Part shown: positions 1 to 64,000 of the stretch, piece after piece
How the letters are laid out: each line of letters starts with the position of its first letter
Position numbering within the stretch: the first letter of the stretch is position 1
Assembly: GCA_037445205.1 (NCBI GenBank)
Contig: JBBIKX010000001.1
Span: forward strand, 8,767-72,766
Length of the DNA: 64,000 nucleotides
Direction of reading: 5' to 3'
Source of the DNA: Candidatus Wildermuthbacteria bacterium
GTDB taxonomy: Bacteria; Patescibacteriota; Minisyncoccia; Minisyncoccales; PEYH01
Notes under the pieces: generated by a model
The model's input: the letters and a program-made list of their open reading frames with translations, nothing else
Told to the model about the DNA's origin: nothing
The model's database searches: none
Translations under genes and position numbers: made by a program

Positions 1-1
1 G

Positions 2-121
2 GGCGGAAAGGTGAAGGATTTGCCGGGCATAAGATATAAAATAGTAAGGGGAAGGCTGGATACTGCGGGCGTTGAGGGGAGGAAACAATCGCGCAGCAGG
101 TACGGCGCAAAGAAAGGATAA
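2..121 (+). CDS. rpsL: 30S ribosomal protein S12, C-terminal fragment (5' end lies outside the window)
   Basis: Frame 2 reads [39 protein letters not shown]-stop, the conserved S12 C-terminus. It sits directly upstream of S7 and EF-G. Confidence 0.85.
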
Positions 122-131
122 TTTTTAGAAA

Positions 132-590
132 ATGTCAAAAAGCAAAAAGAAAAGAGAAGTTGATCCGGATTATCTTTATGGAAGCTCTACAGTTGCCAAG
201 CTCATTAATTACATAATGAGAAAGGGCAAAAAAACCACAGCCCAGAAAATTGTTTATGGCGCTTTTGAGGTTTTAAAAGAAAAAACCAAGAAAGATCCGC
301 TTGAGGTTTTTGAAAGCGCTTTGCAAAATGCAGCGCCGATTTTGGAGGTAAGACCAAAAAGGATTGGGGGAGCGACATATCAGGTGCCAGTGGAAGTAAC
401 GCCCAAAAGAAGATTGATTCTGGCAACTCGCTGGATTATAGCGGCTGCGAAAACAAGGAAGGGGCCTATGAAAAATAATCTGGCGACAGAGATTCTTGAA
501 GCGGCCAACAATACAGGATCGGCAATCAGAAAGAAAGAAAACACTCATAAAATGGCCGAGGCAAACCGCGCTTTCGCTCATTTTGCCTAA
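132..590 (+). CDS. rpsG: 30S ribosomal protein S7
   Basis: The ORF-track protein has S7 motifs ([18 protein letters not shown]) and the str-operon position. Confidence 0.96.
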
Positions 591-610
591 TATGGTAAAT
601 ATTTGCATTT

Positions 611-630
611 AAGGCAGAACTGCCTTTTTT
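611..630 (+). terminator. Short hairpin plus T-run between rpsG and fusA (possible attenuator)
   Basis: AAGGCA(611-616) pairs with TGCCTT(621-626), followed by TTTTTT. Confidence 0.35.
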
Positions 631-651
631 AATTGTAAAATTATAAAACTT

Positions 652-2772
652 ATGCCAAGAACCCATTCCTTAGAAAGATATAGAAATATAGGCATTATTG
701 CCCACATTGACGCAGGAAAAACAACAGTTTCCGAACGCGTTTTATTTTACACGGGAATTTCTCACAAAATCGGAGAAGTTCATGAAGGAGCAACAATTAT
801 GGATTGGATGGAGCAGGAAAGGGAAAGGGGGATTACCATCACCGCGGCCGCCACCACTTGTTTTTGGGTTCCGGTTGAAAAAGAAACCGGACAGGATAAT
901 CAGGAAAGGCAAAAAAATCAGTATAGAATAAATATTATTGATACTCCCGGGCATATTGATTTTACAGCGGAGGTGCAGAGATCTTTGAGAGTGCTGGACG
1001 GGGCAGTGGTTGTGTTTGACGGAGTGGCGGGGGTTGAAGCGCAATCAGAAACCGTCTGGCGCCAAGCCGACAAGTTTAAAGTTCCAAGAGTCTGCTTCAT
1101 AAACAAATTAGACAGAATGGGCGCTTCGTTTGAAAACAGCCTGCAGTCAATTCGGGACAAGCTCACTCCCAATGCCGTGGCTATTCAAATTCCCATCGGC
1201 ATTGAATCCACTTTTAAAGGAGTGATAAATCTTATTACAATGAAGGCCTTAAGGTTTGAGGGAGAGCATGGAGAAAAAGTGATTATAGAAGAAATCCCTC
1301 AAGATTTGAAGGAAGAAGCGAATAAACGGAGAAAGCAAATGCTTGAAAAAATAGTTGCCGAAGATCATGATTTGCTTGAAAAATATCTGGCCAACCAAGA
1401 AATTTCTCCCTCAGAAATAAGAAACACCTTAAGAAAAAGCGTCATCAACTACAAATTAGTTCCCGTACTTTGTGGTTCCGCCCTGAAGAACAAAGGAGTG
1501 CAGGGATTGCTTGATGCCGTTATTTATTATCTTCCAAATCCTCTTGATTTGCCTCCGGTTCAGGGGACTGATCCAAAAACAGGAGAAATAGTTGAGAGAA
1601 AATCAGAAGACAATGAGCCATTTTCTGCTCTGGCTTTTAAAATTGCCACAGACCCATTCGTGGGAACATTAACTTATTTTAGAGTTTATTCAGGAACGCT
1701 TAAGGCGGGTTCCACTATTTTTAACACTACCACCCAAGAAAAAGTGCGACTTGGAAGAATTGTAAGAATGCATGCCAATCACAGAGAAGACATAACAGAG
1801 CTTTATGCGGGAGATCTGGCAGCGGCTGTCGGTTTAAAAAATGTAAGCACCGGTCATACTCTGTGCGATATGGATCGTTTGATCGTTCTTGAAAAAATAA
1901 CCTTTCCCGAGCCGGTTATTTCTATCAGAATTGAGCCCAAGACCAAGGCCGATCAGGAAAAAATGGATACTGCCCTTAGAAAATTGGCTGAAGAAGATCC
2001 GACTTTCAGAATTAAAGTTGATCCCGAAACTGAAGAGACCATTATTTCCGGCATGGGAGAACTTCATTTGGAAATTATCGTTGAAAGAATGAAAAGAGAA
2101 TTTCAGGTTGAAGCCAATGTTGGAAAACCCCAAGTTGCTTATAAAGAAACAATTACCATGCAGGCCGAAGCAGAAGGAAAATATATCAGGCAGAGTGGAG
2201 GCAGGGGGCAGTATGGTCATGTCTGGATTACTGTTGAGCCAAGAGAGAGGGGAGAAGGATATGAATTCGTTGATAAAATCAAGGGAGGCATTATTCCAAG
2301 AGAATTTATTCCCGCCGCAGAAAAAGGGATAAAAGAGGCGCTGGAGAAAGGAGTAGTCGCAGGGTACCCTTTGGTTGATATTTTGGTTACTCTTTTTGAT
2401 GGTTCTTTTCACGATGTCGATTCGTCGGAAGCTGCTTTTAAAATCGCAGGTTCCATTGCCCTGCAGGATGCGGTTAAAAAAGCAAAGCCGGTGCTTTTGG
2501 AGCCCGTTATGAAGCTTGAAGCGGCTTTTCCTTCGGAATATTTTGGAAGCGTAATCGGCGATTTAAATTCCCGGAGAGGAAAAGTCTTTGAGACGCTGGA
2601 CAGAATGAATTTAAAAATCGCCAGAGCATATCTGCCCTTGGCGGAAATGTTTGGCTATGCGACCACGATCAGATCATTGACTCAGGGGCGCGGATCATTT
2701 ACTATGGAATTTGACCATTATGCGCAGGTTCCATCAAACATCGCGCAAAATTTAATGGGAGTAAAAAAATAA
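652..2772 (+). CDS. fusA: Elongation factor G
   Basis: 706 aa with the GTPase motifs [14 protein letters not shown] and DTPGHIDF; follows rpsG. Confidence 0.97.
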
Positions 2773-2776
2773 ACAT

Positions 2777-3049
2777 ATGGATTTCAGCTTGATTAAAAGA
2801 ATACTGGCCAAAGAAAAAACAAAAATTGTCATCGTGGAAAACGGCGTACCCACAATGATTATTTCAAGCATTGAAGATTATCTTTCAGGAGAAGAGAAAA
2901 CCGCCAAAGAAAAAATCGGCATGGAAAAAATCGGCATGGAGGAAAAAAAAGAAAGCTTTTTATCCGCTCCCAAGAGAGAAGAAGATGTTTTTTTGCCCAA
3001 AAGCGGGGAATTTACCGAGGAGCTGACTATTGATGATTTGCCTCTTTAG
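2777..3049 (+). CDS. Small hypothetical protein whose N-terminus resembles Phd/YefM-type antitoxin folds
   Basis: 90-aa ORF lying tightly between fusA and tuf. The N-terminus KIVIVENGVPTMIISSIEDY resembles Phd/YefM by eye only. Contains a 15-nt tandem repeat. Confidence 0.5.
   Translation: MDFSLIKRILAKEKTKIVIVENGVPTMIISSIEDYLSGEEKTAKEKIGMEKIGMEEKKESFLSAPKREEDVFLPKSGEFTEELTIDDLPL
2909..2938 (+). repeat. Perfect 15-nt tandem duplication GAAAAAATCGGCATG x2 inside the small ORF
   Basis: Units at 2909-2923 and 2924-2938 are identical and encode (E)KIGM twice. Confidence 0.9.
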
Positions 3050-3094
3050 TGCTATATTCTGTATGAGCGTCACTTGATGATTGATTTCTGTTAT

Positions 3095-3130
3095 CAATCC
3101 TTGGGCGCAAAAAGGATTGACTTTTATTTT
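3095..3130 (+). terminator. Hairpin plus T-rich tract upstream of tuf
   Basis: CAATCCTT(3095-3102) pairs with AAGGATTG(3112-3119), followed by ACTTTTATTTT. Confidence 0.45.
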
Positions 3131-3144
3131 AAAAATAATATAAT
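3117..3144 (+). promoter_or_regulatory. Candidate sigma70 promoter for tuf
   Basis: TTGACT(3117-3122), 16-nt spacer, TATAAT(3139-3144), 28 nt upstream of the tuf ATG. Confidence 0.5.
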
Positions 3145-3172
3145 TAAAAAAAATTAAACAAAATTAATACAT

Positions 3173-4372
3173 ATGGCAGAAAAAGAAAAATTTGAGCGCA
3201 CAAAACCGCACCTTAATGTAGGAACCATTGGGCATGTTGATCATGGAAAAACTACACTAACGGCTGCAATTTTAAAAGTCCTGAAACTTAAGGGTCTTAG
3301 AGCGTCTGAAAAAGACGTTGATCAAATTGACTCGGCGCCGGAAGAAAAAGCGAGAGGACTTACAATCAACATCACTCACGTTGAATATGAAAGCGACAAA
3401 AGGCATTACGCCCACATTGACTGTCCGGGGCACGCCGATTACATCAAAAATATGATTACAGGCGCAGCCCAGATGGATGGGGCTGTTCTTGTTGTTTCAG
3501 CGGTGGATGGCCCGATGCCTCAAACTCGCGAACACATACTTTTAGCAAGACAGGTGGGCGTTCCCGCAATCGTTGTATTCTTAAACAAATGCGATTCGGT
3601 GGATGATCCAGAAATGATTAATCTTGTGGAATCTGAGATAAGAGAGCTTTTGAAGAAATATAATTTCCCCGGAGATCAGACTCCCATTATCAGGGGATCT
3701 GCGCTTAAAGCCCTTGAGGCAAAATCTGCTGATGATGAATCTGCAAAGCCCATTCTTGAATTGGCAAAAGCACTTGATGAACACGTGCCTGAGCCGGTCA
3801 GAGAAAAAGACAAGCCATTTTTAATGGCCGTTGAAGATGTTTTCTCAATTGCGGGCAGAGGCACTGTTGCTACAGGAAGAGTTGAAAGGGGAATGGTAAA
3901 ATCCGGCGAGGAAATAGAAATAGTCGGGATCAAGCCCACAAGCAAAACAACGGTTGTGAGCATTGAGATGTTTAATAAAATCCTTGACGAAGGATTTGCC
4001 GGAGACAATGTTGGAATTCTTTTAAGGGGTCTTAAAAAGGAGGACATCGAGAGAGGGCAGGTTTTGGCAAAAACCGGCTCAATCACCCCTCATGCCGAAG
4101 TTGATGCAGAGGTTTATATTTTGACAAAAGAAGAGGGCGGAAGACACACGCCGTTTTTTGCCGGCTACAAGCCCCAATTTTACGCCCGAACAGCGGATAT
4201 TACCGGAGAGGTGACTCTTCCTCAGGGAACAGAAATGGTTATGCCCGGTGATACCGTCAATTTGAAAATTAAATTGATTGTGCCGGTGGCCATTGAAGAA
4301 AAACAAAGATTTGCCATCAGAGAAGGAGGAAAAACAGTGGGCGCGGGAGTAGTCACAAAAATAATCAATTAG
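3173..4372 (+). CDS. tuf: Elongation factor Tu
   Basis: 399 aa with [18 protein letters not shown] and NKCD motifs. Confidence 0.98.
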
Positions 4373-4396
4373 TTCTGGATTTTAAAAAATAAATAA

Positions 4397-4732
4397 ATGA
4401 TAGCCAAGAAAAAGCAAGAAGAAACAGTCAAGCCGCGACTTAGGATTAAGCTTAGGGCTTACGATTATAAAGTTTTAGACAAGAGCAGTCATCAAATAGT
4501 GGAAACTGCCTTGCGTCACGGCATTGAATTTTGCGGGCCTATTCCTTTGCCCACGGAAATTCACAAATACACCGTTAATCGCTCAAGCTTTATTCATAAA
4601 GACGCGAGAGAGCAGTTTGAAATGAGAATTCACAAAAGATTGATAGATGTTTCAAGCCCCAGCCAGAAGTTTATTGAAGCGCTGACAAGTCTGACTTTGC
4701 CGAGCGGAGTGGATGTACAGATCAAGATGTAG
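4397..4732 (+). CDS. rpsJ: 30S ribosomal protein S10
   Basis: Contains RIKLRAYDYKVLD; first gene of the S10 operon. Confidence 0.96.
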   Translation: MIAKKKQEETVKPRLRIKLRAYDYKVLDKSSHQIVETALRHGIEFCGPIPLPTEIHKYTVNRSSFIHKDAREQFEMRIHKRLIDVSSPSQKFIEALTSLTLPSGVDVQIKM

Positions 4733-4803
4733 AAAAAAGAGAAAAAATTAATTATGAGCAAATCATCTTAGGTTAAAAGAGGATTTTGGCAGCCACAAAG
4801 GTA

Positions 4804-4830
4804 AAATACCGGGCGCAAAACCCGGTATTT
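4804..4830 (+). promoter_or_regulatory. Stem-loop between rpsJ and rplC (attenuator-like)
   Basis: AATACCGGG(4805-4813) pairs with CCCGGTATT(4821-4829) across the loop CGCAAAA, followed by TCGTT. Confidence 0.3.
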
Positions 4831-4855
4831 CGTTAAAAAGATATCAAAATAATTT

Positions 4856-5446
4856 ATGCCGTTTATCTTGGGAAAAAAAATTGGGATGGCGCAAGTGTGG
4901 CGGGACAAAAAGGTGGTGCCGGTTACAATTATCGGGGCCGGGCCTTGCGTTGTTACCCAATTAAAAAATCAGCGAAAAGACGGATATCAATCAATACAGA
5001 TCGGCTTTGAGAAAATCACCAAGGAAAAAAAGATTAAAAAAACGCAGAAAAACAAGCCATATAGATGGTTAAGGGAGTTCAAAAAAGATCCGGGCGAATA
5101 TAAGTTGGGCGATGTTCTGGACGTTTCAAGGTTTAAGATTGGAGAGAAAGTAAAGATTTCGGGCATTTCGAAAGGGAAAGGATTCCAGGGAGGAGTAAAA
5201 AGGTGGGGATTCGCGGGAAGGAATGCCACCCATGGAGTAAAGCATGAACATAGAACAATTGGTTCCACGGGGAGTTGTTTGCCCGAAAGAGTGAGAAAAG
5301 GAAAAAAAATGCCCGGCAGAATGGGACAGGACAGGATAACGGTAAAAAATCTGGAGATTATGGAAATTGATCAAGAGAAAAACTTGATTGCCGTCAAAGG
5401 AGCGGTTCCGGGCAGCAAAGATACATTATTAGAAATCAGGAATTAA
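4856..5446 (+). CDS. rplC: 50S ribosomal protein L3
   Basis: Contains the L3 motif FQGGVKRWGF; conserved gene order. Confidence 0.95.
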   Translation: MPFILGKKIGMAQVWRDKKVVPVTIIGAGPCVVTQLKNQRKDGYQSIQIGFEKITKEKKIKKTQKNKPYRWLREFKKDPGEYKLGDVLDVSRFKIGEKVKISGISKGKGFQGGVKRWGFAGRNATHGVKHEHRTIGSTGSCLPERVRKGKKMPGRMGQDRITVKNLEIMEIDQEKNLIAVKGAVPGSKDTLLEIRN

Positions 5447-5477
5447 ATAAAAACGGGGCAGTTTGTATTAAAATTTT

Positions 5478-6119
5478 ATGTTGACAGACGTTTACAATCA
5501 AAAAGGCGAAAAAACAGGGCAAGCGCAACTGCCCAAGGAGATTTTTGGAGTAAAATTCAGAGCTGATTTGGTGCATCAGGTGTTTTCTTCCATGGTTTCA
5601 AACAAAAGAAGGCCCATCGCTCACGCAAAAGACAGGGGAGAGGTGAGGGGCGGAGGGAAAAAGCCCTGGCGCCAGAAAGGAACGGGCAGGGCAAGACATG
5701 GTTCGATCAGGTCTCCTTTATGGAGAGGCGGCGGGGTTACTTTTGGTCCAAGAAACGAAAGAAATTTTAAAAAAAGCATACCTAAAAAAATGAAAAGGTC
5801 AGCGCTCTTTTCCGTTTTGTCAGCCAAATTAAAAGATAATGAAATTATTGTTTTAGATAATCTTTTCCTGAAAGAACCCAAAACAAAATTAATGGACGAA
5901 ATCCTTGATAATCTTAAAAAAGCCGGTTTAAAGCAAAAAAACTGCTTGATTATTCTTCCAAAAAAGGATAAAAATATAGGACTGGCAGCAAGGAATATCG
6001 CGAAAATAAAAACCGCCCAAATAAATAATTTTAACATTTTAGACATACTTTCGTTTAAATACCTGCTTTTTACAAAAGAAACCATCGGCGCGATGAAAGA
6101 AACATTGATAAAAGATTAA
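5478..6119 (+). CDS. rplD: 50S ribosomal protein L4
   Basis: Contains RGGGKKPWRQKGTGRARHGS; conserved gene order. Confidence 0.95.
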   Translation: MLTDVYNQKGEKTGQAQLPKEIFGVKFRADLVHQVFSSMVSNKRRPIAHAKDRGEVRGGGKKPWRQKGTGRARHGSIRSPLWRGGGVTFGPRNERNFKKSIPKKMKRSALFSVLSAKLKDNEIIVLDNLFLKEPKTKLMDEILDNLKKAGLKQKNCLIILPKKDKNIGLAARNIAKIKTAQINNFNILDILSFKYLLFTKETIGAMKETLIKD

Positions 6120-6120
6120 T

Positions 6121-6525
6121 ATGGCTCCATTGAGAATTTTTAAACAAAAAAAAGAAAGCCCCAAAGAAAAAAAGAAAGAAGAAAAGAAAGAAACCGCAGA
6201 GAAGGTTGTCAAACAGGAAATTTCCAAACCAAGCAAAGTAAGAATGATTGCGTGGAGGGTTGTAAAAGCGCCTCATATTACAGAAAAGGCGACCATCGGG
6301 GAAGAAAGCCGCAGGTATATCTTTAAAATTTTTGAAAGGGCTAATAAGACTGAAACCAAAAAAGCCATTGAAGAAATTTTTAATGTGAAGGTTGAGAAAG
6401 TGAGGATTATTAATGTCCCAAGAAAAAAAAGACAGCGGGGAAGAGTGCGCGGATGGAAGGGGGGATATAAAAAAGCGATAGTGACGTTAAAAGAAGGATA
6501 TAAAATTGAAATTTTATCACGATGA
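6121..6525 (+). CDS. rplW: 50S ribosomal protein L23 with a K/E-rich N-terminal extension
   Basis: The C-terminal half matches L23 (YIFKIFERANKTETKKAIEEIFNVKV); conserved gene order. Confidence 0.93.
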   Translation: MAPLRIFKQKKESPKEKKKEEKKETAEKVVKQEISKPSKVRMIAWRVVKAPHITEKATIGEESRRYIFKIFERANKTETKKAIEEIFNVKVEKVRIINVPRKKRQRGRVRGWKGGYKKAIVTLKEGYKIEILSR

Positions 6526-7352
6526 TAGGGTTTGGCAAAAAAAACATAAGCAGAGGGAAAAAGCTAAAAAGGATTGATCTTTCGGGATTATCTAAAAAGA
6601 AACCCCAAAAAAGCTTGATTTTTTCTTTGAAAAAAAAGTCGGGCAGAAATTTTCAGGGAAGGATTACAGTAAGGCATCGGGGCGGAGGATCAAAAAAATT
6701 TTATCGCATGATTGATTTTTCCCAGAAGAAAATGAACATTGCGGGAAAGGTAGCGGCCATTGAATATGATCCAAACAGGACGGCTTTTATTGCCTTGATA
6801 GAGTACCAAGACAAAACCAAGGGATATATTTTGGCTCCTCAAAAGCTGAAAGAGGGCGATGAGATAATAGTGTCTGAATCAGCGCCTATAAATCCCGCCA
6901 ACAGAATGAAGCTGAAAAATATACCCGTTGGAACAGAAGTCCATAACATTGAATTGCAGCCCTTTGGCGGGGGAAAAATTGTTCGCTCCGCGGGCAGCTC
7001 TGCAACTGTTTTGGCGCAGGAAGGAGGATATGCTCACCTTTTATTGCCCTCAAAAGAAATAAGGAAAATTCATAGCGAATGTTTTGCAAGCATCGGAGCG
7101 CTTTCTCATCAGGAGCATAGATTTATCCGCATTCCCAAAGCAGGCACGATGCGTCTTAAAGGCAGAAGGCCGCAGGTCAGGGGCACTGCGATGAATCCGG
7201 TTGATCATCCCCATGGCGGCGGAGAAGGAAGAACAGGAATTGGCATGCCCCATCCAAAAACTCCTTGGGGAAAGCCGGCCTTGGGAGTAAAAACAAGAAA
7301 GAGAAAACATACCAACCAGTTTATCCTTCAGAGAAGGTCAAAGAAAAAATAA
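6522..7352 (+). CDS. rplB: 50S ribosomal protein L2
   Basis: Contains GTAMNPVDHPHGGGEGR. Confidence 0.97.
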   Translation: MIGFGKKNISRGKKLKRIDLSGLSKKKPQKSLIFSLKKKSGRNFQGRITVRHRGGGSKKFYRMIDFSQKKMNIAGKVAAIEYDPNRTAFIALIEYQDKTKGYILAPQKLKEGDEIIVSESAPINPANRMKLKNIPVGTEVHNIELQPFGGGKIVRSAGSSATVLAQEGGYAHLLLPSKEIRKIHSECFASIGALSHQEHRFIRIPKAGTMRLKGRRPQVRGTAMNPVDHPHGGGEGRTGIGMPHPKTPWGKPALGVKTRKRKHTNQFILQRRSKKK

Positions 7353-7388
7353 CAAACAACCAACAATTAATAAATTATTTTAATTATT

Positions 7389-7730
7389 ATGGCGAGATCA
7401 TTAAAGAAAGGCCCATACATTGATAAAAAACTGATAGAAAAGATTAAAAAAACTGCGCCGGATTCGAAAACCATTATCAAAACATGGGCAAGGGATTGCA
7501 CCATTGTTCCGGAGATGATCGGGCGGTCCATTAATGTCCATAACGGGAAAGATTTTATAACCGTAAAGATAAGCGAAGAAATGGTTGGACATAGATTGGG
7601 AGAGTTTTCGCCGACTACGAAATTCGTAAGGCATGGAGGGAAAATGCAGAGAGATTTAGAGGCAAAAACCGAAGCAAGGGCGTTGCCTCAAAAAGAGACA
7701 GCAGGATTGCCCAAAGATAACAAAAAATAA
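7389..7730 (+). CDS. rpsS: 30S ribosomal protein S19
   Basis: Contains SLKKGPYID, VHNGK and GHRLGEF. Confidence 0.96.
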   Translation: MARSLKKGPYIDKKLIEKIKKTAPDSKTIIKTWARDCTIVPEMIGRSINVHNGKDFITVKISEEMVGHRLGEFSPTTKFVRHGGKMQRDLEAKTEARALPQKETAGLPKDNKK

Positions 7731-7738
7731 TCGCTTGT

Positions 7739-8161
7739 ATGGAAAAAAAAGATGTAGTGGCAAAATTAAATCATTTGAGGGTCGCGCCAAGAAAAGCAAT
7801 GCTTGTGGTTGATTTGATAAGGGGAAAGTCAATTAAAGAGGCGCTTGCTGTTTTGGATTTAGCCAATAAAAAATCAGCCCTGCCCGTTAAGAAATTATTG
7901 AACTCCGCCCTTGCCAACGCTAAAAATAATTTTCATTTAAGCGAAGAAAATTTATATATTTCAAAAATAGTCGTCAATCAGGGCCCAAAATTAAAAAGGT
8001 GGATTGCAAGGTCAAGAGGGCAGGCAAATGAAATCCAGAAGAAGACCAGCCATATTATTCTCGTGCTTTCAGAAAAAAAGAAACCAAAAAGCCCAAAAGA
8101 AAGGAAAATTGACAAAGGCGATAAAAAGCAAATTAAAAATAAAAAGAAGTGGAATAAGTAG
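7739..8161 (+). CDS. rplV: 50S ribosomal protein L22 with a K-rich C-terminal tail
   Basis: Contains LRVAPRKAMLVVDLIRGK; conserved gene order. Confidence 0.95.
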   Translation: MEKKDVVAKLNHLRVAPRKAMLVVDLIRGKSIKEALAVLDLANKKSALPVKKLLNSALANAKNNFHLSEENLYISKIVVNQGPKLKRWIARSRGQANEIQKKTSHIILVLSEKKKPKSPKERKIDKGDKKQIKNKKKWNK

Positions 8162-8175
8162 CATTTATTTATCTT

Positions 8176-8874
8176 ATGGCACACAAGGCTAATCAAAAAA
8201 GTTTAAGAATTGGATATATCGAGGGTTGGGATTCGCGCTGGATAAGCAATCAAAAGTTTCCCAAATATCTGGAGGAGGATTTTTTGATCCGCCGATTTCT
8301 TGAGAAAAAGCTGAGAGATGGAGCGGTGGAGAAGATAGAGATAGAGCGTTTCCCCGGGAAATTGAATATTGCCATTAATACTGCCAGACCGGGCTTGATA
8401 ATCGGGAGGGGAGGAAGGGGAGTTGAGGATCTGAAGGTTGCCATAGAAAAACTTTTGCTCAAAAAAAATGATTCAAAAAAAGAAGCAAGAGGAGTAAGAA
8501 TAGAGATAAAGGAAATAAAGAATCCCTGGATCAGCGCTCCTGTTGTCGCCCAGTGGGCGGCCCAGAGAATAGAAAAAAGATTACCTTATAGAAGAGTGTT
8601 GAAAGAGGCATTATCCAGAGTGATTAATTATAAAGAAGTTCAGGGAGTAAAAATTGAAGTATCAGGGAGACTAAACGGAGTTACCATTGCAAGAAGGGAA
8701 TGGATGCAGAAAGGCAAATTGCCAAGGCAAACTCTGAGGGCAGATATTGATTATGGCTTTGCGCAGGCATATTGCACTTACGGAGTAATAGGAGTAAAAG
8801 TATGGATATATAAAGGAGAGAAGTTTCAACCCCAAGGATTAAAAAACCACAATGCTTTATCCAAAAAAGGTTAA
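8176..8874 (+). CDS. rpsC: 30S ribosomal protein S3
   Basis: KH-domain motif [15 protein letters not shown]; conserved gene order. Confidence 0.96.
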
Positions 8875-9259
8875 ATATAGGAAAATGCAGAGAGGAAAAA
8901 GCAAAGGCATAGAGAGCCGGGGCGTAGATTTGTCCTTTGGTCAGTTTGGATTGAAAGCGCTTGAAGCCCAGTGGATAACGGCGCGCCAGCTTGAAGCGGC
9001 AAGAAGAACAATAGTTTACTATCTTAGAAAGGGCGGAAAGCTTTGGATAAGAATTTTTCCCGATAAACCTGTTACCAGCAAAGGCGTTGAAGTTCCCATG
9101 GGCGGAGGGAAGGGAGCGGTAAGTCATTATGTTTTTTCCGTGAGGCCGGGTAGAATTATTTTTGAGTTGGCAGGCGTTGATGAAAGTATTGCGCGGGAAG
9201 CTTTCACAAAAGCGGCGGCAAAATTCCCCATTAAAACAAAGTTTATAAAAAAGGATTAA
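8852..9259 (+). CDS. rplP: 50S ribosomal protein L16
   Basis: Starts [15 protein letters not shown]; overlaps the rpsC end. Confidence 0.96.
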
Positions 9260-9325
9260 TCCCCGCGTCCGGAGGAGCATTGACAGAAACGGTAAAAATC
9301 ATTATGAAAGAGTTTTAAAATATAA

Positions 9326-9532
9326 ATGATAAAAACAAAGATAAAAGAATTAAGAAGTAAAAATAAAGAAGATTTAGGTCGGCTGCTTTTAAACTTGCGA
9401 GAAAAGCTAAGGCAATTAAAATTTGATTTGGCTTCGGGGAAAATTAAGAATGTAAGCGAAATAAGAAAAATAAGAAAAGAAATAGCCCAGATTTTGACGG
9501 TTCTTGAAGAACATACGGATCAAAAAGTTTAA
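9326..9532 (+). CDS. rpmC: 50S ribosomal protein L29
   Basis: 68 aa, contains ELRSKNKEDL; conserved gene order. Confidence 0.92.
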   Translation: MIKTKIKELRSKNKEDLGRLLLNLREKLRQLKFDLASGKIKNVSEIRKIRKEIAQILTVLEEHTDQKV

Positions 9533-9553
9533 TAATTTTTACATACAGCCAAT

Positions 9554-9787
9554 ATGGCAAAAAAGAAATTAATCGGAAAAATCGTCTCTTCTAAAATGCA
9601 GAAAACAGTCGTTGTAGAGGTTGAAAGAATGAAATTTCATTCCAAGTTTAAAGTGCGCCATAAAATGCATAAGAGGTATAAAGTTCATAATGAGGATCCA
9701 GAATATAAGGTGGGGGATAGGGTGATTATTGAAGAATCTTTGCCAATCAGCAAAGAAAAGAGATGGAGGATTATAAATAAGGTTTAA
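9554..9787 (+). CDS. rpsQ: 30S ribosomal protein S17
   Basis: Contains GKIVSSKMQKTVVVEV; conserved gene order. Confidence 0.94.
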   Translation: MAKKKLIGKIVSSKMQKTVVVEVERMKFHSKFKVRHKMHKRYKVHNEDPEYKVGDRVIIEESLPISKEKRWRIINKV

Positions 9788-9815
9788 TTTTTAATTCAAG
9801 GCGATAATCAAAGCT

Positions 9816-10187
9816 ATGATTCAATTAAGAACAATGCTGACCGTTGCGGACAATACCGGAGCAAAAATAGTGCAGTGCATCCGTGTTTTGGGCGGGAGTA
9901 CGCGCCGATACGCTCGATTGGGTGATATCATAGTTGCGGCTGTCAAAAAAGCAGAACCAAGAAAAATTGTTAAAAACCACGAGGTAGTAAGGGCGGTAGT
10001 GGTCAGGCAAAGGAAAGCGTATAGAAGGGTTGATGGTTCTTACATAAAGTTTGATGAAAATGCGGTGGTGATTTTAGATGGCAAAACAAAAAATCCAAAA
10101 GGGGGGAGAATTTTCGGACCGATCCCCCGCGAGATAAAAGAAAAAGGTTTTGAAAAAATTATAACCCTTTCTCCGGAAGTTGTATAA
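9816..10187 (+). CDS. rplN: 50S ribosomal protein L14
   Basis: Starts [17 protein letters not shown]. Confidence 0.97.
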
Positions 10188-10211
10188 ATTTAAGACGATA
10201 AACTAATTTTT

Positions 10212-10520
10212 ATGAAGTTGAAAAAAAGCGATACAGTATTAATAATATCGGGAGATGACAGGGCAAAGAAGGGAAAGATCATAAAAGTTATACCATCAAA
10301 GCAAAAAATTGTGGTGGAGGGCGTGAGCATTCAGAGGAGACATCAGAGGCCGAAAAAAGAAGGAGAAAAAGGGCAAATTGTAGAAAAGCCGGCGCCTATT
10401 TCTGCCTCTAATGCAAAATTGATTTGCCCGCGATGTCAAAAACCAACCATGATATCGCGAAAAATAATGCAGAATAAAAAAAGAAGAGTGTGTAAAAAGT
10501 GCAATCAAATGATTGACTAA
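10212..10520 (+). CDS. rplX: 50S ribosomal protein L24 (KOW domain plus a CxxC...CxxC C-terminus)
   Basis: Contains KKSDTVLIISGDDRAKKGKI; conserved gene order. Confidence 0.94.
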   Translation: MKLKKSDTVLIISGDDRAKKGKIIKVIPSKQKIVVEGVSIQRRHQRPKKEGEKGQIVEKPAPISASNAKLICPRCQKPTMISRKIMQNKKRRVCKKCNQMID

Positions 10521-11088
10521 AGATATGACCGTAAGAATAAAAGAACAATTTGGAGAAAAGATAAACCTGAAAATGAAGGAGCTTTTTGGATATCGAAGCC
10601 GTCTTTCAGCGCCCAAGATAAAAAAGGTTGTTGTAAATGTCGGATTCGGAAATTTGGTGGCTAACAAATCAAAGCAAGAGAGAGAAAAAATATACGAAGA
10701 AATAGCCAAAGATTTAGCGATCATAACCGGGCAGAAACCGATTGCCACCAGAGCAAAAAAATCCATTGCGGCTTTTAAAGTAAGAAGCGGCATGGCTTTA
10801 GGCGCCAAAGTAACTCTTAGGCGCCAGAAAATGAATGATTTTTTGGAAAGATTGATTAATATCGCCCTTCCCCGCACAAGGGATTTTAAGGGCATTGATC
10901 TTAAATGTATTGATCAGGGAGGCAATTTGAATTTTGGAATTAAAGAGCAGATTTCTTTTCCCGAGATTGCCCCGGAAAAGATTAAAAGAATTTTTGGTTT
11001 TGAAATTACCATAGTGACAAGCGCAAAAAGCCCAAAAGAGGCGATAGAATTATTTAAACTGCTTGGCTTTCCCTTAAAAAATCAATAA
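10513..11088 (+). CDS. rplE: 50S ribosomal protein L5
   Basis: Contains VVVNVGFG and FPEI motifs; conserved gene order. Confidence 0.95.
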   Translation: MTKDMTVRIKEQFGEKINLKMKELFGYRSRLSAPKIKKVVVNVGFGNLVANKSKQEREKIYEEIAKDLAIITGQKPIATRAKKSIAAFKVRSGMALGAKVTLRRQKMNDFLERLINIALPRTRDFKGIDLKCIDQGGNLNFGIKEQISFPEIAPEKIKRIFGFEITIVTSAKSPKEAIELFKLLGFPLKNQ

Positions 11089-11097
11089 GATTTAAAT

Positions 11098-11283
11098 ATG
11101 GCTACAGAAGCGCAAATATACAAATCTTTAAAAAATCCGAAATTCAGCTCAAGAATTATGAGAAGATGTTTTAGATGCGGAAGAAAAAAGGGATATCTGA
11201 GAAAATTTGGCCTTTGTAGAATTTGTTTCAGAGAATTAGCGCATAAAGGCCTTATTCCCGGAATCAGAAAATCAAGCTGGTAA
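11098..11283 (+). CDS. rpsN: 30S ribosomal protein S14, short zinc-ribbon type (type Z)
   Basis: 61 aa with [21 protein letters not shown]. Confidence 0.95.
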
Positions 11284-11305
11284 ATTACATTTATTAAAAA
11301 AAGAT

Positions 11306-11692
11306 ATGGATTCAATCGCAGAAATGCTAATTAGGATAAAAAACGCCCAATCCGCAGGGAAGCCGACGGTGGATGTTGATTATTCTTCCGTAAAATATCA
11401 AATAGCGAATATTCTTGTAAAGAAGGATTTTCTTGAGGCGGTGGAGCGGAAATTCAAAAAGCAAAAAAAGTTTTTAAGATTAATTTTAAAATATGTAGAC
11501 AAAGAGCCGAAAATGAGGGGAGTAAAAAGGATTTCCAAGCCGGGGAGAAGAGTTTATTTGCCGTCTAAAAAAATAAAATCTTCAAAAGGAGTTTTTAGCG
11601 TTGTTATTGTCTCTACCTCTCAGGGGATAATGTCTCACATAGACGCGCGAAAGAAGAATTTGGGAGGAGAAATTATTTGTGAAGTCTGGTAA
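11306..11692 (+). CDS. rpsH: 30S ribosomal protein S8
   Basis: Contains IAEMLIRIKNA and GGEIICEVW. Confidence 0.96.
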   Translation: MDSIAEMLIRIKNAQSAGKPTVDVDYSSVKYQIANILVKKDFLEAVERKFKKQKKFLRLILKYVDKEPKMRGVKRISKPGRRVYLPSKKIKSSKGVFSVVIVSTSQGIMSHIDARKKNLGGEIICEVW

Positions 11693-11694
11693 AT

Positions 11695-12246
11695 ATGTCC
11701 CGCTTATCAAAAAAACCAATTGTTATTCCCGCCGGCATAGAAGCCGAGATTTTGCAAGGCACGATTAGGATAAAAGGCCCCAAGGGCGAGCTTTCTTTTA
11801 CTTTACATCCAAAGATAGAGATTTTAAAAGAGAGCAAAAAAATAAAAATTAAGACAAAAACCCTGACAAAGAAAACGAAATCTCTTTTGGGCCTTAGTAT
11901 AAGAATGATTTGCGCAATGATTGAGGGGGTTATTAAGGGATATGAAAAACAGTTAATAATAGAAGGAGTTGGATATAAGGCGAACGTAGAAGGAGAAGAT
12001 TTGATTTTGGAGGCGGGCTTCTCTCATAAGGTGAAAATGAAAATTCCCGAGGGCCTGAAAATAACTGTTGCCAAGAATGTTATCAGCATCTTGGGCGCAG
12101 ACAAGCAGGTTGTTGGCGAATTTGCCGCCAGAATTAAAAAAATAAAACCGCCCGAGCCGTATAAAGGAAAGGGGATTAGATATGCAAACGAAAAAATCAA
12201 AAAGAAATTTAGCAAAAAAGCAACTGCGGCCGCCAGCGCCGCTTAG
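11695..12246 (+). CDS. rplF: 50S ribosomal protein L6
   Basis: Contains SRLSKKPIVIP and EPYKGKGIRY. Confidence 0.96.
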   Translation: MSRLSKKPIVIPAGIEAEILQGTIRIKGPKGELSFTLHPKIEILKESKKIKIKTKTLTKKTKSLLGLSIRMICAMIEGVIKGYEKQLIIEGVGYKANVEGEDLILEAGFSHKVKMKIPEGLKITVAKNVISILGADKQVVGEFAARIKKIKPPEPYKGKGIRYANEKIKKKFSKKATAAASAA

Positions 12247-12262
12247 CGGATTCATATAAAAA

Positions 12263-12688
12263 ATGCCCAGCAAATTATCAAAAATTAAAAAAAGAATAAG
12301 AAGGCATAAAAGATGCAGAGCAAAGATTTTTGGCACGGCGCTAAAACCGCGACTTTGCGTTTTTCGCTCAAATAAACATATTTATGCGCAGTTGATTGAT
12401 GATGAAAAAAGAAAAGTATTGCTGTCGGCAAGCGATTTTGAAGTTAAGGGCCAAAAAAACAAAGCGCCATCTTTAAAAATTAAGGATAAAAACAAAAATG
12501 ATTCAAAAAAAGAGGATATTTTGCAAAGCGTTAAAAGGTCTATTGCTTATAAGGTTGGAGCTTTAATCGCCCAAAAAGCTTTTGCCAAAAAAATCAAAAA
12601 AATAGTCTTTGACAGGGGCGGATATAAATATCATGGCCGGGTTAGAGCGCTTGCAGAGGGAGCGCGCAACGAAGGTCTGGAATTTTAA
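12263..12688 (+). CDS. rplR: 50S ribosomal protein L18 (with an internal K-rich insertion)
   Basis: Contains PRLCVFRSNKHIYAQ and FDRGGYKYHGRVRALAEGAR. Confidence 0.94.
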   Translation: MPSKLSKIKKRIRRHKRCRAKIFGTALKPRLCVFRSNKHIYAQLIDDEKRKVLLSASDFEVKGQKNKAPSLKIKDKNKNDSKKEDILQSVKRSIAYKVGALIAQKAFAKKIKKIVFDRGGYKYHGRVRALAEGARNEGLEF

Positions 12689-12693
12689 TTTTT

Positions 12694-13170
12694 ATGGAAA
12701 AAAAAGGTTTTAGAAAATTTAATCAAAAGCCGGCGGATGATTTTGTTTCCGAGTTTTTGGAAGTGAGGAGGGTGACAAAGGTTACAACCGGAGGGAAGAA
12801 ATTAAGATTTCGCGGCATTGTTGTTATAGGCGATAAGAAGGGAAAGGTTGGTTTGGGAGTGGCAAAGGGAAAAGATGTCGCCCAGGCGATTGAAAAAGCA
12901 GAAGCATCGGCAAGAAAAAATATAATTGATGTGCCCATCGTTGAGGGAACCATACCGCACGAAGTTATGGCAAAATTCGGCGCGGCAGTTATTCTTTTAA
13001 GACCCCAAAGAAAAGGAAGGGGGTTGGTTGCGGGCGGAACAGTGAGGGTTATTTGTCAGCTTGCAGGCATTAAAAACATTTCTTCAAAAACCCTTGGAAC
13101 AACAAGAAACAAGCTGAATAACGCCCGGGCAACTCTTAGAGCGATAAAGCAATTAAGGATAAAAAAGTAG
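12694..13170 (+). CDS. rpsE: 30S ribosomal protein S5
   Basis: Contains RVTKVTTGGKKLRFRGIVVIGD. Confidence 0.96.
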   Translation: MEKKGFRKFNQKPADDFVSEFLEVRRVTKVTTGGKKLRFRGIVVIGDKKGKVGLGVAKGKDVAQAIEKAEASARKNIIDVPIVEGTIPHEVMAKFGAAVILLRPQRKGRGLVAGGTVRVICQLAGIKNISSKTLGTTRNKLNNARATLRAIKQLRIKK

Positions 13171-13173
13171 TTT

Positions 13174-13617
13174 ATGCAAATTCACCAGATTAAGCCAAAA
13201 AATCCCCGCAAAAGGAAAAAACGGATCGGAAGGGGAGGCAAAAGAGGGGTTTTTTCCGGAAAGGGAACCAAAGGACAGAAATCGCGCGCAGGAAGAAGAA
13301 TGCAGCCCCTTATCAGAACCCTCATTAAAAAATATCCAAAACTCAGAGGATATAGCTTTAAGGCAAAAAATAAAAATCAAAATTCAAAAATCGCCGCTTT
13401 GAATATAGAAACCTTAGAAAAACAATTTCAAGACGGGGATAAGGTTTCTTTTAAGAGTTTGCTTGAAAAAAGAATAATTCGTAAAATAAAAGGAGCAGCG
13501 CCCAGAGTAAAAATTTTAGGAAGGGGCAATTTAAACAAAAAAATTACAATTGAAAAATGCATGGTTTCCAAAACCGCCCGGGAGAAAATTAAAAAAACGG
13601 GCGGAAAGATTTTATAA
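13174..13617 (+). CDS. rplO: 50S ribosomal protein L15 (follows S5 directly; no L30 gene)
   Basis: Contains KRIGRGGKRG and GQKSRAG. Only 3 nt separate it from rpsE. Confidence 0.94.
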   Translation: MQIHQIKPKNPRKRKKRIGRGGKRGVFSGKGTKGQKSRAGRRMQPLIRTLIKKYPKLRGYSFKAKNKNQNSKIAALNIETLEKQFQDGDKVSFKSLLEKRIIRKIKGAAPRVKILGRGNLNKKITIEKCMVSKTAREKIKKTGGKIL

Positions 13618-13620
13618 TTT

Positions 13621-14913
13621 TTGAAAATGTGGTCTGGCAAGCTTTTACAAATTTTTAAAATACGCGATTTAAGGAAAAAGATTTTCTTCGTTTTGCTGAT
13701 TTTTATTGTTTTCAGAATGATGGCAAACATTCCCGCGCCGGGAGTAAATACGGAAAATTTAAAAGAATTCTTTCAAAGATTTCAGGTCTTTGGCCTGATG
13801 AATATTTTTGCGGGCGGGGCGATGGAAAATGTTTCTATCGCCATGCTTGGATTGGGTCCCTATATTACAGCTACCATTATTTTTCAGCTCTTAACCCTTA
13901 TTTTTCCAGCTCTTGAGAGAATGTATAAGGAAGAAGGCGATGCGGGGAGAAAAAAATTCAATCAATATGCAAGAATTGTAACTGTGCCGCTGGCTCTTGT
14001 TCAGGCATATGCGATGCTTTCCTTTTTTCAAAAACAGAACGCGGTGAGTTTTGATTCTTCGTTTTCTCTTTTGGCGTCTGTGGTGGCGGTGACGGCGGGC
14101 AGTATTTTTCTGATGTGGCTTGGAGAATTAATTACAACAAGGGGTATCGGCAATGGCGTATCCCTTTTAATTTTTGCGGGAATTGTCGCGCGCCTGCCCC
14201 TAAATATCTGGGAAATAATGGTGAAATGGGAACGTTCCCAAATTCCATTCTATGCTTTGTTTTTGGCATCAATATTCGCGATTATATTCGGAGTTGTTTT
14301 TGTGACAGAGGCCAGAAGGAATATTCCCGTCTCCTACGCCAAAAGGGTGAGAGGGTCAAAAATTTATGGAGGGGTTTCTACGTATCTTCCTATGAGTGTT
14401 AATCCTGCGGGGGTTATTCCGATTATTTTCGCCCTTTCCATTATGATTTTTCCGGGGATGATCGCTAATTTTTTAACGGGCGCAGGGGGCAAAGTTGGTC
14501 TTGTTGCTCAGGCAATAGCGAATTTTTTTGATCCCCAAAAACATCCCTTTGGGCATGGCGCTATGTATTTCGCCCTTGTTTTCATCTTCACATATTTTTA
14601 TACGATGGTTACTTTTGATCCCAAAACTATTTCTTCTAACTTGCAAAAAATGGGCGGATTTGTTCCCGGTATTAGGCCCGGAACATCAACGGTGCAACAT
14701 CTTTCATTCATACTGCACAGGGTTTTATTTATCGGAGCCCTTTTTCTAGCCGCGATCGCTGTCATGCCTTCTATTATTCAGGGAATAACAAGAATAACTG
14801 CTCTGCAGTTTCTAATCGGGGGTACTTCTGTTTTGATTATGGTGAGCGTTATTTTGGAAATGGTGAAGCAGATTAATTCTCAGCTCCAGATGCGGGAGTA
14901 CGAAACAATTTAA
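13621..14913 (+). CDS. secY: Preprotein translocase subunit SecY
   Basis: 430-aa polytopic protein with GLGPYITATII; spc-operon position. The start could be the ATG at 13627. Confidence 0.95.
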   Translation: MKMWSGKLLQIFKIRDLRKKIFFVLLIFIVFRMMANIPAPGVNTENLKEFFQRFQVFGLMNIFAGGAMENVSIAMLGLGPYITATIIFQLLTLIFPALERMYKEEGDAGRKKFNQYARIVTVPLALVQAYAMLSFFQKQNAVSFDSSFSLLASVVAVTAGSIFLMWLGELITTRGIGNGVSLLIFAGIVARLPLNIWEIMVKWERSQIPFYALFLASIFAIIFGVVFVTEARRNIPVSYAKRVRGSKIYGGVSTYLPMSVNPAGVIPIIFALSIMIFPGMIANFLTGAGGKVGLVAQAIANFFDPQKHPFGHGAMYFALVFIFTYFYTMVTFDPKTISSNLQKMGGFVPGIRPGTSTVQHLSFILHRVLFIGALFLAAIAVMPSIIQGITRITALQFLIGGTSVLIMVSVILEMVKQINSQLQMREYETI

Positions 14914-14936
14914 TTGCGCCTCTTTTGACCTAAAAC

Positions 14937-15656
14937 ATGTCGGAGTTAAAAAAAATAGACAGCCAGAGGATTATTATTGTTATTGGACCTCCGGGATCGG
15001 GCAAGGGAACTCAGGCAATTCTTCTTGCCGATAAATTGGGGTTATATTATTTTGAAACAAGCAAAATAATAGAGCTTAACGTGATGAATGCAAAGAAAGG
15101 AGAGTGGCAGATGGTTGAGGGTAAAAAATATTTTCTTGAAAACGAAAAAATAATATGGGAGAAAGGGGGATTGTGCAGTCCGCCGATAGTAACTTTTTGG
15201 GTCAAGGAAAAAATTAAAAATTTGGCAAACGAAAATCAAGGTATTATTTTTGCGGGTAGTCCTAGAACTATTTACGAAGCAGAAAACCTAATGCCTCTGC
15301 TGGAAAAACTTTATAAAAAAGAAAATATCAAGATTGTTTTGTTAGATTTGCCCCCGGAGCAGACATTGTGGCGCAATTCAAGAAGAAAAATCTGCACATT
15401 AATGCGCCATCCGATTATTTATCATCAGGAAACAAAAAAACTGAAAATTTGCCCGCTCGACGGCTCTAAGCTGGTGACAAGAGTGGGGCTTGACAGTAAA
15501 AAATCAATCAAATTAAGAGTTGAACAGTATCAAATCAGAACCTTTCCGGTTATAGACTATCTCAAGAAAAACCAATACGAAGTTGTAAAGATAAACGCGA
15601 TGCCCGCTCCATCAATAGTTTTTTCCGATATTTGCGACGCACTTGATATAAAATGA
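14937..15656 (+). CDS. adk: Adenylate kinase
   Basis: P-loop GPPGSGKGTQA; follows secY. Confidence 0.9.
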   Translation: MSELKKIDSQRIIIVIGPPGSGKGTQAILLADKLGLYYFETSKIIELNVMNAKKGEWQMVEGKKYFLENEKIIWEKGGLCSPPIVTFWVKEKIKNLANENQGIIFAGSPRTIYEAENLMPLLEKLYKKENIKIVLLDLPPEQTLWRNSRRKICTLMRHPIIYHQETKKLKICPLDGSKLVTRVGLDSKKSIKLRVEQYQIRTFPVIDYLKKNQYEVVKINAMPAPSIVFSDICDALDIK

Positions 15657-16405
15657 GAGAAATTCCCGTTAAAACCAAAGAAGAAATAGAAATTATGGCC
15701 AGGGCCGGAAAAATCCTGGCTTTAATTTTAGATTCTTTAAAAAAAGAGATTCGAGCCGGCATAAAAACAAAAGATTTAGACTTAAAGGCCCGTCAATTAA
15801 TTAATTTTTACAAAGCGAAGCCAGCTTTTCTGGGATACGATAATTTTCCGGCTGTTTTATGCGTTTCCGTGAACGACATAATCGTCCACGGAGTGCCCTC
15901 TGATCATCAATTAAAAACAGGGGATATTATAAGCCTGGATCTTGGAATAAAATATGGCGGTTTTTATGTTGATATGGCGGTTACGATGCCGGTTGGAAAA
16001 GTTGATTCCGAGGCCTTAAGATTGATAAAAACCACAAAAAAAGCGCTCAAAAGAGCAATCAAAAAAGTCAGGCCCGGGAACACTTTTGGCGATGTCAGCA
16101 ACACTATTCAAAGATATATTGAGAAGCGGGGATTTTTTGTGATAAAAGATCTGTGCGGGCATGGCATCGGGAAAAAGCTTCACGAACCGCCGGAAATTTT
16201 AAATTATGGCAAAAGAAAAACAGGTCCTTTGTTGCGCGAAGGAATGGTTTTTTGTATAGAGCCAATGGCTTCAATCAGCGCTGAAAAAACAAAAAAATCC
16301 GATGATATCTGCGGATACAAAACGATTGATGGATCTCTGTCCGCCCATTTTGAACATACAGTGGCAGTGACAAAAAATGGGGCAAGGATTCTCACTAAAA
16401 TTTGA
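15653..16405 (+). CDS. map: Methionine aminopeptidase type I
   Basis: 250 aa with HGVP, GHGIG and FCIEP motifs; follows adk. Confidence 0.94.
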   Translation: MREIPVKTKEEIEIMARAGKILALILDSLKKEIRAGIKTKDLDLKARQLINFYKAKPAFLGYDNFPAVLCVSVNDIIVHGVPSDHQLKTGDIISLDLGIKYGGFYVDMAVTMPVGKVDSEALRLIKTTKKALKRAIKKVRPGNTFGDVSNTIQRYIEKRGFFVIKDLCGHGIGKKLHEPPEILNYGKRKTGPLLREGMVFCIEPMASISAEKTKKSDDICGYKTIDGSLSAHFEHTVAVTKNGARILTKI

Positions 16406-16430
16406 CGATTGGATCATATTATATTACTAT
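16402..16430 (+). promoter_or_regulatory. Candidate promoter of cassette A
   Basis: TTGACG(16402-16407, overlapping the map stop), 17-nt spacer, TACTAT(16425-16430). The predicted +1 falls at TCCC (16437). Confidence 0.4.
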
Positions 16431-16461
16431 AAAGAATCCCAAAAAAGATAAGGAGGTAGTG

Positions 16462-16839
16462 ATGAGAAGGATAACGCTTTTAGTAGGACTAGTTCCGCTT
16501 TCGCTCTGCACGGTTTTGGCGAGTCATTTCCTTGAGCTGCGCGGTTTCCATTACGAGCAAGCCGCTGTCTTATTTCTTCCTTTCTTAATATGGCTGACCT
16601 TATTGCGGCTTGTGGAAGGGTCAAGGGCTTGGATAGCTTGGATCGGATTTGGAACCGCCAGCGCATTGGGCGGTTTCGTTGTTTTTTCGGTGGTTCTGCA
16701 TCATCTTGCAGAGTGGAAAATAGGCCTTTGTCTCATCATGTTAGTTGCCTACTGTTTTGCCTGTGGGTTCGTTGGCCTGCTTGGTTACGATATCTGGAAG
16801 CTACAGCGCCACAATCGCGACAAGAAGAAAAAATCGTAA
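16462..16839 (+). CDS. Small integral membrane protein, about 4 TM helices, 125 aa, no recognised family
   Basis: AAGGAGGT at 16450-16457 lies 4 nt before the ATG at 16462. The ORF-track start at 16402 is an upstream in-frame extension. Sequence is hydrophobic (LLVGLVPLSLCTVLA..., GGFVVFSVVLHHL...) with GC-rich codons. Confidence 0.7.
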   Translation: MRRITLLVGLVPLSLCTVLASHFLELRGFHYEQAAVLFLPFLIWLTLLRLVEGSRAWIAWIGFGTASALGGFVVFSVVLHHLAEWKIGLCLIMLVAYCFACGFVGLLGYDIWKLQRHNRDKKKKS

Positions 16840-16882
16840 CAAAGCAGAGCCGGGCAGATGGGGAAATTGAGGTTGGGATGTC

Positions 16883-16917
16883 GGGGGCATAGCTAGGCCC
16901 CCTTTTTCTTTTTTTGA
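16883..16917 (+). terminator. Rho-independent terminator of cassette A
   Basis: GGGGGC(16883-16888) pairs with GCCCCC(16897-16902), followed by TTTTTCTTTTTTT. Confidence 0.7.
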
Positions 16918-16961
16918 AAAAGATGATAGAATAAAAAAGATAAAGAATTAATTTAAAAAAA

Positions 16962-17696
16962 ATGAAACTATCAATAATTATTCCCGCGTACAACGAAGAA
17001 AAAAGACTGCCCAAAACGCTTTTATCGATAGATAAGCATTTGAAAGGACAATCTTATGAATATGAGATTATTGTTGTAAGCGATGGTTCAAAAGACGACA
17101 CCGCAAAGATGGCTAATGATTTAAAGCCCAATGTTTCAGGCCTGAAAGTGATTGACAACAAGGAAAATCACGGCAAGGGATATGTCGTGAGGCAGGGAAT
17201 GCTTGAGGCAAGAGGAGATTATCGCATTTTCAGCGATGCTGATAATTCTACCACCATTGATCAGGTTGAAAGAATGTGGCCTTGGTTTGAAAAAGGATAC
17301 GACATCGTCATAGGATCAAGAGATGTTGAGGGTTCTGTTTTAAATCCTCCCCAGCCCTGGCTCAGAAAAGTTATCTTTGGAGGAGGGTTCAAGCTGGTCA
17401 GAAAATTTATAATCGGCCTTTGGAATATAAATGATACCCAGTGCGGCTTTAAATGCTTTACAAAAAAAGCCGCGGAAGACATTTTCTCTTCTTCAAAAAT
17501 TGACGGCTTTGCGTTTGATGTGGAAATACTGGTTTTGGCGAAGAGAATGAAGCATAAAATCAAAGAAATACCAATTACCTGGATAAATGACGTTGAGTCA
17601 AAAGTGAAATTAAAACATGTTTTCAAAATGTTTTTGGAAATGCTTAAATTGAGAAAGGATTTAGTTTTTGGAAAATATGGAAAAAGAAGAATCTAA
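16962..17696 (+). CDS. Family 2 glycosyltransferase (polyprenol-phosphate sugar transferase-like)
   Basis: Contains SIIIPAYNEE, VVSDGSKDDT and DADNS motifs. Confidence 0.85.
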   Translation: MKLSIIIPAYNEEKRLPKTLLSIDKHLKGQSYEYEIIVVSDGSKDDTAKMANDLKPNVSGLKVIDNKENHGKGYVVRQGMLEARGDYRIFSDADNSTTIDQVERMWPWFEKGYDIVIGSRDVEGSVLNPPQPWLRKVIFGGGFKLVRKFIIGLWNINDTQCGFKCFTKKAAEDIFSSSKIDGFAFDVEILVLAKRMKHKIKEIPITWINDVESKVKLKHVFKMFLEMLKLRKDLVFGKYGKRRI

Positions 17697-18726
17697 TCCA
17701 TTTCCGTCACAGCTGCGCTATGATTTGGTTTCAAAAGACTGGGTAATTATCGCCACGGGCCGGGCAAAAAAACCCCAGCTTTTTAAGCAGGCAAGAAAAC
17801 CCCAACAAGCAGTCAGGAGAAAAGATTGCCCATTTTGCAAAACAGAAACGCAATTGTTGCCCACCCTTGTTTTTTCCAATGGAAAAAGACAAGACCTGAA
17901 AAAAAACAATGGCAAAATTCCAAAAAATTGGACAACCGTCGTTATTCCCAACAAATACCCGGCCCTTTTACCCCACCCCGATCTTGGTAAAAAAATGGAA
18001 GGCGGGCTTTATCAAACAATGAACGCGGTCGGTTTTCACGAGGTTGTGGTTACCAGAAATCATCAAAAAACAATGGCAAAGTTTTCTTTAAAGGAAGCAA
18101 AAGAACTTATGGATGTTTATCAGGCAAGATATCTTGATTTAATGAAGAAAAAATTCGTAAATTATATTTCCATATTTCATAACCATGGCCAGGCGGCCGG
18201 CGCCTCCATAGAACATCCTCACTCTCAAATTATTACAACGCCCCTGATCGATTCGGATTTAAACAAAGCGCTTATCAACGGCCATAGATATTTTAAGAAA
18301 TTCAAAGAATGCATCTATTGCAGGATGAATAGATGGGAAATAAGAGCGAAAAAAAGAATTATTTTTGAAAATAAAAATTTTATTGCCGTTTGCCCTTTTG
18401 CCTCTAAAGCCGCTTTTCAGGTCATTATATCGCCCAAAAAACACCTTTCTTATTTTGAGCGAATAACAGAAAAAGAAAAAATTGATTTGGCAGATGCTTT
18501 TAGAACGGCTTGCGCAAAGCTTGAAAAAGGCCTAAATAGCCCCGCTTATAATTTTTATCTTCACACCGCCCCTTGCGACAGAAAAAAATATCCCTTTTAT
18601 CATTGGCACTGGACTATTATTCCCAAGACATCGACTTGGGCCGGTTTTGAAATCGGCACAAGAATTGAAATTTCCACCATTGAGCCCGAAAAAGCAGCGC
18701 AGTATTTAAGAGAACAAAGGACTTAA
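17668..18726 (+). CDS. galT: Galactose-1-phosphate uridylyltransferase (HIT superfamily)
   Basis: CPFC zinc motif and HPHSQ active-site motif. Confidence 0.85.
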   Translation: MENMEKEESNPFPSQLRYDLVSKDWVIIATGRAKKPQLFKQARKPQQAVRRKDCPFCKTETQLLPTLVFSNGKRQDLKKNNGKIPKNWTTVVIPNKYPALLPHPDLGKKMEGGLYQTMNAVGFHEVVVTRNHQKTMAKFSLKEAKELMDVYQARYLDLMKKKFVNYISIFHNHGQAAGASIEHPHSQIITTPLIDSDLNKALINGHRYFKKFKECIYCRMNRWEIRAKKRIIFENKNFIAVCPFASKAAFQVIISPKKHLSYFERITEKEKIDLADAFRTACAKLEKGLNSPAYNFYLHTAPCDRKKYPFYHWHWTIIPKTSTWAGFEIGTRIEISTIEPEKAAQYLREQRT

Positions 18727-18840
18727 GTTTTTTGTAATGGGGAAAAATATATCTGGAAAGCATAGAGGGGGTTGGCACGAGATTTACGCTTGTTTTTCCG
18801 TTTGCAAGACAGAGCTACTTAAAATCAGCTCAAAAGTCTT

Positions 18841-19587
18841 ATGAATAAAACAATAATTATAGCAAACTGGAAATGCAATCCGAATTCTCTAAAAGAGGCA
18901 AAAAATATTTTTGGAAAAATCAAAAAATCCCTTAGCCGTTTTAAAAAGATAGAAATAGTGGTTTGCGCGCCATTTGTCTATCTTTTTTCTTTAAAAAATA
19001 TCGCGGGAGGGAATATTCTTCTGGGCGCCCAAGATGTTTTTTGGGAAGAGGGGGGAGCGTTTACAAGCCAAATTTCTTCTTTAATGCTTAAAGACGCCGG
19101 ATGCAAATACGTGATAATTGGCCATAGCGAAAGAAGGAGATTCGGAGAGAGCGATGTAACGATAAATAAAAAGATTAAGAAGGCGATTTCTTTTGGGTTA
19201 AATGTTATTTTTTGTGTTGGGGAAACAAAGGAGGAAAGAGAAAAAGGAAGGACGTTTGAAGCGGTGTCAGGGCAGTTAAAAATTGGGTTGGGCGGTGTAT
19301 CAAAAAACTTGACGAAAAATATCATTATCGCCTATGAGCCGGTTTGGGCGATAAATCCGGGAAAACCCTGTTTATATGACGACGCCATGACAATGAATAT
19401 TTTTATTAAAAAAAATCTTGTTAAAATTTTTGGAAAGAATTTTTCCCAGAAAATAAGAATAATTTACGGAGGGAGCGTTGATTCCCAAAACGCAAAAGAT
19501 TATATAGAAAAAACGCTTATGAAAGGATTATTGGTTGGATCCGCTTCTTTAACAGAAGATTTTATAAAGATAGCAAAAAAAATATAA
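18841..19587 (+). CDS. tpiA: Triosephosphate isomerase
   Basis: Contains ANWKCN, IIGHSERR, AYEPVWAI and YGGSV. Confidence 0.94.
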   Translation: MNKTIIIANWKCNPNSLKEAKNIFGKIKKSLSRFKKIEIVVCAPFVYLFSLKNIAGGNILLGAQDVFWEEGGAFTSQISSLMLKDAGCKYVIIGHSERRRFGESDVTINKKIKKAISFGLNVIFCVGETKEEREKGRTFEAVSGQLKIGLGGVSKNLTKNIIIAYEPVWAINPGKPCLYDDAMTMNIFIKKNLVKIFGKNFSQKIRIIYGGSVDSQNAKDYIEKTLMKGLLVGSASLTEDFIKIAKKI

Positions 19588-19635
19588 TTTCTTGTTTTCG
19601 CCTGACCTTTTTGATAGTATATACAAAGAAATTTT

Positions 19636-20145
19636 ATGAAAGACATAACTTTCGGAAGGTTTTTTAATCCCACAAAGGGCTATATTGATTTTTCAGAAGT
19701 TTTAAATGAAATCTTTTTTTATTTTCAGGAGAGGCCGGAAAAATTTTATGAAGTTGTTTTGGGCTGCGATTCGTCTTCCCAAAAAGAGCCATTTTTTCCT
19801 GTGGCCATTGTTGTTTTAAGAAGAGGGGAGGGCGGAAGGTTTTTTTTGAAAAAAATCAAATATCGCCATAGAAAATTTTATAATCATCAACAAAGGATTT
19901 TAGAAGAAGTTTTTTTGTCCTGTCAGATGGCGCTTATCATAAAAGATAGGATTAACAATGAAATCAGGGGGAAAATACCAAATTTAAAATTGGAATTTAA
20001 ATATATCCATGCCGATGTGGGAACAAATGGATTGACCCGCGATATGATAAAGGAAGTGGTTGGATTGATCAAGGGGAACGGATTCGAGGCAAAAATCAAG
20101 CCCGAATCTTTTGCGGCTACGATTGTAGCCGATCGCTACTCCTAA
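19636..20145 (+). CDS. RNase H-like YkuK/DUF458-type protein (tentative)
   Basis: 169 aa. The GCDSS and HADVGTNG pattern resembles the YkuK family by eye only. Confidence 0.5.
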   Translation: MKDITFGRFFNPTKGYIDFSEVLNEIFFYFQERPEKFYEVVLGCDSSSQKEPFFPVAIVVLRRGEGGRFFLKKIKYRHRKFYNHQQRILEEVFLSCQMALIIKDRINNEIRGKIPNLKLEFKYIHADVGTNGLTRDMIKEVVGLIKGNGFEAKIKPESFAATIVADRYS

Positions 20146-20164
20146 AAAATCAATAAAAAAGCCA

Positions 20165-21970
20165 ATGAACAGCGCAGGCAAGATTCGTCAAAAATTTCTT
20201 AAGTTTTTTGAAAAAAGGGGACACAAAATCGTGCCATCATCTTCTCTTTTGCCCGCTGACCCTTCCGTTCTTTTTACCACCGCCGGCATGCAGCAATTTA
20301 AGCCCTACTTTTTGGGGGAAGAATCGCCCCACGGGGACAAGACGACAAGCTGCCAGAAATGCTTGCGCACTTCAGATATAGAGAGCGTGGGCGATGAAAG
20401 CCATCTGACATTTTTTGAAATGCTTGGAAATTTCAGCTTCGGAACTTATTTTAAAAAAGAGACTATAAAGATGGCGATTGATTTTTTAGTTGAAGAATGT
20501 AAATTGCCGATTAAAAATATTTGGGTAACAGTTTTTGGAGGAGAGGCTGGTATGCCGCCGGATGAAGAATCTCCGAAAATCTGGCAGGAGATTGGGATTC
20601 CTCCAGAAAGAATTTATTCTTTTGGAAAAAAAGATAATTTTTGGGGGCCTACGGGAAAAGAAGGTCCCTGCGGCCCGACTACTGAAATCCACTATGATTT
20701 GAGAGGCGGTTTTTGTTCCAAAAAAGAAAAATGCATGCCCGGCTGTAAATGCCAGAGATTTGTAGAGGTTTGGAATTTGGTGTTTAACCAGCACTATCAA
20801 AATGAGGACGGAAGCCTTGAGGCGTTAAGAAAAATTGGAGTTGATACGGGTATGGGACTGGAAAGATTAACGATGATCCTCCAAAACAAAAAATCAGTTT
20901 TTGAATCAGATCTTTTTTGGCCGATAATGAAAGTGATTGAGTCCAATTGCAAAAAAAAATATGAAACAGCGCCAAGACATTTCAGAATTATTGGCGATCA
21001 CCTGAAGTCATCTTGTTTTCTGATATCAGAGGGGATAACGCCCTCTAAAATTGAAAGAGGATATGTTTTAAGGCGTCTTTTGAGAAGATCTATGCGTTAT
21101 GGTAAAATGATAGAGTTAAAAGAAGAAGGATGGAGGCAAATTCTTGGCCAGATAATTGATCTTTATAAAAAAGATTATCCCGATATTTTTTACAATCAAA
21201 AGAAAATTTTTTCCATAATATCCGAGGAAAAAAGCAGATTTGACAAAACAATTCAGGAGGGAATCAGGGATTTTGAGAGATTAATCGCCGATTCTAATGG
21301 AAAAATAACGGGCAAAGAGCTCTTTGATCTTTCTGCAACGCATGGCCTTCCCTTGGATTTGATTCAGGATATTGCTTTTGAGCGGGGCATTCAATTTGAT
21401 AAAGACGGCTTTAACAGGGCGTTAAAAAAACATCAGGAGGTTTCGCGCGCCGGAGCAAAGAAAAAATTTGGAGGTCTCGGGGTGGACAGTTTGGAAAATG
21501 AACAGGAAATCAAAGAAGCAAAAAAACTTCACACGGCAACCCATATTCTTCACGCCGCGCTAAGAGAAATTTTGGGCAAAGAGGTAAAACAGATGGGTTC
21601 TGACATTACTCCTCAGAGGTTAAGATTTGATTTCTCTTTTAAAAGAAAGCTTGAAAAAGACGAGCTTGAGAAGATAGAAAGCTTTGTAAATAAGAAAATT
21701 AAGGCAAATCTTTCGGTCTCTAAAAAAGCAATGCCCTTAAAAAAAGCCCTTAGCGTCGGAGCGCTCGCTTTTTTTAAAGAAAGGTATCCGCAAACCGTAA
21801 ATGTTTATTTGATAAGAGATCCAGAAGGCAAAGCGGGATTTCTTTCAAGGGAAATTTGCGCAGGTCCTCATGTAAACGGAACTTTAGAGATAGGAGGGTT
21901 TAAAATCCTCAAAGAAGAAGCAGTGGGTTTAGGAATCAGAAGAATCAGGGCAGTAGTCGGAAAAAAATAA
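20165..21970 (+). CDS. alaS: Alanine--tRNA ligase (short form, 601 aa)
   Basis: Contains FLKFFEKRGH, FTTAGM and the editing motif HTATHILHAALR. Confidence 0.93.
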   Translation: MNSAGKIRQKFLKFFEKRGHKIVPSSSLLPADPSVLFTTAGMQQFKPYFLGEESPHGDKTTSCQKCLRTSDIESVGDESHLTFFEMLGNFSFGTYFKKETIKMAIDFLVEECKLPIKNIWVTVFGGEAGMPPDEESPKIWQEIGIPPERIYSFGKKDNFWGPTGKEGPCGPTTEIHYDLRGGFCSKKEKCMPGCKCQRFVEVWNLVFNQHYQNEDGSLEALRKIGVDTGMGLERLTMILQNKKSVFESDLFWPIMKVIESNCKKKYETAPRHFRIIGDHLKSSCFLISEGITPSKIERGYVLRRLLRRSMRYGKMIELKEEGWRQILGQIIDLYKKDYPDIFYNQKKIFSIISEEKSRFDKTIQEGIRDFERLIADSNGKITGKELFDLSATHGLPLDLIQDIAFERGIQFDKDGFNRALKKHQEVSRAGAKKKFGGLGVDSLENEQEIKEAKKLHTATHILHAALREILGKEVKQMGSDITPQRLRFDFSFKRKLEKDELEKIESFVNKKIKANLSVSKKAMPLKKALSVGALAFFKERYPQTVNVYLIRDPEGKAGFLSREICAGPHVNGTLEIGGFKILKEEAVGLGIRRIRAVVGKK

Positions 21971-21979
21971 TTTTAAATT

Positions 21980-23215
21980 ATGGCCAATATAAAAATTTAT
22001 GATATACGTCCGCCAAGGAAAGTAAAAAAAATAAGCCCGGATAAGGAAGTTTTAAAACAGCCAAAAAAATCCGACGCGAAAGCAAATATCAAAAAAATAT
22101 CAATAATATTTATTTTTTTTATCATTCTTTCCTTGGTTGTCATACAATTTTTTAACGCCTCAAAAGCGACTATATCAATATGGCCAAAAACTCAGGAAAA
22201 TGAATATCAGGTTTTTATAACAGCCGTTCCTCAGCAAAAAGAATTTGATGTTCTTGCCCAAACAATTCCCGCAACTGTTTTAGAAAAAGAAGAAGTGTTA
22301 ATAAAGGAATTTCAGTCGCCCAAGATTAATATTGGAGAAAAAGCGAAGGGCACGATCCGCGTCCACAGCAAACATCATTTGCCGACAACCCTTATCGCCA
22401 ATACAAGATTTTTGTCTTCCACCGAACCGACCCGTCAATTCGTCGCTTTAAAGCGATTTACGGTTCCGGCGGGAGGTTACGTGGATGTGGATGTTGTCGC
22501 CAGCGAGGCGGGAAGCGATTATAACATAGGACCCTCCACTTTTTCCATTCCGGGATTAAGAAATTTTTCTCCTCCGGAACTGTATTATAATCTTTACGGA
22601 AAATCCTCGGAAGAAATGACAGGAGGCGGCAATAAGGAAATTTTTAAAATTGACAAAAAGGCTGTTGAAAAAGCAAAAGAGGTTGCAGAAAAAGAAGCCC
22701 GGGAAATGATACAAAAAGAATTAGAAAAGCTTGCCGGTCAAGACAAATTATTGCAAAAAAGCATTTATAAAGAAATATTAGAATCATCTGCGCCATCCGC
22801 CCAAGAGCAGGAACAAAAAGAATTTTTCACATACAAAGTAAAGATTAGGGGCAAGGCTTTGATTGTTAAAAATTCCCAACTTTCGGATTTCATTATAAAA
22901 TATCTTTCGCTTAAAATGCCTCGTGATAAAGATGTCAACAAAGAAAAAATTGCCATAAAAAATTTTTCTGAAAATATTGATAAGGAAAATAACATCACCA
23001 TTGATTTGACCATTGCGTCTTATATCTTTTCTAAAATAGAAGATATGGCTATAAAAGAGATGAGTCGCAACCAGAGAGTGTCTAACATCAAGCGATACTT
23101 AACAGAAATTTATCCCCAGATGCAAAAAGAGCCCAAAATCAAAACCTCTCCATTTTTTCTAAAAAAACTTCCCGAGAGCTCCGAAAGCGTGGAAATTCAA
23201 ATTAAATTCGAATGA
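21980..23215 (+). CDS. Hypothetical membrane-anchored protein (one N-terminal TM helix)
   Basis: 411-aa ORF with backbone composition. TM segment is ISIIFIFFIILSLVVIQFF. Confidence 0.6.
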   Translation: MANIKIYDIRPPRKVKKISPDKEVLKQPKKSDAKANIKKISIIFIFFIILSLVVIQFFNASKATISIWPKTQENEYQVFITAVPQQKEFDVLAQTIPATVLEKEEVLIKEFQSPKINIGEKAKGTIRVHSKHHLPTTLIANTRFLSSTEPTRQFVALKRFTVPAGGYVDVDVVASEAGSDYNIGPSTFSIPGLRNFSPPELYYNLYGKSSEEMTGGGNKEIFKIDKKAVEKAKEVAEKEAREMIQKELEKLAGQDKLLQKSIYKEILESSAPSAQEQEQKEFFTYKVKIRGKALIVKNSQLSDFIIKYLSLKMPRDKDVNKEKIAIKNFSENIDKENNITIDLTIASYIFSKIEDMAIKEMSRNQRVSNIKRYLTEIYPQMQKEPKIKTSPFFLKKLPESSESVEIQIKFE

Positions 23216-23218
23216 TGC

Positions 23219-23247
23219 TTGACCTTTTTGTGCAATATTGCTATACT
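23219..23247 (+). promoter_or_regulatory. Candidate sigma70 promoter for infA-rpmJ-rpsM
   Basis: TTGACC(23219-23224), 17-nt spacer, TATACT(23242-23247). Confidence 0.5.
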
Positions 23248-23292
23248 TTTTTACATTGTCCGGATTTAAAAAGACAATTTAGGAAGTAGCAA

Positions 23293-23511
23293 ATGTCTAA
23301 AAACAAAGCCCACAAGGTAGACGGAATGGTAATTGAATCTCTGCCCAATGCAACTTTTAGGGTCAAGCTTGATGATGGAAGGGAAATTTTGGCGCATCTT
23401 GCGGGCAAATTAAGAATATATAGAATAAGGGTTCTGCCCGGAGACAGGGTTGTGGTAGAACTACCATCTTTACAAGACCTAAGAGGCAGAATCACATACA
23501 GAAAAAAATAA
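23293..23511 (+). CDS. infA: Translation initiation factor IF-1
   Basis: 72 aa, contains GMVIESLPNATFRVKLDDGREILAHLAGKLR. Confidence 0.96.
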   Translation: MSKNKAHKVDGMVIESLPNATFRVKLDDGREILAHLAGKLRIYRIRVLPGDRVVVELPSLQDLRGRITYRKK

Positions 23512-23525
23512 AGTTTTTTTGAAAT

Positions 23526-23639
23526 ATGAAGGTGAGACCATCAGTAAAAAAAATTTGTCAAAAATGCAAAATCGTCAGAAGAAAAGGACGAATTTATGTT
23601 ATTTGCGAAAATAAAAAACATAAGCAAAGACAGGGATAA
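23526..23639 (+). CDS. rpmJ: 50S ribosomal protein L36
   Basis: Below the ORF-track size cutoff; translated by hand as [37 protein letters not shown]-stop. Confidence 0.93.
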
Positions 23640-23641
23640 TT

Positions 23642-24031
23642 ATGGCCAGAATTTCAGGGATAAATCTCCCCGACAATAAAAAAATAGAAGTTGGATTGTC
23701 CTATATATACGGAATAGGCCCTTCTTTGAGCAAAAAAATTATAAAAGAGACCAAGATCAGCGCCGCTAAAAAAGTTTCTGAACTTAGCGCCGAAGAAGTC
23801 AGCAGAATTCAGGATTACATCATTAAAAACTTTAAAGTTGAGGGGGATTTGAAAAGAGAAACGATGATGAATATCAAAAGATTAAAGGAAATCAGTTGCT
23901 GGCGCGGGATAAGACATATAAAGAAATTGCCGACAAGAGGCCAGACTACCAGAGTGAATTCAAGAACCGTCAGGGGAAACGTGAGAAAGACGGTTGGTTC
24001 GGGGAGAAAACCGCCTCCCGCTCCTACCTAA
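23642..24031 (+). CDS. rpsM: 30S ribosomal protein S13
   Basis: Starts MARISGINLP, contains YIYGIG. Confidence 0.96.
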   Translation: MARISGINLPDNKKIEVGLSYIYGIGPSLSKKIIKETKISAAKKVSELSAEEVSRIQDYIIKNFKVEGDLKRETMMNIKRLKEISCWRGIRHIKKLPTRGQTTRVNSRTVRGNVRKTVGSGRKPPPAPT

Positions 24032-24045
24032 TAAACTAAATTAAT

Positions 24046-24498
24046 ATGGGAAAGAAAAAAGTCATTAAACAAACAGAAGAAGAAGTTTTAAAAGAGAGAG
24101 AAGAGCTTGAAACAAAGATTCAAAAAATTTCTCCGACAAAATCAATAAAGAAGATTAATTCAGGCATAATTTTTATTACTTCTACTTACAATAATACAAT
24201 CCTTACGCTGACCGACCGCAAGGGCAATGTTTTGTCTTGGGTTAGCGCGGGCAAAATAGGATTTAGGGGGACAAAAAAAGGAACTCCTTACGCGGCGGTA
24301 AAAGCCGCAGAGGTTCTGGTTGGCGCAATAGAGAAAATAAAACTGGACGAGGTTGAGGTAAAGATAAAAGGCATTGGAACAGGCAGAGAATCAGCCCTGA
24401 GAACTTTAGCGGGAAGGGGAGTGAATATTGTTTCCATAGAAGACATCACACCTATTCCTCATAATGGTTGCAAAAGGCCCAAGCCCCGCAGAGTTTAA
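24046..24498 (+). CDS. rpsK: 30S ribosomal protein S11
   Basis: Contains NNTILTLTD and TPIPHNGCKRPK. Confidence 0.96.
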   Translation: MGKKKVIKQTEEEVLKEREELETKIQKISPTKSIKKINSGIIFITSTYNNTILTLTDRKGNVLSWVSAGKIGFRGTKKGTPYAAVKAAEVLVGAIEKIKLDEVEVKIKGIGTGRESALRTLAGRGVNIVSIEDITPIPHNGCKRPKPRRV

Positions 24499-24524
24499 AC
24501 AACAAGGATTAATCATGGATAAAA

Positions 24525-25169
24525 ATGGAAAAAAAACCACAATGCAGAATTTGTAGAAGAAGGCAGAAAAAGCTTTTCTTAAAGGGAGATAAGTGCAATT
24601 CTCCCAAATGTCCCATTATAAAAAAACCATATCCCCCCGGCACGAAAAAGAAAAGAAGGATGGGCGGTTTTTCCGAATATGCCAAAGAGTTGCAGGAAAA
24701 GCAAAAATTAAAGAATTATTATAATTTAAGCGAGAAACAGCTTAATAAATACATCAAAGATATTTTGGAGAAAAGCCGCAAGGGATCTTGGAAGGCCCAA
24801 GACGCCACAGAATCTTTAATAAAAAGATTAGAATTGCGCTTGGACAACGTTGTTTATCAAATGGGATTGGCAGAATCAAGAAAGGCGGCCAAGCAAGTCG
24901 TTTCACATGGCCATCTTTGGGTTAATGGAAAATCAATAGACATACCCAGCATTGAACTTAAAAAGGGAGACAAGATAAGCGTTAGGCCCCATTCCCTTAA
25001 AAAGAATATATTCAAAGACAAGGAAGCTTTGATAAAAAAACATCAACCTCCAGTTTGGATTAAATTTGATGCGGAAAAGTGGAGCGGGGAAATTATTGGT
25101 TTCCCCTCGGTAGAGGTTGCGGCCCCGCCGGCGGATATTACTGTCGTTTTCGAATTCTATTCGAAATAA
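24525..25169 (+). CDS. rpsD: 30S ribosomal protein S4
   Basis: N-terminal zinc-type motif CRICRR, and an S4 domain (LRLDNVVYQMGLA). Confidence 0.95.
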   Translation: MEKKPQCRICRRRQKKLFLKGDKCNSPKCPIIKKPYPPGTKKKRRMGGFSEYAKELQEKQKLKNYYNLSEKQLNKYIKDILEKSRKGSWKAQDATESLIKRLELRLDNVVYQMGLAESRKAAKQVVSHGHLWVNGKSIDIPSIELKKGDKISVRPHSLKKNIFKDKEALIKKHQPPVWIKFDAEKWSGEIIGFPSVEVAAPPADITVVFEFYSK

Positions 25170-25198
25170 AAATTTAAAATTAATTCATAAACAAAAAT

Positions 25199-26152
25199 AT
25201 GATTCCCTTGCCCACTATTATGAAAATAACGCAGAAAAATGAAAATTATGCTGAATTTATGATCGAGCCGCTTTATCCGGGATATGGCATTACTCTTGGC
25301 AATACTCTCCGCAGAGCGCTTTTTTCCTCGCTGGAGGGAGCGGCGCCGACAGAGGTTAAAATTAAGGGAGTGCAGCACGAATTCTCTACTATTCCGGGAG
25401 TCATAGAAGATGTGATTCACATTTGCTTAAACTTAAAAAAACTTAGATTCAAAATTTTTGGCGATGAACCAATAAGGGCAACGCTGAAAATAAAAGGGCA
25501 GAAAGAAGTAAAGGGGGGCGATTTTGAATTGCCTTCTCAACTGGAATTAGTGAATAAAAACCAGCATATCGCCAGTTTGACCAAAAAAGACGCAGAATTG
25601 GAAATGGAAATTATAGTGAAAAATGGCATTGGCTATGAAACCAGGGAAATGAGATCAAAGGAAAAACTGCCCGTAGGTCAAATATCACTGGATGCAATTT
25701 ATACACCCATAAGAAGGGTTAATTTCAGGATAGAAAATATGCGCTTTGGCGAAAGAACAGATTTTGATCGGTTATTTGTTGAAATTGAAACCGACGGCAC
25801 TATACAGCCCCAAGAAGCGCTTTTGAAAGCAAACGATGTTTTAATAAAGCATTTTCAATTTGTAGCCAATGAAGGGGTGGGATTTTTAACAGACAAGGCC
25901 TCGGAAGAGAAAAAAGAAAAAAAGAAAACTGCAAAAAAAGAAGAATTTCAAGATATTTCTAAAATGCCGATATCCCAGCTTAAGCTGTCCAACAGAACCA
26001 TTAATGCTTTGTCGGGCGCGCACATTAAGACAGTTGGAGGGCTTTTAAAGAAAAAAGAAAAAGATCTTCTTGGGCTTGAGGGCTTGGGGCAAAAGGGGAT
26101 TGAGGAAATCAAAAAAATACTAAAAACATTAGATATAGAGATAAAGAAATAG
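25199..26152 (+). CDS. rpoA: DNA-directed RNA polymerase subunit alpha
   Basis: Contains PLYPGYGITLGNTLRRALFSS and a C-terminal HhH domain. Confidence 0.95.
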   Translation: MIPLPTIMKITQKNENYAEFMIEPLYPGYGITLGNTLRRALFSSLEGAAPTEVKIKGVQHEFSTIPGVIEDVIHICLNLKKLRFKIFGDEPIRATLKIKGQKEVKGGDFELPSQLELVNKNQHIASLTKKDAELEMEIIVKNGIGYETREMRSKEKLPVGQISLDAIYTPIRRVNFRIENMRFGERTDFDRLFVEIETDGTIQPQEALLKANDVLIKHFQFVANEGVGFLTDKASEEKKEKKKTAKKEEFQDISKMPISQLKLSNRTINALSGAHIKTVGGLLKKKEKDLLGLEGLGQKGIEEIKKILKTLDIEIKK

Positions 26153-26158
26153 AGGTTT

Positions 26159-26509
26159 ATGTGGAAAAGAAAAAAAGGAAGAAAATTTCATAGAGAGAAA
26201 GATCAGAGGAAGGCCTTTATAAAGTCTTTGCTTGGGGCGTTGATTATGAAAGAAAGAATTGAAACAACGCAAGCCAGAGCCAAAGAAATTTCCGGATTGG
26301 CGGAGAAATTAATCACCAAAGCCAAAGCGGGAGGCTTAAGTTCAAGGAGATTAACATCCAAAATTTTATCATACAAAGCGTCCAAGAAATTATTTGAGAA
26401 ATTAGCGCCTCAATATAAAGACAGGAAAGGAGGATATACCAGAGTTTTAAAAACAGGTCATAGGAAAGGAGATGGCGCCAAAAAAGCAATTATTGAATTC
26501 GTAAAATAG
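26159..26509 (+). CDS. rplQ: 50S ribosomal protein L17
   Basis: Contains KDRKGGYTRVLK; follows rpoA. Confidence 0.94.
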   Translation: MWKRKKGRKFHREKDQRKAFIKSLLGALIMKERIETTQARAKEISGLAEKLITKAKAGGLSSRRLTSKILSYKASKKLFEKLAPQYKDRKGGYTRVLKTGHRKGDGAKKAIIEFVK

Positions 26510-26513
26510 TTAT

Positions 26514-26888
26514 ATGAAAAGCATTATCAAGAGAAAAACACACATCATTGACGCCAAAGATCGATCGCTTGGGAGATTGGCCAGCGAAATTGCGCTTTTG
26601 CTTCAGGGAAAGCACAAACCCGATTACGCTCCTCACAAAGATATAGGCGATAGGGTAGTTATCAGAAATTTGGATAAAATTAAATTTAGCGGACGAAAAA
26701 TTGACAAGAAAAATTTTTACTATCACACAACTTTTCCCAAGGGCTTGAAAACAACCCCTCTTAGAAAGTTTTTGGAGAAAAACCCATTTAAAGTTTTAGA
26801 GCTGGCTGTTTTGGGAATGCTCCCCAAGAATAAACTTAGAAAAAGAATGATCAGCAGGTTAAAGATTGAAGATTTTTCTAAAAATTAA
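26514..26888 (+). CDS. rplM: 50S ribosomal protein L13
   Basis: Contains IIDAKDRSLGRLASEIA. Confidence 0.94.
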   Translation: MKSIIKRKTHIIDAKDRSLGRLASEIALLLQGKHKPDYAPHKDIGDRVVIRNLDKIKFSGRKIDKKNFYYHTTFPKGLKTTPLRKFLEKNPFKVLELAVLGMLPKNKLRKRMISRLKIEDFSKN

Positions 26889-26893
26889 ATCAT

Positions 26894-27367
26894 ATGCCAA
26901 GAAAAAAAACTAAAAAAACAAAAGATCCGGTAAAAGTCAAGGCGAAAGAGGAATTGAAGCAGAAGAAAAGCAAAGAAGATCGCTATATAGAAGCTGTTGG
27001 TCGCCGAAAAAGAGCAATTGCAAGATTAAGATTTAAAAAACACGAAGGGAAGGAAATTTTTATAAACGATAAAAAATTATTTGAATATTTTCCCCCAAAA
27101 GAATTGCAAGAAATTGTTTTTTCTCCTCTTTACAAAATAAATCTTTCTGAAAACTTTAAAATTACAATCAAGGTCAAGGGCGGGGGAGTCCGCGCGCAGG
27201 CAGAGGCAATAAGGCATGCATTGGCGCGGGCGCTTGTTAAGAGCAATGAAGATTTCAAAAAAAGATTAAAAAAGGCAGGATTCCTTACGCGAGATCCCCG
27301 CGAAAGAGAAAGAAAAAAGTTTGGACTTAAGCGGGCAAGGAGAGCTCCGCAGTGGTCTAAACGATAA
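26894..27367 (+). CDS. rpsI: 30S ribosomal protein S9 (K-rich N-terminal extension)
   Basis: Contains GRRKRAIARLRF, GGGVRAQAEAIRHALARAL and APQWSKR. Confidence 0.95.
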   Translation: MPRKKTKKTKDPVKVKAKEELKQKKSKEDRYIEAVGRRKRAIARLRFKKHEGKEIFINDKKLFEYFPPKELQEIVFSPLYKINLSENFKITIKVKGGGVRAQAEAIRHALARALVKSNEDFKKRLKKAGFLTRDPRERERKKFGLKRARRAPQWSKR

Positions 27368-27390
27368 AGACTTAATTTTTAAACGCAACA

Positions 27391-27414
27391 AACCCCGCTC
27401 CTAAGCGGGGTTTT
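27391..27414 (+). terminator. Rho-independent terminator after rpsI
   Basis: AACCCCGC(27391-27398) pairs with GCGGGGTT(27405-27412), followed by TT. Confidence 0.6.
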
Positions 27415-27419
27415 GGCAC

Positions 27420-27447
27420 TTGATCGCGGCTGAGAATAGGCTATAAT
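27420..27447 (+). promoter_or_regulatory. Candidate promoter of the HTH gene
   Basis: TTGATC(27420-27425), 16-nt spacer, TATAAT(27442-27447). Confidence 0.45.
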
Positions 27448-27467
27448 TAATGTAATTCGTAAAAATA

Positions 27468-27710
27468 ATGGAAAACAATCAAAAAGAGCCAAAAAAAATT
27501 CCGTTATTTAATACTTCAAGGCATGCAAGGAAAATAAAAGCGACAACTCTTTTAACGCCACAAGAAGTGGCAGAAAGATTAAGGTTAAAGCGCTCTACCA
27601 TTTGGGAATATATTCGCAAGGGAAAAATAAAAGCAATAAGATTCAATAAAAGAACTTGGCGCATTCTGGAAAAAGATCTTAATAGGTTTCTGAAGCAATG
27701 CAGGCGATAG
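27468..27710 (+). CDS. Excisionase/MerR-superfamily helix-turn-helix DNA-binding protein
   Basis: 80 aa. LTPQEVAERLRLKRSTIWEYIRKGKIKAIRF fits the excisionase-type HTH pattern. Confidence 0.7.
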   Translation: MENNQKEPKKIPLFNTSRHARKIKATTLLTPQEVAERLRLKRSTIWEYIRKGKIKAIRFNKRTWRILEKDLNRFLKQCRR

Positions 27711-27807
27711 ATATATTTTGCTATATTGACTCAGGTCAAATCAATCGTATCTGAACTTTTTGATTTCATATGGTTTTTTGGGCTTTTGTCCGGGCGCAGC
27801 AGTGAAT

Positions 27808-27840
27808 GCCCTCCGAGCAATCGGAGGGCTCTTCTTCTTT
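27808..27840 (+). terminator. Hairpin terminator after the HTH gene
   Basis: GCCCTCCGA(27808-27816) pairs with TCGGAGGGC(27821-27829) across the loop GCAA, followed by TCTTCTTCTTT. Confidence 0.55.
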
Positions 27841-27860
27841 CAAGAATTAAAATTTAAAAG

Positions 27861-29303
27861 CTATCTTAAAATCTCATTATTTGAATAAAACTTGTCTTTT
27901 TCCAAAACAAAAAGAGTTTTTTTCTCGCCAATCCATAAAATCTTTGCGTTGTTAAACTCTGATATTTGCCAGATATTGACCGGTTTTCTATCATCAATTT
28001 CTATTATAAAAATTCCGCTGCGCCCGGAAAAAATTAAATGATTCAAGCCCAGCCAAAAAATTTCATTCACTGGTTCCTTAAATTCAGCCAATTTGACGAT
28101 TTCCATTTCTTGGCGATGGGGTTGCTCATATTCTTTTTCTAAATAAAAAATTTCTATTTGATTGCCTTTCAAGATAGATATTTTTCTGTTTTCTTTATCC
28201 GCCAAAACCTTGTTTACATTTTCAGAGACTTTGTAAAAAATATGCGTTTTTGGATTTATATAGTAAAGATTCTCATCGCCCAGGACAAAAAACCGGGAAT
28301 TTGGGTAAGCAAAAATTTTATAACTTTTTTCATTCATTTCCAGGGGTTTCAAATTCAATATTTCCGAAACAATAATGATATGGTCTCTTATAAATGTTTT
28401 GTACAAAAAACCGCTGCTGCCCAGTAAAATCAAATCGCCGTTTAAAAAAGAAAAATCCATTATTTGGTCATCAAAAAAGGCTTCATTCATTAGCGATATT
28501 TGGTTAAGCTGTTCGTCAAGCGTCCAAAGGCGATCTTTTTTATTGTTTTTTACATCATCGCCGATAAAAACAATTTCGTTTTGATTTTGAGGATTAAATT
28601 TGGCTGATTTTAGGGAAAACTCAATTTCAATGGGAATTAATTTGTTTTGAGAGATATCTACTAAAAATATCCTTTTCTGTTTATCAAGGGCTGCCTCAAA
28701 AATAATTTTTTTTTCGTCCCCTGACCAGATGACTTCGTTTATGGTCAAAGATGTTTTTGGCTTTTTTATCTTGAAATGCGGGATTAGCTGGTCTTCTGAA
28801 AAAAGCTGGCTGATTTTCGAGTCAAAATGGCTCAATAGCAATATTCTCCTTTCTTCCTTTTCTGCTCCTTGGTCTGCGACAGAAAAACGCCCCGAGGGAG
28901 AGAAAAATATTTCTTTAATGTTTTCATAAGAAAAGGAAAAATTTATATTTTGAGGGATAAGAAGGATATTTTTCGCTTCAGTCACCATTGATTCTTCTAT
29001 GGTAAGAATTTTTTCCCATTTTTGATAATTATCCCTTTCTATCCTTATATGATAATCTCCGGGCAAAAGGTTATTCAAAAAAACCGAACTAAAAATTGGG
29101 TTTGTTTTTTTAATAAGGCGGTCGTTTATATAAATTTTGGCTGTTGATGGTTCGCTTTTAAGATAAAGTCCTCCCAAATGAACGATTTTATATGAAGCGA
29201 AATCAAAACGATATCCGTTTATATAAAAAAGAGTCAAGGGGGCGCAAGTTAAAAAAGCCAACGAAAGCGCTAAAAGCAGAATTTTTTTATGAAGCTTTTT
29301 CAT
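27861..29303 (-). CDS. Membrane-anchored surface protein with a PEGA-like domain and a repeat-rich C-terminal region
   Basis: 480 aa with an N-terminal signal/anchor (LLLALSLAFLTCAP). PEGA-like segment: KIYINDRLIKKT...LPGDYHIRIERDNYQKW. Confidence 0.6.
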   Translation of the reverse strand: MKKLHKKILLLALSLAFLTCAPLTLFYINGYRFDFASYKIVHLGGLYLKSEPSTAKIYINDRLIKKTNPIFSSVFLNNLLPGDYHIRIERDNYQKWEKILTIEESMVTEAKNILLIPQNINFSFSYENIKEIFFSPSGRFSVADQGAEKEERRILLLSHFDSKISQLFSEDQLIPHFKIKKPKTSLTINEVIWSGDEKKIIFEAALDKQKRIFLVDISQNKLIPIEIEFSLKSAKFNPQNQNEIVFIGDDVKNNKKDRLWTLDEQLNQISLMNEAFFDDQIMDFSFLNGDLILLGSSGFLYKTFIRDHIIIVSEILNLKPLEMNEKSYKIFAYPNSRFFVLGDENLYYINPKTHIFYKVSENVNKVLADKENRKISILKGNQIEIFYLEKEYEQPHRQEMEIVKLAEFKEPVNEIFWLGLNHLIFSGRSGIFIIEIDDRKPVNIWQISEFNNAKILWIGEKKTLFVLEKDKFYSNNEILR

Positions 29304-29384
29304 AATTTAACTTATTCTATCATAAAATATCCTTTTTTGAAGCAATTGCCAAAAATGCTTTTTTAGTTTAAGATTAAAAAATCT

Positions 29385-30653
29385 ATGGACGAAAAATTTA
29401 TCATTGCCGGCAATAAACCGCTGAAAGGAGAAATTGAGGTCGGCGGCGCGAAAAACGCCACCTTTCCAATCTTGGCCGCCTCTCTTTTAACCGAAAAGCC
29501 ATGCGTTATAGACAATATACCTCTTATAGAAGACATTCTTAAAATGATAGAAATCATTAAAGAGTTGGGAGCAGAGGTTTTTTGGCTTGGAGATCGGAAG
29601 ATAAAGATCGTTGCGCGAAACATAGATCTTAAAAAACTAAACGAAGGTTTAGTGAAGAAATTAAGAGGATCGGTGCTTATTGCGGGATCTCTTTTGGCCC
29701 GATTTGGGGAAATAAAAATTCCCCAGCCGGGCGGATGTTTAATCGGCGCAAGGTCTATTTCCACCCACCTTGATTTATTTTCCCAATTGGGCGTAAAAAT
29801 AGATTTTCAGGATGATGGGTTTTTATTCCAAGCTCCTTTAAATATTTCTGCAAAAGAAGTTATTTTAAACGAATGCAGCGTTACTACCACCGAAAATGCC
29901 TTGCTTTTTCTCGCAAACAGACCGCAAGAAATTATTATTAAAAACGCTGATGGAGATTATCCCGTGCAAGAGCTGGCAAGGGTTTTGCAAAAAATGGGCG
30001 TCAAGATAGGGGGTTGGGGGACTCATACTATTTTGATTAAGGGAGCTAAAAAATTAGAGGGATTTGAACATAAAATAATGTATGATCCTTTAGAAGCAGG
30101 GACGTTTATTCTGCTTGCCGCAGCCACCAAGAGCAATATAATTATAAAAAATGTTGAGTTCAGATTTTTGGAAATGGTCTTGAAAAAATTAAAAGATTTC
30201 GGATTGCCGTTCGAAATTATTGATGAGAAAACAATTAAAGTTAGTCCGTGGCATCATTTAATTTTGGACAAATTGCAGGCTCTTCCGTACCCGGGCCTGC
30301 CCACAGACCTTCTGCCATTATTTGGCGTTTTGGCTACTCAGGCCGAGGGGCTGACGCTTTTACACGATCCTCTTTATGAAAATAGATTGAAATATTTAGA
30401 AGAATTAAATAAAATGGGAGCGCAGATTATTTTTGCCGATCCTCATCGGGCGATTGTAAAAGGTCCTACTGCGCTTTTTGGGATAGAAATTAACAGTCCG
30501 GATATAAGAGGCGGGGCTTCCCTGATTGTCGGCGCCTTGCTCGCCAAGGGGAAGACAATCATAAGTAATATTCATCAGATAGACAGGGGATACGAAAAAA
30601 TTGAAGAAAAGCTTCAAAAAATCGGCGCTGATATAAAAAGAGTAAAAGAATAA
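29385..30653 (+). CDS. murA: UDP-N-acetylglucosamine 1-carboxyvinyltransferase
   Basis: 422 aa. Contains GAKNATFPILAASLL and the active-site loop PGGCLIGARS. Confidence 0.94.
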   Translation: MDEKFIIAGNKPLKGEIEVGGAKNATFPILAASLLTEKPCVIDNIPLIEDILKMIEIIKELGAEVFWLGDRKIKIVARNIDLKKLNEGLVKKLRGSVLIAGSLLARFGEIKIPQPGGCLIGARSISTHLDLFSQLGVKIDFQDDGFLFQAPLNISAKEVILNECSVTTTENALLFLANRPQEIIIKNADGDYPVQELARVLQKMGVKIGGWGTHTILIKGAKKLEGFEHKIMYDPLEAGTFILLAAATKSNIIIKNVEFRFLEMVLKKLKDFGLPFEIIDEKTIKVSPWHHLILDKLQALPYPGLPTDLLPLFGVLATQAEGLTLLHDPLYENRLKYLEELNKMGAQIIFADPHRAIVKGPTALFGIEINSPDIRGGASLIVGALLAKGKTIISNIHQIDRGYEKIEEKLQKIGADIKRVKE

Positions 30654-30671
30654 TCCAAAACAATAAAAATT

Positions 30672-31679
30672 ATGATTGTAAGAAAAATAGGAATAGATCT
30701 GGGGACCTGCAATTCATTGGTTTATATTCCCAAAAAAGGAGTGATGCTTAATGAGCCGACAGTTGTTGCCGTATCTATGGATGATAATAAAATTTTGGCG
30801 GTAGGCAGGGCGGCCAAAGAAATGACGGGCCGCACGCCAGATACTATAAGAGTTTATCGCCCTCTAAAAGATGGCGTAATCGCCGATTATACGGTCACTT
30901 TGGTGATGCTTAAATATTTTATTAACAGCACAAAACCATGGTATCAGGTTTTTAAGCCAGAACTTGTTATTTCTGTGCCTGCGGGTATTACCTCCACCGA
31001 AAAGAGAGCAGTGATAGAGGCTGCTATGGAAGCGGGCGCAAAGGCGGCTTATGTCGCAAAAGAACCCATTTTGGCAGCCATAGGGGCCGGTATCCCCATT
31101 AACAGCTGTTCGGGCCATCTGATCATTGATATTGGCGGAGGAACCACAGAGGTGGCTGTTATATCTCTTGGCGGGATAGTAACCGCGCATTCGGTGCGTA
31201 TGGCGGGAGATAAAATGAATGCGGCCATATCCGACTATATAAAAAAGAAATACAACTTGGCGATAGGCGAACAAACCGCAGAAGATATAAAAATAAAAAT
31301 CGGCACTGCTCTTTCTGAAAGAAAAGAAATGTTTATAGAGGCAAAAGGAAGAGATTTGATTTCCGGACTTCCAAGGGTGATAAAATTTTCATCAAATGAG
31401 GTATGCGAGGCCATTTCAAACGTTTTAAGCGATATAGTTCAGGCAGTAAAAATGGTTTTAAAAGAAACGCCCCCTGAGCTTGCCGCAGATATTATGGATA
31501 AGGGGATGGTGCTTTCCGGAGGCGGTGCGCTGCTCAGGAACATAGATCAATTAATTGCGAAAATGACAGGAGTGCCTTGTTTTGTGGCGGATGAACCGCT
31601 ATTTTGCGTTGTAAAAGGAACGGGAGTGGTTTTGGAAAATTTGGAGACATATAAAAAGAGCATTATGACAAAACATTAA
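30672..31679 (+). CDS. mreB: Rod-shape protein MreB (actin-like ATPase), copy 1
   Basis: Contains GIDLGTCNSLVY, DIGGGTTEVAVISLGG and VLSGGGALLRN. Confidence 0.93.
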   Translation: MIVRKIGIDLGTCNSLVYIPKKGVMLNEPTVVAVSMDDNKILAVGRAAKEMTGRTPDTIRVYRPLKDGVIADYTVTLVMLKYFINSTKPWYQVFKPELVISVPAGITSTEKRAVIEAAMEAGAKAAYVAKEPILAAIGAGIPINSCSGHLIIDIGGGTTEVAVISLGGIVTAHSVRMAGDKMNAAISDYIKKKYNLAIGEQTAEDIKIKIGTALSERKEMFIEAKGRDLISGLPRVIKFSSNEVCEAISNVLSDIVQAVKMVLKETPPELAADIMDKGMVLSGGGALLRNIDQLIAKMTGVPCFVADEPLFCVVKGTGVVLENLETYKKSIMTKH

Positions 31680-31686
31680 TAATTTT

Positions 31687-32598
31687 ATGATTATAGGACA
31701 CCAAAAAGAATGGGAGTTCTTAAAAAAAAGCGCAGAGAAAAGAAGCTTATCCCATGCCTATCTTTTTTATGGGCCCCAAAGCGTGGGCAAGAGGAAAGTG
31801 GCAATGGAATTTGCAAAATATCTTAATTGTAAAGATCATATTAAAAATAACCCATGCCAGAAGTGCATAGTCTGTTATCAGATAGAAGGAAAATTTTATC
31901 CGGACCTGTCTTTGGTGGAAAAAAAATTGGACGAACAAGCAATAGGCATAGAGCAGATAAAAGATTTAAAAGCGAAACTTTCTTTATCCTGCGCTCTTGA
32001 AGGTCATAAGACAGCGATAATTGATCAAGCCCATCTTATGACCCACGATGCGCAAAACGCCCTTTTAAAACAGCTAGAAGAACCCAAAGGCAAAACGATT
32101 ATTATCTTGATTGCAGAGCATCCTCATCGTCTTCTGGGAACAGTTCTTTCAAGATGCCAAAAAATAAGATTTTCCCCCGTGCCTTCATATTTAATAAAAG
32201 AATATTTTCCGAAAAACGAAGCGTTAAAAGAAAATCATTTATATGCATTGGGGAGGCCCGGAATTGTTTTTGGTGCCTTAGCCAATCCCCAAACAGACGC
32301 CAAAAGAAAAAAACTGGAACAAGATATGATACAATTAAAACAGGCAAGTTTTCATGAAAGATTCTCTTATGCAAAAAAAATAATTAAAAACGGCGGGGAA
32401 ATCTCTGAAATATTTGGAATTTGGATTCTTTATCTAAGAAACCTTATGCAAAATTATTTAGAGAAGAAAAAAAACAATATTTGGAATTTAAAAGAATTAA
32501 GAAAAATTATATCTTTGGCTCAGGAAATGCAACATCTTATAGATACCTCTAATGTGAACAAACAATTAGCGCTAGAATTATTTTTAATGGAAATATGA
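31687..32598 (+). CDS. holB: DNA polymerase III delta-prime subunit
   Basis: Contains HAYLFYGPQSVGKR, a zinc-module cysteine cluster, and SRCQKIRF. Confidence 0.85.
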   Translation: MIIGHQKEWEFLKKSAEKRSLSHAYLFYGPQSVGKRKVAMEFAKYLNCKDHIKNNPCQKCIVCYQIEGKFYPDLSLVEKKLDEQAIGIEQIKDLKAKLSLSCALEGHKTAIIDQAHLMTHDAQNALLKQLEEPKGKTIIILIAEHPHRLLGTVLSRCQKIRFSPVPSYLIKEYFPKNEALKENHLYALGRPGIVFGALANPQTDAKRKKLEQDMIQLKQASFHERFSYAKKIIKNGGEISEIFGIWILYLRNLMQNYLEKKKNNIWNLKELRKIISLAQEMQHLIDTSNVNKQLALELFLMEI

Positions 32599-33149
32599 AC
32601 AATTTAGTGAACAATTTTAAAAACGAGATGGAAAAAATATCAACTTTTTTTAGAAACGAATTGCAAAGATTAAGAACGGGCAGAGCGAGCCCCCTCATCG
32701 TGGAAGATATTTTAGTGGATTGTTACAACACAAAAATGAAGTTAAAACAGGTGGCGGCTATTTCTTGTCCGGAGCATCGCCAGATTCTTATCCAACCATG
32801 GGACAGGACAATCACAGAGCATATTGTTAAAGCCCTTAGCGCAAGCGATCTTGGCACAAGTCCGATTGTAGACAAGCAGTTTATCAGGATTAACTTGCCC
32901 TCGCTCACAGAAGAGTTTCGCAAGAATTTAATAACCCAGATTTCCAGAAAAGAAGAAGAATCCAGGGAGGCAATTAGAAAATGGAGAGATTATTTCTTAA
33001 AAGAATTACAAAAGCAGTTTCAAGAAAAGCAGATTTCCGAAGACGATAAATTCAGGACAAAAGATGAAATACAAAAAATAGTGGATGAATACAACAAAAA
33101 ATTAGCGGATATTGCCAAATTAAAAGAAAAAGAAATTTTAGAATCCTAA
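32595..33149 (+). CDS. frr: Ribosome recycling factor
   Basis: Contains LRTGRASPLIVEDI and INLPSLTEE. Confidence 0.93.
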   Translation: MNNLVNNFKNEMEKISTFFRNELQRLRTGRASPLIVEDILVDCYNTKMKLKQVAAISCPEHRQILIQPWDRTITEHIVKALSASDLGTSPIVDKQFIRINLPSLTEEFRKNLITQISRKEEESREAIRKWRDYFLKELQKQFQEKQISEDDKFRTKDEIQKIVDEYNKKLADIAKLKEKEILES

Positions 33150-33152
33150 TTT

Positions 33153-34274
33153 ATGATTGCTTTTATCGTTGCTATTTTTATTTTAAGCTTCCTTATTTTT
33201 ATCCACGAACTTGGGCATTTTCTTGCCGCAAAAAAAGCCAATATTTTGGTTGAAGAGTTTGGATTTGGATACCCGCCAAGAATATTTGGAAAGAAAATCG
33301 GCGAAACGATATATTCGCTAAACATTATTCCCTTCGGGGGTTTTGTAAAAATCAGGGGAGAGAGCGGGCCCTTAGAAGACAAAAATGCGGACAAAAGGAG
33401 TTTTTTCTTGCAAAAGCCAAAAATGAAGGCAAAAATTCTTTTAGCGGGCGTTTTGGCGAACGCTTTTTTGGCGGTAGTTATTTTTTATTTTATTCTGATA
33501 AGCCAAAATTTCTCCTTTCATCTTCCGTCTTTTTATAATCATCGCTTTATTTTCGGGGAGCAGAAAAGTTTTCCCGCAGTGGCGCTGGTGCTTGATGATT
33601 CCCCCGCCCAAGAATCAGGGCTTAGGATATACGATTTGATTATTTCAGCCAATGATCAGTATATTTCAGGTGCCCGTCAATTTATTGATTTTATCAACCA
33701 AAGAAAGGGCGAGACAGTCGCGCTTCATGTTAGGAATTTAAATGATAATCTGGAAAAGACGATTATGGTGTCTTTGCCTATCAATGCGCCAGATAAAAAA
33801 GTCTTGGGGGCGGGAATTCAGGATATGATAAATATAAGATACAATTCTGGCTTAGAAAAAATCTTTTCGGGATTTTTTCATTCAATTAATATCATTGATT
33901 ATTCCTTCGCCATCTCGGGAAATTTGATTAAACAATCATTTGCTACAAAAGAGATAGCTCCTCTCGCGAATTTGGCAGTAGGTCCGGTGGGCATAATCGC
34001 TTTGACAAAAAATATTCTTAGCGGAGGGGTTTTGGCGCTTTTGAATTTCTTGGCAATTTTTTCGCTGGGCTTGGCGCTGGTAAACGTCCTGCCCATTCCG
34101 GCGGCAGACGGGGGAAGATTGGTTTTTGTAGCATATGAGGCCATATTCAAAAAAACCGCTCCGCCTAAATTTGAAAGGAATTTCAACCTTGTGGGATATA
34201 TTTTCCTTATTGTATTGTCAATTATCATCGCCGCAAAAGATATTATCCAATTTAGGGATATTTTATTTAAATAA
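33153..34274 (+). CDS. rseP: Site-2 (RseP-type) intramembrane zinc metalloprotease
   Basis: HELGHF motif, a PDZ-like middle region, and the C-terminal NVLPIPAADGG. Confidence 0.9.
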   Translation: MIAFIVAIFILSFLIFIHELGHFLAAKKANILVEEFGFGYPPRIFGKKIGETIYSLNIIPFGGFVKIRGESGPLEDKNADKRSFFLQKPKMKAKILLAGVLANAFLAVVIFYFILISQNFSFHLPSFYNHRFIFGEQKSFPAVALVLDDSPAQESGLRIYDLIISANDQYISGARQFIDFINQRKGETVALHVRNLNDNLEKTIMVSLPINAPDKKVLGAGIQDMINIRYNSGLEKIFSGFFHSINIIDYSFAISGNLIKQSFATKEIAPLANLAVGPVGIIALTKNILSGGVLALLNFLAIFSLGLALVNVLPIPAADGGRLVFVAYEAIFKKTAPPKFERNFNLVGYIFLIVLSIIIAAKDIIQFRDILFK

Positions 34275-34286
34275 CCTTGTTTTTAT

Positions 34287-35540
34287 ATGAGGCAATCGCA
34301 ATTATTTTATAAAACAGAAAAAGTTTTGCCGGACAAAAAAGAGGCGATATCCCATGAGCTTTTAAAAAAAGCCGGCTTTATAAACCAATTGGCTTCAGGG
34401 CTTTATAGTTTATTGCCGCTGGGGTTTTTAGTCCATAAAAAAATTGAAAATATCATTCGCGAAGAAATGAAGAATATCGGCGCCCAAGAAGTATTTTTGC
34501 CCGCCCTGCAGCCAAAAGAAATTTGGGAAAAGACAAAAAGATGGAATACTATTGATCCTCCGCTCTTTAAGCTAAAAGACAGGCACCAAAAAGAATTTGC
34601 CCTTGGGTCTACGCATGAGGAAGTAATCAGCGATCTTGCGCGCCTTAAAATTAAATCTTACCGAGATTTGCCGGCGGCGCTTTTTCAGATTCAAACAAAA
34701 TTCAGAAACGAATTAAGATTTTCCGGGGGTCTTTTAAGGGCCAGAGAGTTTGTTATGAAAGATCTTTACAGCTTCCATCGAGATAAAGAAGATTTTGAGA
34801 AATATTATAAAAAGGCTATGGGCGCCTATCTTAAAATTTTTAAGCGATGCGGACTTAGGGCGGTTGTAACAGAAGCTTCGGGACAGGGATTTACAAAATC
34901 CGCTACTCACGAATTTCAGATTTTAACGCCGGCCGGCGAAGATAAAATAATTTTTTGCAAAAATTGTGCTTTTTCTCAAAATCAAGAAATCGCCCGGCAA
35001 AATGAAGGAGAAAAATGTTTAAATTGCAATAAGGGCGTTTTAGAGCTTAAGAGGGGAATAGAGGTGGGAAACATTTTTCCTTTGGAAGATAAGTATTCCA
35101 ATGATTTTGACCTTTATTTTGTTGATAAAGACAATAAAAAAAAGCCCGTTATTATGGGATGTTATGGAATCGGACTGGGAAGGTTGATGGCCGCCGCTGT
35201 TGAGATAAACTGCGATAAAAAAGGAATTGTCTGGCCAAAAGAGATAGCGCCCTACAGCGTGCATTTGCTTGCCATAGATTTAAAAGATAAAAAAGTTTTT
35301 CATCAGGCGGAAAGTTTTTATCAAAGTTTACAAGGCGCGGGTATGGGGGTATTATATGACGACAGACCGCAGACAAGCGCAGGAGAGAAATTTTTTGAAT
35401 CAGATTTGATAGGGATACCCAAAAGAATTGTTATCAGCAAAAAAACGCTGGGCGGGAATAAAATAGAATTAAAAGAGCGAAAGAGCGACAATTTGAAACT
35501 GATCAGCCGGAAACAGGCGTTAGGAGAATTAAAATTATGA
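34287..35540 (+). CDS. proS: Proline--tRNA ligase (short form)
   Basis: Class II motifs (FRNELRFSGGLLRAREFVMKD, GCYGIGLGR). Confidence 0.92.
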   Translation: MRQSQLFYKTEKVLPDKKEAISHELLKKAGFINQLASGLYSLLPLGFLVHKKIENIIREEMKNIGAQEVFLPALQPKEIWEKTKRWNTIDPPLFKLKDRHQKEFALGSTHEEVISDLARLKIKSYRDLPAALFQIQTKFRNELRFSGGLLRAREFVMKDLYSFHRDKEDFEKYYKKAMGAYLKIFKRCGLRAVVTEASGQGFTKSATHEFQILTPAGEDKIIFCKNCAFSQNQEIARQNEGEKCLNCNKGVLELKRGIEVGNIFPLEDKYSNDFDLYFVDKDNKKKPVIMGCYGIGLGRLMAAAVEINCDKKGIVWPKEIAPYSVHLLAIDLKDKKVFHQAESFYQSLQGAGMGVLYDDRPQTSAGEKFFESDLIGIPKRIVISKKTLGGNKIELKERKSDNLKLISRKQALGELKL

Positions 35541-36604
35541 TAAAAAATTTATTTTCAAACTTTGGAAAAGATATTGCCATAGATCTGGGTACGGCCAATA
35601 CGCTGGTTTATGTGAAAGGAGAGGGGATAGTAATTCGGGAACCCTCGGTTGTGGCGCTCAACCAAAAAACTGGAAAAATTTTGGCAATTGGACAAGAGGC
35701 AAAGAAAATGATCGGCCGCACGCCTTCCCATATTTTGGCAATCAAACCGCTAAGGAATGGCGTCATATCCGATTTTGAAGTGGCAGAGCAGATGTTAAGG
35801 TATTTTATTCAGAAATCATATAAAAGGAATATTGTTTTTCCAAGGCCCCGAATTATTATTGGCATTCCATGCGGGCTGACAGACGTAGAAAGAAGGGCAG
35901 TCAGAGATGCCGCAAAAAATACCGGAGCAAAAAGCGTATTCTTGGTGGAACAGCCGATGGCCAGCGCAATCGGCGCAAGGCTGCCCGTTAACGACCCCGG
36001 AGGAAATTTTGTTGTTGACATTGGGGGAGGCACTACTGAAATAGCCGTTATATCTCTTGGCGGGATAGTTCTTTCCAAGAGCTTGAAAATCGCGGGAGAT
36101 AAATTAAACGACGATATCATCAATTATGTCCAAGAAGAATATCGTCTTTTGATAGGGGAAAGAACCGCAGAGCAGATAAAAATGCATCTTGGAAGCGCTT
36201 GCCATGTAAAAGAAAAAGAAGGCGCTCCCGTAAAAAAGGAATTGCCAATGAGGGGGCGAAATCTTATTACCGGCCTTCCCGAAGAAGTAATTATTACGCA
36301 AGATGACGTGCGCAGGTCTCTTGAGAAATCAATAAAAGAGGTTGTTATGGCAGTAAAGGATACAATCGAGGCAACCCCTCCCGAGCTTGTTTCCGATATT
36401 ATGACTAAAAATATTTATCTCTCAGGAGGAGGAGCGCTTTTGAAGGGAATAGATGTTTTGATATCAAAGGAAACGAGGATTCCGACAAAAATTGTGGAAG
36501 ATCCCTTAACTGCGGTTGTGAGAGGTGCGGGCATGGTTTTGGAAAATCTTGAGATATTCAAAGATGTTTTAACCCAGCCCCAAGAAGTTCAGATTCCGCA
36601 ATAA
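35537..36604 (+). CDS. MreB-like actin ATPase, copy 2
   Basis: Contains AIDLGTANTLVY, DIGGGTTEIAVISLGG and YLSGGGALLKG. Confidence 0.92.
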   Translation: MIKNLFSNFGKDIAIDLGTANTLVYVKGEGIVIREPSVVALNQKTGKILAIGQEAKKMIGRTPSHILAIKPLRNGVISDFEVAEQMLRYFIQKSYKRNIVFPRPRIIIGIPCGLTDVERRAVRDAAKNTGAKSVFLVEQPMASAIGARLPVNDPGGNFVVDIGGGTTEIAVISLGGIVLSKSLKIAGDKLNDDIINYVQEEYRLLIGERTAEQIKMHLGSACHVKEKEGAPVKKELPMRGRNLITGLPEEVIITQDDVRRSLEKSIKEVVMAVKDTIEATPPELVSDIMTKNIYLSGGGALLKGIDVLISKETRIPTKIVEDPLTAVVRGAGMVLENLEIFKDVLTQPQEVQIPQ

Positions 36605-36611
36605 TAAAAAA

Positions 36612-36899
36612 ATGATCACAGAAAAAGAAGTAATACATATTGCAGGGCTCGCGCGCATTAATCTTTCAGAAAAAGAAATTGAAAAGATGAAAAATGAACT
36701 TTCTTTGATTTTGGAATACATCAAGAAATTAAAAGAGCTTGATTTAGAAAATGTTTTGCCGACCACGCACTGCGCGGAATTAAAAAATATTACAAGAGAG
36801 GACATTTCGTCCAAAAGAGACGAGAGGGTGGCTGACTCTTTAAAAAATCTGGCTCCTCAAAAAGAGCAGAAATATATTAAAACAAAATCAGTTTTTTGA
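36612..36899 (+). CDS. gatC: Glu/Asp-tRNA amidotransferase subunit C
   Basis: 95 aa, contains IAGLARINLSEKE; precedes gatA. Confidence 0.9.
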   Translation: MITEKEVIHIAGLARINLSEKEIEKMKNELSLILEYIKKLKELDLENVLPTTHCAELKNITREDISSKRDERVADSLKNLAPQKEQKYIKTKSVF

Positions 36900-36900
36900 A

Positions 36901-38340
36901 ATGAATTTTTCTGACCTATCTATAAAGGAGATTCATAATGGGTTAAAAAGCAAAAAATTTTCCTGCCGGGAGTTAACCGATTTTTATTTGAGCAAAATTG
37001 AAGAGTGGAATCCGAAAATCAATGCCTATCTTTGGATTTTTTTTGATCAGGCGCGCTATCTTGCTCAAGAAATTGATGAATTAATAGCGCAGGAGAAAGA
37101 GATCCATCTTCTTTCGGGAATTCCCTGCGCGATCAAAGACAATATTGCAATAAGGGGCCAAAAAGCGAGCGCCGGCTCCAAAATACTCAAAAATTATATT
37201 GCACCCTATGATGCGTTCGTTATAGAAAAGTTGAAGTCAAAAAATAGCGTTATACTCGGGAAAACTAATTTAGATGAGTTTGCGGTGGGCTCTTCGGGAG
37301 AACATTCCGCATACGGGCCCACAAAAAATCCCTTAGACCATAAACTTGTTCCGGGCGGATCATCTTCGGGATCAGCGGCGGCAGTCAGCCAAAAAATGTG
37401 CGTTTTTTCATTGGGTTCGGACACGGGCGGATCCGTGAGGCAGCCCGCCTCATTTTGCGGAGTTGTGGGATTAAAACCAACCTATGGGGCGGTTTCTCGG
37501 CATGGATTGATAGCTATGGCTTCATCGCTGGATCAAATAGGCCCCATCGCAAAAACAGTTGAAGATGCAGAAATCGTTTTTGAGGCGATTAGAGGACAAG
37601 ACAAAATGGATTCAACCAGCTTTGAAAAAAAAGAAGAAGATTTTGAAAAGAAGCTTCAGGCAGAGAAATTTAAAATCGGAATCGTGAAAGAAGGGATGGG
37701 CGAGGGGATAGACAATGAAGTTCTTGCGTCTTTTAAAAAAACGATAGAAAATATAAGAAAAGAAGGAGTCAGCCTGGAAGAAATTAGCCTGCCCCACCTG
37801 CATTACGGACTCGCCTGTTATTATATTTTGATGACTGCGGAAGTTTCAAGCAATCTTGCAAGGTATGATGGAATAAAATATGGCCAATCAAAGAAAGACG
37901 CAAAAAATCTTTTAGATATTTATTTTGAAACAAGGAAAGAGTTTTTTGGACCGGAGGTGAAGCGAAGAATAATGCTTGGGACTTACTGTCTGTCATCGGG
38001 CTATTACGAGTCTTATTATTTAAAAGCCCAAAGAACAAGGACAAAAATAGTAGAGGATTTCAAAAGCGCATTCAAAAAAGTGGATTTGCTGTTAATGCCC
38101 ACCTCCTCCACTCTTCCATTCAGATTGGGCGAGAGGATAGACAATCCTTTGTCAATGTATCTTGCAGATTTGTTAACCGTTCCTGTTAATCTTTCAGGGC
38201 TTCCCGCCATTTCCATCCCTTTCAAGGACAAAAAGAAATTTCCGATAGGCATTCAGCTTATTGCTCCGGCCTTTGGAGAAAAAAAGATATTTGAATTTGG
38301 AAAATTTTTTGAGAAAATATGTCAATCCAAAACAACATAA
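36901..38340 (+). CDS. gatA: Glu/Asp-tRNA amidotransferase subunit A
   Basis: Amidase signature GGSSSGSAAAV...GSDTGGSVRQPA. Confidence 0.95.
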   Translation: MNFSDLSIKEIHNGLKSKKFSCRELTDFYLSKIEEWNPKINAYLWIFFDQARYLAQEIDELIAQEKEIHLLSGIPCAIKDNIAIRGQKASAGSKILKNYIAPYDAFVIEKLKSKNSVILGKTNLDEFAVGSSGEHSAYGPTKNPLDHKLVPGGSSSGSAAAVSQKMCVFSLGSDTGGSVRQPASFCGVVGLKPTYGAVSRHGLIAMASSLDQIGPIAKTVEDAEIVFEAIRGQDKMDSTSFEKKEEDFEKKLQAEKFKIGIVKEGMGEGIDNEVLASFKKTIENIRKEGVSLEEISLPHLHYGLACYYILMTAEVSSNLARYDGIKYGQSKKDAKNLLDIYFETRKEFFGPEVKRRIMLGTYCLSSGYYESYYLKAQRTRTKIVEDFKSAFKKVDLLLMPTSSTLPFRLGERIDNPLSMYLADLLTVPVNLSGLPAISIPFKDKKKFPIGIQLIAPAFGEKKIFEFGKFFEKICQSKTT

Positions 38341-38945
38341 TCAATATTCCCAATTACGATTTTGAGGGGTTATTTTCTTATCTTTTAAGGATTGTTCAGG
38401 GATTTAAAATTCCCTTCATTGTTGTTTCTTTAATATTGCTTGCCGGAATTGTATATTTTATGGTTTTTACGGATTATCTTTATTACAAATACTTTGAGCA
38501 ATGGGAGGAATATACCAAATGGAAAGCGATGCATAAAATTCCCCGCAGAAAAAAAAGGAAAATCATCCAAAAGGAAAATCCGCTCTCCATGGCGCCGTCC
38601 CTGCCCGCAGAAGAGTCAATCATAAAAGAATCAAAACCGCCGGGGGAGTGGGAAAGGATTTTTGAAAAGCTTAAAAGCCAAAAAGGCATTGATTATAAAT
38701 TGGCGCTTGTTGACGCAGACAGATTGCTTGCCAAAAAATTAGAAGAAGCGGGAATCGCGGGAAGGAATTTAGATCAGCAAATAGAAAATGTTCCTCCGGA
38801 TTTTAAAATGGATTTGTCCCAGATTAAAAAGGCGCGAAATCTTTTAAAAGAGGTATTTTTGGAAGAAAAAAAGAAGACTGCGAAAAGCTCTGTTAAAGAG
38901 GCAATTGAGGTGTATAAAAATGCGTTTGACGCAGTAAAAATTTGA
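38319..38945 (+). CDS. Hypothetical membrane protein
   Basis: 208-aa ORF with one TM segment (IPFIVVSLILLAGIVYFMVF) and backbone composition. Confidence 0.55.
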   Translation: MSIQNNIINIPNYDFEGLFSYLLRIVQGFKIPFIVVSLILLAGIVYFMVFTDYLYYKYFEQWEEYTKWKAMHKIPRRKKRKIIQKENPLSMAPSLPAEESIIKESKPPGEWERIFEKLKSQKGIDYKLALVDADRLLAKKLEEAGIAGRNLDQQIENVPPDFKMDLSQIKKARNLLKEVFLEEKKKTAKSSVKEAIEVYKNAFDAVKI

Positions 38946-38970
38946 TTTTTTCTAAAAATCAATATATAAA
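38942..38970 (+). promoter_or_regulatory. Candidate promoter of the tRNA cluster
   Basis: TTGATT(38942-38947), 17-nt spacer, TATAAA(38965-38970), 6 nt before the first tRNA. Confidence 0.5.
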
Positions 38971-38976
38971 TACGAT

Positions 38977-39050
38977 AGCGGGGTGGACCAGTAGTAGGTC
39001 GCGGGTCTCATAAGCCCGAAGCGTTGGTGCAATTCCAGCCCCCGCTACCA
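38977..39050 (+). tRNA. tRNA-Met(CAT), initiator-like, CCA encoded
   Basis: Folded by hand. Acceptor AGCGGGG/CCCCGCT, anticodon stem CGGGT/GCCCG with three G-C pairs, loop CTCATAA. Close to the E. coli initiator tRNA pattern. Confidence 0.8.
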
Positions 39051-39084
39051 GTTTAAAAATAAAAAATTTTAATTTTTCTCTGTG

Positions 39085-39156
39085 GCCGGTGTAGCTCAGT
39101 GGCAGAGCAAACGTTTCATAAGCGTTGGGTCGTTGGTTCAATTCCAACCACCGGCA
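39085..39156 (+). tRNA. tRNA with CAT anticodon (elongator Met or Ile-lysidine); no encoded CCA
   Basis: Acceptor GCCGGTG/CACCGGC, D-stem GCTC/GAGC, loop TTCATAA, T-arm GTTGG-TTCAATT-CCAAC. Confidence 0.85.
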
Positions 39157-39175
39157 AAAATTGAGAATATATTAT

Positions 39176-39250
39176 GGACCCATGGTGTAGCCCGGTTAAC
39201 ACATCTCCCTGTCACGGAGAAGATCAGGGGTTCAAATCCCCTTGGGTCCG
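39176..39250 (+). tRNA. tRNA-Asp(GTC)
   Basis: Acceptor GGACCCA/TGGGTCC, anticodon loop CTGTCAC, T-arm AGGGG-TTCAAAT-CCCCT. Confidence 0.88.
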
Positions 39251-39253
39251 CAA
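39235..39253 (+). repeat. Direct repeat copy 1 (the 3' end of tRNA-Asp), att-like
   Basis: AATCCCCTTGGGTCCGCAA is identical to 40465-40483. Confidence 0.9.
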
Positions 39254-39305
39254 TACGAGATTTGTCAAAGATTCTGTTTCGCAATCAACGCGGAAGTGAC
39301 AATTT

Positions 39306-40373
39306 ATGAAAATTTCTGATTTAAATTTTAGTAATTTCAATAGACAAATTAAATTTTCAATGAAAGCAATACTAAGCGATTTTAAATATTTCTATTTATC
39401 GATTTTTTTCTTTGGAATTCTTTTGTTTTTCATTCCTGAAATTTGTAGCGCTAATTTCCTTATAGGAGGATTTTTTATGTATAGTTTCTCTTTGTTGGCG
39501 CCCGTTATTTTCACGGGCGTTTGGGCCATAGAAGCCTTAACTATCAAGAATAAATTAGGGGGGACGCCACAAAAAGCACTATTTACTGCTTTAGTGGTAA
39601 ATTTGGCCACCAGCCTATCGGGCTTTGTTTTGGTTAAAAAAAACTTCTTGGCGGAATACACCCTATATAACGAATCTCTTACATTAATGATTTTTTTCCT
39701 TCTATCTGTTTTTGTTGAAATGTTAATGTTGCATTTTTGCTATAGAGAAGAATCTTGGCATAAAGTAATTATTGCTAGCTTTTTAATGAATCTGAAATCT
39801 TACTTTTTTTTAGCGTTTTTCTTGATAGGAGATTTTACAATCATAGGCGGGGCTATTATTTTAGTTATTGTCGTCCCCTATTTTTTCACAAAAGCTTTTA
39901 GGATGTTAGCCCCGGACAGAGAGTTTTTAAAATTTTTTAAAATAAGATCAGGCATCTTAATTCATTTCCTTTCCATTGTTCTAATCGGTTTGGTGTTTAT
40001 AGGAACCATAAAGGCGATAGATAAAGCGTTTCTTAAGCAAAGAAGAGAGGTGATAAAAGAGCATGAGGTAATGTCTAACATGCTTCAGATAAGCTCCAAG
40101 GCAGAATTGATCTATGCATACAAAGGAAGTTATGAATCATTAAATTGCGACTATGACGAAGAAATAAAAAGTGCTTGCAAGAATATTGAAAAGAAGACAG
40201 GCGCCAGGCTCACTATTCATACATCTGAAAACAGATATTGCGCCTATATTAAATTAATTTATTCTGAAAAATGGTATTGCGCAGATAATATTTCTGGACT
40301 TATCCCTGGGAAAATTAATATTAATCCCTCTATTTTGGGGTATTGTGATGGTAAGACTTTTATTTGTCCATAA
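39306..40373 (+). CDS. Polytopic membrane protein with a C-terminal type IV pilin-like globular domain
   Basis: 355 aa with about 6 TM helices. The C-terminus then runs hydrophobic helix, MSNMLQISSKAELIYAYKGSYESL, RYCAYIKL, WYCADNISG, with cysteine pairs reminiscent of pilins. Confidence 0.6.
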   Translation: MKISDLNFSNFNRQIKFSMKAILSDFKYFYLSIFFFGILLFFIPEICSANFLIGGFFMYSFSLLAPVIFTGVWAIEALTIKNKLGGTPQKALFTALVVNLATSLSGFVLVKKNFLAEYTLYNESLTLMIFFLLSVFVEMLMLHFCYREESWHKVIIASFLMNLKSYFFLAFFLIGDFTIIGGAIILVIVVPYFFTKAFRMLAPDREFLKFFKIRSGILIHFLSIVLIGLVFIGTIKAIDKAFLKQRREVIKEHEVMSNMLQISSKAELIYAYKGSYESLNCDYDEEIKSACKNIEKKTGARLTIHTSENRYCAYIKLIYSEKWYCADNISGLIPGKININPSILGYCDGKTFICP

Positions 40374-40464
40374 ATATTAGCTTATTTGTAAGAATTAGAT
40401 GTGTTGTCCACAATTTTTTAGAGTAAAAATAATTGATTAATTTTTCCATCGGTATCAGATTATT

Positions 40465-40483
40465 AATCCCCTTGGGTCCGCAA
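40465..40483 (+). repeat. Direct repeat copy 2
   Basis: AATCCCCTTGGGTCCGCAA is identical to 39235-39253. Confidence 0.9.
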
Positions 40484-40505
40484 CGATACAAATTTCTTAC
40501 CTTAA

Positions 40506-40531
40506 AGCCGCGCTCCAGCGTGGCTTTTTTT
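40506..40531 (+). terminator. Rho-independent terminator (probably the original tRNA-cluster terminator)
   Basis: AGCCGCGC(40506-40513) pairs with GCGTGGCT(40518-40525) with one G-U pair, followed by TTTTTTT. Confidence 0.65.
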
Positions 40532-40533
40532 GG

Positions 40534-40561
40534 TTGAAATTTTTTTTGATTCTGATAGATT
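40534..40561 (+). promoter_or_regulatory. Weak candidate promoter of cassette B1
   Basis: TTGAAA(40534-40539), 16-nt spacer, TAGATT(40556-40561). Confidence 0.3.
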
Positions 40562-40589
40562 GAAAAAATAACCAAAAGGAGGTGAGACA

Positions 40590-41588
40590 GTGTCTTGCGA
40601 TACAGCCGTTATCGTGAATGTGCAGGCGGGCGCGGGAATGACTCGCTGGAAGTTGGCGCATCTTATGCGCCAGTTAAACCGCATTCTTTCTGTGCCCAAG
40701 AGTTGTGTCTGGCTGACTCGGGAAACCGGCGAGAGCAGCGCCACATCCCTGGCATCTTTTGCCCAAAGCAGAGGGGCCAAAGCAGTGATTGTCTTTGGCG
40801 GAGACGGCACGGTTCATCAGGCAGTAAACGGCCTGAAACTGCCCGATCCTTCAATCTCTGTTGGCATTGTGCCCTGCGGTACGGCCAACGTGGTTGCTTC
40901 CTGCCTTGGAATGCCAAGAAATGTCAAAGCGGCGCTGGAAGTCATAAGGGCCGGAATGACAAGAAAGATCGATCTGGGAATCCTGGAGGGAGATGGCCTT
41001 CCAAGATACGCGGTTTCCACGCTAAGCGTGGGACTTGACGCGATGATAAACGAACTGGCGCATCGTGTTAAGCCCCTGTTTCGGAAATACCATCTGCCAT
41101 CCATCTTGGGCTACATTCCGCCTCTTCTTAGATACACTCTTAATGAAGTTCCGCTCTACGATGTAGCTGTCAAAAAGGATGGATTGGTTTTTTGCGAAAG
41201 GATATCCTTTCTGGCAGTAACAAACACTCCATGGTATGGAGGCGGATTGGTGGACAGAACTGCCAAGCTTGACGACGGGCTGTTTAACATGATATGCGCC
41301 AGAAAGATCAGGTCCCGCGATCTTCCCTGGTGGATGTTTCAGATGTGGCAGGGAAATCACATCTATTATCCCAAGGTTTTTCTGCCCTGCTCTTCGTTTT
41401 CAGGATTAAGCATAAGTTCTGACTTTCCCTTGCCCGCGCAGATTGACGGACAGATTCTGCCCGCCCGGAAGAACATCGCAATCTCTGTCGTTCCCCGCCT
41501 CCTGCAGGTTTTCGCACCTTTGCCCCAACCAGAAAGAACAAAGCATTCTGGTTGGGGTTGTTTTTTTGATATGTCCAGGTTCAGATAG
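40590..41588 (+). CDS. Diacylglycerol-kinase catalytic-domain (YegS/BmrU-type) lipid kinase
   Basis: GTG start 5 nt after GGAGGTG(40578-40584). Contains VIVFGGDGTVHQAVNGL and VGIVPCGTANVVASCLG, hallmarks of the DAGK_cat family. Confidence 0.8.
   Translation: MSCDTAVIVNVQAGAGMTRWKLAHLMRQLNRILSVPKSCVWLTRETGESSATSLASFAQSRGAKAVIVFGGDGTVHQAVNGLKLPDPSISVGIVPCGTANVVASCLGMPRNVKAALEVIRAGMTRKIDLGILEGDGLPRYAVSTLSVGLDAMINELAHRVKPLFRKYHLPSILGYIPPLLRYTLNEVPLYDVAVKKDGLVFCERISFLAVTNTPWYGGGLVDRTAKLDDGLFNMICARKIRSRDLPWWMFQMWQGNHIYYPKVFLPCSSFSGLSISSDFPLPAQIDGQILPARKNIAISVVPRLLQVFAPLPQPERTKHSGWGCFFDMSRFR
41523..41567 (+). terminator. Strong rho-independent terminator lying inside the last codons of the kinase ORF
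   Basis: Perfect 12-bp stem: CCCCAACCAGAA(41523-41534) pairs with TTCTGGTTGGGG(41546-41557), followed by TTGTTTTTTT. Confidence 0.7.
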
Positions 41589-41591
41589 ATA

Positions 41592-41620
41592 TTGACCAAA
41601 ATATTCTTTTATGATATAAT
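41592..41620 (+). promoter_or_regulatory. Near-consensus sigma70 promoter of cassette B2
   Basis: TTGACC(41592-41597), 17-nt spacer, TATAAT(41615-41620). Confidence 0.6.
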
Positions 41621-41647
41621 TTGGATATCCTAAGGAGGTGATGCGTG

Positions 41648-41815
41648 ATGAAGGCGGGTATAGTGATTTTCCGGCATACACAAGTAGAAACGCTGCAGGC
41701 GACGGTTAACGCGTTTCTCAAGGTTCACGCTCCACATATGGAGAACCTTGAGCATCAGCTGGTAGTGACTCCAGACGGCACTATCGTCTTGACCCTGCTT
41801 TATCGGGCTAAGTAG
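41648..41815 (+). CDS. 55-aa soluble protein, unknown family
   Basis: Not in the ORF track (below 60 aa). AAGGAGGTG(41632-41640) lies 7 nt before the ATG. Translates to MKAGIVIFRHTQVETLQATVNAFLKVHAPHMENLEHQLVVTPDGTIVLTLLYRAK-stop. Confidence 0.6.
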   Translation: MKAGIVIFRHTQVETLQATVNAFLKVHAPHMENLEHQLVVTPDGTIVLTLLYRAK

Positions 41816-41837
41816 GGTTCGTAAGGAGGGAGGAACG

Positions 41838-42101
41838 ATGCGTAAGCTCTTTGCGGCGATTGTCGGACTCTACCGTCGGCTCTGGATGATTGAGCCCCGC
41901 CGTTTCAAACGGGGACAAATCATCCAGTTCGAAGACTGGCGCGATGGCATTAGAGTTGCCAAAGCCAGATACCTGGTTCTCGGCAATACACCCTCCGAGA
42001 AGAGGTACGTCCTGGAGGGTGTTGGGCCCGGCAACAAGGGGAGGCGCGAGCGCCTTCGCTTCCGCTGGGTTGACAAACACGCACATTTGGTGCGCGGCTG
42101 A
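41838..42101 (+). CDS. 87-aa basic protein, unknown family
   Basis: AAGGAGG(41823-41829) lies 8 nt before the ATG. The ORF is in the track and is followed by a terminator. Confidence 0.6.
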   Translation: MRKLFAAIVGLYRRLWMIEPRRFKRGQIIQFEDWRDGIRVAKARYLVLGNTPSEKRYVLEGVGPGNKGRRERLRFRWVDKHAHLVRG

Positions 42102-42111
42102 AATGCCTGTT

Positions 42112-42155
42112 CCGCCCGGGACTAAGGAGGAGTTCCGGGCGGTTGTTGTTTTTTG
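42112..42155 (+). terminator. Terminator of cassette B2
   Basis: CCGCCCGG(42112-42119) pairs with CCGGGCGG(42135-42142), followed by TTGTTGTTTTTT. Confidence 0.65.
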
Positions 42156-42204
42156 ATGAAGTTTCTGGTATCGTATCAAGTATCGCACATTGGGAGGTGG
42201 AACG

Positions 42205-42348
42205 GTGCACAAATGGGTAATCTTTGCGGTAGTGGTGATCCCAAGCATTCTCATCGGTTCCCTTATCTGCCTTTTCCAAGGAAAGGGCAGAAGAGTGTGG
42301 TCCTTCGCTAAGGGGAGAGTCTTTGCTTGGGCGGAAACGGATTGGTGA
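42205..42348 (+). CDS. 47-aa single-pass membrane peptide
   Basis: GGAGGT(42194-42199) lies about 5 nt before the GTG at 42205. Translates to (M)HKWVIFAVVVIPSILIGSLICLFQGKGRRVWSFAKGRVFAWAETDW-stop. Not in the ORF track (below 60 aa). Confidence 0.5.
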   Translation: MHKWVIFAVVVIPSILIGSLICLFQGKGRRVWSFAKGRVFAWAETDW

Positions 42349-42371
42349 ACACAATCCTCTTGGCACTTGTT

Positions 42372-42405
42372 AACCGGCGCATCTTCTGATGGGCCGGTTC
42401 ATCTT
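42372..42405 (+). terminator. Hairpin at the right edge of island B
   Basis: AACCGGC(42372-42378) pairs with GCCGGTT(42393-42399), followed by CATCTTTT. The T tract is weak. Confidence 0.4.
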
Positions 42406-42472
42406 TTAACAAAAAATGCTCCATTTTTTGATTTGATTTTTGTTTGTTTTTGAATTAGAATTAATATATAAA

Positions 42473-43519
42473 ATGGATTTAAAAAGCATTAAAAAGAAAG
42501 CAAAAAAGGAGATTGAATCGGCAAAAGATTCTGTTGCGCTAAAGCATATTTTTCAAGATTTTTTCGGCAAAAAGGGCGAGATTGCCGTCATTTTAAGCTC
42601 TCTTAAAAATCTTCCCCAAAAAGAAAGAAAGGACAAGGGAAAAATTATAAATGAAGTAAAAAAAGAGGTTCTGGAAATGATTGCAAAAAAAGAAAATAAT
42701 TTGAAAAAAATTGAGGCGGCTTTGGACGCAAAAGAGGAGTGGATTGATATAAGCTTTCCCTCAAAAAAAATTCCTCTGGGACATCTTCACCCCCTTACCC
42801 AAGCCAGAAGAAAAACAGAGGAAATTTTTGAAAAACTTGGATTTTCTGTGATTGAAGGACCCCAGATAGAAACAGAGTGGTATAATTTTGACGCCCTAAA
42901 CATTCCCAAAGATCATCCCGCGCGGGACAGGTGGGACACTTTTTGGCTCAGGGAGTCAGAAAGTCAAAAGTCAAAGGTCAAAAGTCAAAGGTTATTGTTA
43001 AGAACCCACACAAGTCCGGTTCAAATCCGCTATATGGAAAAAAACAATCCTCCCTTGCGGATTATTGTTCCAGGCAGAATATTCAGATACGAGGCGACAG
43101 ACGCTTCTCATGAAATAAACTTTTACCAGCTGGAAGGATTAATGGTTGATTCAAAAGTAACCCTTGCCGACTTTAAAGGAGTGATGGAAAAATTTTTCCA
43201 GATGTTTTTTGGCGATGAGGCCAAGATCCGGCTAAGGCCCAGCTATTTTCCCTTTACCGAACCGAGCGTTGAAATTGATATTAGCTGCCGGATATGCAAA
43301 CAAGAGGGATGCAGCGCTTGCGGCCGGAAGGGCTGGGTTGAAATAGCGGGCGCAGGCATGGTTCACCCAAATGTTTTTAAAGCAGCCAACCTTAACCCTA
43401 AAAATTGGCAGGGATTTGCGTTTGGAATAGGTCTTGATAGGTTGGCTATGATGAAATACAGGATTAATGATATAAGATTGTTCTATGGGGGAGATCTGCG
43501 GTTTCTTGAGCAATTTTAA
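42473..43519 (+). CDS. pheS: Phenylalanine--tRNA ligase alpha subunit
   Basis: Contains LLRTHTSPVQIRYM, FRYEATDASH and the class II motif 3. The start is taken as the ATG at 42473 (MDLKSIKK...) rather than the ORF-track TTG at 42440. Confidence 0.93.
   Translation: MDLKSIKKKAKKEIESAKDSVALKHIFQDFFGKKGEIAVILSSLKNLPQKERKDKGKIINEVKKEVLEMIAKKENNLKKIEAALDAKEEWIDISFPSKKIPLGHLHPLTQARRKTEEIFEKLGFSVIEGPQIETEWYNFDALNIPKDHPARDRWDTFWLRESESQKSKVKSQRLLLRTHTSPVQIRYMEKNNPPLRIIVPGRIFRYEATDASHEINFYQLEGLMVDSKVTLADFKGVMEKFFQMFFGDEAKIRLRPSYFPFTEPSVEIDISCRICKQEGCSACGRKGWVEIAGAGMVHPNVFKAANLNPKNWQGFAFGIGLDRLAMMKYRINDIRLFYGGDLRFLEQF
42954..42991 (+). repeat. Imperfect short tandem repeat (AGTCAAA[A/G]G-like) inside pheS
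   Basis: AGTCAGAAAGTCAAAAGTCAAAGGTCAAAAGTCAAAGG encodes the low-complexity insert SQKSKVKSQR. Confidence 0.8.
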
Positions 43520-43528
43520 TTTAACATA

Positions 43529-45595
43529 ATGATATTTTCGTATAACTGGATACAGTCATTTTTTACTGAAAAACTGCCCAAGCCTCAAGCATTGGCAGAG
43601 CTTTTGGAGCTTCACAGCTTTGAAGTAAAAGAGACAAAAAAAATCGGGAGAGATTTTTCGCTTGATATAGATATAATGCCGAACAGGCCCGACTGTTTTT
43701 CTCATTTGGGCATTGCAAGAGAATGTTCTGCCATTCTTGGATTAAAAACCAAGAATAATCAGCCAAAAATAGTTTCAGAATTTTCGTTTAAAAATCTCAA
43801 AAAGAAATCTAATCTGATTTCCGTGGAAATTAAAGATCAAAACGATTGTTTTAGATATACGGGGGCGTTTGTCGGGGGCATTAGTGTTGGTTTTTCTCCG
43901 AAATGGATGCAGCAAAGACTTTCCGTTTGCAATATTCAGCCGATTAACGGCATAGTTGATGTGGCGAACTACACAATGCTTGAAACGGGCCAGCCCATAC
44001 ATATTTTTGATTATGATAAAATCGCGGGCAAAAAAATTGTCGTAAGACGCGCCCGAAAAAACGAGAAAATTTCCGCTCTTGATGGGAAAGAATATAGCCT
44101 CGATCAGGATATTTTGGTAATTTCCGATGAAAAACAACCTTTGGCGATAGCGGGAATTAAAGGCGGAAATATCGCAGCAATTGACGAAAAAACAAAAAAC
44201 ATCTTTATTGAATCCGCGACTTTTGACCCTTTGGTTATAAGAAAGGCGTCTTATAAGCTGAAATTGAAAACAGATGCTTCTTTGAGATTTGAGCACGGGC
44301 TTGATTACAATATGACGGAATCGGCGATCAATAAAGCGATATCTTTTGTAAAAAAAACTTCGTCCAAGGATGCTAAAATTTTCAAAATAGATATTTTTGA
44401 GAAGTGTCCGCCCAAAAAAATTATAAAACTTGATTTTAACTTTGCAGAAAAACTCTTGGGCGTAAAAATTTCTCCAAAAAATACAGAGAACATATTAAAA
44501 ACGCTTGGAATAAAAGTTTTTAAAAAAACGAACAGCACTTTTGATTTAGAGATTCCCTTTGAAAGGGGCGATCTCTGCCTGCCCTCCGACATCGCGGAAG
44601 AAATTATAAGAATTTACGGATTAGAAAGAATAAAACCCACTTTGCCCCTTGGAGTTTTAGTCCCTCCCCAAAAAAACGACGAACTTTTTTGGGAAAACCA
44701 GGTTAAAAATTCTTTGAAAGAAATGAATTTCTTTGAAATTTACAATTATTCTTTCATCAAAAAAAACGATGGAAAAAATTATTTTTCTCTTGTTGAGCTT
44801 GAAAATCCGGCAAGCGAACAATTCCAATATCTCAGGCCAACGCTTTTAACGGGGCTTATAGAAAATTTAAAAATCAACACTCCAAATTACAAGGAAATAA
44901 AAATTTTTGAGCTGGAAAAAGTTTTCCAAAAATCAATCAGCGGAGAAATTTTTGAAAAGAAAATGTTGTCTGGCCTGATTTGGGAAAAAGGGGCAAAAAA
45001 GGGGAGATTGGAAAACGAATTCGCCCATATCAAGGGAATTTTAGACACGCTTTTGAATAATTTGGGGATAAGCGATTATTATTTTAACGAATACAAACCA
45101 AATCCTTCGGAGATGAAATTATCATTTTGGGATAAAAACCGCGTAGCAGAAATTTCTCTTATGAGCGGGAAAAAAATTGGATTTCTGGGAGCGATTTCTT
45201 TGGATATTCTTGGGGGCTATAAAATTGAGGAACCGGTTATGGCTTTTGACATAGATTTTGAAAAGCTTTGGACGGAGTGCAGCGAAGAGTGCGAATATCG
45301 TCCTGCCTCAAATTATCCCTGCGCTATACGCGATATTGCGGTTTTAGTTCCAAGAGAAACAAAAATAGGCGAGGTTTTAAATGCAATACAGAAAGCCGGC
45401 GGAGAAAAGATAAGAGATGTGGATTTGTTTGATTTCTACGAGGGGTCTCAAATTCCCCAAGGAAAGAAGAATCTTGCATTCCATATCATATTTCAATCAG
45501 ACGATAAAACATTAAGCGGCAAGGAAGTTGATTCATTGCATAAAAAAATAATCGGTTTTCTTGAGAAAAAAGAAGGATGGGCGGTGAGAAAATAA
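43529..45595 (+). CDS. pheT: Phenylalanine--tRNA ligase beta subunit (short form)
   Basis: 688 aa. Has B3/4 and B5 region motifs (IMPNRPDCFSHLGIARE) and follows pheS. Confidence 0.92.
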   Translation: MIFSYNWIQSFFTEKLPKPQALAELLELHSFEVKETKKIGRDFSLDIDIMPNRPDCFSHLGIARECSAILGLKTKNNQPKIVSEFSFKNLKKKSNLISVEIKDQNDCFRYTGAFVGGISVGFSPKWMQQRLSVCNIQPINGIVDVANYTMLETGQPIHIFDYDKIAGKKIVVRRARKNEKISALDGKEYSLDQDILVISDEKQPLAIAGIKGGNIAAIDEKTKNIFIESATFDPLVIRKASYKLKLKTDASLRFEHGLDYNMTESAINKAISFVKKTSSKDAKIFKIDIFEKCPPKKIIKLDFNFAEKLLGVKISPKNTENILKTLGIKVFKKTNSTFDLEIPFERGDLCLPSDIAEEIIRIYGLERIKPTLPLGVLVPPQKNDELFWENQVKNSLKEMNFFEIYNYSFIKKNDGKNYFSLVELENPASEQFQYLRPTLLTGLIENLKINTPNYKEIKIFELEKVFQKSISGEIFEKKMLSGLIWEKGAKKGRLENEFAHIKGILDTLLNNLGISDYYFNEYKPNPSEMKLSFWDKNRVAEISLMSGKKIGFLGAISLDILGGYKIEEPVMAFDIDFEKLWTECSEECEYRPASNYPCAIRDIAVLVPRETKIGEVLNAIQKAGGEKIRDVDLFDFYEGSQIPQGKKNLAFHIIFQSDDKTLSGKEVDSLHKKIIGFLEKKEGWAVRK

Positions 45596-45631
45596 CTTCA
45601 AAATTAAGTTTTGATAATAAAAATATAATAT

Positions 45632-47557
45632 ATGACAAAAAAAGATAAGGCCTCGGAGGGTTATAGTGCAAAAGATATTTTTGTATTGAAAGGATTGGAG
45701 CCGGTGCGCAAAAGACCGGCGATGTATATTGGCTCAACGGGGCCAGACGGGCTTCATCATCTAATTTGGGAATGTTTGGACAATGCCATTGATGAGGCGA
45801 TGGGAGGATACGCTACAGAAATTGAAGTGGTTTTATTGCCCAAAAACCGGGTAAAGGTTACTGACAACGGCCGCGGGATTCCTGTTGATATTCATCCCCA
45901 GACCAAAAAATCTGCCCTTGAAACGGTGATGACGACCCTTCATGCAGGCGCAAAATTTGACAGGAAAGTATACCAAATTTCAGGGGGACTGCATGGAGTC
46001 GGAGTTTCTGTCGTATGCGCTCTTTCTTCCTGGATGAGGGTTGAAGTATGCCGTCAGGGACATCGCCATTCCCAAGAATACGAGAAAGGCAAGCCCCAGA
46101 CGAAAGTGAAAAAAGAAGGAACTTGCAGACAATCCGGCACCGCTGTAATTTTTGATGCCGACCCGGAAATTTTTTCTCAAATCAAATATGACAGAAAAAG
46201 GGTCATTTCTCATTTGAGGAGACAGGCATATCTTACAAAAGGCGTGAGAATAAAATTCAAGGATTTGCGCGAAGGAGAATTTGAATACACTTTTTATTTT
46301 GAAGGCGGGCTCCGTTCCTACATAAAGTTTTTAATCGGCAACAATACTCCTCTTCATCAGGGCGTTTTTTACGTCCAAAAGGAAAAGGACGGAATTATTT
46401 CAGAGGCCGTATTCCAGTATACGCAGGAAAGAGAGGGCTGGGAGGAGGGTTTCGCGAATAACATTTATACAGTTGAGGGAGGTAGCCATTTAACCGGCTT
46501 TCGCTCCGCCTTAACGCGCAGCCTGAATGATTACGCCAAAAAGAATAACTACATAAAACCAGAAGAAGATGGTTTTTCCGGCCAAGACGTGAGAGAGGGT
46601 TTGAACGCGGCTGTTTCCGTGAAAATTAAAGAACCGCAGTTTGAGGGCCAGACAAAAACAAAACTTGGAAATCCCGAGGCAAAATCGGCGGTAGAGTCAG
46701 TTGTGGGAGAGGTGCTCAGCGATTTTTTGGAGAGAAATCCCCAAGATGCCCGGTTAATTGTGGAAAATTGTCTTTTAGCCGCAAAAGCGCGTCAGGCGGC
46801 AAGGGCGGCGCGCCAGACAATCCTTCGCAAGGGTATTTTAGATGGATTGAGCCTTCCCGGAAAACTGGCCGATTGCATTATGCGCAATCCGAGCCAAGCA
46901 GAGCTTTTTATCGTAGAGGGAGAGAGCGCGGGCGGCTCTGCAAAAATGGGAAGAGATAGGAAATTTCAGGCGATCCTCCCCCTTAGGGGAAAAATTTTAA
47001 ATGTTGAAAGGGCGAGGCTTGATAAAATTTTGTCATCTGAAGAAATCAAAGCGCTTGTAATTGCATTAGGCACTGCCATTTCTCAGGATTTTGAAATAGA
47101 CAAGATAAGGTATCATAGGATTATCATTATGACCGATGCGGATGTAGATGGCGCTCATATAAGAACTCTTCTTTTAACGCTTTTTTACAGATATTTTAAG
47201 CCGGTGATAGATATGGGATATCTTTATATCGCCCAGCCTCCGCTTTATAAAATCCAATCGGGAAAGATTGTAAAATATGCCTACACAGAGGGTCAGAAAG
47301 AAAAATTCATAAAAGAGATCCAGAAAGGAGAAGTGAAAAATATTAATATACAAAGGTATAAAGGTTTGGGAGAAATGAACCCCGATCAGCTCTGGGAAAC
47401 GACAATGAATCCTTCCCAGAGAATGTTAATGCGGGTAGCAATTGAAGAGGCCAAAGAAGCCGATAAGATATTTGATATTCTGATGGGCAAGGAGGTTTTT
47501 CCAAGAAAAAAATTCATTCAGGCGCACGCCAAAAGCGTCAAAAACTTAGATATTTAA
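45632..47557 (+). CDS. gyrB: DNA gyrase subunit B
   Basis: Contains LEPVRKRPAMYIGS, EGESAGGSAKMGRDR and IMTDADVDGAHI. Confidence 0.97.
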   Translation: MTKKDKASEGYSAKDIFVLKGLEPVRKRPAMYIGSTGPDGLHHLIWECLDNAIDEAMGGYATEIEVVLLPKNRVKVTDNGRGIPVDIHPQTKKSALETVMTTLHAGAKFDRKVYQISGGLHGVGVSVVCALSSWMRVEVCRQGHRHSQEYEKGKPQTKVKKEGTCRQSGTAVIFDADPEIFSQIKYDRKRVISHLRRQAYLTKGVRIKFKDLREGEFEYTFYFEGGLRSYIKFLIGNNTPLHQGVFYVQKEKDGIISEAVFQYTQEREGWEEGFANNIYTVEGGSHLTGFRSALTRSLNDYAKKNNYIKPEEDGFSGQDVREGLNAAVSVKIKEPQFEGQTKTKLGNPEAKSAVESVVGEVLSDFLERNPQDARLIVENCLLAAKARQAARAARQTILRKGILDGLSLPGKLADCIMRNPSQAELFIVEGESAGGSAKMGRDRKFQAILPLRGKILNVERARLDKILSSEEIKALVIALGTAISQDFEIDKIRYHRIIIMTDADVDGAHIRTLLLTLFYRYFKPVIDMGYLYIAQPPLYKIQSGKIVKYAYTEGQKEKFIKEIQKGEVKNINIQRYKGLGEMNPDQLWETTMNPSQRMLMRVAIEEAKEADKIFDILMGKEVFPRKKFIQAHAKSVKNLDI

Positions 47558-47561
47558 GGTT

Positions 47562-49058
47562 ATGAGCTATATTGTTAAAATAATATTTTTTTGGAAAAGA
47601 ATTTATTTGCTGATAATGATTATCTGTTTTTCTTTATTCGCAGAGTTTGCGTTGGCAGAAGAAATTAAACAAGAAATATATGTCCCCAAAATAGAAATAG
47701 GCGATGGAATTACTCATTTAGCCAGAAAAACAATAATTGAATTTATAAAAAGAGAGGGTATTGACCCCAGAATTACGGTTCCGCACTTGGTTTATATTGA
47801 GGATCGTCTTGCGATAGAAAAAGGAAAGAAAACTATTTATTTAAAAGATTTTTCGCCAATAAATTTTTCCAGTGAAGAAATATCTAGGGCGATAAATAAA
47901 GCGTTGCTGCTTAACGAAAAGCAGATTTTAAGCTTAGAGCACTACGCTCTGTCCGTAAGCGCATATTTTGACTTAATAGTTAATAATAAGTTGCGGTTTA
48001 ATATAAAAAAAATTTCCGATTATAATTTGCCCCAGATAACCGGATTAGGATATCGCTTTATTGTTTACAAAGACAATATTTTTTTATTAGACATAGAGAA
48101 AAAAATAATGATTTTAGATATAGCGAATTCTAAAACCCCGAAGTTAATTGCCGAATTTTCTCCACCCCCTGGGGCTCGATGTAATAATCTTGCCTCTCTA
48201 CAAGACAATTTGATCGCTCTTTTTTGCTGGAATTCTTTTTCCGAGAGAATAATCTATTTTCTCGAGGTAGACAATCCTTTTGATTTGAAAATTATTTCAG
48301 AGTATAAGTTCGGCAAGGGAAATCTTATGGGAAATGCCGCTATAAAAGATTCTTTGCTTTTTTTGAGCGATTATAATCTATTTGAGGCAATAGACGTAGG
48401 CGATATTAAAACACCAAAATTAATTTTTAAACATGAATTTGATGATAGCTTTGAGCCGGTGAATATAACAAAAAAAGATAATCTTTTAATAGTCGGCTAT
48501 GATAAAAACTCTCCCCAGATCTTATGGTTGTTTGATGCCAAAAATTTTGAAATAAAAGAATTAGAAATACAAAACGAGAAAGCGATAAAACATCGCTATT
48601 TTTGGAGAAGCAGGGAAGGAAAAAACTGGCTCTTGGGTTCGCCCAGTATTTATTATTATTTTCCTTCATTGCTATTTATCAACTCCAAGGATATTTCTTT
48701 GGGAAAAAATAGCGGAATCTTGAACGTTAAGCCCTTTGAATTTCAATGTCCTTTATTAGAAAATCCAATTTTTGACTATGATAGCAAAGATGATGTCGTA
48801 TATCTTTATGTTCGCAGCCGCTATTTGAGAGACCCGACAAACAATATAACAGAATGTTGTGATGAGAATCTTTATATTTTGGATTTTAATGCTATTGGAG
48901 AAGAGCCACTAAAAGAGATTATAAATATCGGAAAATCCCCAGTTCTATTTAAAAATATGAACCTACAAAAGAGTAGATTATTTACTGTAACCGACTCCTT
49001 AACGACTTCTTGGCAAAAACTGGAAATTTATCAATTAATAAAAACTATCCATCCTTGA
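47562..49058 (+). CDS. Hypothetical secreted or anchored repeat protein (LVIVD/beta-propeller-like repeats, tentative)
   Basis: 498 aa with an N-terminal TM/signal segment. Recurrent D[IV].....PKLI motifs. Confidence 0.55.
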   Translation: MSYIVKIIFFWKRIYLLIMIICFSLFAEFALAEEIKQEIYVPKIEIGDGITHLARKTIIEFIKREGIDPRITVPHLVYIEDRLAIEKGKKTIYLKDFSPINFSSEEISRAINKALLLNEKQILSLEHYALSVSAYFDLIVNNKLRFNIKKISDYNLPQITGLGYRFIVYKDNIFLLDIEKKIMILDIANSKTPKLIAEFSPPPGARCNNLASLQDNLIALFCWNSFSERIIYFLEVDNPFDLKIISEYKFGKGNLMGNAAIKDSLLFLSDYNLFEAIDVGDIKTPKLIFKHEFDDSFEPVNITKKDNLLIVGYDKNSPQILWLFDAKNFEIKELEIQNEKAIKHRYFWRSREGKNWLLGSPSIYYYFPSLLFINSKDISLGKNSGILNVKPFEFQCPLLENPIFDYDSKDDVVYLYVRSRYLRDPTNNITECCDENLYILDFNAIGEEPLKEIINIGKSPVLFKNMNLQKSRLFTVTDSLTTSWQKLEIYQLIKTIHP

Positions 49059-49163
49059 CAGGGAATAAAAGAGGGATTATTCTAAAGCAATAAGCCCCAA
49101 AAAAGGGCTTTTAAAAAATGCGTTTATCGTCCTAAATTCCCCCTAGATTCTTTTAATAAAAAT

Positions 49164-49364
49164 ATGAATTTCTCATCTTTTCCCAAAAAGATCCTTAATT
49201 ATTTCAAAGAGGTCAAAACAGAAACAAAAAAAGTCAATTGGCCTACAAAAAAAGAAGCGACTAAATACACCTTAATTGTTATTGCTGTTATTGTTGTTGT
49301 TTCTGTCTTTCTGGGCTTTTTGGACATTATTTTTACCCTTATTTTAGATAAATTCATTTTTTAA
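49164..49364 (+). CDS. secE: Preprotein translocase subunit SecE
   Basis: 66 aa. Contains VKTETKKVNWPTKKE plus a C-terminal TM helix; precedes nusG. Confidence 0.88.
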   Translation: MNFSSFPKKILNYFKEVKTETKKVNWPTKKEATKYTLIVIAVIVVVSVFLGFLDIIFTLILDKFIF

Positions 49365-49367
49365 ACT

Positions 49368-49913
49368 ATGCCCAAGCAACAATTGCCCGAACAGCGAAAA
49401 TGGTACGCAATCCACACATATTCGGGATATGAAGATGCGGTTTCAAGAAATCTCAAGCAGAGGATTGAGTCTTTGGGAATGGAAGATAAAATTTTCAGCG
49501 TTCTGGTTCCCAAAGAAAAAAAAATTAAAATTAAGAACGGAAAACGATATTCCATTGAAGAAAAAATTTATCCGGGATATGTTTTGGTAGAAATGATTGT
49601 CACAGACGATTCTTGGTATGTGGTCAGAAACACTCCCAATGTTACGGGATTCGTCGGCGCTGGCACTACGCCCGTGCCTCTTTCCGAAGAGGAAATATCG
49701 GTTCTGAAAAATAGGATGGAGGGAGAGACGCCCAAATACCAGATAAGTTTTAAAATAAGCGACCATGTAAAAATTATTGATGGCCCTTTCAAAGATTACG
49801 AAGGAAAGGTTTCAGAAATAAATCAAGACGAGGGAAAAATTAAGGTAATGATAAATCTATTTGGAAGAGATACGCCAGTTGAATTAGATTCCCTGCAAGC
49901 CAAAAAAATATGA
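49368..49913 (+). CDS. nusG: Transcription antitermination factor NusG
   Basis: Contains WYAIHTYSGYE, and a KOW domain (GPFKDYEGKVSEIN). Confidence 0.95.
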   Translation: MPKQQLPEQRKWYAIHTYSGYEDAVSRNLKQRIESLGMEDKIFSVLVPKEKKIKIKNGKRYSIEEKIYPGYVLVEMIVTDDSWYVVRNTPNVTGFVGAGTTPVPLSEEEISVLKNRMEGETPKYQISFKISDHVKIIDGPFKDYEGKVSEINQDEGKIKVMINLFGRDTPVELDSLQAKKI

Positions 49914-49990
49914 TTCCCGCCTTCGGCAGGACCCCGTCTTTCTCTAACGAGAAATTATGATTCCCGCCTTCGGCAGGACCCCGTCTTTCT
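49909..49990 (+). repeat. Perfect 35-bp direct repeat, two copies with a 47-bp period
   Basis: TATGATTCCCGCCTTCGGCAGGACCCCGTCTTTCT occurs at 49909-49943 and 49956-49990. Copy 1 overlaps the nusG stop codon. Confidence 0.9.
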
Positions 49991-50006
49991 AAAAACTTTA
50001 AAAATT

Positions 50007-50429
50007 ATGAAAAAAATACAAACAAAAGTTAAACTCCATATCGCCGCCGCTCAGGCTAATCCCGCCCCTCCTATCGGTCCCGCCCTTGCGCAACACGGAA
50101 TAAACATCGCTGACTTTTGCCAGAAGTTTAATGCCGCAACTAAAAATCTGGCAGGTTATCAGATTCCTGTTGAAATATCAATATACGAGGACAGGACTTT
50201 TAATTTTAAAATAAAACAGCCCCTTGTCAGCGATCTTTTAAAAAAGGCAGCGGGCATTGAGAAAGGGTCGGGCGAGCCGAATAAAATTAAGGCTGGAATA
50301 ATCACCAAAGAGCAGTTAAAAGAGATTGCCCAGAAGAAATTAGACGATTTAAACACAAAAAACATTGATGCCGCAATGAAAATTATTGAAGGACAGGCAA
50401 GATCAATGGGAATTGAAATTAAAAATTAG
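50007..50429 (+). CDS. rplK: 50S ribosomal protein L11
   Basis: Contains [21 protein letters not shown]. Confidence 0.96.
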
Positions 50430-50434
50430 TTTTT

Positions 50435-51265
50435 ATGACCCAGTTTGACGAGCAGTATAAACAAGCAATCTGGGAAGTAATGAACGGAGGTACGGAAATT
50501 TACAGCGCAAGACAGAAATGTCATACCAAAGCTTTTCCGGGCATAACCTTTAATTTAGACAAAGGATTTCCTCTGCTTACTTTGAGAAAAATTCCTGTTA
50601 AAATTTTTGTCGCTGAACAATTCTGGTTTTTGATGGGCGAAAAAGACCCCAAGGTTTTTTTAAAAAAATTTACTGCCATATGGGATGATTTTGCCGATCA
50701 AAATGGATTAGTTTTGGGCGCTTATGGCTATCGCTGGAGGAAGCATTTTGGGAAAGATCAAATAGCCAATTTGTTGAGCCTTCTTTCCCAGGATCCAAGT
50801 TCGCGTCACGGAGTTGTGGTGGCGTGGGATCCCTCAGACGACATCAGGACCCTTGATTCAAAAAAGAAAAACGTTCCCTGCCCCTATACTTTCACTGTTA
50901 ATATTATCGGCAATAAGCTTCATATTCATATTATTATAAGGTCAAACGATATGATTCTTGGCTGTCCTCACGATATTGCGGGATTTGCGCTTTTGCAAAG
51001 GATTTTGGCCGGAAAGCTGGGGGTAAAGACAGGAAAGCTTACTTGTTCCATCAGCAATGCCCACATTTACGATATTCATTACAATGCGGCATGGGAGATG
51101 CTTGAAAGAAAAAACAATCATCCCGAAATTATTTTGGACGCAGAAGAAAATTGGTTTGACAGGGCGGAGAAGGGAGATGAATCGCTTGCTCAAGAAATTA
51201 TAGATACCATTGCAAGACAATATAGCCCGATGAATCCCATTAAGGGCTTAAAAATTATTTTATAA
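50435..51265 (+). CDS. ThyA-family pyrimidine-nucleotide C5 methylase/hydroxymethylase homologue, with Asp at the Asn177-equivalent position
   Basis: Aligns without gaps to E. coli ThyA over [27 protein letters not shown] against KLHIHIIIRSNDMILGCPHDIAGFALL. The catalytic Cys (VPCP, codon 149) and the AHIY motif are present. Confidence 0.8.
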   Translation: MTQFDEQYKQAIWEVMNGGTEIYSARQKCHTKAFPGITFNLDKGFPLLTLRKIPVKIFVAEQFWFLMGEKDPKVFLKKFTAIWDDFADQNGLVLGAYGYRWRKHFGKDQIANLLSLLSQDPSSRHGVVVAWDPSDDIRTLDSKKKNVPCPYTFTVNIIGNKLHIHIIIRSNDMILGCPHDIAGFALLQRILAGKLGVKTGKLTCSISNAHIYDIHYNAAWEMLERKNNHPEIILDAEENWFDRAEKGDESLAQEIIDTIARQYSPMNPIKGLKIIL

Positions 51266-51270
51266 ATTAT

Positions 51271-51777
51271 ATGAAAATAATTTTAGTAATGGCAATCACG
51301 CTTGATGGGAAAATTGCCAAGACAAAAGACCATTTTCCAAACTGGACGTCAAAGGAGGATAAAAACTTCTTTGCCAAAATTTCAAAAAAGCACAAGGTCG
51401 TCTTAATGGGAAAGAACACTTTTGATACCTTCAAAAAACCGCTCAAAGACAGATTAAATGTGGTTTTTACAAATAAAAAAAATCTGGCGAAGATAAAAAA
51501 TGTAATGTGGGTTTCGGGCAAAATAAGTCCGATTTTAAAAAAGCTGGAAAAGAGGGGATATAAATCGGCGGTTCTTGGCGGAGGAGCAATGTTGAACGCA
51601 GAGTTCTTAAAGGAAAAATTGATAGATGAGGTTATAGTCACAATCAATCCCAAAATCTTTGGGCGAGGGATATCTTTGTTTGAAGGAGATTTTGATATTG
51701 ATTTAAAACTTTTAAAAGTGGAAAATATTAATAAAGATACGATAGCTCTTCGTTATAGGCCGGTGTTTTGTAATTAA
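51271..51777 (+). CDS. Dihydrofolate-reductase-like protein (RibD C-terminal domain family)
   Basis: Contains MKIILVMAITLDGKIA, VVLMGKNTF and VLGGGAMLNAEFL. Confidence 0.75.
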   Translation: MKIILVMAITLDGKIAKTKDHFPNWTSKEDKNFFAKISKKHKVVLMGKNTFDTFKKPLKDRLNVVFTNKKNLAKIKNVMWVSGKISPILKKLEKRGYKSAVLGGGAMLNAEFLKEKLIDEVIVTINPKIFGRGISLFEGDFDIDLKLLKVENINKDTIALRYRPVFCN

Positions 51778-51786
51778 ATTAAAAAT

Positions 51787-52443
51787 ATGCCCCTATCAAA
51801 ACCTGAAATCATAAAATCCATCCAAGAAGAGAAAATTAAATTTGAACCGTCTCTTGATAAATTTCAGCTTCAGCCCCATTCCATTGATTTGCGGCTTGGT
51901 TGGAATTTTTATATACCAAAAAACTGGGCAATCACGGAAAAGGGAAGGGTTGGCGTAAGTATTGATTATTTGGACACGCAATCCCAAAAAGACAACTTTG
52001 ATTTAATCAAATTAAAACCCGGTCAGTATTTTGAAATTTTGCCAAAAGAATTCATTATTGCTTCGACAATGGAAAAGGTGGTTATAGAAGCCGATAAGCT
52101 AATGGCATTGTTGTATCCCAGAAGCTCTTTTACAAGAAAAGGGTTGTTCATTGCCAGCGGAATCGTTGATGTAAAATACAGCGGATATCTGGCTCTTTCA
52201 GTGATAAACAATACAGAAACCCAGATTATAAGGCTATATCCGGGCGAAAGAGTGTGCCAGCTGGTCTTTCATTTTTTAAGCTCTGCTTTGTCGCCAGAAG
52301 AGGCAATTAAGCACGGGATAAGCGATTCCAAATATTTAAAAGCGGCTCCTTATTCTCTTGAGGCAAAAAGCGACAATCAGGAAGAAATAGATCTAATCAG
52401 ATTTGGAAAGATTGGCGAATTGAAAGAAAAATTCAAATTATAA
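51787..52443 (+). CDS. dcd: dCTP deaminase family protein
   Basis: Contains SIDLRLG, GIVDVKYSGYLALSVIN and VCQLVF. Confidence 0.8.
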   Translation: MPLSKPEIIKSIQEEKIKFEPSLDKFQLQPHSIDLRLGWNFYIPKNWAITEKGRVGVSIDYLDTQSQKDNFDLIKLKPGQYFEILPKEFIIASTMEKVVIEADKLMALLYPRSSFTRKGLFIASGIVDVKYSGYLALSVINNTETQIIRLYPGERVCQLVFHFLSSALSPEEAIKHGISDSKYLKAAPYSLEAKSDNQEEIDLIRFGKIGELKEKFKL

Positions 52444-52449
52444 AAGCCG

Positions 52450-52908
52450 ATGGGAAAAGAAGGAATAAAATATCCCTATTTGCCGGAAGCAAGAGAAATA
52501 AAATTTGTTTCAGAAAAAAATATTTTTATCAGGGAGGCGAAGAAAATTTGCAAAAAGAAAGGATGCATTGCGCATCCAACAGGGGCGGTTTTGGTCAAAA
52601 AGAATAAAATCATAGGGAAGGGGACTAACGCCGCAAAAAAAATAAAAGATTGTCCAAGGGCTTTGAAAAAAAGCAAGACCGGCCAAGATTATCATTTATG
52701 CAAAAAAATTTGCCTGCAGGAAGGACACGCAGAAGCGATGGCGATTAAAAGCGCAAAAGAAAAAAAGGAGAAAATCAGAGGAGCAGATTTATATCTTTAT
52801 GGCCATTGGTGGTGCTGTAAAGATTGTTGGGATAAAATCATCAAAGAAGGGATAGGAGAGGTTTATTTAATTGAAAACGCTTTTGATAAATTTCATAAGC
52901 GAATATGA
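52450..52908 (+). CDS. Deoxycytidylate (dCMP)/cytidine deaminase zinc-binding family
   Basis: Contains the HAEAMAI and CCKDC zinc ligands. Confidence 0.8.
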   Translation: MGKEGIKYPYLPEAREIKFVSEKNIFIREAKKICKKKGCIAHPTGAVLVKKNKIIGKGTNAAKKIKDCPRALKKSKTGQDYHLCKKICLQEGHAEAMAIKSAKEKKEKIRGADLYLYGHWWCCKDCWDKIIKEGIGEVYLIENAFDKFHKRI

Positions 52909-53540
52909 AAAAAAATCCTTATCTTGGAAAATTCATAGTTTTTGAAGGGCTGGACGGGTCCGGACAAAGCACCCAAGCATCAAAACTGGTGGATTATTTC
53001 AATGAAAAAAACCAGATATTTAAATTTGGGCATACCGGAGCGCATCTTACCAAAGAGCCGACATCCGGAATTATTGGAGGATTAATCAGGGGCCAGCTAT
53101 CTTTTGACTGGAAATCTTCTCAAGAATGCCTCCAGCTTTTATTTGCGGCAGATCGGGCGTACCATCTAGAAAAGGAGATTTTGCCTCTTTTGGAAATGGG
53201 CGTAACGGTGGTTTGCGATCGTTATTTTTTTTCTTCTTGCGCCTTCGGGGCGCTGGAGGCCGATCAGGAATGGCTTTTAAAAATCAATGAAAAGTTTCTT
53301 TTGCCTGATTTGATATTCCTGCTTGCTGTTTCTCCCAAAATCTGCATTGAAAGAATAAAAAGAAATCGTTTTGAAATAAATCTTTTTGAAAACGAAGAAA
53401 TATTAAAAAATGTGTGGGAGAAATACTTGATATTGGCACATCAAAATAAAAACACGCATATTATAGACGGGGAACGGCCGATCAATGAGATTTTTGAGGA
53501 GATTAAAGAAATAACTGATAGGAAATTTAACCAACGATGA
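52905..53540 (+). CDS. tmk: Thymidylate (dTMP) kinase
   Basis: P-loop FIVFEGLDGSGQSTQ, and the DRY motif (CDRYFFSS). Confidence 0.9.
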   Translation: MKKNPYLGKFIVFEGLDGSGQSTQASKLVDYFNEKNQIFKFGHTGAHLTKEPTSGIIGGLIRGQLSFDWKSSQECLQLLFAADRAYHLEKEILPLLEMGVTVVCDRYFFSSCAFGALEADQEWLLKINEKFLLPDLIFLLAVSPKICIERIKRNRFEINLFENEEILKNVWEKYLILAHQNKNTHIIDGERPINEIFEEIKEITDRKFNQR

Positions 53541-55024
53541 TAAATTCATCAAAAAAATATATTCCCGTCATCGGGCTTGAAATACATACGGAATTAAAAA
53601 CTAATTCCAAAATGTTTTGCGGGTGCAAAAACGATTCGCAGGAAAAAGAAGCGAATTTGAATATTTGTCCTGTTTGCATGGGTCATCCCGGCACTCTCCC
53701 CGTTATAAACAAAACAGCGATTCGTTTTGTCATAAAAACAGGGATTGCTCTGAATTGTAAAATTACAAAAGAGTCGCGATTTGAAAGAAAAAATTATTTT
53801 TATCCCGATCTTCCAAAAGGATATCAGATTTCTCAATACAAAGAGCCGTTTTGTTTTAATGGCTTTTTAAAAATAAATAATAAAAAAATAAGAATTAGAA
53901 GGGTTCATTTGGAAGAAGATACTGCCCGCCTGATACACTCCAAAAATGGATATTCGCTGATTGATTTCAACCGCGCCGGCATTCCTTTAATGGAGCTTGT
54001 AACGGAGCCGGACATAGAATCTTCTAAAGAGGCATCAGACTTCGCAAAAAAACTTCAGTTGATCCTGAGATATTTAAATGTTTCCAGCGCTGACATGGAA
54101 AAAGGGCAATTGAGAGTGGAGGCAAATATTTCATTAATAAACGCAAATTTTAAAGCAAAAAACGCAAAACTAGGAACAAAGGTGGAGATCAAAAATTTAA
54201 ATTCGTTTAGGGCAGTTGAGAGGGCGATAGAATATGAAATAGAAAGGCAAAAGGAGTTACTATTAAATGATGAGAGGGTGGCGCAGGAAACAAGAGGATG
54301 GGATCCTCAATCAGAAAGAACCTTTCCCCAGAGAGAAAAAGAAGAGGCGCATGATTACCGCTACTTTCCAGAGCCGGATTTGCCCCAGATTTATATAAAA
54401 AAAGACTATCTGGAGGCGATAAAAAAAGGAATTCCCGAACTTCCCGATCAAAAAATAAAAAGATTAAAAGAAGAATTTTTTGTTAACGAACAATCAGCCC
54501 AGATTCTTGTCTCTAACAGAGATTTAAGCGAGTATTTTGAAAAATCGGCAAGCGAGCTTTTAAGATGGTCAAAAGACAAAAGATTAGATCAAAAGAGCCA
54601 AAAAGAATTGATACAGAGCGCCGCCAACTATCTTTTGACAGATTTACTCGGCTGTCTTTCAGGGAAAGAATTTTCAGAAAAAGATTTTCCCATAACGCCT
54701 GAAAATTTCGGAGAGTTTATCGCTCTTGTCCGCGATAAAAAATTCACAAGCAAAATGGCAAAAATTCTTTTAGGAGAGATGTTTGATTCCGGCCAAGATC
54801 CCTCAACCATAATAAAAAAAAGAGGATTAATCCAGACGGACAACGAAGATGAGATTAAAAAAATAGTGCAAAAAATAATTTCATCAAATCCTCGGGCATT
54901 TGAAGATTATAAAAAAGGAAAAGAAAATGCTCTTCAATTCATGATTGGACAAATGATGAAAGAAACTAAAGGCACTATAAATCCCCAGATGGCAAAGAAA
55001 GCGTTGATTGATTTTTTAAAATAA
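53537..55024 (+). CDS. gatB: Glu/Asp-tRNA amidotransferase subunit B
   Basis: Contains IGLEIHTELKT, VCMGHPGTLPVINK and RVEANISL. Confidence 0.95.
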   Translation: MINSSKKYIPVIGLEIHTELKTNSKMFCGCKNDSQEKEANLNICPVCMGHPGTLPVINKTAIRFVIKTGIALNCKITKESRFERKNYFYPDLPKGYQISQYKEPFCFNGFLKINNKKIRIRRVHLEEDTARLIHSKNGYSLIDFNRAGIPLMELVTEPDIESSKEASDFAKKLQLILRYLNVSSADMEKGQLRVEANISLINANFKAKNAKLGTKVEIKNLNSFRAVERAIEYEIERQKELLLNDERVAQETRGWDPQSERTFPQREKEEAHDYRYFPEPDLPQIYIKKDYLEAIKKGIPELPDQKIKRLKEEFFVNEQSAQILVSNRDLSEYFEKSASELLRWSKDKRLDQKSQKELIQSAANYLLTDLLGCLSGKEFSEKDFPITPENFGEFIALVRDKKFTSKMAKILLGEMFDSGQDPSTIIKKRGLIQTDNEDEIKKIVQKIISSNPRAFEDYKKGKENALQFMIGQMMKETKGTINPQMAKKALIDFLK

Positions 55025-55032
55025 TATATAAT
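55004..55032 (+). promoter_or_regulatory. Near-consensus promoter of cassette C
   Basis: TTGATT(55004-55009, inside the last gatB codons), 17-nt spacer, TATAAT(55027-55032). Confidence 0.55.
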
Positions 55033-55135
55033 ACTTAAAATCCAGAATAAGGAGGTGGTCGCCGGGATACAGTCCAAAGAGGGCGAGGGGCGTTTTCGGA
55101 AGCAAAACCGGATCTTTCTTGCGAAAGGAGCATCG

Positions 55136-55333
55136 ATGCCAGCAGTAAATCTTGTTAACGTGGCGAGGTCATTGCCGGACGAAGAGGCGGAGAGGCTTTT
55201 GCTCATCGAGCAAAGCAATCCTGATTGCCTCAGGGCGCTTTTTGCGGTCGTTCTGAGCGCCGGAACGCTGGAAAAAGCTGTTCCTCTGATCCAACGAGTT
55301 CTTGCTGGCGCACCCTTGTTTCCGGGCGGATGA
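55136..55333 (+). CDS. 65-aa helical protein, unknown family (a 92-aa form from the GTG at 55055 is possible)
   Basis: AAAGGAG(55124-55130) lies 5 nt before the ATG at 55136. The same frame is open from 55055, but that GTG sits inside an SD (AAGGAGGTG 55049-55057). Confidence 0.5.
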   Translation: MPAVNLVNVARSLPDEEAERLLLIEQSNPDCLRALFAVVLSAGTLEKAVPLIQRVLAGAPLFPGG

Positions 55334-56341
55334 AACTGGATGGGGCTCCCTTCGGGAGCCCCCTTGTTTTGTTAAAAAAGTATTTATTATTTTTCTGGCT
55401 TTTTTTTTATCCCCAACCCAATTTACTCTTTTGTCTTTTTTAAACCAGGTTATTTGTCTTTTGGCGTAACTTTCAATTGCTTTTTGGAGCATTCCGACCA
55501 TTTCATCATAGCCAATTTTTTTTTGAAGATAGCAAGCAATATATCTGTATTCCAATCCAAATTCTTCAAGCCGTTTCCAGGAAACGCCGTCTTTTCTTAG
55601 CGCTCTGACCTCTTTTATCATCCCCTGATTTAATCTTTTGTATAGCCGTTTTCTGATTAAATTTTTTAGCTCTTTTTTTTCTTTCTTGATGCCGATAATG
55701 AGCAAATCAAACAATTGGCTTTTTTTTATGACGGGTACCGGTTTTTTTGATTTCAAAACTATTTCAATTGCCCGGATTAATCTGCGGGGATTTTTTTTAT
55801 CAATAATTTTTGCCCGCCGCGGGTCCAGTTTTTTTAACATTTGATAAAGCTGGTTTGGCAATTTTTTTTCCAGTTTTTTCCTTAATTTCCAGTCCGGCGG
55901 AATTTTTGGGATGACGATTCCGTCAACGACTGATTGAATATAGAATCCGGTGCCGCCGCAAAGAATGGGCAGCTTATTTCTCTTATGGATTTCCCTTATT
56001 TTTTTTAATGCCATTTTTTGATACTGGGCGACCGTAAATTTCCTTTTTGGAGAAGCAACATCCAAAAGATGATGTTGGATGCCTCTATAAAGATATGACT
56101 GTTTTGAAATTTGAGATTTAGGACTTGGAGTTTGTTTAGAAATTAGAAATTTGGAATTAGAAATTTTATCTCGTGGAACCTTCCCGGTTCCGATATCCAT
56201 TTTGCGATAAACCTGACGGGAATCGGCCGAAATCACCTCTCCGTTAAAATTTTTTGCCAGTGCTACCGCCAAATCGCTTTTTCCCGAAGCAGTGGGTCCA
56301 AGAATAACTAACAATATTTTTCGGTCCGTTTTTTTTGACAT
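55169..56341 (-). CDS. miaA: tRNA dimethylallyltransferase MiaA. The conserved core is 55364-56341; the ORF then runs 64 further codons antisense into cassette C.
   Basis: P-loop LGPTASGKS, plus DSRQVY, GGTGFY and AKRQITWF. The homologous end (KIINTFLTKQ) coincides with the composition boundary at about 55364. Confidence 0.88.
   Translation of the reverse strand: MSKKTDRKILLVILGPTASGKSDLAVALAKNFNGEVISADSRQVYRKMDIGTGKVPRDKISNSKFLISKQTPSPKSQISKQSYLYRGIQHHLLDVASPKRKFTVAQYQKMALKKIREIHKRNKLPILCGGTGFYIQSVVDGIVIPKIPPDWKLRKKLEKKLPNQLYQMLKKLDPRRAKIIDKKNPRRLIRAIEIVLKSKKPVPVIKKSQLFDLLIIGIKKEKKELKNLIRKRLYKRLNQGMIKEVRALRKDGVSWKRLEEFGLEYRYIACYLQKKIGYDEMVGMLQKAIESYAKRQITWFKKDKRVNWVGDKKKARKIINTFLTKQGGSRREPHPVSSARKQGCASKNSLDQRNSFFQRSGAQNDRKKRPEAIRIALLDEQKPLRLFVRQ
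55342..55372 (+). terminator. Terminator of cassette C
   Basis: GGGGCTCCC(55342-55350) pairs with GGGAGCCCC(55354-55362), followed by CTTGTTTTGTT. Confidence 0.7.
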
Positions 56342-56363
56342 AATCCCAAGAATATTATATCAT
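56335..56363 (+). promoter_or_regulatory. Candidate promoter of cassette D
   Basis: TTGACA(56335-56340, overlapping the miaA start codon on the other strand), 17-nt spacer, TATCAT(56358-56363). The predicted +1 falls at TCCC (56370). Confidence 0.4.
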
Positions 56364-56389
56364 TATAAATCCCAAAAAGGAGGTGGTTA

Positions 56390-56683
56390 ATGTCGTATTA
56401 TTTAGCAATAATGTTTATGTTGCTAAGCGCAGGCTTTGCAAGTGCGGGGTTTAGGGTGATCCGTTATGCCCTTCGAGGAAAGCTGACAGGCACTATGCTT
56501 GATAGAGGCATGATACTCGGTACTGTCATCGTGCTTGTTGGAGTGGGGCTCGCCACGATTCCCATCATCTTCCAGAGCGGGATAAGATGGTGGTGTCTTG
56601 CGCTGGCGCTTGTGGAGGCAGTGGTCTGTATTGGGCTCTGGATGCTGCATGTCTTCTCGTCTGCGTCAATGGATTCACCCTAA
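56390..56683 (+). CDS. 97-aa integral membrane protein, about 3 TM helices, unknown family
   Basis: GGAGGTG(56379-56385) lies 4 nt before the ATG. Hydrophobic segments: YYLAIMFMLLSAGFASAGF, ILGTVIVLVGVGLATIPIIF, WWCLALALVEAVVCIGLWML. Confidence 0.7.
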   Translation: MSYYLAIMFMLLSAGFASAGFRVIRYALRGKLTGTMLDRGMILGTVIVLVGVGLATIPIIFQSGIRWWCLALALVEAVVCIGLWMLHVFSSASMDSP

Positions 56684-56695
56684 GGCGTGGATTGC

Positions 56696-56728
56696 GAGGG
56701 CTCTCTTGTGCGGGGGCCCTCCTTTTTT
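56696..56728 (+). terminator. Terminator of cassette D, abutting the miaB stop codon
   Basis: GAGGGCTCTC(56696-56705) pairs with GGGGGCCCTC(56712-56721) using G-U pairs, followed by CTTTTTT. Confidence 0.6.
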
Positions 56729-58061
56729 ATTCCATCAATTTTCCTCTCAGTCCGTATGGACCAATGTTTATTATTTTGGCTTTAACAAAATTTCCTAAAA
56801 TATTTTTATCTGATTTCAATCTAATGGTTTGATAATGCCTTGTTTTTCCGACATAAAAATCATTTTTTTTGGTGAGTATCAAAACTTCCGCGGTTTTTTT
56901 AAAAAACTTCTTGTTAAAATTTAAAATGGTTTTTTTTAATACTTTGAATAATTCTTTTTCTCTTGTTTTTTTCTTAAAGTTGGGGACATCGTCGTTTAAA
57001 TGAAGGGCGGCTGTTTGAGGCCTTTTAGAATAAGCCGCAATATATCCAAACGCAAATCCGATTTTTTCAAAATTATTTTTTGTATTTTCAAATTGTTTTT
57101 TGGTCTCGCCGGGAAATCCTACAATTACATCAGAAGATACAGCCACTTCTTTTTCGATGCCGCATCTGTATTTTTTAAAATTATTTCTTATTTTTTTAAT
57201 AAGCGCTTTATATTGAGATACAGTGTAGGGCCTATTCATTTTTTTAAGGATTTCATTGTCTCCTGATTGAATTGGAAGATTAATATAGGGCGTTACTTTA
57301 TGGCATTTTGCCATTGTTTTAATTAGTTCGTCGCTTAAATCTTTTGGATGAGAAGAGGTAAATCTTATCCAAAAATTCCCCTCAATATCATTTATCATTT
57401 TAAGAAGCGTTGGAAAATTTATTTCTTTTTCTTTTTTCACTTTAAGGTTTGTGTTTTGGATTTTACCATTATAGGAATTGACATTCTGTCCCAACAGCCA
57501 TACTTCTTTTGCTCCGCTTAAAACGGCCTTTTTTATTTCACAAATAATATCTTGGGCCGGCCTTGAGATTTCTTTTCCTCTTACATAAGGTACGACGCAA
57601 TAACTGCAGAAATTATTGCACCCGGTCATTATCGGAATATAGGCAACAACAGGGGATTGATATTTAGGCATTAATTCAAAATAGTGTTTTTTTTTGAATT
57701 CAACCGACCTAATTTTAAAACCAAGCTTTTTTAATATCTCGGGCAATTTGGGAAGCTCATTTATGTCAAAGATTTCATCGCAGAATTTATTAAGTTCTTT
57801 TTTGTCTTTTTCTAAGATACATCCCGTTAAAATAATTTTATATTTTATATTTTTATTTTCATATTTGAGCCTTATCTTTTTAATTCGAGCGCTTGCTCGA
57901 TCTATCGCCGACTGTCTGACTGAACAGATATTAAACACTATCAAATCCACCCCATCGCATTTATTGGCATGATTAAATCCTGATTTTTCCAAAACGCCTG
58001 CGATTCTTTCGGAGTCAGATTTATTCATTTGGCACCCAAAAGTGATAATATGATATTTCAT
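56727..58061 (-). CDS. miaB: MiaB/RimO-family radical-SAM methylthiotransferase
   Basis: Contains ITFGCQMNKSDSE, GCNNFCSYCVVP and a C-terminal TRAM-like domain. Confidence 0.88.
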   Translation of the reverse strand: MKYHIITFGCQMNKSDSERIAGVLEKSGFNHANKCDGVDLIVFNICSVRQSAIDRASARIKKIRLKYENKNIKYKIILTGCILEKDKKELNKFCDEIFDINELPKLPEILKKLGFKIRSVEFKKKHYFELMPKYQSPVVAYIPIMTGCNNFCSYCVVPYVRGKEISRPAQDIICEIKKAVLSGAKEVWLLGQNVNSYNGKIQNTNLKVKKEKEINFPTLLKMINDIEGNFWIRFTSSHPKDLSDELIKTMAKCHKVTPYINLPIQSGDNEILKKMNRPYTVSQYKALIKKIRNNFKKYRCGIEKEVAVSSDVIVGFPGETKKQFENTKNNFEKIGFAFGYIAAYSKRPQTAALHLNDDVPNFKKKTREKELFKVLKKTILNFNKKFFKKTAEVLILTKKNDFYVGKTRHYQTIRLKSDKNILGNFVKAKIINIGPYGLRGKLME

Positions 58062-58092
58062 ATCTTTTCTTTAAGATAAACGCTAAAGAATA

Positions 58093-58536
58093 TTATTCTC
58101 CGATTATTTGAATCTGGATATTTCTTTTTTTAGGATAAGCGAGTTCTATGAAAAGAATGCTCTGCCATAAGCCGAGCTGCAGCTTTCCTTCAATTATATT
58201 TAGGCAGACGCTTGTTGGTATATGCAATGCTCTGCAATGAGAGTGGGCGTTCGGTTTCTCATCCGGACACATATTTACGGTTCTTATTTCAAAATTATTG
58301 TGATTATACGCTTTATTTTTCGGAGAACAATGCTCTAAGTGTTCTTTAATGTCCTGTAAAAGCAACGGTTCGTTTTCATTTACAAAAACAGAGGCGGTTG
58401 TGTGAAGAGACTGAATATTAATAATTCCGTTTTTTACCGCAGTTTTTTTGGTTATTTCTTTAATCCTTTCCGTGATATCGATAATTTGAAGTTCTTCGAC
58501 GGTATCAATAGAGATAATCGAATTTTTGATAATCAT
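58093..58536 (-). CDS. YjbQ/UPF0047 family protein (secondary thiamine-phosphate synthase-like)
   Basis: Contains QSLHTTASVFVNENE, NAHSHCRA and GLWQSILFIE. Confidence 0.75.
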   Translation of the reverse strand: MIIKNSIISIDTVEELQIIDITERIKEITKKTAVKNGIINIQSLHTTASVFVNENEPLLLQDIKEHLEHCSPKNKAYNHNNFEIRTVNMCPDEKPNAHSHCRALHIPTSVCLNIIEGKLQLGLWQSILFIELAYPKKRNIQIQIIGE

Positions 58537-60287
58537 TTTTTTTCTTTGATTTCTTTTTTTATTTTTTCAATGAAATCACGCAATGAAATAACACCTAAAT
58601 TTCCTTTTTCTCTGCTTCTCATGCTTATTTTTTGTTCTTTTTCTTCTTTATCCCCGGCAACAACAACGTAAGGAATTTTTTGAATTTCAGCTTCCCTTAT
58701 TTTTTTAGAAAGCGTTTCATTATCGTCTTTAATTTCCACTCTGATACTTTCTTTTTCTAATGCGTTTTTTATTCCTTGGGAATAAATCAAATGCCTTTGA
58801 GCAATCGGCATTATTGAAACCTGGACCGGAGAAAGCCAAAGGGGCAAAGCGCCTTTATAATGCTCTAATAAAAACGCAATGGTTCTTTCAATCGCGCCGA
58901 TTGAAGAACGATGAATCACAATCGGTTCTTTTTTTGAGCCGTCTTGGTCGATATAAGAAAGATTGAATCTTTTTGAGGCTAAAAAATCGTATTGCACGGT
59001 AAAAGCGGTTTCTTCTTTGCCGGCGAAATTTTTTATTTGAATATCTATTTTGGGCCCATAGAAAGCGGCTTCACCCTTTGCCTCAAAAAAAGGAGATTTT
59101 CTTTCGATTAAAACATCTCGCAAAATATTTTCCGCGAGAAGCCAGGATTTTTTATCCTGATAATATTTTTTAGCATTTTTTAGGTCGCCCAAAGACAATC
59201 TGTATCTGTAATTTTTATTTTTTTCCAAGCCCAGGGCGAAAGATACGCATTCTATCAAATCCAGAACTTTTTTAATTTCTTCTTTTGCCATTTCTTTTTG
59301 GCAGATGATATGGGAATCCGCCAAACAAAAAGATCGCACCCTCATCAGACCGGTTAATTCCCCGGATTTTTCGTATCTATACTGCTTTGCCAATTCGGCC
59401 AAGCGGAAAGGAAGATCTCTGTAAGATCTTGGAGCGTCAAGGTAAAGTTGATAATGATGCGGGCAGGTCATTGGTCTTAGAATCAGCTTTTCTTCGTCAA
59501 CCTGCATCACTGGATACATCGCATCTTTATAATAAGGGTAATGTCCGGAAACTTCATATAGAGCAACGCGAGCCAGATCGGGTGTGTAAATATGCATATA
59601 GCCCCTTTTAATTTCTTCTTCAACTATAAACCTTTCCAGTTCTCTTCTGATTATTGATCCCTTGGGCGTGAAAAGGGGTAATCCTTTGCCTACCAATTCG
59701 GAGAATGTGAACAAATTAAGCTTTTTTCCAATTATCCTATGGTCTCTTTTTTCCGCTTCTTTAATCAGTTCAAAGTGATTATCCAGTTCTTTTTTATTTT
59801 TAAAAGCAACCCCATAAATTCTTGTCATCATTTTATTCTTTTCGCTGCCCCTCCAATAAGCGCCCGCAATCTTAGTTAATTTAAAACAATCTTCTGGAAT
59901 TTCTTTTGTTGATTTTATATGCGGACCTCCGCACAAATCAATAAAATTTCCTGATTCATATATCGTAACCATTTTTTCTTTAAGCTCTTTGATCAGTTCA
60001 ATTTTATACGGTTGATTTTTAAAGATCTTTTTTGCTTCAATTTTAGAAACAAATCTTTTTTTAAATTTGATATTTTGTCGAATTAATTCTTTCATTTTTG
60101 TCTCAATTCTTGATAAATCATCAACGCTAAATCCGCTCCCATCTGAAGTCGTAGCGGGCAAGTCAAAATCATAATAAAATCCATTTTCAATAACCGGACC
60201 TATGCCAAACTTTGCTTTAGGATAAAGTTCTTTAACCGCATGCGCCATTATATGCGCCAGCGAATGTCTGATGGTGTCTAATTTCAT
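58533..60287 (-). CDS. thrS: Threonine--tRNA ligase (lacks the N-terminal TGS domain)
   Basis: Contains RHSLAHIMAHAV, class II motifs and HRSSIGAIER. Confidence 0.94.
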   Translation of the reverse strand: MKLDTIRHSLAHIMAHAVKELYPKAKFGIGPVIENGFYYDFDLPATTSDGSGFSVDDLSRIETKMKELIRQNIKFKKRFVSKIEAKKIFKNQPYKIELIKELKEKMVTIYESGNFIDLCGGPHIKSTKEIPEDCFKLTKIAGAYWRGSEKNKMMTRIYGVAFKNKKELDNHFELIKEAEKRDHRIIGKKLNLFTFSELVGKGLPLFTPKGSIIRRELERFIVEEEIKRGYMHIYTPDLARVALYEVSGHYPYYKDAMYPVMQVDEEKLILRPMTCPHHYQLYLDAPRSYRDLPFRLAELAKQYRYEKSGELTGLMRVRSFCLADSHIICQKEMAKEEIKKVLDLIECVSFALGLEKNKNYRYRLSLGDLKNAKKYYQDKKSWLLAENILRDVLIERKSPFFEAKGEAAFYGPKIDIQIKNFAGKEETAFTVQYDFLASKRFNLSYIDQDGSKKEPIVIHRSSIGAIERTIAFLLEHYKGALPLWLSPVQVSIMPIAQRHLIYSQGIKNALEKESIRVEIKDDNETLSKKIREAEIQKIPYVVVAGDKEEKEQKISMRSREKGNLGVISLRDFIEKIKKEIKEKK

Positions 60288-60329
60288 AACGATTAATTAT
60301 ATTATTAATTTTTCAGGATTTTTTCAAAT

Positions 60330-61916
60330 TTAGGAAAGAGGGATATTGATGTAAAACAAAGAACCCTTCTCTGTTTTTTTGGGGGTTGCCCAGACAATTC
60401 CCCTATGAAGTTCGGTAAACTTTCTTGCGATATAAAGACCCAGCCCCGCCCCTCCTGTCCAGCTTTCTTCGCCCGCTTTTCCCCGCATAAAGCTTTGGAA
60501 GAGATTTGCAGCTTCTTCTTCGCTCATTCCAAGCCCCGTGTCAGAAATTTTTATAAGCGCCCTGTTTTCTTTAACAGTGCTGATAATTTCTATCCCGCCC
60601 TTCTCTGTGTATTTGATTGCGTTATCAATAATATTTATAAAAACCTGCCTTATTTTTTCTTTGTCTAACGACATTAAAGGAAGAGGAATATTCTTTTTAT
60701 ATCTTAAATACAGATCTTTCTGATGGGCGGCAATTTTTAATTGTTCCACCACTTCTCCAATTAAATCCTCAAGCGAGGTTTTTTCAATGTTCATTTCCAT
60801 TTTTCCCGCTTCAATCCGGGAGATGTCTAAAAGATCCTGCACAAGCTTATTAAGCTGGGAAACCACCTGAAAAGAATTTTTTATTGGTTTTTTGATTCCC
60901 CGCGAAACTTCTCCGTAGTTTTCTTCAAGAACCATTGAAAGGTAGCCGCGAACGATGGTTAAAGGGGTTCTCAATTGGTGCGAGGCAATAGAAATAAATT
61001 CTGTTTTCGCCTTGTCCAGCTCCGATAATTTTTCATAAGCAATTTTCAGTTTTTTCGCCATTTCCTCCATTTCTTTCCTCTGCTTTATTTCCCTGAGAAC
61101 GCTTCTTATAAGCAAAACTCCAAAAATCAAAAAAACAAAAAACACAAATCCCTTCCACATATACTGCCAGAGGTGAACCGCGTCAAAAATGTTAAAAAAC
61201 AAAACGATGCTTATAATGCCTACAATCAGGGCGGCAATTACAACCTTTATGTCAAAAAGTCGGTGCTTGACGATGGCATAGGAGAGTATTAGCGGGTAAA
61301 ACGCAACAAAAAAATTTCCATAGGGCGGAAAAGAAATTCCATACCACAATGGAAAATTTGTTGCGCCCCCTCCAAACCCAATTATTATTGCCAGAAAAAT
61401 ATATTTTATCTGGTTGCGGATATCGTTAGATGATTTTTTATAGACTTTTAAAAGTTCGTAGCAGGTGTAAGCAATTATCGCGCCGTATGCCCCAAAAAGA
61501 TAAATGGTGTAGACAGGTCCGGCTATCGGCCACCAGGGAAAATTAAGCTGGGGTTTTACATTTTTTACAAAAAGAGGGCTGAAGCTGAATAGAAATAAAA
61601 TTGCTGTAAGCAGGTATCCAGAAATAATGACCGCCCTTCTTTTTTTATGTAAATCATAAATTGTAAAAATCCAATGAAGGAATGTTATCGGTATGAAAGT
61701 TGATCCAATACTTAAGCATTTCGCCCAAAATAACGCAGTTTCTTTATTAAGACTTAGCTGCCAGAAACCGTAACTGACTCCCCAAAAAACAAGCGCGACA
61801 TTCATTAGCAAAAAAGTTTTATGGGAAAGCTTTTTTGGATTTTTATAGAATACAAAAAAACCGAAAATTATAGCCGATAGTCCGTTGATAAAACCAGATA
61901 AAGCGAATATATTCAT
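60330..61916 (-). CDS. Sensor histidine kinase with a multi-TM N-terminal domain (no adjacent response regulator)
   Basis: HisKA motif SIASHQLRTPLT and HATPase motifs (DNAIKYT, DTGLGM, GGAGLGL). The start is taken as the ATG at 61916 rather than the TTG at 61928. Confidence 0.88.
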   Translation of the reverse strand: MNIFALSGFINGLSAIIFGFFVFYKNPKKLSHKTFLLMNVALVFWGVSYGFWQLSLNKETALFWAKCLSIGSTFIPITFLHWIFTIYDLHKKRRAVIISGYLLTAILFLFSFSPLFVKNVKPQLNFPWWPIAGPVYTIYLFGAYGAIIAYTCYELLKVYKKSSNDIRNQIKYIFLAIIIGFGGGATNFPLWYGISFPPYGNFFVAFYPLILSYAIVKHRLFDIKVVIAALIVGIISIVLFFNIFDAVHLWQYMWKGFVFFVFLIFGVLLIRSVLREIKQRKEMEEMAKKLKIAYEKLSELDKAKTEFISIASHQLRTPLTIVRGYLSMVLEENYGEVSRGIKKPIKNSFQVVSQLNKLVQDLLDISRIEAGKMEMNIEKTSLEDLIGEVVEQLKIAAHQKDLYLRYKKNIPLPLMSLDKEKIRQVFINIIDNAIKYTEKGGIEIISTVKENRALIKISDTGLGMSEEEAANLFQSFMRGKAGEESWTGGAGLGLYIARKFTELHRGIVWATPKKTEKGSLFYINIPLS

Positions 61917-61930
61917 ATACAAAAACAAAT

Positions 61931-61971
61931 CCCCCGGAGGTGCGTTAGTTCATTTTAACACCTTTTGGGGG
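61931..61971 (-). terminator. Imperfect hairpin plus T-run after the methyltransferase, ending about 12 nt before the kinase ATG
   Basis: The minus strand reads CCCCCAAAAGGTG...CACCTCCGGGGG followed by ATTTGTTTTTGT. The stem has an internal loop. Confidence 0.4.
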
Positions 61972-61983
61972 ATAGAGACAACG

Positions 61984-62859
61984 TTATGCTGGTTTATAGA
62001 CACGGTTTACCAGCACTTGGCGGGCAAACGTCACCCTCCATGTCGGGCCTACGAATCCGACTTCCCGGAGCAGTTGTTCCCATTGCGGAATTGCGAGGAA
62101 GGTGTATGTTCCTTCTTTTCCCTTTCTTTGTATTTCAAGGGCGTGACGAAGTATGCTTGTGCCCTGAAGAATTCGGCTAAAATCCCGATTTCTTATGTAG
62201 GGCAGAGGATTGAGCATGTCAGGAAGAGAAGCGACAAACACCCATTGGAAGTGAACGTTTTGTCTGGGAGTAGACCAGACGATATGTCCTCCGGGCTTGA
62301 GCACCCTATGCATCTCTCTGAAAACTTCCCTCATGGCCCTTATGCCTTTTTCGCTTCGAAAGTCAGTTGCATAGGGGATAACTAAATTTGCGATAATTCC
62401 ATCAAAGTGGTTATCGTCGAAGGGAAGTTCTTCGCCAAGATGAGCGAAAACAAGATGCATGGGCAACGTGGGGTGAAGAGATTGCGTTTTCCGCGCCGGA
62501 TCAAGAACTATATCCAGACCAACTACCAATTTGATAGTTCTGCCGGATTTGTTCCATGCCAAGAGAGCCATCTTGGCGGGTCCGCAGCCTACATCCAGCC
62601 AAACTTCGTTAGCTTTGGGCTGGATTAATCCGGCGACTGTCGTTGTAAGGTTGTGGTAGGGTCTTGCCTTTTCCAGGTTTTTGTAAATCCTTGCGTAATC
62701 CCTCCAAAACGCCAACTCTTGTCCCCAAGAGCGGATCCTTCCTCTTGTGAAGGGCGAAAGCCCGTTCTCATTTGCTTCCAGCCACTCTTCTATGCTCTCC
62801 GTGCTTAATCCTTCTCCAAAGCACGGCCCAAGGATCTCTGATATGCTTTTGGTTTTCAT
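61984..62859 (-). CDS. Class I SAM-dependent methyltransferase
   Basis: Motif I LDVGCGPAK, and post-I/II elements (VGLDI, VLKPGGHIVW). AAGGAGGT lies 5 nt upstream of the ATG. Confidence 0.8.
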   Translation of the reverse strand: MKTKSISEILGPCFGEGLSTESIEEWLEANENGLSPFTRGRIRSWGQELAFWRDYARIYKNLEKARPYHNLTTTVAGLIQPKANEVWLDVGCGPAKMALLAWNKSGRTIKLVVGLDIVLDPARKTQSLHPTLPMHLVFAHLGEELPFDDNHFDGIIANLVIPYATDFRSEKGIRAMREVFREMHRVLKPGGHIVWSTPRQNVHFQWVFVASLPDMLNPLPYIRNRDFSRILQGTSILRHALEIQRKGKEGTYTFLAIPQWEQLLREVGFVGPTWRVTFARQVLVNRVYKPA

Positions 62860-62906
62860 TCCTTACCTCCTTGCTTGCCCGATAAATCAAAGGGCTGTGT
62901 TTATTT

Positions 62907-62935
62907 TTTATAGCCGTATAGCAGGAATTTGTCAA
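62907..62935 (-). promoter_or_regulatory. Near-consensus promoter of cassette E
   Basis: Minus strand: TTGACA(62935-62930), 17-nt spacer, TATAAA(62912-62907), starting 5 nt after the dnaE stop. Confidence 0.55.
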
Positions 62936-62939
62936 TTTT

Positions 62940-64000
62940 CTATTCTTCAATGATTTCTTCTATTTCCTCGGCAATAATTTTTGGGATTTCGTTTTCAAAA
63001 TTAACGCGGCCCGAAATGAAAACAACTTTATTTTCCTGCAGGGCGGCCGGATTTTTTTCAATGATGCTTGGAAAAATAACCGTTTCTATTTTCTCTGAAA
63101 GGTCCTCAATTTCAACAAAAAGCATTGGTTTGCCGTTCTTGGTGATAATTCTTTTTATTTTGTTGATGAGTCCGCCAATCTTTATTCTGGTCCCCGGCAT
63201 AATTTTTTTGACAAACGAGATGGGAAAATTATTTTCTTTATTTACGCCATTTTGGTAAATCTTTACTATGGGAGTTGTTTTTTCAGCGATTATTTTCTCC
63301 ATAGACCTTAGAGGATGTCCGGAAATATAAAGGCCCAGCAGTTCTTTTTCCCACAAAAGCTTTTCTTTTTCATGGGCATCTTGGCAATCTTCCATTTTCA
63401 GGCCGGGATTAATTTTGGGCAATCCGTCAAAAAGCCCTTTTTGCCCGTTAGATTTTGACTTTTTAAGCTCTCTATTATATTCAAGCAATCTCTCCAAATT
63501 TTTCAAAAGCTTGTTTCTTTTTTCGAGGTTGTCAAAAGCTCCCGCCTTGATAAGCGCCTCCATTGATTTTTTATTGAGATCTTTGCAATCTATGCGATGG
63601 ATAAAATCGCTGATTGATTGGTACTTGCCATTTGATTTTCGTTCTTTGACGATTGTTTCTACGATATTGTGCCCCACGTTCTTAATCGCCAAAAGCCCAA
63701 AGCGGATCTGATTTTTTCCTACCACGCTGAAGTTTTCAAAGCTTTCATTGATGTCGGGACCAAAAACTTCAATTTTCATTCTTTTGCATTCTTCCAAAAG
63801 AAAAGCGATTCTTTCCACGTCCTGTTTTTCGCAAGCCAAAACAGACGCCATAAACTCCACCGGAAAATGCGCTTTTAAATACGCGGTTTGATGCGCAATT
63901 GTCGCGTATCCGACGCTGTGGCTTTTGTTGAATCCATAACTTGCGAACGGCAAAAACCATTGCCATATTTTCTGGGCGATTTCTTTTTTAATGTCTTGAG
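62940..64000 (-). CDS. dnaE: DNA polymerase III alpha subunit, C-terminal part (5' end beyond the window)
   Basis: Contains FASYGFNKSHSVGYA and an OB-fold tail. The frame stays open through 64000. Confidence 0.92.
   Translation of the reverse strand, partial: QDIKKEIAQKIWQWFLPFASYGFNKSHSVGYATIAHQTAYLKAHFPVEFMASVLACEKQDVERIAFLLEECKRMKIEVFGPDINESFENFSVVGKNQIRFGLLAIKNVGHNIVETIVKERKSNGKYQSISDFIHRIDCKDLNKKSMEALIKAGAFDNLEKRNKLLKNLERLLEYNRELKKSKSNGQKGLFDGLPKINPGLKMEDCQDAHEKEKLLWEKELLGLYISGHPLRSMEKIIAEKTTPIVKIYQNGVNKENNFPISFVKKIMPGTRIKIGGLINKIKRIITKNGKPMLFVEIEDLSEKIETVIFPSIIEKNPAALQENKVVFISGRVNFENEIPKIIAEEIEEIIEE

Follow-up and report, generated by a model that had tools for sequence, protein, structure and literature searches.

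The five G+C-rich loci scattered through the 64,000-nucleotide stretch of DNA analysed here (the window) are best understood as long-resident accessory transcription units of their lineage. They are islets resembling phage morons, and their genes would form a Shine-Dalgarno (SD)-dependent translation class in an SD-independent genome; we give this reading a probability of roughly 55%. The window is part of an uncultivated Patescibacteria genome of the Parcubacteria/Paceibacteria type. Its ThrRS found a best match in Ca. Zambryskibacteria (56%), and the matches of its MiaA carry the names Pacebacteria and Minisyncoccales. The loci, designated A to E, lie between map/GT2, tRNA-Asp/pheS, gatB/miaA, miaA/miaB and dnaE/thrS, respectively. 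A typical unit would begin with a sigma70-type promoter consisting mostly of resident intergenic or gene-end sequence, followed by a short leader (those of A, C and D have a motif in common), an extended SD able to pair with the canonical 3' tail of 16S rRNA, and an ORF rich in G+C and in C/G-ending codons that is closed by a strong intrinsic terminator. The leader-SD-ORF-terminator segments occupy exact intergenic spacers and arrived at different times. They would have been acquired horizontally from other members of the Patescibacteria. Once inserted, they have been passed on as part of the chromosome, and homologous recombination has exchanged their alleles between related lineages.

The compositional contrast claimed in the preliminary description was borne out. 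The G+C content of the whole window is 0.387, whereas the five loci reach 0.48-0.51 and are the sole stretches of several hundred bases so high outside conserved housekeeping genes. GC3 averages 0.376 in 72 backbone genes (sd 0.042, maximum 0.473) and ranges from 0.50 to 0.68 in the eight cassette ORFs (z = 2.9-7.3), each of which exceeds the backbone maximum; the separation is complete (Mann-Whitney U = 576 = 8x72, p = 2e-6). Codon usage of the cassette ORFs is unlike that of both the ribosomal/tuf genes and the other backbone genes: the fraction of TAC is 0.64 against 0.25-0.28 in the two backbone sets, that of AAC 0.61 against 0.30, that of ATC 0.46 against 0.18 and that of AAG 0.53 against 0.19-0.27. 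The encoded proteins are Arg-rich and poor in Lys (4.5% against 11-13.5%).

The sharp steps in composition are the only point in favour of an assembly chimera, contamination or engineered DNA. An independent Logan assembly contains the same DNA over 12.8 kb with 1 mismatch, spanning both junctions of B, and a second Logan contig carries E with dnaE and the adjacent kinase gene. C, D and E are present in a sibling metagenome-assembled genome (MAG) from another run, which is ~97% identical, and homologous cassettes occupy the same sites in this MAG and in three other samples. Searches with the cassettes among plasmids, phages, vectors and viral contigs gave no matches. An exogenous, engineered or chimeric origin, which the preliminary description had considered, is therefore rejected; it is refuted for B, C, D and E, and for the set as a whole its probability is negligible.

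An SD, scored as a GGAGG, AGGAG or GAGGT core within -18 to -4 of the start, precedes all eight cassette ORFs as against 2/72 backbone genes (Fisher p = 1.6e-9), which upholds the claim that this signal is nearly confined to the cassettes. Upstream of the start, A+T averages 0.81 in backbone genes and 0.50 in cassette ORFs. A scan run independently for SD, ORF and excess G+C recovered the previously proposed ORFs at the same starts, and its few remaining hits were internal or overlapping frames. Terminators had been postulated at the unit ends, and the strongest hairpin-plus-T sites predicted in the window (16883, 42112, 55342 and 56696) are indeed all cassette ends; strong sites also occur in the backbone (27413, 27808 and 40504). 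The claim of sigma70-like promoters holds in part. Near-consensus boxes (matches of 9-11/12) are present where they had been placed, but most of them are resident backbone sequence at empty sites. Because promoter-like sites in this AT-rich DNA exceed the shuffled expectation only little to moderately (56 vs 47±6.6; 67 vs 47.6±7.5), they carry little weight by themselves. The promoters and terminators of all units described below are sequence predictions. The four-way contrast in composition, SD, promoter-like sites and terminators is real and confirmed, whereas the earlier interpretation as a whole is supported only in part.

Unit A (16402..16917, + strand) comprises a promoter-like TTGACG-17-TACTAT (16402-16430) whose -35 box overlaps the map stop codon, the leader motif AATCCCAAAAA (16435-16445), the SD AAGGAGGT (16450-16457), an ORF for a 125-aa 4-TM protein (16462-16839) and a terminator hairpin (16883-16902) followed by a T-run. 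Among 1.84 billion representatives this protein has a single relative, 83% identical and likewise 125 aa long, on an NCBI contig of 2 kb. A, an orphan of narrow distribution, may not be a working gene.

Unit C (55004..55372, + strand) starts with a resident promoter-like TTGATT-17-TATAAT (55004-55032), the -35 box of which lies within the last gatB codons. A leader of ~95 nt (55039-55135) that begins AATCCAGAATAAGGAGGTGGT, a 65-aa ORF (55136-55333) and a terminator (55342-55362) with T-run follow. The previously assigned SD of this ORF, AAAGGAG (55124-55130), stands; the first AAGGAGGT (55049-55056) has no usable start codon. In the relative L088 the site is empty, with a gatB-miaA gap of 16 nt, and already holds the -35 box together with a -10-like hexamer (TATTAT, against TATAAT in the window). 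C is present in L087 with 55% amino acid identity and a dN/dS of 0.42, and the L087 backbone differs from that of the window by a dS above 1. C was already in place before one of the diverged relatives split off. Its GC3 in L087 is likewise high (0.52 vs 0.25-0.29 in the backbone).

In unit D (56335..56728, + strand) the -35 box TTGACA (56335-56340) consists of the opening codons of miaA, which is encoded on the other strand, and is separated by 17 nt from a -10 box TATCAT. Further elements are the leader AATCCCAAAAA (56368-56378), the SD AAGGAGGTGG (56377-56386), an ORF for a 97-aa 3-TM protein (56390-56683) and a terminator (56696-56721). The inserted segment extends over ~56342-56721. At the empty site of L087, where only 4 nt separate the miaB stop from the miaA start, TTTTTTTGACAT is already there. 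The D copy of the sibling L085 is 93% identical at the nucleotide level with a dN/dS of 0.98, so no purifying selection is seen, and D may not be a working gene; some units may be decaying or non-functional. The -35 boxes of A, C and D fall inside the ends of map, gatB and miaA or partly cover them. With the boxes of C and D named above and the TTGACA of E already present at the empty sites, the units are not fully self-contained, contrary to what had been proposed. They had been described as filling their intergenic gaps to within a few nucleotides; C and D sit precisely between stop and start codon, and neither neighbouring gene is damaged.

Such precise insertion might suggest a new kind of miniature mobile cassette, a reading also offered in the preliminary description, in which promoter-poor leader-SD-ORF-terminator segments are inserted by dedicated machinery encoded elsewhere. 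A site-specific recombinase would be one candidate; since the inserts span roughly from transcription start to terminator, reverse transcription of mRNA would be another. The boundaries of the C and D inserts coincide with the start of the leader and the terminator T-run, and A, C and D have in common the leader motif AATCC[CA][AG]AA as well as AGGAGGT(G/A)GT. In addition, a 14-nt direct repeat, AAAAAAGATAA(G/A)GA, flanks the ORF and terminator of A (at 16441 and 16933). Against this stand the absence from the 64-kb window of any integrase, transposase, recombinase or reverse transcriptase gene and of shared termini or terminal repeats (the lack of integrase, transposase and inverted terminal repeats had been noted before), and the lack there of convincing or consistent target duplications. 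Each cassette is single-copy and found at one syntenic site in relatives, the searches of viral contigs, phages and plasmids mentioned above yielded no relatives, and E is part of a two-gene module in which the second gene is unremarkable. In other genomes the leader motif precedes vertically inherited methyltransferase genes as well and therefore looks like a regulatory element rather than an element end. We regard a mobile cassette as quite improbable.

Unit E (61917..62939, - strand) has promoter-like boxes TTGACA (62930-62935)-17-TATAAA (62907-62912), the SD AAGGAGGTA (62864-62872), a gene for a 291-aa class I SAM methyltransferase (61984-62859; Pfam Methyltransf_11/25/31, above cut-offs) and a terminator hairpin with a nested extended -10 promoter (61917-61983), an arrangement conserved among methyltransferase loci. 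The AT-rich, SD-less gene next to it (60330..61916, - strand) encodes a HisKA_7TM histidine kinase according to Pfam. It had been counted as backbone; in fact it belongs to the E module, with the methyltransferase as first and the kinase as second gene, and ~40 AT-rich metagenomic loci have a homologue of the kinase gene 56-141 nt (in two loci about 22 nt) downstream of that for the methyltransferase. The methyltransferase family (~75 clusters, 42-59% identity, all metagenomic) is confined to Patescibacteria-like contigs and always paired with the 7TM kinase. In L087 both genes are missing and dnaE is directly followed by thrS, with TTGACA already present adjoining thrS.

The distinctive features of the methyltransferase gene extend through its family. 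GGAGG is found ~5-10 nt before its start in most of 52 loci (genome G+C 0.28-0.40) and never before the adjacent kinase in the loci compared. GC3 of the methyltransferase exceeds that of the kinase in 26/30 loci when measured over the full matches (mean +0.09) and in 27/29 loci when the first 225 kinase codons are considered, so the GC3 excess is family-wide. Pairwise identities of methyltransferase and kinase correlate (r = 0.80). In other genomes, SD-led genes next to the methyltransferase gene do not in every case have a high GC3.

Alternatively, the excess in G+C and GC3 might arise because these loci are hot spots of recombination, where GC-biased gene conversion takes place or alleles of G+C-richer relatives are repeatedly imported; neither foreign origin nor selection on the mRNA would then lie behind it. 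Recombination is evident between the window and its sibling: a 2.5-kb backbone tract is only 70-83% identical while the rest is ~97% identical, and the C allele of L085 has been replaced; it shares just 25% amino acid identity despite flanks that are 94-97% identical. The dS values of adjacent methyltransferase and kinase genes are discordant in both directions by up to ~8-fold, and in one clade GC3 of the methyltransferase spans 0.31 to 0.48, that of the kinase 0.23-0.27. Yet the recombined 2.5-kb tract shows no G+C enrichment, the GC3 excess of +0.1 to +0.3 is larger than GC-biased gene conversion is expected to produce in bacteria, and SD and amino acid bias are left unaccounted for. We consider hot spots an improbable cause.

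Locus B consists of several + strand units. B1 (40534..41588) contains a promoter-like TTGAAA-16-TAGATT (40534-40561), the SD AAGGAGGTGA (40576-40585) and the ORF of a DgkB/YegS-type lipid kinase (DAGK; 40590-41588); its terminator hairpin (41523-41557) and T-run lie inside the ORF, which reads through. Pfam domains DAGK_cat (5e-25) and YegS_C (8e-11) scored above gathering cut-offs, and the nearest solved structure is DgkB (2qv7, E = 4e-19). The bicistronic B2-B3 unit (41592..42152) has a promoter TTGACC-17-TATAAT with TG (41592-41620), ORFs of 55 aa (41648-41815, SD TAAGGAGGTGAT) and 87 aa (41838-42101, SD AAGGAGGGAGG), and a terminator (42112-42142) followed by a T-run. B4 (42153..42407) encodes a 47-aa single-TM peptide with GTG start (42205-42348, SD GGGAGGTGG) ahead of a hairpin (42372-42399). 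In the relatives L083 and L084 the DAGK orthologues are syntenic, after tRNA-Asp and before pheS, with 54-56% amino acid identity (pheS 61%, pheT 45%) and the SD kept. Both also have B4 homologues (MHKW... peptides, with SD). In place of B2-B3 a single ORF of 115/126 aa with weak similarity to B3 (IEP..GQ.I.F) occurs in L083, and this segment is degraded in L084. The dS between the L083 and L084 DAGK genes is 0.74, as against 0.57-0.70 in pheS, pheT and gyrB, with a dN/dS of 0.18. Synteny in two diverged relatives, a dS equal to that of the flanks and a dN/dS of ~0.2 argue that B is vertically inherited; it was present before the split from both.

A comparison with relatives for empty sites, as the preliminary description had advised, gave a divided result. 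L088 lacks C, and at least one relative (L087) lacks D as well as E and its kinase, which shows that genes have indeed been gained or lost at intergenic spacers; B, by contrast, is syntenic in L083 and L084. Conserved synteny in related lineages, which had been named as speaking against the earlier finding, was encountered for B and E.

The empty sites of C, D and E would also fit fairly recent horizontal transfer from G+C-richer, SD-using donors (host bacteria, for example), with composition, SD, promoter and terminator being unameliorated donor signals that have no special role in the recipient. The deviant codon usage and Lys-poor, Arg-rich proteins are in line with this, and homologues of the A, C and D proteins are confined to close relatives. 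Across lineages the GC3 excess of DAGK declines from +0.17 to about +0.09, as amelioration predicts; a neutral process of this kind agrees with DAGK but poorly with the GC3 of the methyltransferase family. No donor was found for the cassettes, lipid kinases outside the clade being only 28-36% identical to B1 (nearest DAGK 36%). Recent transfer is nevertheless unlikely. B goes back to the divergence of lineages that share 61% identity in pheS, C keeps its high GC3 in L087, most promoter boxes are resident and not imported, and throughout a deep family the methyltransferase has retained its SD and its raised GC3, in contrast to the AT-rich, SD-less kinase inherited with it.

As long-resident accessory units, the cassettes share several properties with morons, independent units of promoter, ORF and terminator that lie between conserved genes of phages (Cumby et al. 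2012, PMC3594210). They too are small and transcribed autonomously, each having a terminator of its own and a promoter; they are inserted exactly between genes that are adjacent in related genomes, deviate in composition and encode accessory, often membrane, proteins. Unlike morons, they reside in housekeeping operons of a cellular chromosome and not in a prophage, without nearby phage genes or viral homologues; several promoter boxes are resident, and at least two of the units are ancient and have descended vertically. Integron gene cassettes are likewise small, mostly promoter-less single-ORF units on a resident promoter. The present units differ in lacking attC-like imperfect inverted repeats and intI/attI, in occupying five dispersed sites rather than an array, and in having their own terminator and SD. 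Lineage-specific presence and deviant composition also recall small genomic islets and tRNA-linked islands, but the G+C-rich cassettes have no att-like repeats or integrase and only B adjoins a tRNA gene.

With respect to translation, Bacteroidota offer a parallel: initiation there is SD-poor, with few conserved strong-SD genes such as rpsU. Most genes of the window have A/T-rich, SD-less leaders, and a small minority keeps a strong SD conserved among orthologues, which suggests a distinct mode or regulation of initiation. This is a different phylum, and here the SD-led genes are accessory rather than ribosomal protein genes and are also G+C-enriched. The cassette genes would thus be a minority with SD-dependent initiation among a bulk of SD-independent genes. 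Selection would keep the SD, which G+C-richer and more structured start regions would need. Most of the methyltransferase loci and the DAGK and B4 orthologues keep the SD, which makes it a conserved gene-specific trait, and it is this motif conservation alone that points to SD-dependent translation in this organism. A subgroup of Parcubacteria without uL1 has been reported to lack the anti-SD (PMC9297842). One Parcubacteria 16S among the loci fetched ends GGATCACTCATTA, in line with the reported loss; rplA is absent after rplK in the window.

Just two cassette products could be annotated, the DgkB/YegS/BmrU-like lipid kinase and the class I SAM methyltransferase, both with Pfam domains above gathering cut-offs. 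The product set, made up of a DgkB-like soluble lipid kinase, the methyltransferase coupled to a 7TM sensor kinase, and several small proteins of the membrane or soluble type, weakly hints at accessory functions related to the envelope or lipids. A separate observation in the window concerns a 1.2-kb AT-rich insert near the cassettes, whose limits are marked by a 19-nt repeat of the 3' end of tRNA-Asp.

The five G+C-rich loci of the window carry eight ORFs: a 125-aa protein with four transmembrane segments in cassette A, a DgkB-like lipid kinase (DAGK) and ORFs of 55, 87 and 47 aa in cassette B, a 65-aa ORF in cassette C, a 97-aa protein with three transmembrane segments in cassette D and, on the minus strand, a 291-aa SAM methyltransferase in cassette E. 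All five stood out from the window (G+C content 0.387) in G+C profiles at 500 nt as well as at 150 nt. Raw G+C cannot decide the matter, as local values of 0.45-0.48 are found in conserved housekeeping genes too; the third-position G+C (GC3) of each gene can. The 72 backbone genes scored had a mean GC3 of 0.376 (sd 0.042, maximum 0.473) and the eight cassette ORFs values of 0.50-0.68, without any overlap (Mann-Whitney p = 2e-6). Cassette codon usage resembled neither that of the ribosomal and tuf genes nor that of ordinary genes, the difference lying mostly in two-fold codons, and the encoded proteins were poor in lysine and rich in arginine. The deviating composition claimed in the preliminary description is thus confirmed, as is the division into Shine-Dalgarno (SD)-led cassettes and an SD-less backbone. 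A GGAGG-type core lay 4-18 nt 5' of the start in 8/8 cassette ORFs but in only 2/72 backbone genes (Fisher p = 1.6e-9), so that within the window SD motifs are not equally common in the two classes; backbone leaders consisted of 81% A+T. A blind scan combining SD, ORF and excess G+C returned the ORFs already described and no additional gene start. The strongest sites with a hairpin and a T-run coincided with the cassette ends, which upholds the terminators proposed there, although the backbone holds a few strong ones too.

It had been suggested that such DNA might be exogenous, engineered or chimeric. This was rejected on the evidence of independent assemblies, relatives and the absence of plasmid matches. 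A 12.8-kb Logan contig (SRR11582151), assembled independently, encodes DAGK and PheS with one mismatch to the window, and a second Logan contig carries the cassette E methyltransferase between dnaE and the kinase gene. The sibling MAG GCA_964383555.1 (L085), approximately 97% identical to the window, possesses D (93%) and E (98%). Plasmid and phage similarity searches gave no match. The best match of ThrRS among GTDB species representatives was from Ca. Zambryskibacteria (56%), and the relatives of MiaA carry the names Pacebacteria and Minisyncoccales. The five loci are native DNA of a Parcubacteria-type bacterium.

The affiliation bears on how SD motifs might be read. In the window thyA, folA, dcd, a deaminase gene and tmk come directly after rplK (50007-51265), and rplA, encoding uL1, is absent from where it is usually found, which recalls the uL1-lacking subgroup of Parcubacteria, where an anti-SD motif often goes undetected (Tsurumaki et al., PMC9297842). 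An Rfam scan of the window found three tRNAs only and no rRNA. In an unrelated organism, Parcubacteria bacterium GBS-2 (L008, 2650-2800, minus strand), the 16S rRNA ends in GGATCACTCATTA / …GGATCACTCATTAAA and contains no CCTCC anti-SD, which agrees with the reported loss of the anti-SD in part of the Parcubacteria (PMC9297842). The SDs themselves are strong, properly spaced and confined to a minority of genes; they are kept in the orthologues of DAGK and of ORF B4 of cassette B and in most of 52 methyltransferase loci. The cassettes are probably translated by SD-dependent initiation and the rest of the genome is probably not, a situation like that of an SD-led minority in the SD-poor genomes of Bacteroidota.

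Cassette B was found at the same site, between tRNA-Asp and pheS, in L083 and L084, two relatives from other samples whose backbone proteins at these loci are 45-93% identical to those of the window. Both possess an SD-led DAGK gene (54-56% aa identity) and an SD-led 47-aa peptide, while the middle ORFs are variable. Between L083 and L084 the dS of DAGK (0.74) is like that of the flanking genes pheS, pheT and gyrB (0.57-0.70) and its dN/dS is 0.18, indicating that the gene was inherited with the chromosome under purifying selection. Its G+C content in the relatives is still 0.45-0.50 vs 0.35-0.38; neutral amelioration fits the GC3 of DAGK. The protein scored above the gathering cut-offs of PF00781 (87.9 bits, cut-off 23.6) and PF19279 (42.4 bits, cut-off 27), and matched the solved structure of DgkB (2qv7, E = 4e-19). 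In the window the DAGK ORF passes through its own terminator hairpin and stops 30 nt past it (41523-41588), whereas the orthologues in L083 and L084 end upstream of the hairpin.

A second copy of the tRNA-Asp 3' end (AATCCCCTTGGGTCCGCAA) lies some 1.2 kb downstream of the first (region 39176-40483, second copy at approximately 40465-40483). This 19-nt repeat bounds not cassette B but a neighbouring AT-rich insert of 1.2 kb (39252-40483), which encodes a membrane protein of 298 or 355 aa (start at 39477 or 39306, end at 40373) with AGGAGG 7 nt 5' of the ATG at 39477. L083 and L084 lack the insert, and DAGK directly follows tRNA-Asp there. The repeat looks like an att-type duplication that an integrated element may have left, and no integrase was found with the insert. 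Islands targeting tRNA genes bear both a tRNA 3'-end repeat and an integrase; cassette B has neither.

Comparison with the sibling and other relatives, as suggested in the preliminary description, revealed empty sites for C, for D and for E plus kinase. L088 has no C, and just 16 nt lie between its gatB and miaA; in L087, which lacks D, only 4 nt separate miaB and miaA. L087 also lacks the methyltransferase and histidine kinase genes, and dnaE is followed there by thrS. The alignments of empty sites also bear on the claim that the units are self-contained and bring their own promoters. Promoter-like matches (9-11 of 12) do occur at the positions proposed, but they weigh little on their own because their frequency is only modestly above that in shuffled sequence, and several boxes were already resident. 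The TTGATT -35 of C lies within the last gatB codons and its TATAAT corresponds to a -10-like TATTAT in L088; the TTGACA of D, formed by the first miaA codons read in reverse complement, already exists in L087; and the TTGACA of E is found upstream of thrS in L087. It appears that the inserted DNA is essentially a leader-SD-ORF-terminator segment and that the units are not fully self-contained. The D insert also brings a -10, along with a promoter-like site (TTAACC-17-TATAAT, 56362-56390, minus strand) that points the other way, towards miaA. This site would drive miaA, whose link to miaB was severed by the D insertion. Between window and sibling D has a dN/dS of 0.98, i.e. it evolves neutrally, and not every unit need therefore be functional.

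In the window miaA has lost its normal stop and runs for some 65-73 codons antisense through C (55169-55390, minus strand). MiaA accordingly comprises 381-390 aa in the window and 369 aa in L087, but 317 aa in L088, which has no C, and in L085, which has another allele. That allele is highly divergent (25% aa identity) although its flanks are 94-97% identical, while L087 carries the window type (55% aa identity, dN/dS 0.42) with a GC3 of 0.52 against approximately 0.27 in its backbone. The C leader is conserved at the nucleotide level over roughly its first 55 nt (AAGGAGGTGGT…CAGTC.AAAGAGGGCGAGG; window 55049-55105) in L085 and L087, even in the divergent sibling allele. The stretch is non-coding, since its frame differs, and has no stable fold. 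The idea that the 95-nt leader holds a riboswitch or other structured RNA was rejected: Rfam recognised only the three tRNAs of the window, and folding z-scores were 0.1-0.9. An upstream in-frame GTG (55055) was likewise discarded, because it overlaps an SD-like motif and the sibling allele does not preserve its frame.

Allelic replacement is not restricted to cassettes. A 2.5-kb backbone tract (57450-60000; the 5' part of miaB, yjbQ and thrS) is 70-83% identical to the sibling, as compared with about 97% for the rest, and the dS of thrS is 1.19. This tract is apparently an import by homologous recombination from a diverged relative, and its low identity suggests that such exchanges are common here. 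Against this background the low dS of cassette genes in some pairs (methyltransferase 0.025 vs 0.10-0.21; C 0.72 vs 1.0-1.9) has to be judged. Selection on synonymous sites would lower dS, but this reading was not supported, as adjacent methyltransferase and kinase genes were discordant in dS in both directions in other pairs; recombination mosaicism is the better account. For the GC3 excess of the methyltransferase and of C, selection, biased gene conversion or import of alleles must be invoked.

The cassette E protein is, by its scores for Pfam Methyltransf_11, 25 and 31 (49.9, 39.9 and 42 bits; cut-offs 21.2, 27 and 27), a predicted class I SAM-dependent methyltransferase. Its family comprises about 75 clusters at 42-59% identity, all of them metagenomic, and a profile scan of JGI metagenomes yielded 54 loci. 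In about 40 of these, nearly all that had enough downstream DNA, the methyltransferase gene was followed by a homologue of the HisKA_7TM kinase gene of the window (60330-61916, minus strand), with a gap of 56-141 nt or, in two loci, of about 22 nt. Pairwise identities of the two genes were correlated (r = 0.80) and nearest neighbours were mostly concordant. At most loci, whose genomes have a G+C content of 0.28-0.40, the methyltransferase start was preceded by a AAAGGAGGTGA-like SD; the kinase start never was. Methyltransferase GC3 exceeded kinase GC3 in 26/30 distinct loci for full matches (mean +0.09, maximum +0.34) and in 27/29 when the first 225 kinase codons were used; in many loci it also lay more than 2-3 sd above the other genes. 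Such a family-wide occurrence of SD and GC3 excess points to long-standing properties of the gene rather than scars of recent transfer into the lineage of the window.

The spacer between the two genes (61917-61983, minus strand; also L089 and L094-L141) is a conserved composite. It consists, in this order, of a -35 box (TTGTYT) immediately 5' of the stem, a hairpin with an extended -10 (TGTTAAAAT) in its loop, and a T-run, after which comes the kinase ATG. In single-sequence folds the hairpin was predicted in 22/22 loci and the -10 lay within it in at least 19. Its stems vary among loci yet remain complementary; in a covariation test on the MAFFT alignment, in which the 3' arm was misaligned, only 4 pairs were counted. 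The arrangement is apparently a methyltransferase terminator with a nested promoter for the kinase. This compact and conserved module, with a promoter in the loop of the upstream terminator, is useful for annotation.

Could the cassettes belong to a known class of mobile DNA? In their anatomy they are similar to phage morons (PMC3594210), and the terminators are indeed strong; the promoter-like sites are predictions and, in C, D and E, partly pre-exist. Absence from relatives combined with deviant composition, another feature of morons, was observed for C (L088), D (L087) and E plus kinase (L087) but not for B, which all three lineages possess. However, the cassettes are not inside a prophage, being flanked by map, a glycosyltransferase gene, tRNA-Asp, pheS, gatB, miaA, miaB, dnaE and thrS. 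Phage origin was rejected since four viral-contig scans (methyltransferase profile, DAGK, A and D) and phage blastn found nothing. As to integrons, no inverted repeats common to the cassette ends and no integrase among the listed window ORFs were detected. The search for IS, MITE or transposon features returned A/T-rich repeats at chance level and one 14-nt direct repeat around A. The features that define integron cassettes, IS/MITEs and tRNA-linked islands are lacking in the cassettes. No integrase, transposase or terminal inverted repeats accompany them, just as the preliminary description had stated, but the new miniature mobile cassette envisaged there is not supported, given the lack of terminal repeats, consistent target duplications, recombinase genes and extra copies, all units being single-copy. 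Of the dispersed, acquired gene set also considered there, the gain of genes at intergenic spacers stands, whereas B and E proved to be syntenically conserved. The loci differ in age; they were inserted precisely into spacers, have since been passed on with the chromosome and have been shuffled by homologous recombination, with the SD conserved among orthologues. We infer that they were acquired horizontally, other Patescibacteria being the most plausible source.

A motif in the leaders argues for a common regulatory design, as far as can be judged from sequence. AATCC[CA][AG]AA occurs in the leaders of A, C and D (16435, 55039 and 56368), 4-8 nt past the -10 and 0-6 nt before the SD. The window contains 8 matches where 3.0 are expected, three of them in these short leaders. 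The motif is also found in C of L087 and, as a similar GAATCCAAG, in the DAGK leaders of L083 and L084. In several JGI loci (L096-L100, L108, L111, L125 and L129) it lies upstream of the methyltransferase or a neighbouring SD-led peptide, and in L096-L099 it forms the 3' arm of a small hairpin, TTGGATT…AATCCAA.

It is conceivable that this branch of the Parcubacteria maintains by selection a second expression regime, i.e. a regulon-like set of accessory genes translated unlike the SD-less bulk; we would put the odds at roughly one in five. Such a regime would be marked by the AATCC[CA][AG]AA leader, extended SDs, G+C-shifted codons and hairpin terminators, and its genes might be translated, for example, only by anti-SD-exposed ribosomes or only in certain circumstances. 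Should the lineage really have no anti-SD, it would not be the 16S tail but something else that reads the conserved GGAGG. In a weaker variant, new members of the regime would arise from inserted, transcript-shaped (start-to-terminator) DNA segments. What remains of interest is the clean dichotomy of SD-led and SD-less genes in a CPR genome and its conservation. Within one small genome the split is unusually clean, with about 90% of genes lacking an SD and a handful of accessory genes combining near-perfect extended SDs with a shifted codon usage and terminators of their own, and at least two of the SD-led genes keep these traits across deep divergence. Because part of the Parcubacteria reportedly lacks both anti-SD and uL1, SD-led genes provide a concrete route to translation initiation in CPR bacteria and to the question of whether SD use marks a separately regulated set. 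They also urge caution in annotation: sharp contrasts in G+C and SD within a MAG do not, taken alone, show that DNA is chimeric, engineered or recently transferred.

We do not claim that SD-led genes in these genomes are GC3-rich as a rule: when genes were crudely called in all the loci retrieved, the trend was only weak, and GC3 was not raised in several of the SD-led neighbours. More SD-led genes were seen near methyltransferase homologues (L089, 2873-4051; L092, 2566-4180 and 5301-5471), namely small Cys-rich peptides alongside a radical SAM/SPASM enzyme, and a 43-aa peptide that follows an ATP-grasp enzyme. They look like peptide-modification clusters. A 498-aa AT-rich ORF between gyrB and secE (47562-49058) is missing in the sibling and in L083, L084, L087 and L088; this accessory gene has no SD and resembles the backbone in composition. 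For the cassette A protein a single relative (83% identical, on a 2-kb contig) was found among 1.84 billion representatives. A and D were considered as paralogues and rejected, their proteins being without similarity. Finally, map and infA, which are usually adjacent, are about 7 kb apart (16405-23293), and the interval contains cassette A, a GT2 glycosyltransferase gene, a GalT/HIT-like gene and four more genes.

Follow-up and report, generated by a model that had tools for sequence, protein, structure and literature searches.

Extended Shine-Dalgarno leaders on a GC-rich gene class in an otherwise SD-free stretch of a Parcubacteria chromosome

In a 64-kb window (the whole stretch of DNA analysed here) of an AT-rich (~39% GC) Patescibacteria/Parcubacteria chromosome, a candidate-phyla-radiation genome, extended Shine-Dalgarno (SD) sequences are found on a single compositional class of genes. 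With genes and start codons assigned by heuristic ORF calling, we compared 79 ORFs, of which 8 have GC ≥ 0.48 and GC3 ≥ 0.50 (GC3 0.50–0.68 versus ~0.38) and 71 constitute the backbone. The GC-rich ORFs fall into six transcription units (A, B1, B2a–c, C, D and a methyltransferase gene), and all 8 have a 6–12 nt SD match to TAAGGAGGTGAT at a spacing of 4–9 nt from the start codon. GGAGG is absent from the last 22 nt upstream of all 71 backbone genes, whose starts are preceded by A/T-rich, SD-less sequence. It had been proposed that a shared promoter-leader architecture links A, D, C, B2 and, more weakly, B1, a proposal that would lose its force if the motif were equally frequent at backbone genes. 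Our analysis upholds this proposal for the SD box, which is specific to the class, and for a likeness of A and D that extends beyond the expression signals; the promoter and −10 part is generic. Judged from the sequence, the strings that prompted the proposal are probably the signals at which transcription and translation begin in a distinct class of genes, rather than the remains of a vector.

A search for k-mers separating cassette upstream regions from those of promoter-bearing backbone genes returned SD k-mers only (6/6 versus 0/21, p = 3e-6), and the combination of an SD with a short A-rich 5′ leader is found at cassettes only. The sequence AAGGAGGTG occurs four times in the 64 kb, each time at a cassette, compared with 0.31 expected occurrences. 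Five of the six units are autonomous, each with a near-consensus σ70 promoter (16–17 bp spacer), an A-rich leader of 20–27 nt starting at or near A-TCC (AACC in B1), and a strong intrinsic terminator. The suggestion that these leaders reflect a common expression mechanism is thus supported by an SD restricted to the cassettes and by this promoter-terminator arrangement in five units.

The leaders of A (16416–16457, ATATTATATTACTATAAAGAATCCCAAAAAAGATAAGGAGGT) and D (56352–56384, ATATTATATCATTATAAATCCCAAAAAGGAGGT) match the originally described strings exactly. On the forward strand, which carries all features described here unless stated otherwise, the A promoter, TTGACG-17-TACTAT (16402–16430), has a −35 hexamer that overlaps the map stop codon, and is followed by a predicted 5′ UTR (16436–16461) comprising ATCC (16436–16439), an A-run and the SD TAAGGAGGT (16449–16457), 4 nt before an ATG. 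The ORF (16462–16839; 125 aa, four hydrophobic segments, GC 0.48) is an orphan gene for which we found a single relative (83% identity; dN/dS 0.70), and is followed by an intrinsic terminator, GGGGGC..GCCCCC and a T-run (16883–16915). Of 200 shuffled versions, 195 fold better than the A leader itself, which differs by just one change from that of the relative L002. The D promoter, TTGACA-17-TATCAT (56335–56363), has a −35 hexamer that overlaps the miaA start codon, and the reverse strand at this position carries TTAACC-17-TATAAT for miaA. The D leader (56369–56389) again consists of ATCC (56369–56372), an A-run and an SD, AAGGAGGTG (56377–56385), 4 nt before an ATG; it is kept in L003 and L004 except for a change of GGAGGT to GGAGAT. 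ORF D (56390–56683; 97 aa, three hydrophobic segments, GC 0.51, dN/dS 1.08) is also an orphan, with a terminator consisting of GAGGGC..GCCCTC and a T-run (56696–56730).

Locus B contains two units. The B1 string, AACCAAAAGGAGGTG, is found exactly at 40570–40584, within a leader (40570–40589) that comprises AACC-AAAA and the SD AAGGAGGTGA (40576–40585), 4 nt before a GTG. The promoter upstream of it, TTGAAA-16-TAGATT with a TG before the −10 (40534–40561), has the same layout in L087, L088 and L090. The weaker match proposed for B1 amounts to the shared SD, since the rest of the B1 leader adds nothing to its alignment scores; B1 nevertheless has a promoter of its own. ORF B1 (40590–41588; 332 aa, GC 0.52) encodes a YegS/DAGK-family lipid kinase and reads through its own terminator hairpin (41523–41568). 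Homologues with 54–72% amino acid identity occupy the same site, before pheS, in L087–L090. They are always GC-richer than their genomes (0.50/0.38, 0.45/0.355 and 0.39/0.33) and always SD-led, including by GGGGGTG, which would keep pairing through G-U wobble. Backbone divergence in these relatives is similar, with pheS at 61% and pheT at 45% identity. The B2 promoter is TTGACC-17-TATAAT with a TG extension (41592–41620). Its leader string is located exactly at 41615–41640, and the leader itself (41627–41647) has ATCC (41627–41630) inside the palindrome GGATATCC, followed by the SD TAAGGAGGTGAT (41631–41642). Three ORFs follow (41648–42348), each SD-led: B2a (41648–41815, 55 aa), B2b (41838–42101, 87 aa) and the transmembrane protein B2c (42205–42348, 47 aa), which is conserved in L087 and L088. 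An internal hairpin lies at 42112–42142, and the terminal terminator (42372–42408) pairs AACCGGC with GCCGGTT (hairpin 42372–42399) ahead of a T-rich tail. The B locus adjoins a tRNA cluster with an att-like repeat; this repeat flanks an AT-rich gene (39306–40373) that is not a cassette.

In C, the leader string (55024–55057) is also exactly where it was placed, and the promoter TTGATT-17-TATAAT (55004–55032), with its −35 hexamer inside the gatB end, conforms to the plan proposed for the cassettes, as do ATCC (55040–55043) and the SD-like box TAAGGAGGTG (55048–55057). The plan fails in one respect: no start codon lies at a workable distance behind this box. Within the C leader (55040–55135), the box is followed by a 78-nt stretch and then by AAGGAG (55125–55130), and ORF C (55136–55333; 65 aa, GC 0.55) likely starts at 55136, behind this AAGGAG. 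Because the SD-like box is conserved in the relative despite having no start codon behind it, it may have another role. ORF C itself is strongly diverged in a close relative. Its terminator, GGGGCTCCC-TTC-GGGAGCCCC (55342–55372), is read through by the opposite-strand miaA ORF. The sixth unit, absent from the original list, is a GC-rich, SD-led gene on the reverse strand for a SAM methyltransferase (61984–62872, gene 61984–62859; 291 aa, GC 0.49), whose ATG follows the SD AAGGAGGT at a distance of 6 nt. This gene is situated downstream of dnaE and lacks a promoter of its own. Protein evolution is near-neutral in A, D and the methyltransferase, with dN/dS values of 0.65–1.08 compared with 0.05–0.19 for most backbone genes; some of them may thus be acquisitions in decay instead of genes that are being maintained.

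Apart from the SD, the transcription signals are of common types. The σ70-type promoters match the consensus at 9/12 (A), 9/12 (B1, plus TG), 11/12 (B2, plus TG), 10/12 (C) and 11/12 (D) positions, with D and B2 sharing the top promoter score in the window, and backbone genes such as tuf and infA use the same consensus. Promoter-like hexamer pairs are not more frequent in the window than in shuffles (49 versus 42.6, sd 6.9), and a match alone is weak evidence. Transcription start sites given here, including a +1 at A-TCC, are predictions. The top terminator hairpins of our scans belong to cassettes (16883–16902, 42112–42142, 55342–55362 and 56696–56721). Start regions (−25 to +35) fold far more stably in cassettes (mean −11.5 kcal/mol) than in backbone genes (−4.4 kcal/mol, sd 2.4; p = 7e-6). 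The leaders score between −0.3 and +1.7 (z) against shuffles, and A and D, for which the shuffle controls are informative, fold no better than shuffles. An Rfam search of the window found only three tRNAs and nothing credible at C; with no family match and no excess leader folding, we rejected the idea that the cassettes are structured non-coding RNAs. The association of SD and GC content recurs in relatives: in a set of 45 related Parcubacteria miaA loci, the SD-led ORFs (32 unique, median 89 aa) exceed their locus in GC content by 4.2%, compared with −0.2% for the 237 other ORFs (p = 5e-7; restricted to ORFs of ≤150 aa, p = 0.001). The same cassettes are present in independent assemblies and in a relative, so they are not an assembly artefact.

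The proposed alignment of the A and D leaders, with two indels and two mismatches over 33 shared positions, is correct, and gives the common skeleton ATATTATAT-NNN-TATAAA-N(0/3)-TCCCAAAAA-N(0/6)-GGAGGT. When the 50-nt upstream regions of the 79 ORFs were compared by Smith-Waterman alignment, A-D ranked first of 3081 pairs (score 40; next 31; mean 14.7, sd 3.5), above every one of the 2485 backbone pairs. With the SD excluded, the A-D score is 33, a value reached or exceeded in 8 of 200,000 pairs simulated with an order-2 Markov model trained on the window's own AT-rich intergenic DNA (P ~4e-5 per pair); the similarity thus survives the AT-rich background that had been named as a possible refutation. 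Corrected for the 15 cassette pairs, this becomes ~6e-4, and for all 3081 pairs ~0.12. C-D (35) scores above, and A-C (30) about level with, the best backbone pair (31), with most of the score coming from a 9–11 nt SD block, while B1 and B2 score 14–23 against other cassettes, no more than the SD contributes. Relative to the shared block, the A and D −35 hexamers are 3 nt apart, so that the best −10 hexamers (TACTAT in A and TATCAT in D) are not the aligned ones. A common origin, as originally suggested for all the leaders, is possible only for those of A and D.

By sequence, the A/D likeness beyond SD and promoter probably reflects local copying of a single promoter-leader or a cis-element common to both. 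A stronger version, in which A, D and perhaps C carry copies of a mobile ~40-nt sequence recruited by recombination before unrelated ORFs, strikes us as unlikely. The rank and SD-independent score of the A-D pair, the unrelatedness of ORFs A and D, and the near-invariance of both leaders in a relative are all consistent with it. Putative mobile promoters have been defined by ≥50 nt of aligned sequence at ≥80% identity upstream of non-homologous genes (Matus-Garcia et al. 2012, PMC3488235), and A and D do have similar non-coding sequence before non-homologous genes; however, they form a single pair of ~33–42 nt with two indels (31 identities over 42 columns), which falls below that definition, and we found no further leader copies in the window, JGI metagenomes or IMG/VR. 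The 3-nt offset of the −35 hexamers, the double role of D's AT-rich block, part of which also serves miaA as its promoter on the opposite strand, and the P value of only ~0.12 across all gene pairs also argue against such copying. At the other extreme, the A-D resemblance and the cassette pattern could have arisen by chance in low-complexity AT-rich DNA, without any feature specific to the class, as might be expected from the composition of ATATTATAT and the A-runs and from the unremarkable frequency of promoter-like hexamer pairs. We regard this as extremely improbable, since the SD dichotomy is absolute (8/8 versus 0/71) and is seen again in relatives, which contradicts chance for the SD part, and since A-D outscores every backbone pair and all but a handful of simulated ones.

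If the cassettes had recently been acquired horizontally from a single donor or vector that is GC-richer and uses SDs (a phage, a plasmid or an integron-like element), with the leader derived from the vector, this would account for the foreign-like GC3, the orphan status of A and D, the near-neutral protein evolution, the replacement of C by a very divergent allele within a ~97% identical backbone, and the position of the B locus beside the tRNA cluster with its att-like repeat. Yet B1 is in synteny in relatives and its divergence parallels that of the backbone, with the SD and the GC excess retained; a related MAG has A and D at the corresponding sites and a strongly diverged homologue at the C site; and the promoters overlap host gene ends, at the map stop codon and the miaA start codon. 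We found no direct, att or terminal inverted repeats at the borders of A, B2, C and D, and inverted repeats near cassettes were only terminator stems or weak AT-rich matches. The called-gene lists of syntenic relatives contain no recombinase or integrase Pfam, PADLOC and PHROGs gave no mobile- or defence-gene signals, and IMG/VR and JGI metagenomes yielded no cassette relatives, including viral relatives of A, D and B1. We consider such an acquisition quite unlikely, and the common mobilisation mechanism originally suggested is not borne out. Integron gene cassettes are arrayed beside intI, each being a promoterless ORF with an attC recombination site after it. The units described here resemble them as small, compositionally odd, functionally unrelated ORFs between conserved genes, but every autonomous unit brings its own promoter and terminator, the set is scattered, and attC-like inverted repeats, an array and an integrase are all absent; hence, we rejected this identification. 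It is also very improbable that the cassettes form one regulon, with ATCC(C)AA/TTGGAT elements at +1 and in the spacer serving as operators. ATCC starts 5–7 nt past the −10 hexamer (first base at the 6th–8th position) in A, D, C and B2, and related elements recur: the B2 palindrome, two copies of AATCCCAA and a direct repeat, AATCCCAAGAA/AATCCCAAAAA, in D, TTGGAT with ATCCCAA in A, GAATCC in B1 leaders of relatives, and AAAGAATCCAAG in the L087 and L088 B1 leaders, as in A. However, ATCC on its own is not significantly enriched (4/6 cassette versus 4/21 backbone upstream regions, p = 0.044, uncorrected for multiple k-mers), and ATCC near +1 is only suggestive as a class feature. Moreover, the element reads AACC in B1 of the window and ATCT in the relative's C and is missing from more distant relatives, half-sites are arranged differently from cassette to cassette, and the pattern was picked out post hoc.

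Our preferred reading, start signals of a distinct gene class, suggests a mechanism. Backbone mRNAs would be initiated in an SD-independent way, at A/U-rich start regions that are unstructured. The start regions of GC-rich ORFs are much more structured; they would fold too strongly for this mode and would need pairing between SD and anti-SD. If structured, GC-rich start regions depend on the SD in this way, the same combination of strong promoter, open A-rich leader and long SD would for that reason recur on unrelated genes and be kept over long evolutionary time, as a shared expression solution. The lineage might even run two initiation regimes, an SD-independent core and an extended-SD mode for GC-rich, fast-evolving, self-contained accessory genes, although we hold this broader idea only tentatively and think it doubtful; were it true, the GC excess at synonymous sites would be a maintained property of the class and not a trace of recent transfer. 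Counting against SD pairing, the anti-SD motif is present in only 48% of Parcubacteria and is mostly missing in the group lacking uL1 (Tsurumaki et al. 2022, PMC9297842). Here, rplK is followed by thyA rather than rplA, and a search for a 16S gene found none in the window or in 170 fetched loci. If, as in many Parcubacteria without uL1, the 16S anti-SD is absent or hidden, reading of the conserved AAGGAGGTG boxes would fall to a specialised subpopulation of ribosomes, comparable to the bS21-lacking ones of Bacteroidia, or the boxes would have a non-ribosomal function.

The units are close to the canonical bacterial expression unit, as in Bacillota, with extended SDs described in Staphylococcus aureus (PMC13009471): −35 and −10 elements with a 16–17 bp spacer, an SD (≤12 nt) fully complementary to the canonical 16S 3′ tail at 4–9 nt spacing, and a GC-rich hairpin followed by a T-run. 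Unlike in those bacteria, only ~10% of genes here use it, the rest having no SD, and the users are GC-rich, mostly small and lineage-specific. Bacteroidia have SD-blind ribosomes with a sequestered anti-SD, and a few SD-led genes (rpsU), which are translated by ribosomes lacking bS21 (PMC7797042, PMC9976891). They share with this genome a genome-wide lack of SDs, a small set of genes with a strong extended SD and A-rich unstructured leaders for the bulk of genes; however, they belong to a different phylum, and the SD-led genes here are accessory or orphan genes, not rpsU or prfB. The Parcubacteria lacking anti-SD and uL1 (PMC9297842) likewise have rplK with no rplA after it and SD-less housekeeping genes, but a minority class of SD-led genes is not described there.

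The promoter, SD and terminator of these units are each textbook elements; what is unusual is their distribution, with long canonical SDs on one compositional class in an otherwise SD-free genome, and B1 having kept both properties among relatives in which pheT identity is as low as 45%. Gene callers that apply one ribosome-binding-site model to a whole genome will misplace start codons in organisms of this kind. Should the host ribosome carry an anti-SD, the cassettes would be a clean natural case of SD use tied to mRNA structure, and the SD would also offer a practical way of marking accessory genes in genomes like this one; if it does not, the boxes need a new explanation. SD pairing in anti-SD-poor Parcubacteria is now directly testable on a handful of named genes.

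The window covers part of an AT-rich (~39% GC) bacterial chromosome, with a ribosomal-protein cluster, secY, adk, map, aminoacyl-tRNA synthetases and similar genes. By comparison of MiaA, the closest species representatives have just 55-60% identity and are MAGs of Patescibacteria, with labels such as Nealsonbacteria and Pacebacteria. A 300-nt GC scan located islands of 48-58% GC at 16.5-16.9, 40.5-42.4, 55.0-55.4, 56.4-56.8 and 62.0-62.9 kb. These correspond to the small GC-rich units named cassettes A, B1/B2, C and D in the original prediction, and to a SAM methyltransferase gene (61984-62859, minus strand) that it had not listed. Since a related NCBI MAG and an independent assembly from Logan also carry the cassettes, these are not assembly chimeras. 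Separately, a very AT-rich ORF of 498 aa (47562-49058; GC 0.32) lies between gyrB and secE; it is missing from the close relative (locus L003) and from loci L087 and L088 of distant relatives, and has no PADLOC or PHROGs matches.

What sets the GC-rich class apart is the Shine-Dalgarno (SD) sequence. All eight ORFs with GC of at least 0.48 and GC3 of at least 0.50 have an SD match of 6-12 nt to TAAGGAGGTGAT, at a spacing of 4-9 nt, whereas GGAGG is found in the 22 nt preceding the start of none of the 71 AT-rich backbone genes, whose typical upstream sequence resembles aaaataaataaATG. AAGGAGGTG occurs four times in 64 kb, every time at a cassette. When six cassette upstream regions were compared with those of 21 promoter-bearing backbone genes, SD k-mers alone discriminated between the two (6/6 versus 0/21, p = 3e-6). 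We conclude that the SD layer is class-specific; the original prediction had depended on the motif being scarce upstream of ordinary backbone genes, and its SD part is absent there. The anti-SD motif is found in only 48% of Parcubacteria, its absence being mostly in the group that lacks uL1 (Tsurumaki et al. 2022, PMC9297842). We sought the 16S 3' end in the fetched loci of relatives, in which no 16S is present. At 50007-51265, thyA, folA, dcd and other nucleotide-metabolism genes come directly after rplK (L11), in place of rplA, rplJ and rplL; the rplK-thyA order, with no rplA after rplK, is consistent with the uL1-lacking Parcubacteria group (PMC9297842).

The promoter-leader plan originally proposed as shared by A, D, C and B2 (and, more weakly, B1) stands for its SD; its promoter layer is generic. 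TTGAnn, a 16-17 bp spacer and TAnnnT are present in all of A, B1, B2, C and D, with the top promoter score in the window (11/12) common to D and B2. The same consensus is found at the backbone genes tuf, infA, secE and thrS, and promoter-like sites in the window are not in excess over shuffles (49 versus 42.6, sd 6.9). The first base of an ATCC falls at the 6th-8th position after the -10 hexamer (5-7 nt past it) in A, D, C and B2, and two distant relatives have GAATCC in their B1 leaders. As a k-mer, ATCC is found in just 4 of 6 cassette versus 4 of 21 backbone upstream regions (p = 0.044); the window's B1 carries AACC, and the relative's C carries ATCT, in its place. We regard ATCC near the predicted +1 as a lead, not a finding. 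Judged from sequence, the cassettes are probably complete transcription units, with predicted intrinsic-terminator hairpins, among the best of their regions, at 16883-16902, 42112-42142, 42372-42399, 55342-55362 and 56696-56721. A common expression mechanism, which had been suggested, is supported: the SD is restricted to the cassette class (8/8 versus 0/71), and five of its units each have a promoter and a terminator. The loop of the 42112-42142 hairpin, between ORFs B2b and B2c, holds an SD-like TAAGGAGGA box. In L087 (9505-9600) and L088 (1354-1450), this box is followed by a hydrophobic mini-ORF of ~24-31 codons (LGGxLCFWLxFAIIQ...), which is conserved and initiates at TTG; the mini-ORF lies just upstream of the B2c homologue, and its stop codon in L087 overlaps the start of B2c (TAATG).

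All of the leader strings originally quoted are present at the positions given for them, including those of A (16416-16457), B2 (41615-41640), C (55024-55057) and D (56352-56384). The alignment of A with D has two mismatches and two indels, with the skeleton ATATTATAT-NNN-TATAAA-N(0/3)-TCCCAAAAA-N(0/6)-GGAGGT. When the 50-nt upstream regions of the 79 ORFs were compared pairwise (3081 pairs), A-D ranked first with a score of 40 (runner-up, 31; mean 14.7, sd 3.5), and scored 33 without the SD. Of 200,000 pairs simulated with an order-2 Markov model that was trained on intergenic DNA of the window itself, 8 scored at least 33; thus, the likeness persists against a background model, where it might have disappeared. 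It is significant for the pre-defined cassette set (~6e-4 over 15 pairs) and only marginal when counted over all gene pairs (~0.12). Scores for C-D (35) and A-C (30) are also high, to which the shared SD block, of 11 and 9 nt, would contribute 22 and 18 points, respectively. B1 and B2 score 14-23 against other cassettes, with likeness limited to the SD. We conclude that the extra similarity of A and D is real, but short.

A common origin, which had been proposed for all of the cassettes, could apply at most to the leaders of A and D. Even for this top-ranked pair, a one-off copy of the promoter-leader by duplication seems unlikely. The alignment has 31 identities in 42 columns, short of the published definition of a mobile promoter (at least 50 nt at 80% identity; PMC3488235); the -35 hexamers of A and D are 3 nt out of register relative to the shared block; and the opposite strand of D's AT-rich block is the predicted miaA promoter (TTAACC-17-TATAAT). 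Divergence of A and D as paralogues would account for a shared leader, but BLASTP gave no match between the two proteins. A shared operator is possible, as is convergence. On the two strands of 56335-56390, the promoters are back-to-back and overlapping: the D -35 hexamer overlaps the miaA start codon, and D's SD and leader region, taken as its reverse complement, gives the predicted miaA promoter (10/12).

None of the six leaders folded better than its own shuffles; the A leader has the least structure, its folding being equalled or surpassed by 195 of 200 shuffles. We rejected the cassettes as structured RNAs on these folds and on an Rfam search, which at gathering score returned three tRNAs only; an E-value scan of cassette C gave only an RNase MRP match that we judged meaningless. 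Pairing of the 5'-UCC with the GGA of the SD is present in every minimum-free-energy fold (in B1, only CC with GG), but comprises 2-3 bp of negligible energy, and was likewise set aside. The A-run and SD of the D leader (56374-56383, AAAAAGGAGG) are complementary at 10 of 10 positions to the 3' half of D's own terminator and T-tail (56718-56727, CCTCCTTTTT), and the equivalent regions of A (16441-16456 and 16899-16914) at 13 of 16, such that the mRNA 3' end resembles an anti-SD; this may follow simply from an A-run and G-rich box facing a C-rich stem and U-tail. The cassette proteins are unrelated to one another by BLASTP. The hydrophobic proteins A (125 aa) and D (97 aa) are orphans, with one relative apiece among 5.8 billion protein clusters, and an exhaustive HMMER search with A returned just its 83% relative and one marginal match. 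B1 is a YegS/DAGK-family lipid kinase. PADLOC and PHROGs gave no relevant defence or phage families.

Common mobilisation had been offered as another source of the shared leader, and here the evidence says no, B1, which is syntenic, being the clearest case. A, B2, C and D are flanked by neither direct nor inverted repeats, and there are no attC-like arms. A strict A/D leader pattern had no matches in JGI metagenomes. Both A and D occupy the same positions in the close relative GCA_964383555.1 (L002, L003), where their leaders are almost unchanged. A phage origin was rejected: IMG/VR holds no relatives of B1, D or A, and the two matches of a looser leader pattern to viral data are both within one coding sequence. 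The cassettes fit neither integron cassettes, nor the published mobile-promoter definition, nor known RNAs. Elsewhere in the window, a perfect 19-nt direct repeat, AATCCCCTTGGGTCCGCAA, is found at 39235-39253, where it forms the 3' end of tRNA-Asp (39176-39251), and at 40465-40483. The copies flank an AT-rich gene for a 355-aa membrane protein (39306-40373) that is missing in L087 and L089; the repeat looks like an att-site duplication from integration at the tRNA, and there is no integrase between the copies. Regions 15231-17236 and 44981-62943 are a mosaic of blocks with 97-99% and ~75% identity to L002 and L003 (map and a glycosyltransferase gene, 74-83%; cassette A and its flanks, 92-97%; 57.4-59.9 kb, ~75%), which points either to recombination between lineages that have diverged or to bins of mixed strains.

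B1 homologues with 54-72% identity are found at the same site, immediately before pheS, in distant relatives (L087-L090), in which backbone divergence is comparable (pheS 61%, pheT 45%, gatA 69%, gyrB 86%). They are SD-led in all of these genomes (GGAGGTGAGATT, AGAGGTGAGATT, GGGGGTGGGATG, GGAGGTGGGACA); in the GGGGGTG variant, pairing would be kept through G-U wobble. In every genome the homologue is richer in GC than the genome itself (0.50 versus 0.38, 0.45 versus 0.355, 0.39 versus 0.33), and the third-position excess persists at a divergence great enough for saturation of synonymous sites to be expected. Any of three processes could explain this: biased gene conversion at recombination-prone islands, mRNA selection or repeated exchange. 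In the window, the ORF of B1 continues through a terminator-like hairpin of its own (41523-41588; CCCCAACCAGAA...TTCTGGTTGGGG and a T-run); the L090 homologue ends just before the equivalent hairpin. Across 45 related loci, the 32 unique ORFs whose SD is at least 7 nt long (median 89 aa) are 4.2% above their own locus in GC, versus -0.2% for 237 without an SD (p = 5e-7), and the difference persists among ORFs of at most 150 aa (p = 0.001). Hence, the association is a property of this bacterial group, not of this window alone.

In ~38 related Parcubacteria loci, the number of small SD-led ORFs in the gatB-miaA gap, where C lies, ranges from none to five, and many of these ORFs have TTGACA-17-TATAAT promoters. 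Small SD-led ORFs divergent from miaA, at the position of D, are found in two distant relatives (L007, 2396-2665, and L119, 10-288, both minus strand); these are homologous to each other (...HGFTLTYPQGWDE..CLLCL...) and unrelated to D. ORF C has diverged beyond alignment from the relative, though the surrounding backbone is ~97% identical. Its TAAGGAGGTG box, which has no start codon behind it, and the next ~45 nt are kept in the relative, with frame-breaking indels. This 5' part of the C leader (GGAGGTGGT..CGG.AT.CAGTC..AAGA.GGCGAGG; 55048-55095, L003 ~8660-8705) is conserved despite 1-nt indels, with no start codon, Rfam match or fold better than shuffles. The miaA ORF encodes 390 aa here, whereas that of the close relative encodes 317 aa. 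In the window, the final ~73 codons (55169-55390, minus strand) cross the cassette C terminator hairpin, antisense to ORF C, and the two genomes begin to differ within the miaA 3' end.

Predicted folding of start regions (-25 to +35) averages -11.5 kcal/mol for cassettes versus -4.4 (sd 2.4) for backbone genes (p = 7e-6). We infer that backbone genes would initiate independently of an SD on open, A/U-rich start regions; GC-rich genes would be unable to do so and would need SD pairing, and an A-rich spacer ahead of the SD would keep the box accessible. With this need, unrelated genes would converge on one leader plan, kept under selection, as for B1. The C box does not fit this explanation, and nor do the lasting third-position GC excess and the limited presence of the anti-SD motif in Parcubacteria, together with the rplK-thyA order here. 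Another poor fit is that A, D and the methyltransferase gene evolve almost neutrally when the two close relatives are compared (dN/dS 0.70, 1.08 and 0.65, versus 0.05-0.19 for map, GT, miaA, gatB, thrS, gyrB and tmk).

The cassette units work like Bacillota-type expression units with an extended SD. The closest pattern at the genome level is that of Bacteroidia, in which most genes lack an SD and a special ribosome state translates the few that are SD-led (PMC7797042, PMC9976891); both phylum and SD-led genes differ here. Individually, the promoter, SD and terminator elements are ordinary. Their strict restriction, as SD units, to a GC-rich accessory class in an SD-free Parcubacteria genome is not described in the literature searched, and it turns the anti-SD question for Parcubacteria into a concrete test.

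Follow-up and report, generated by a model that had tools for sequence, protein, structure and literature searches.

A tRNA-Asp insertion hotspot in a Candidatus Wildermuthbacteria genome holds the probable remnant of a small serine recombinase element

The 1.2 kb segment that follows the tRNA-Asp gene in the DNA analyzed here (a 64 kb stretch, hereafter the window) is probably the decayed remainder of a small integrative element, ~3 kb when intact, that a large serine recombinase (LSR) would have moved. A preliminary description, made from the letters alone, had noted a 19-bp direct repeat around the segment and called it the classic footprint of site-specific integration into a tRNA 3' end. 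Comparison with related loci supports a site-specific insertion at the tRNA-Asp 3' end – though the repeat is not the footprint of that LSR, which leaves an overlap of 4-7 nt, and the right end shows no clear P arm. The features of the locus are as follows.

38977-39050 and 39085-39156, forward strand: two tRNA-Met(CAT) genes (ARAGORN, Rfam), the upstream part of a conserved tRNA cluster
39176-39250, forward strand: intact tRNA-Asp(GTC) gene (Rfam, 67.9 bits; 39176-39251 by ARAGORN), the left (B) arm of the attachment site
39224-39280, reverse strand: relic of an LSR gene, its last ~18 codons and stop (tblastn, translation)
39235-39253, forward strand: repeat copy 1, tRNA-Asp positions 58-73 plus CAA
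39254-39280, forward strand: P' half-site of an LSR element (attL junction), of which 39254-39268 is TACGAGATTTGTCAA, a 15/15 match
39306-40373, forward strand: cargo ORF of 355 aa, the sole ORF between the repeats
40374-40464, forward strand: right spacer, no more than weakly similar (by empirical p values) to the canonical P arm and the mini-inserts of L009 and L004
40465-40483, forward strand: repeat copy 2, the probable displaced original tRNA-Asp 3' end, contiguous with the ancestral trailer
40481-40498, forward strand: ancestral tRNA-Asp trailer (B' arm), AACGATACAAATTTC, the same trailer as in L013 and L022
40504-40533, forward strand: intrinsic terminator of the tRNA cluster, a 10-pair stem (40504-40527) and then a T run
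40590-42420, forward strand: second foreign block in the interval between tRNA-Asp and pheS, GC 0.51

The repeat itself is real. The 19-mer AATCCCCTTGGGTCCGCAA lies at exactly these two sites, identical at 19/19 positions, and no third site exists in the window even when 3 mismatches are allowed; the scattering over many unrelated places that would have spoken against an attachment site is thus not seen across these 64 kb. The expectation by chance was 0.03, and two matches arose in 0/100 shuffles. From the bounds of the tRNA gene it follows that the repeat spans the last 3 T-loop nucleotides, the 3' strand of the T-stem, the 3' acceptor strand, the discriminator G and 3 trailer bases. The tRNA is kept whole, and foreign DNA begins 3 nt past its end. 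The terminator reported downstream of copy 2 (at 40506-40531) is likewise genuine. The ‘decayed T-arm remnant’ described ahead of copy 2 is weak: the 14 nt upstream of the two copies agree at 3/14 positions without gaps, and the likeness comes down to five bases, ATCAG, which are shifted by one position.

To place the junction we defined a family of LSR mini-elements at tRNA ends of CPR bacteria from loci L010, L014-L018 and L021-L027. Intact members are ~3 kb long and occupy the 3' ends of tRNA genes (Asp, Ser, Glu). At their left junction the tRNA runs ...CCGC/CA (the slash marks the junction) and then gives way to TACGAGATTTGTCAA, the P' arm. Antisense to the tRNA lies the LSR gene, with its last 10 codons and stop inside the tRNA and with ~85-nt inverted repeats on its flanks. 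Beyond it, in tRNA orientation, come a complete but inverted attP and then one or two cargo genes, and the right end is an attR composed of the P arm (...GTTCGAGCTAATTTCAGAATAT), CCCGC and the host trailer. We resolved attL, internal attP and attR in L014, L015, L018, L022, L023 and L024. The overlap of attL and attR in intact elements is CCGC(CA), 4-7 nt only, and no long direct tRNA repeat accompanies the intact elements of L014, L015 and L018. The left arm of L022 is tRNA-like, with no tRNA call from ARAGORN or Rfam.

The family is very common in Patescibacteria (CPR bacteria) and apparently undescribed. LSR homologues number >7,800 at E<1e-30, and the literature we searched contained neither a description of the family nor a paper pairing a large serine recombinase with Parcubacteria. 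Viral contigs held no 19-mer, no 17-mer and no attL/attP core; a protein-based scan of them returned two truncated, 69%-identical LSR fragments.

The window agrees with the family layout in its junction, CCGC(C/A)A followed by TACGAGATTTGTCAA, and in its single cargo ORF. Positions 39254-39268 match the element end at 15/15 positions in L014, L015-L018, L021/L022 and L024-L027, and the offset of TACGAGATTTGTCAA from the tRNA end is identical in the window and in at least 10 element loci. The window attL reads CCGCAA where the family has CCGCCA. Over 39269-39305 the DNA similarity to the remaining P' arm is not significant, and it fades by about 39280. On the reverse strand, tblastn with six LSRs matched 39280 to 39227 (78% over 18 aa, E=5.6e-4) and nothing longer; the relic ends in ...ETESLTNLVLRTQGDLNP before its stop, compared with ...EAERLTNLVWRAQGDLNP in the intact LSR P0021.

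Consistent with the reported absence of a recombinase from the bracketed DNA, reading the translations of the window by eye turned up no ORF for a recombinase anywhere in its 64 kb. The full antisense LSR gene, the ~85-nt inverted repeats and the internal inverted attP are all absent from it, leaving the 18-codon stub. The right end of the insert has the host trailer and CCGC, with 13 bases derived from the tRNA in the place of the P arm. We found no clear P arm there: similarity of the right spacer to the canonical P arm has an empirical p of 0.03-0.07, with shuffle tests not significant, and its similarity to the L004 and L009 mini-inserts is borderline (empirical p 0.02-0.06). The earlier view of a single AT-rich ORF inserted site-specifically therefore stands in so far as foreign DNA occupies the tRNA-Asp 3' end ahead of the original trailer and terminator, and is amended in that the kind of recombinase can be identified, as an LSR.

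The insert has a GC content of 0.319 against 0.387 for the window, within the lowest 0.6% among 1211-nt windows. Its cargo ORF has alternative starts at 39361 and 39477, the latter giving 298 aa behind a GGAGG ribosome-binding site, and is laid out as a multi-helix membrane N-domain followed by a Cys-rich C-terminal domain of ~110 aa. The predicted product is a membrane protein with a Cys-rich outer domain, and by our own inspection it looks pilin-like. Pfam and NCBIfam searches with the ORF, and with copies of its C-terminal domain that stand alone, gave no match, the AF2 model was unusable (pLDDT 42), and Rfam returned nothing besides tRNAs for the insert, the spacers and island B, the foreign DNA after the terminator. 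Close homologues are rare (three only among 5.8 billion proteins). The closest, at 64% identity, directly adjoins an LSR and tRNA-Asp in L010, where the cargo family lies inverted between two P arms and where DNA homology to the window extends over 39295-40382. Another homologue adjoins an IS110 transposase fragment, and no ends of the P' or P-arm type were seen around the homologues of L011 and L012.

Relatives show the same site in several states. A Met-Met-Asp tRNA cluster lies 3' of gatA in L002, L003, L005, L007, L008, L013 and L015. In L015 an intact LSR element occupies the same syntenic site, between this cluster and pheS; the L015/L016/L017 LSR, 82%-identical to that of L010, is found in the order hisS-mreB-gatC-gatA-hyp-tRNAMet-Met-Asp, LSR ... 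pheS-pheT. The suggestion of an insertion hotspot is borne out across seven loci (L003, L004, L008, L009, L013, L015 and the window), where the tRNA-Asp to pheS interval varies from 0.1 to 4 kb and holds differing genes. In the window it also holds the second foreign block, which encodes a YegS/diacylglycerol-kinase-like protein (40590-41588) and has three small ORFs preceded by GGAGG ribosome-binding sites; we saw no att-like repeat belonging to this block.

Looking for an empty site in related genomes had been proposed as a check, and a scan for the exact empty junction returned L013 as its sole match. Here tRNA-Asp is joined directly to CAACGATACAAAA, the same trailer module as the L022 attR trailer. 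With gatA 56% identical, L013 is a distant relative and so does not represent a same-species empty site; L003, in which pheS lies within about 0.2 kb of tRNA-Asp, is also a distant relative. A second copy of the tRNA-Asp 3' end also occurs 92-140 nt downstream in L004, L007 and L009, all of which lack the ORF. Relatives with both repeat copies and no ORF had been named in advance as evidence against an att pair, and to this extent they exist. In the window and these three loci the left edge of the duplicated segment falls within the same 4-nt stretch of the T-loop.

We read the segment as a degenerate element with a deleted recombinase at a true hotspot, because of the junction identity, the LSR stub, the same-site copy in L015, the cargo neighbor in L010 and the trailer in L013. 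An element of the LSR family would have integrated at tRNA-Asp. A deletion of ~1.7 kb would then have removed the LSR gene and the internal attP, leaving behind the attL junction, the ~18-codon stub and the cargo gene in what we infer is now an immobile segment. The second 19-mer, trailer and terminator would be what was originally the end of the tRNA-Asp locus, now displaced.

The origin of the 19-nt repeat is a separate matter. Since intact elements share only 4-7 nt, it is not the canonical footprint; this overlap, the lack of a clear P arm and the second copies in ORF-less relatives mean that two att sites from one event are not established. At close to an even chance, the repeat stems from an earlier crossover in the T-loop, as may have occurred in L004, L007 and L009, with the LSR element landing afterwards on the new tRNA end. 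This two-step model predicts that the same cargo elsewhere would end in GCTAATTTCAGAATATCCCGC. A sizeable share of our expectation, well short of even, goes by analogy with the ssrA islands of Dehalococcoides to a variant element with 19 nt of tRNA-Asp in its attP, and the rest to other routes. An intact progenitor combining this cargo, the P' arm and the 19-nt repeat was not found.

A classical integration in one event is possible, if rather doubtful. The attP would have contained the 19-nt tRNA-Asp 3' end, crossover would have taken place in the T-loop, the 19-mers would be attL and attR, and the recombinase – which could be a T-loop-type LSR akin to the canonical one, or a tyrosine integrase – would have been deleted later. 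The 19/19 identity of the two copies is consistent with this scenario, the copy of the tRNA brought by the element would supply the coding sequence of the LSR tail, and 20-bp repeats are known from Dehalococcoides ssrA islands, which a CcrB-like LSR encoded antisense beside attL moves (PMC3146451). However, all ten LSR loci with this P' arm cross over in CCGC and share only 4-7 nt. The exact 19-mer, moreover, is absent from viral contigs and never stands next to an LSR in species-representative genomes, and the sequence left of copy 2 resembles neither a B arm nor a P arm convincingly. If such an event did occur, AATCCCCTTGGGTCCGCMATACGAGATTTGTCAA would be expected in an excised or internal attP.

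It is improbable that the insert is still mobile, as a non-autonomous, CIME-like cassette moved in trans by an LSR that another part of the genome, or the community, encodes. CIMEs consist of DNA between att-type repeats without recombination genes, and are thought to derive from autonomous elements by deletion. At about 23-27 nt, the P' segment that remains is close to an LSR half-site in length, with 15 nt perfectly conserved and everything beyond the segment gone, LSR homologues are extremely abundant in the phylum, and the inverted cargo between two P arms in L010 belongs to the same family. The right end, however, lacks the P arm that excision by attL x attR would need, the cargo homologues of L011 and L012 have no such ends, and a second copy, a circle junction and a same-species empty allele were not found; excision as a circle would create the junction ...CAGATTATT-AATCCCCTTGGGTCCGCAA-TACGAGATTTG. 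CIMEs also differ in having two functional att sites of a tyrosine integrase through which they are mobilised in trans, whereas in the window the left att site appears intact from its sequence and the right is non-canonical, with no recognisable attR. CIMEs derived from ICEs and IMEs in streptococci have been reviewed (PMC5704250).

Transformation followed by homology-facilitated illegitimate recombination is a yet more remote prospect. Recombination would have used the tRNA cluster, a good homologous anchor, on the left and an illegitimate join in the T-loop on the right, duplicating 19 nt without a site-specific enzyme; the donor, in an equally slim conjecture, would have been DNA carrying tRNA-Asp with a decayed LSR element. 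This would account for a left end of attL type on an insert whose right end is non-canonical, but four independent loci (the window, L004, L007 and L009) share the 4-nt T-loop edge, which argues against random joins.

Target-site duplications of insertion sequences typically measure 2-14 bp. We give almost no credence to chance, mis-assembly or a transposon: shuffled sequence did not reproduce the pair, an independent Logan assembly shows this structure too, with 99.99% identity, and the insert shows neither terminal inverted repeats nor a transposase, has an ORF without a Pfam or NCBIfam match and is bounded by 19 bp, longer than is typical of insertion sequences. An integron cassette was also considered and rejected.

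The closest described systems differ in several respects. In the ssrA islands of Dehalococcoides, the gene for a CcrB-like LSR adjoins attL, runs on the reverse strand and overlaps the RNA gene with its 3' end (McMurdie et al. 2011, PMC3146451). They measure 10-30 kb, with a six-gene integration module and tandem arrays, at a hotspot that also contains remnants without the integration module (PMC3146451). Their ~20-bp repeat starts midway along the T-loop, as the window repeat does (at tRNA position 58). They target tmRNA, however, and carry DsiB, DsiA, RecF-like, ParB-like and Mom-like genes, among others, whereas the window insert targets tRNA-Asp without these, and the CPR elements are ~3 kb, with just the LSR in place of such a module, an internal inverted attP, a CCGC crossover near the acceptor end and a 4-7 nt repeat.

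Tycheposons and tRNA-flanked islands of Prochlorococcus, whose genomes are streamlined, likewise carry cargo and integrate at tRNA genes (Hackl et al., bioRxiv 10.1101/2020.12.28.424599). Partial tRNA copies mark their old integrations, integrase-less remnants lie in islands, and a minority use LSRs (10.1101/2020.12.28.424599). They differ in using mostly tyrosine recombinases, in having replication genes, in larger size and in phylum. Among protein models, the family LSR scores best against CcrA, CcrB and XisF (E 1e-23 to 1e-26). At 92 bits it falls far below the cut-offs of 700-900 for the Ccr and XisF models and is thus not a Ccr or XisF orthologue; SCC and XisF target orfX/rlmH or fdxN, whereas the LSR elements target tRNA ends.

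By itself, this feature of the window is no more than an ordinary degenerate islet located at a tRNA gene. The wider interest lies in the family: integrative elements of ~3 kb in CPR bacteria, with fully readable att sites and one or two genes carried. They leave the occupied tRNA with an encoded CCA and offer a clean natural example of a 5-bp offset between attP and attB half-sites. Their LSRs, being compact and having known attB and attP sites, are also of practical interest for use as integration tools. Two of the cargo genes – the window ORF and a pilin-like transglutaminase in L015 – look like genes for surface proteins. We consider it improbable that the window insert and the 92-140 nt mini-inserts of L004, L007 and L009 belong to a live cassette system at Patescibacteria tRNA ends. 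If they did, units lacking an LSR, with a P' half-site and a partial target copy, would be captured, inverted and exchanged in trans by the LSR family, and single surface-protein genes would be shuffled in ultra-small genomes by a serine-recombinase analogue of integron cassettes or shufflons. In these reduced genomes, the LSR elements could also account for part of the strain-level gene flux and of the contig breaks next to tRNA genes.

The sequence AATCCCCTTGGGTCCGCAA occurs at two sites in the 64 kb window, 39235-39253 (copy 1) and 40465-40483 (copy 2); allowing up to 3 mismatches adds no others. The chance expectation for this 19-mer is 0.03, and 0 of 100 shuffles reached two copies. Because tRNA-Asp occupies 39176-39250, the 19-mer corresponds to tRNA positions 58-73 (T-loop end, T-stem 3' strand, acceptor 3' strand and discriminator) followed by CAA. 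The region is organized as follows:

39176-39250, tRNA-Asp(GTC)
39306-40373, plus strand, single ORF between the repeat copies
40504-40527, terminator with a 10-pair stem, downstream of copy 2
40590-42420, second foreign block (GC 0.51): a YegS/diacylglycerol-kinase-like gene and three small ORFs

The bracketed segment has a GC content of 0.319 versus 0.387 for the window, within the lowest 0.6% of equal-sized windows, and the arrangement recurs unchanged in L001, a Logan assembly obtained independently (99.99% identity). These observations bear out the preliminary description of a 19-bp tRNA-Asp 3'-end repeat, an AT-rich single ORF and a terminator after copy 2. Its decayed T-arm remnant before copy 2 consists of just the pentamer ATCAG, shifted by one base, and was discounted as evidence.

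The closest homologue of the ORF (64% identity), on contig L010, is directly adjoined by tRNA-Asp and a 517-aa large serine recombinase (LSR). At E<1e-30 this LSR has >7,800 homologues; all that have a named source are from Patescibacteria. Many homologues lie on 1.7-2 kb contigs, as expected of assembly-breaking repeats. We read element ends in nine further loci (L014-L018, L021-L027) and found a common plan, given here in tRNA orientation. A tRNA (Asp, Ser or Glu) ending in CCGC|CA is followed by the P' arm TACGAGATTTGTCAA; the LSR gene runs antisense through P' and terminates inside the tRNA (tail ...ERLTNLVWRAQGDLNP, then stop); next come an inverted complete attP, GAAACGAAATCAGGAATTCTTCTCAAAATAAGTTCGAGCTAATTTCAGAATAT-CCCGCCA-TACGAG..., and one or two cargo genes; and the right end, attR, comprises the same P arm as in attP plus CCCGC, then host DNA. 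Complete elements are ~3 kb, and attL, the inverted internal attP and attR are readable in the following:

L014, 407-3358
L015, 6026-9512
L018, 6441-9512
L022, 657-3649
L023, 3-3808
L024, 137-3105

In L015, L016 and L017 an element occupies the window's exact syntenic site, with the tRNA-Met/Met/Asp cluster on one side and pheS on the other.

The attL and attR of intact elements share only CCGC(CA), 4-7 nt, which places the crossover there. The distance between CCGC and a T-loop-like motif to its left, GTTC(G/A)A, is 18 nt in all tRNA (attB) arms but 23 nt in the P arm (L015 7840-7885 versus 9513-9545; also L014, L018 and L025). A 5-bp offset between attP and attB half-sites is known for serine integrases, and the difference in motif spacing matches this offset. 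The LSR stop codon sits within the tRNA (L015 9513-9542 and 7850-7900), where the tail reads ...LVWRAQGDLNP, and the tail predicted when reading through attP is ...LVWRDILKLARTYFEKNS; the last ~10 LSR residues therefore vary with integration state. Unoccupied tRNAs end in GCAA or GCAG and occupied ones in GCCA, so that an occupied tRNA has an encoded CCA. At L024 3068-3105 the LSR 3' end adjoins a P arm and a variant P' arm with no tRNA, and the element seems to have inserted into the att site of another.

The left end of the window insert carries a trace of such an element. All 15 nt past copy 1 (39254-39268) match the P' arm, with an equal offset from the tRNA end, and the minus strand of 39224-39280 encodes ...ETESLTNLVLRTQGDLNP before a stop, compared with ...EAERLTNLVWRAQGDLNP in the intact LSR. 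Similarity to LSR elements ends near 39280, and homology to the L010 cargo starts at 39295. Outside 39224-39280 we found no further LSR trace in the 64 kb window and saw no recombinase ORF by eye, in agreement with the earlier report that the bracketed DNA lacks a recombinase. In the simplest reading, a ~1.7 kb deletion would have taken out the internal attP together with the LSR gene. The segment is probably a degenerate LSR-element islet that lost its recombinase by deletion and is most likely immobile now.

For the right end, we searched a collection of metagenomes for the junction that an empty site should have (tRNA T-loop, 19-mer and CGATACAA). An empty site had been proposed as a check, and one contig, L013, has tRNA-Asp directly followed by CAACGATACAAAATTTTC..., though it is only a distant relative (gatA 56% identical). 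Its ~40-nt hairpin trailer, CCGCAACG(A)TACAAAATTT...AAATTTTTACGTTGC (window 40477-40498; L013 4946-4987; L022 623-661), also follows the attR of the L022 element. Since L013 and L022 carry the same trailer, copy 2, trailer and terminator represent what was originally the downstream end of this locus, now displaced by 1230 bp. Distant relatives preserve the trailer downstream of tRNA-Asp or attR even though the neighbouring genes differ.

The 19-nt repeat is not the canonical footprint of the family LSR, because intact attL and attR share only those few nucleotides and a long direct repeat of the tRNA is absent from the intact elements L014, L015 and L018. At the window's right end, 13 tRNA-derived bases replace the P arm abutting CCGC. 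The 91-nt right spacer bears a weak likeness to the P arm (empirical p 0.03-0.07; shuffles not significant) and an about equally weak one to the short inserts behind tRNA-Asp in L009 and L004 (p 0.02-0.06). What had been called a classic tRNA 3'-end integration footprint is probably a degenerate LSR-element islet at a tRNA end, with a repeat that is not canonical for that LSR.

Three related genomes without the ORF (L004, L007 and L009) carry a second tRNA-Asp 3'-end copy 92-140 nt downstream, with left edges inside the same four T-loop bases. This pattern suggests that a further site-specific process, of a T-loop type, acts at tRNA-Asp. The preliminary description had counted both copies in ORF-less relatives, or a scattered 19-mer, against its reading; second copies do occur in these relatives, and within the window the 19-mer is confined to its two sites. 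Between tRNA-Asp and the second 19-mer, L007 (62-153, minus strand) contains a 3' half from another tRNA-Asp allele, GCCGGTTCGAGCCCGGTCGTCCCCGCT, which closely resembles the L025 tRNA-Asp and looks like an acceptor/T-arm minihelix. L004 (5085-5229) has three partial tRNA-Asp 3' copies within 145 nt, one decayed and attL-like (CCCCCTTGGGGTGCGAGATT), which suggests repeated integrations.

For the origin of the repeat, we give close to an even chance to two steps, in which an older T-loop integration would have displaced the tRNA 3' end and an LSR element then entered the new end and decayed. A single event, by a variant element whose attP would have included 19 nt of tRNA-Asp, is a tentative possibility by analogy with the Dehalococcoides ssrA islands, which have a 20-bp repeat beginning mid T-loop and an antisense CcrB-like LSR at attL (PMC3146451). 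The remaining probability falls to other routes, including homology-facilitated illegitimate recombination. That the insert is a still-active cassette mobilised in trans is possible but unsupported, and we consider it very unlikely.

Gene content and the records of related genomes place the window in a Patescibacteria (CPR) genome. The gene order hisS-mreB-gatC-gatA-small protein-tRNAMet-tRNAMet-tRNAAsp ... pheS-pheT is common to L003, L004, L008, L009, L013 and L015, and the gap between tRNA-Asp and pheS varies broadly in length and content:

L003, ~0.2 kb
L008, 0.9 kb, phosphoribosyltransferase
L004, 2.4 kb, hemerythrin-like gene, pyrF and pyrE
Window, 3.2 kb
L009, 4 kb, transporters
L013, radical-SAM gene after tRNA-Asp, on a 6.6 kb contig without pheS

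The proposal of a compound insertion hotspot holds, because the second half of the window gap is another foreign block (40590-42420). We saw no att-like repeats there. Its small ORFs start near 41648, 41838 and 42205 behind GGAGG ribosome-binding sites, and a terminator-like hairpin lies at its end, near 42381-42410. Of eight genome contigs carrying the 19-mer, three break off 9-73 nt past it (19-mer at L002 10-28, L005 74-92 and L007 43-61), consistent with DNA behind tRNA-Asp that differs between strains and interrupts assemblies. Elsewhere in the window, a SAM-methyltransferase-like gene (61984-62859, minus strand; GC 0.49 versus a 0.39 background) may be another acquired gene.

The cargo ORF has just three close homologues among 5.8 billion proteins. 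Its product combines a multi-helix membrane domain with a Cys-rich C-terminal domain of ~110 aa (window 40050-40370, residues ~250-355); a pilin-like character is an impression only. The Cys-rich domain has no Pfam family and is widespread (466 profile-search matches), found both on its own, in membrane-anchored proteins of ~145 aa, and as the C-terminal part of larger proteins of 400-970 aa. In L010 (1-158 and 1210-1367; 1357-1438 and 2910-3000) the ORF homologue is inverted relative to the tRNA between 158-nt inverted repeats (99% identical) that include its first 56 nt, and a third att-like site forms the exact end of the contig. The arrangement may reflect a nested element or a cargo module able to invert. 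L012 (1-399, minus strand) carries a 43%-identical homologue beside an IS110-family transposase fragment, a second, different mobile context for this gene family.

Islands targeted to tRNA or tmRNA genes, with partial gene copies and integrase-less remnants, are already known, and the window islet is of the same kind as Dehalococcoides ssrA islands (PMC3146451), tycheposons (10.1101/2020.12.28.424599) and CIMEs. Our literature search found no published description of the patescibacterial LSR element family. Its elements differ from those islands in being very small, in carrying single cargo genes, in holding the LSR gene between ~85-nt inverted repeats, because the internal attP is inverted, and in crossing over at the acceptor end, such that occupied tRNAs end in an encoded CCA.
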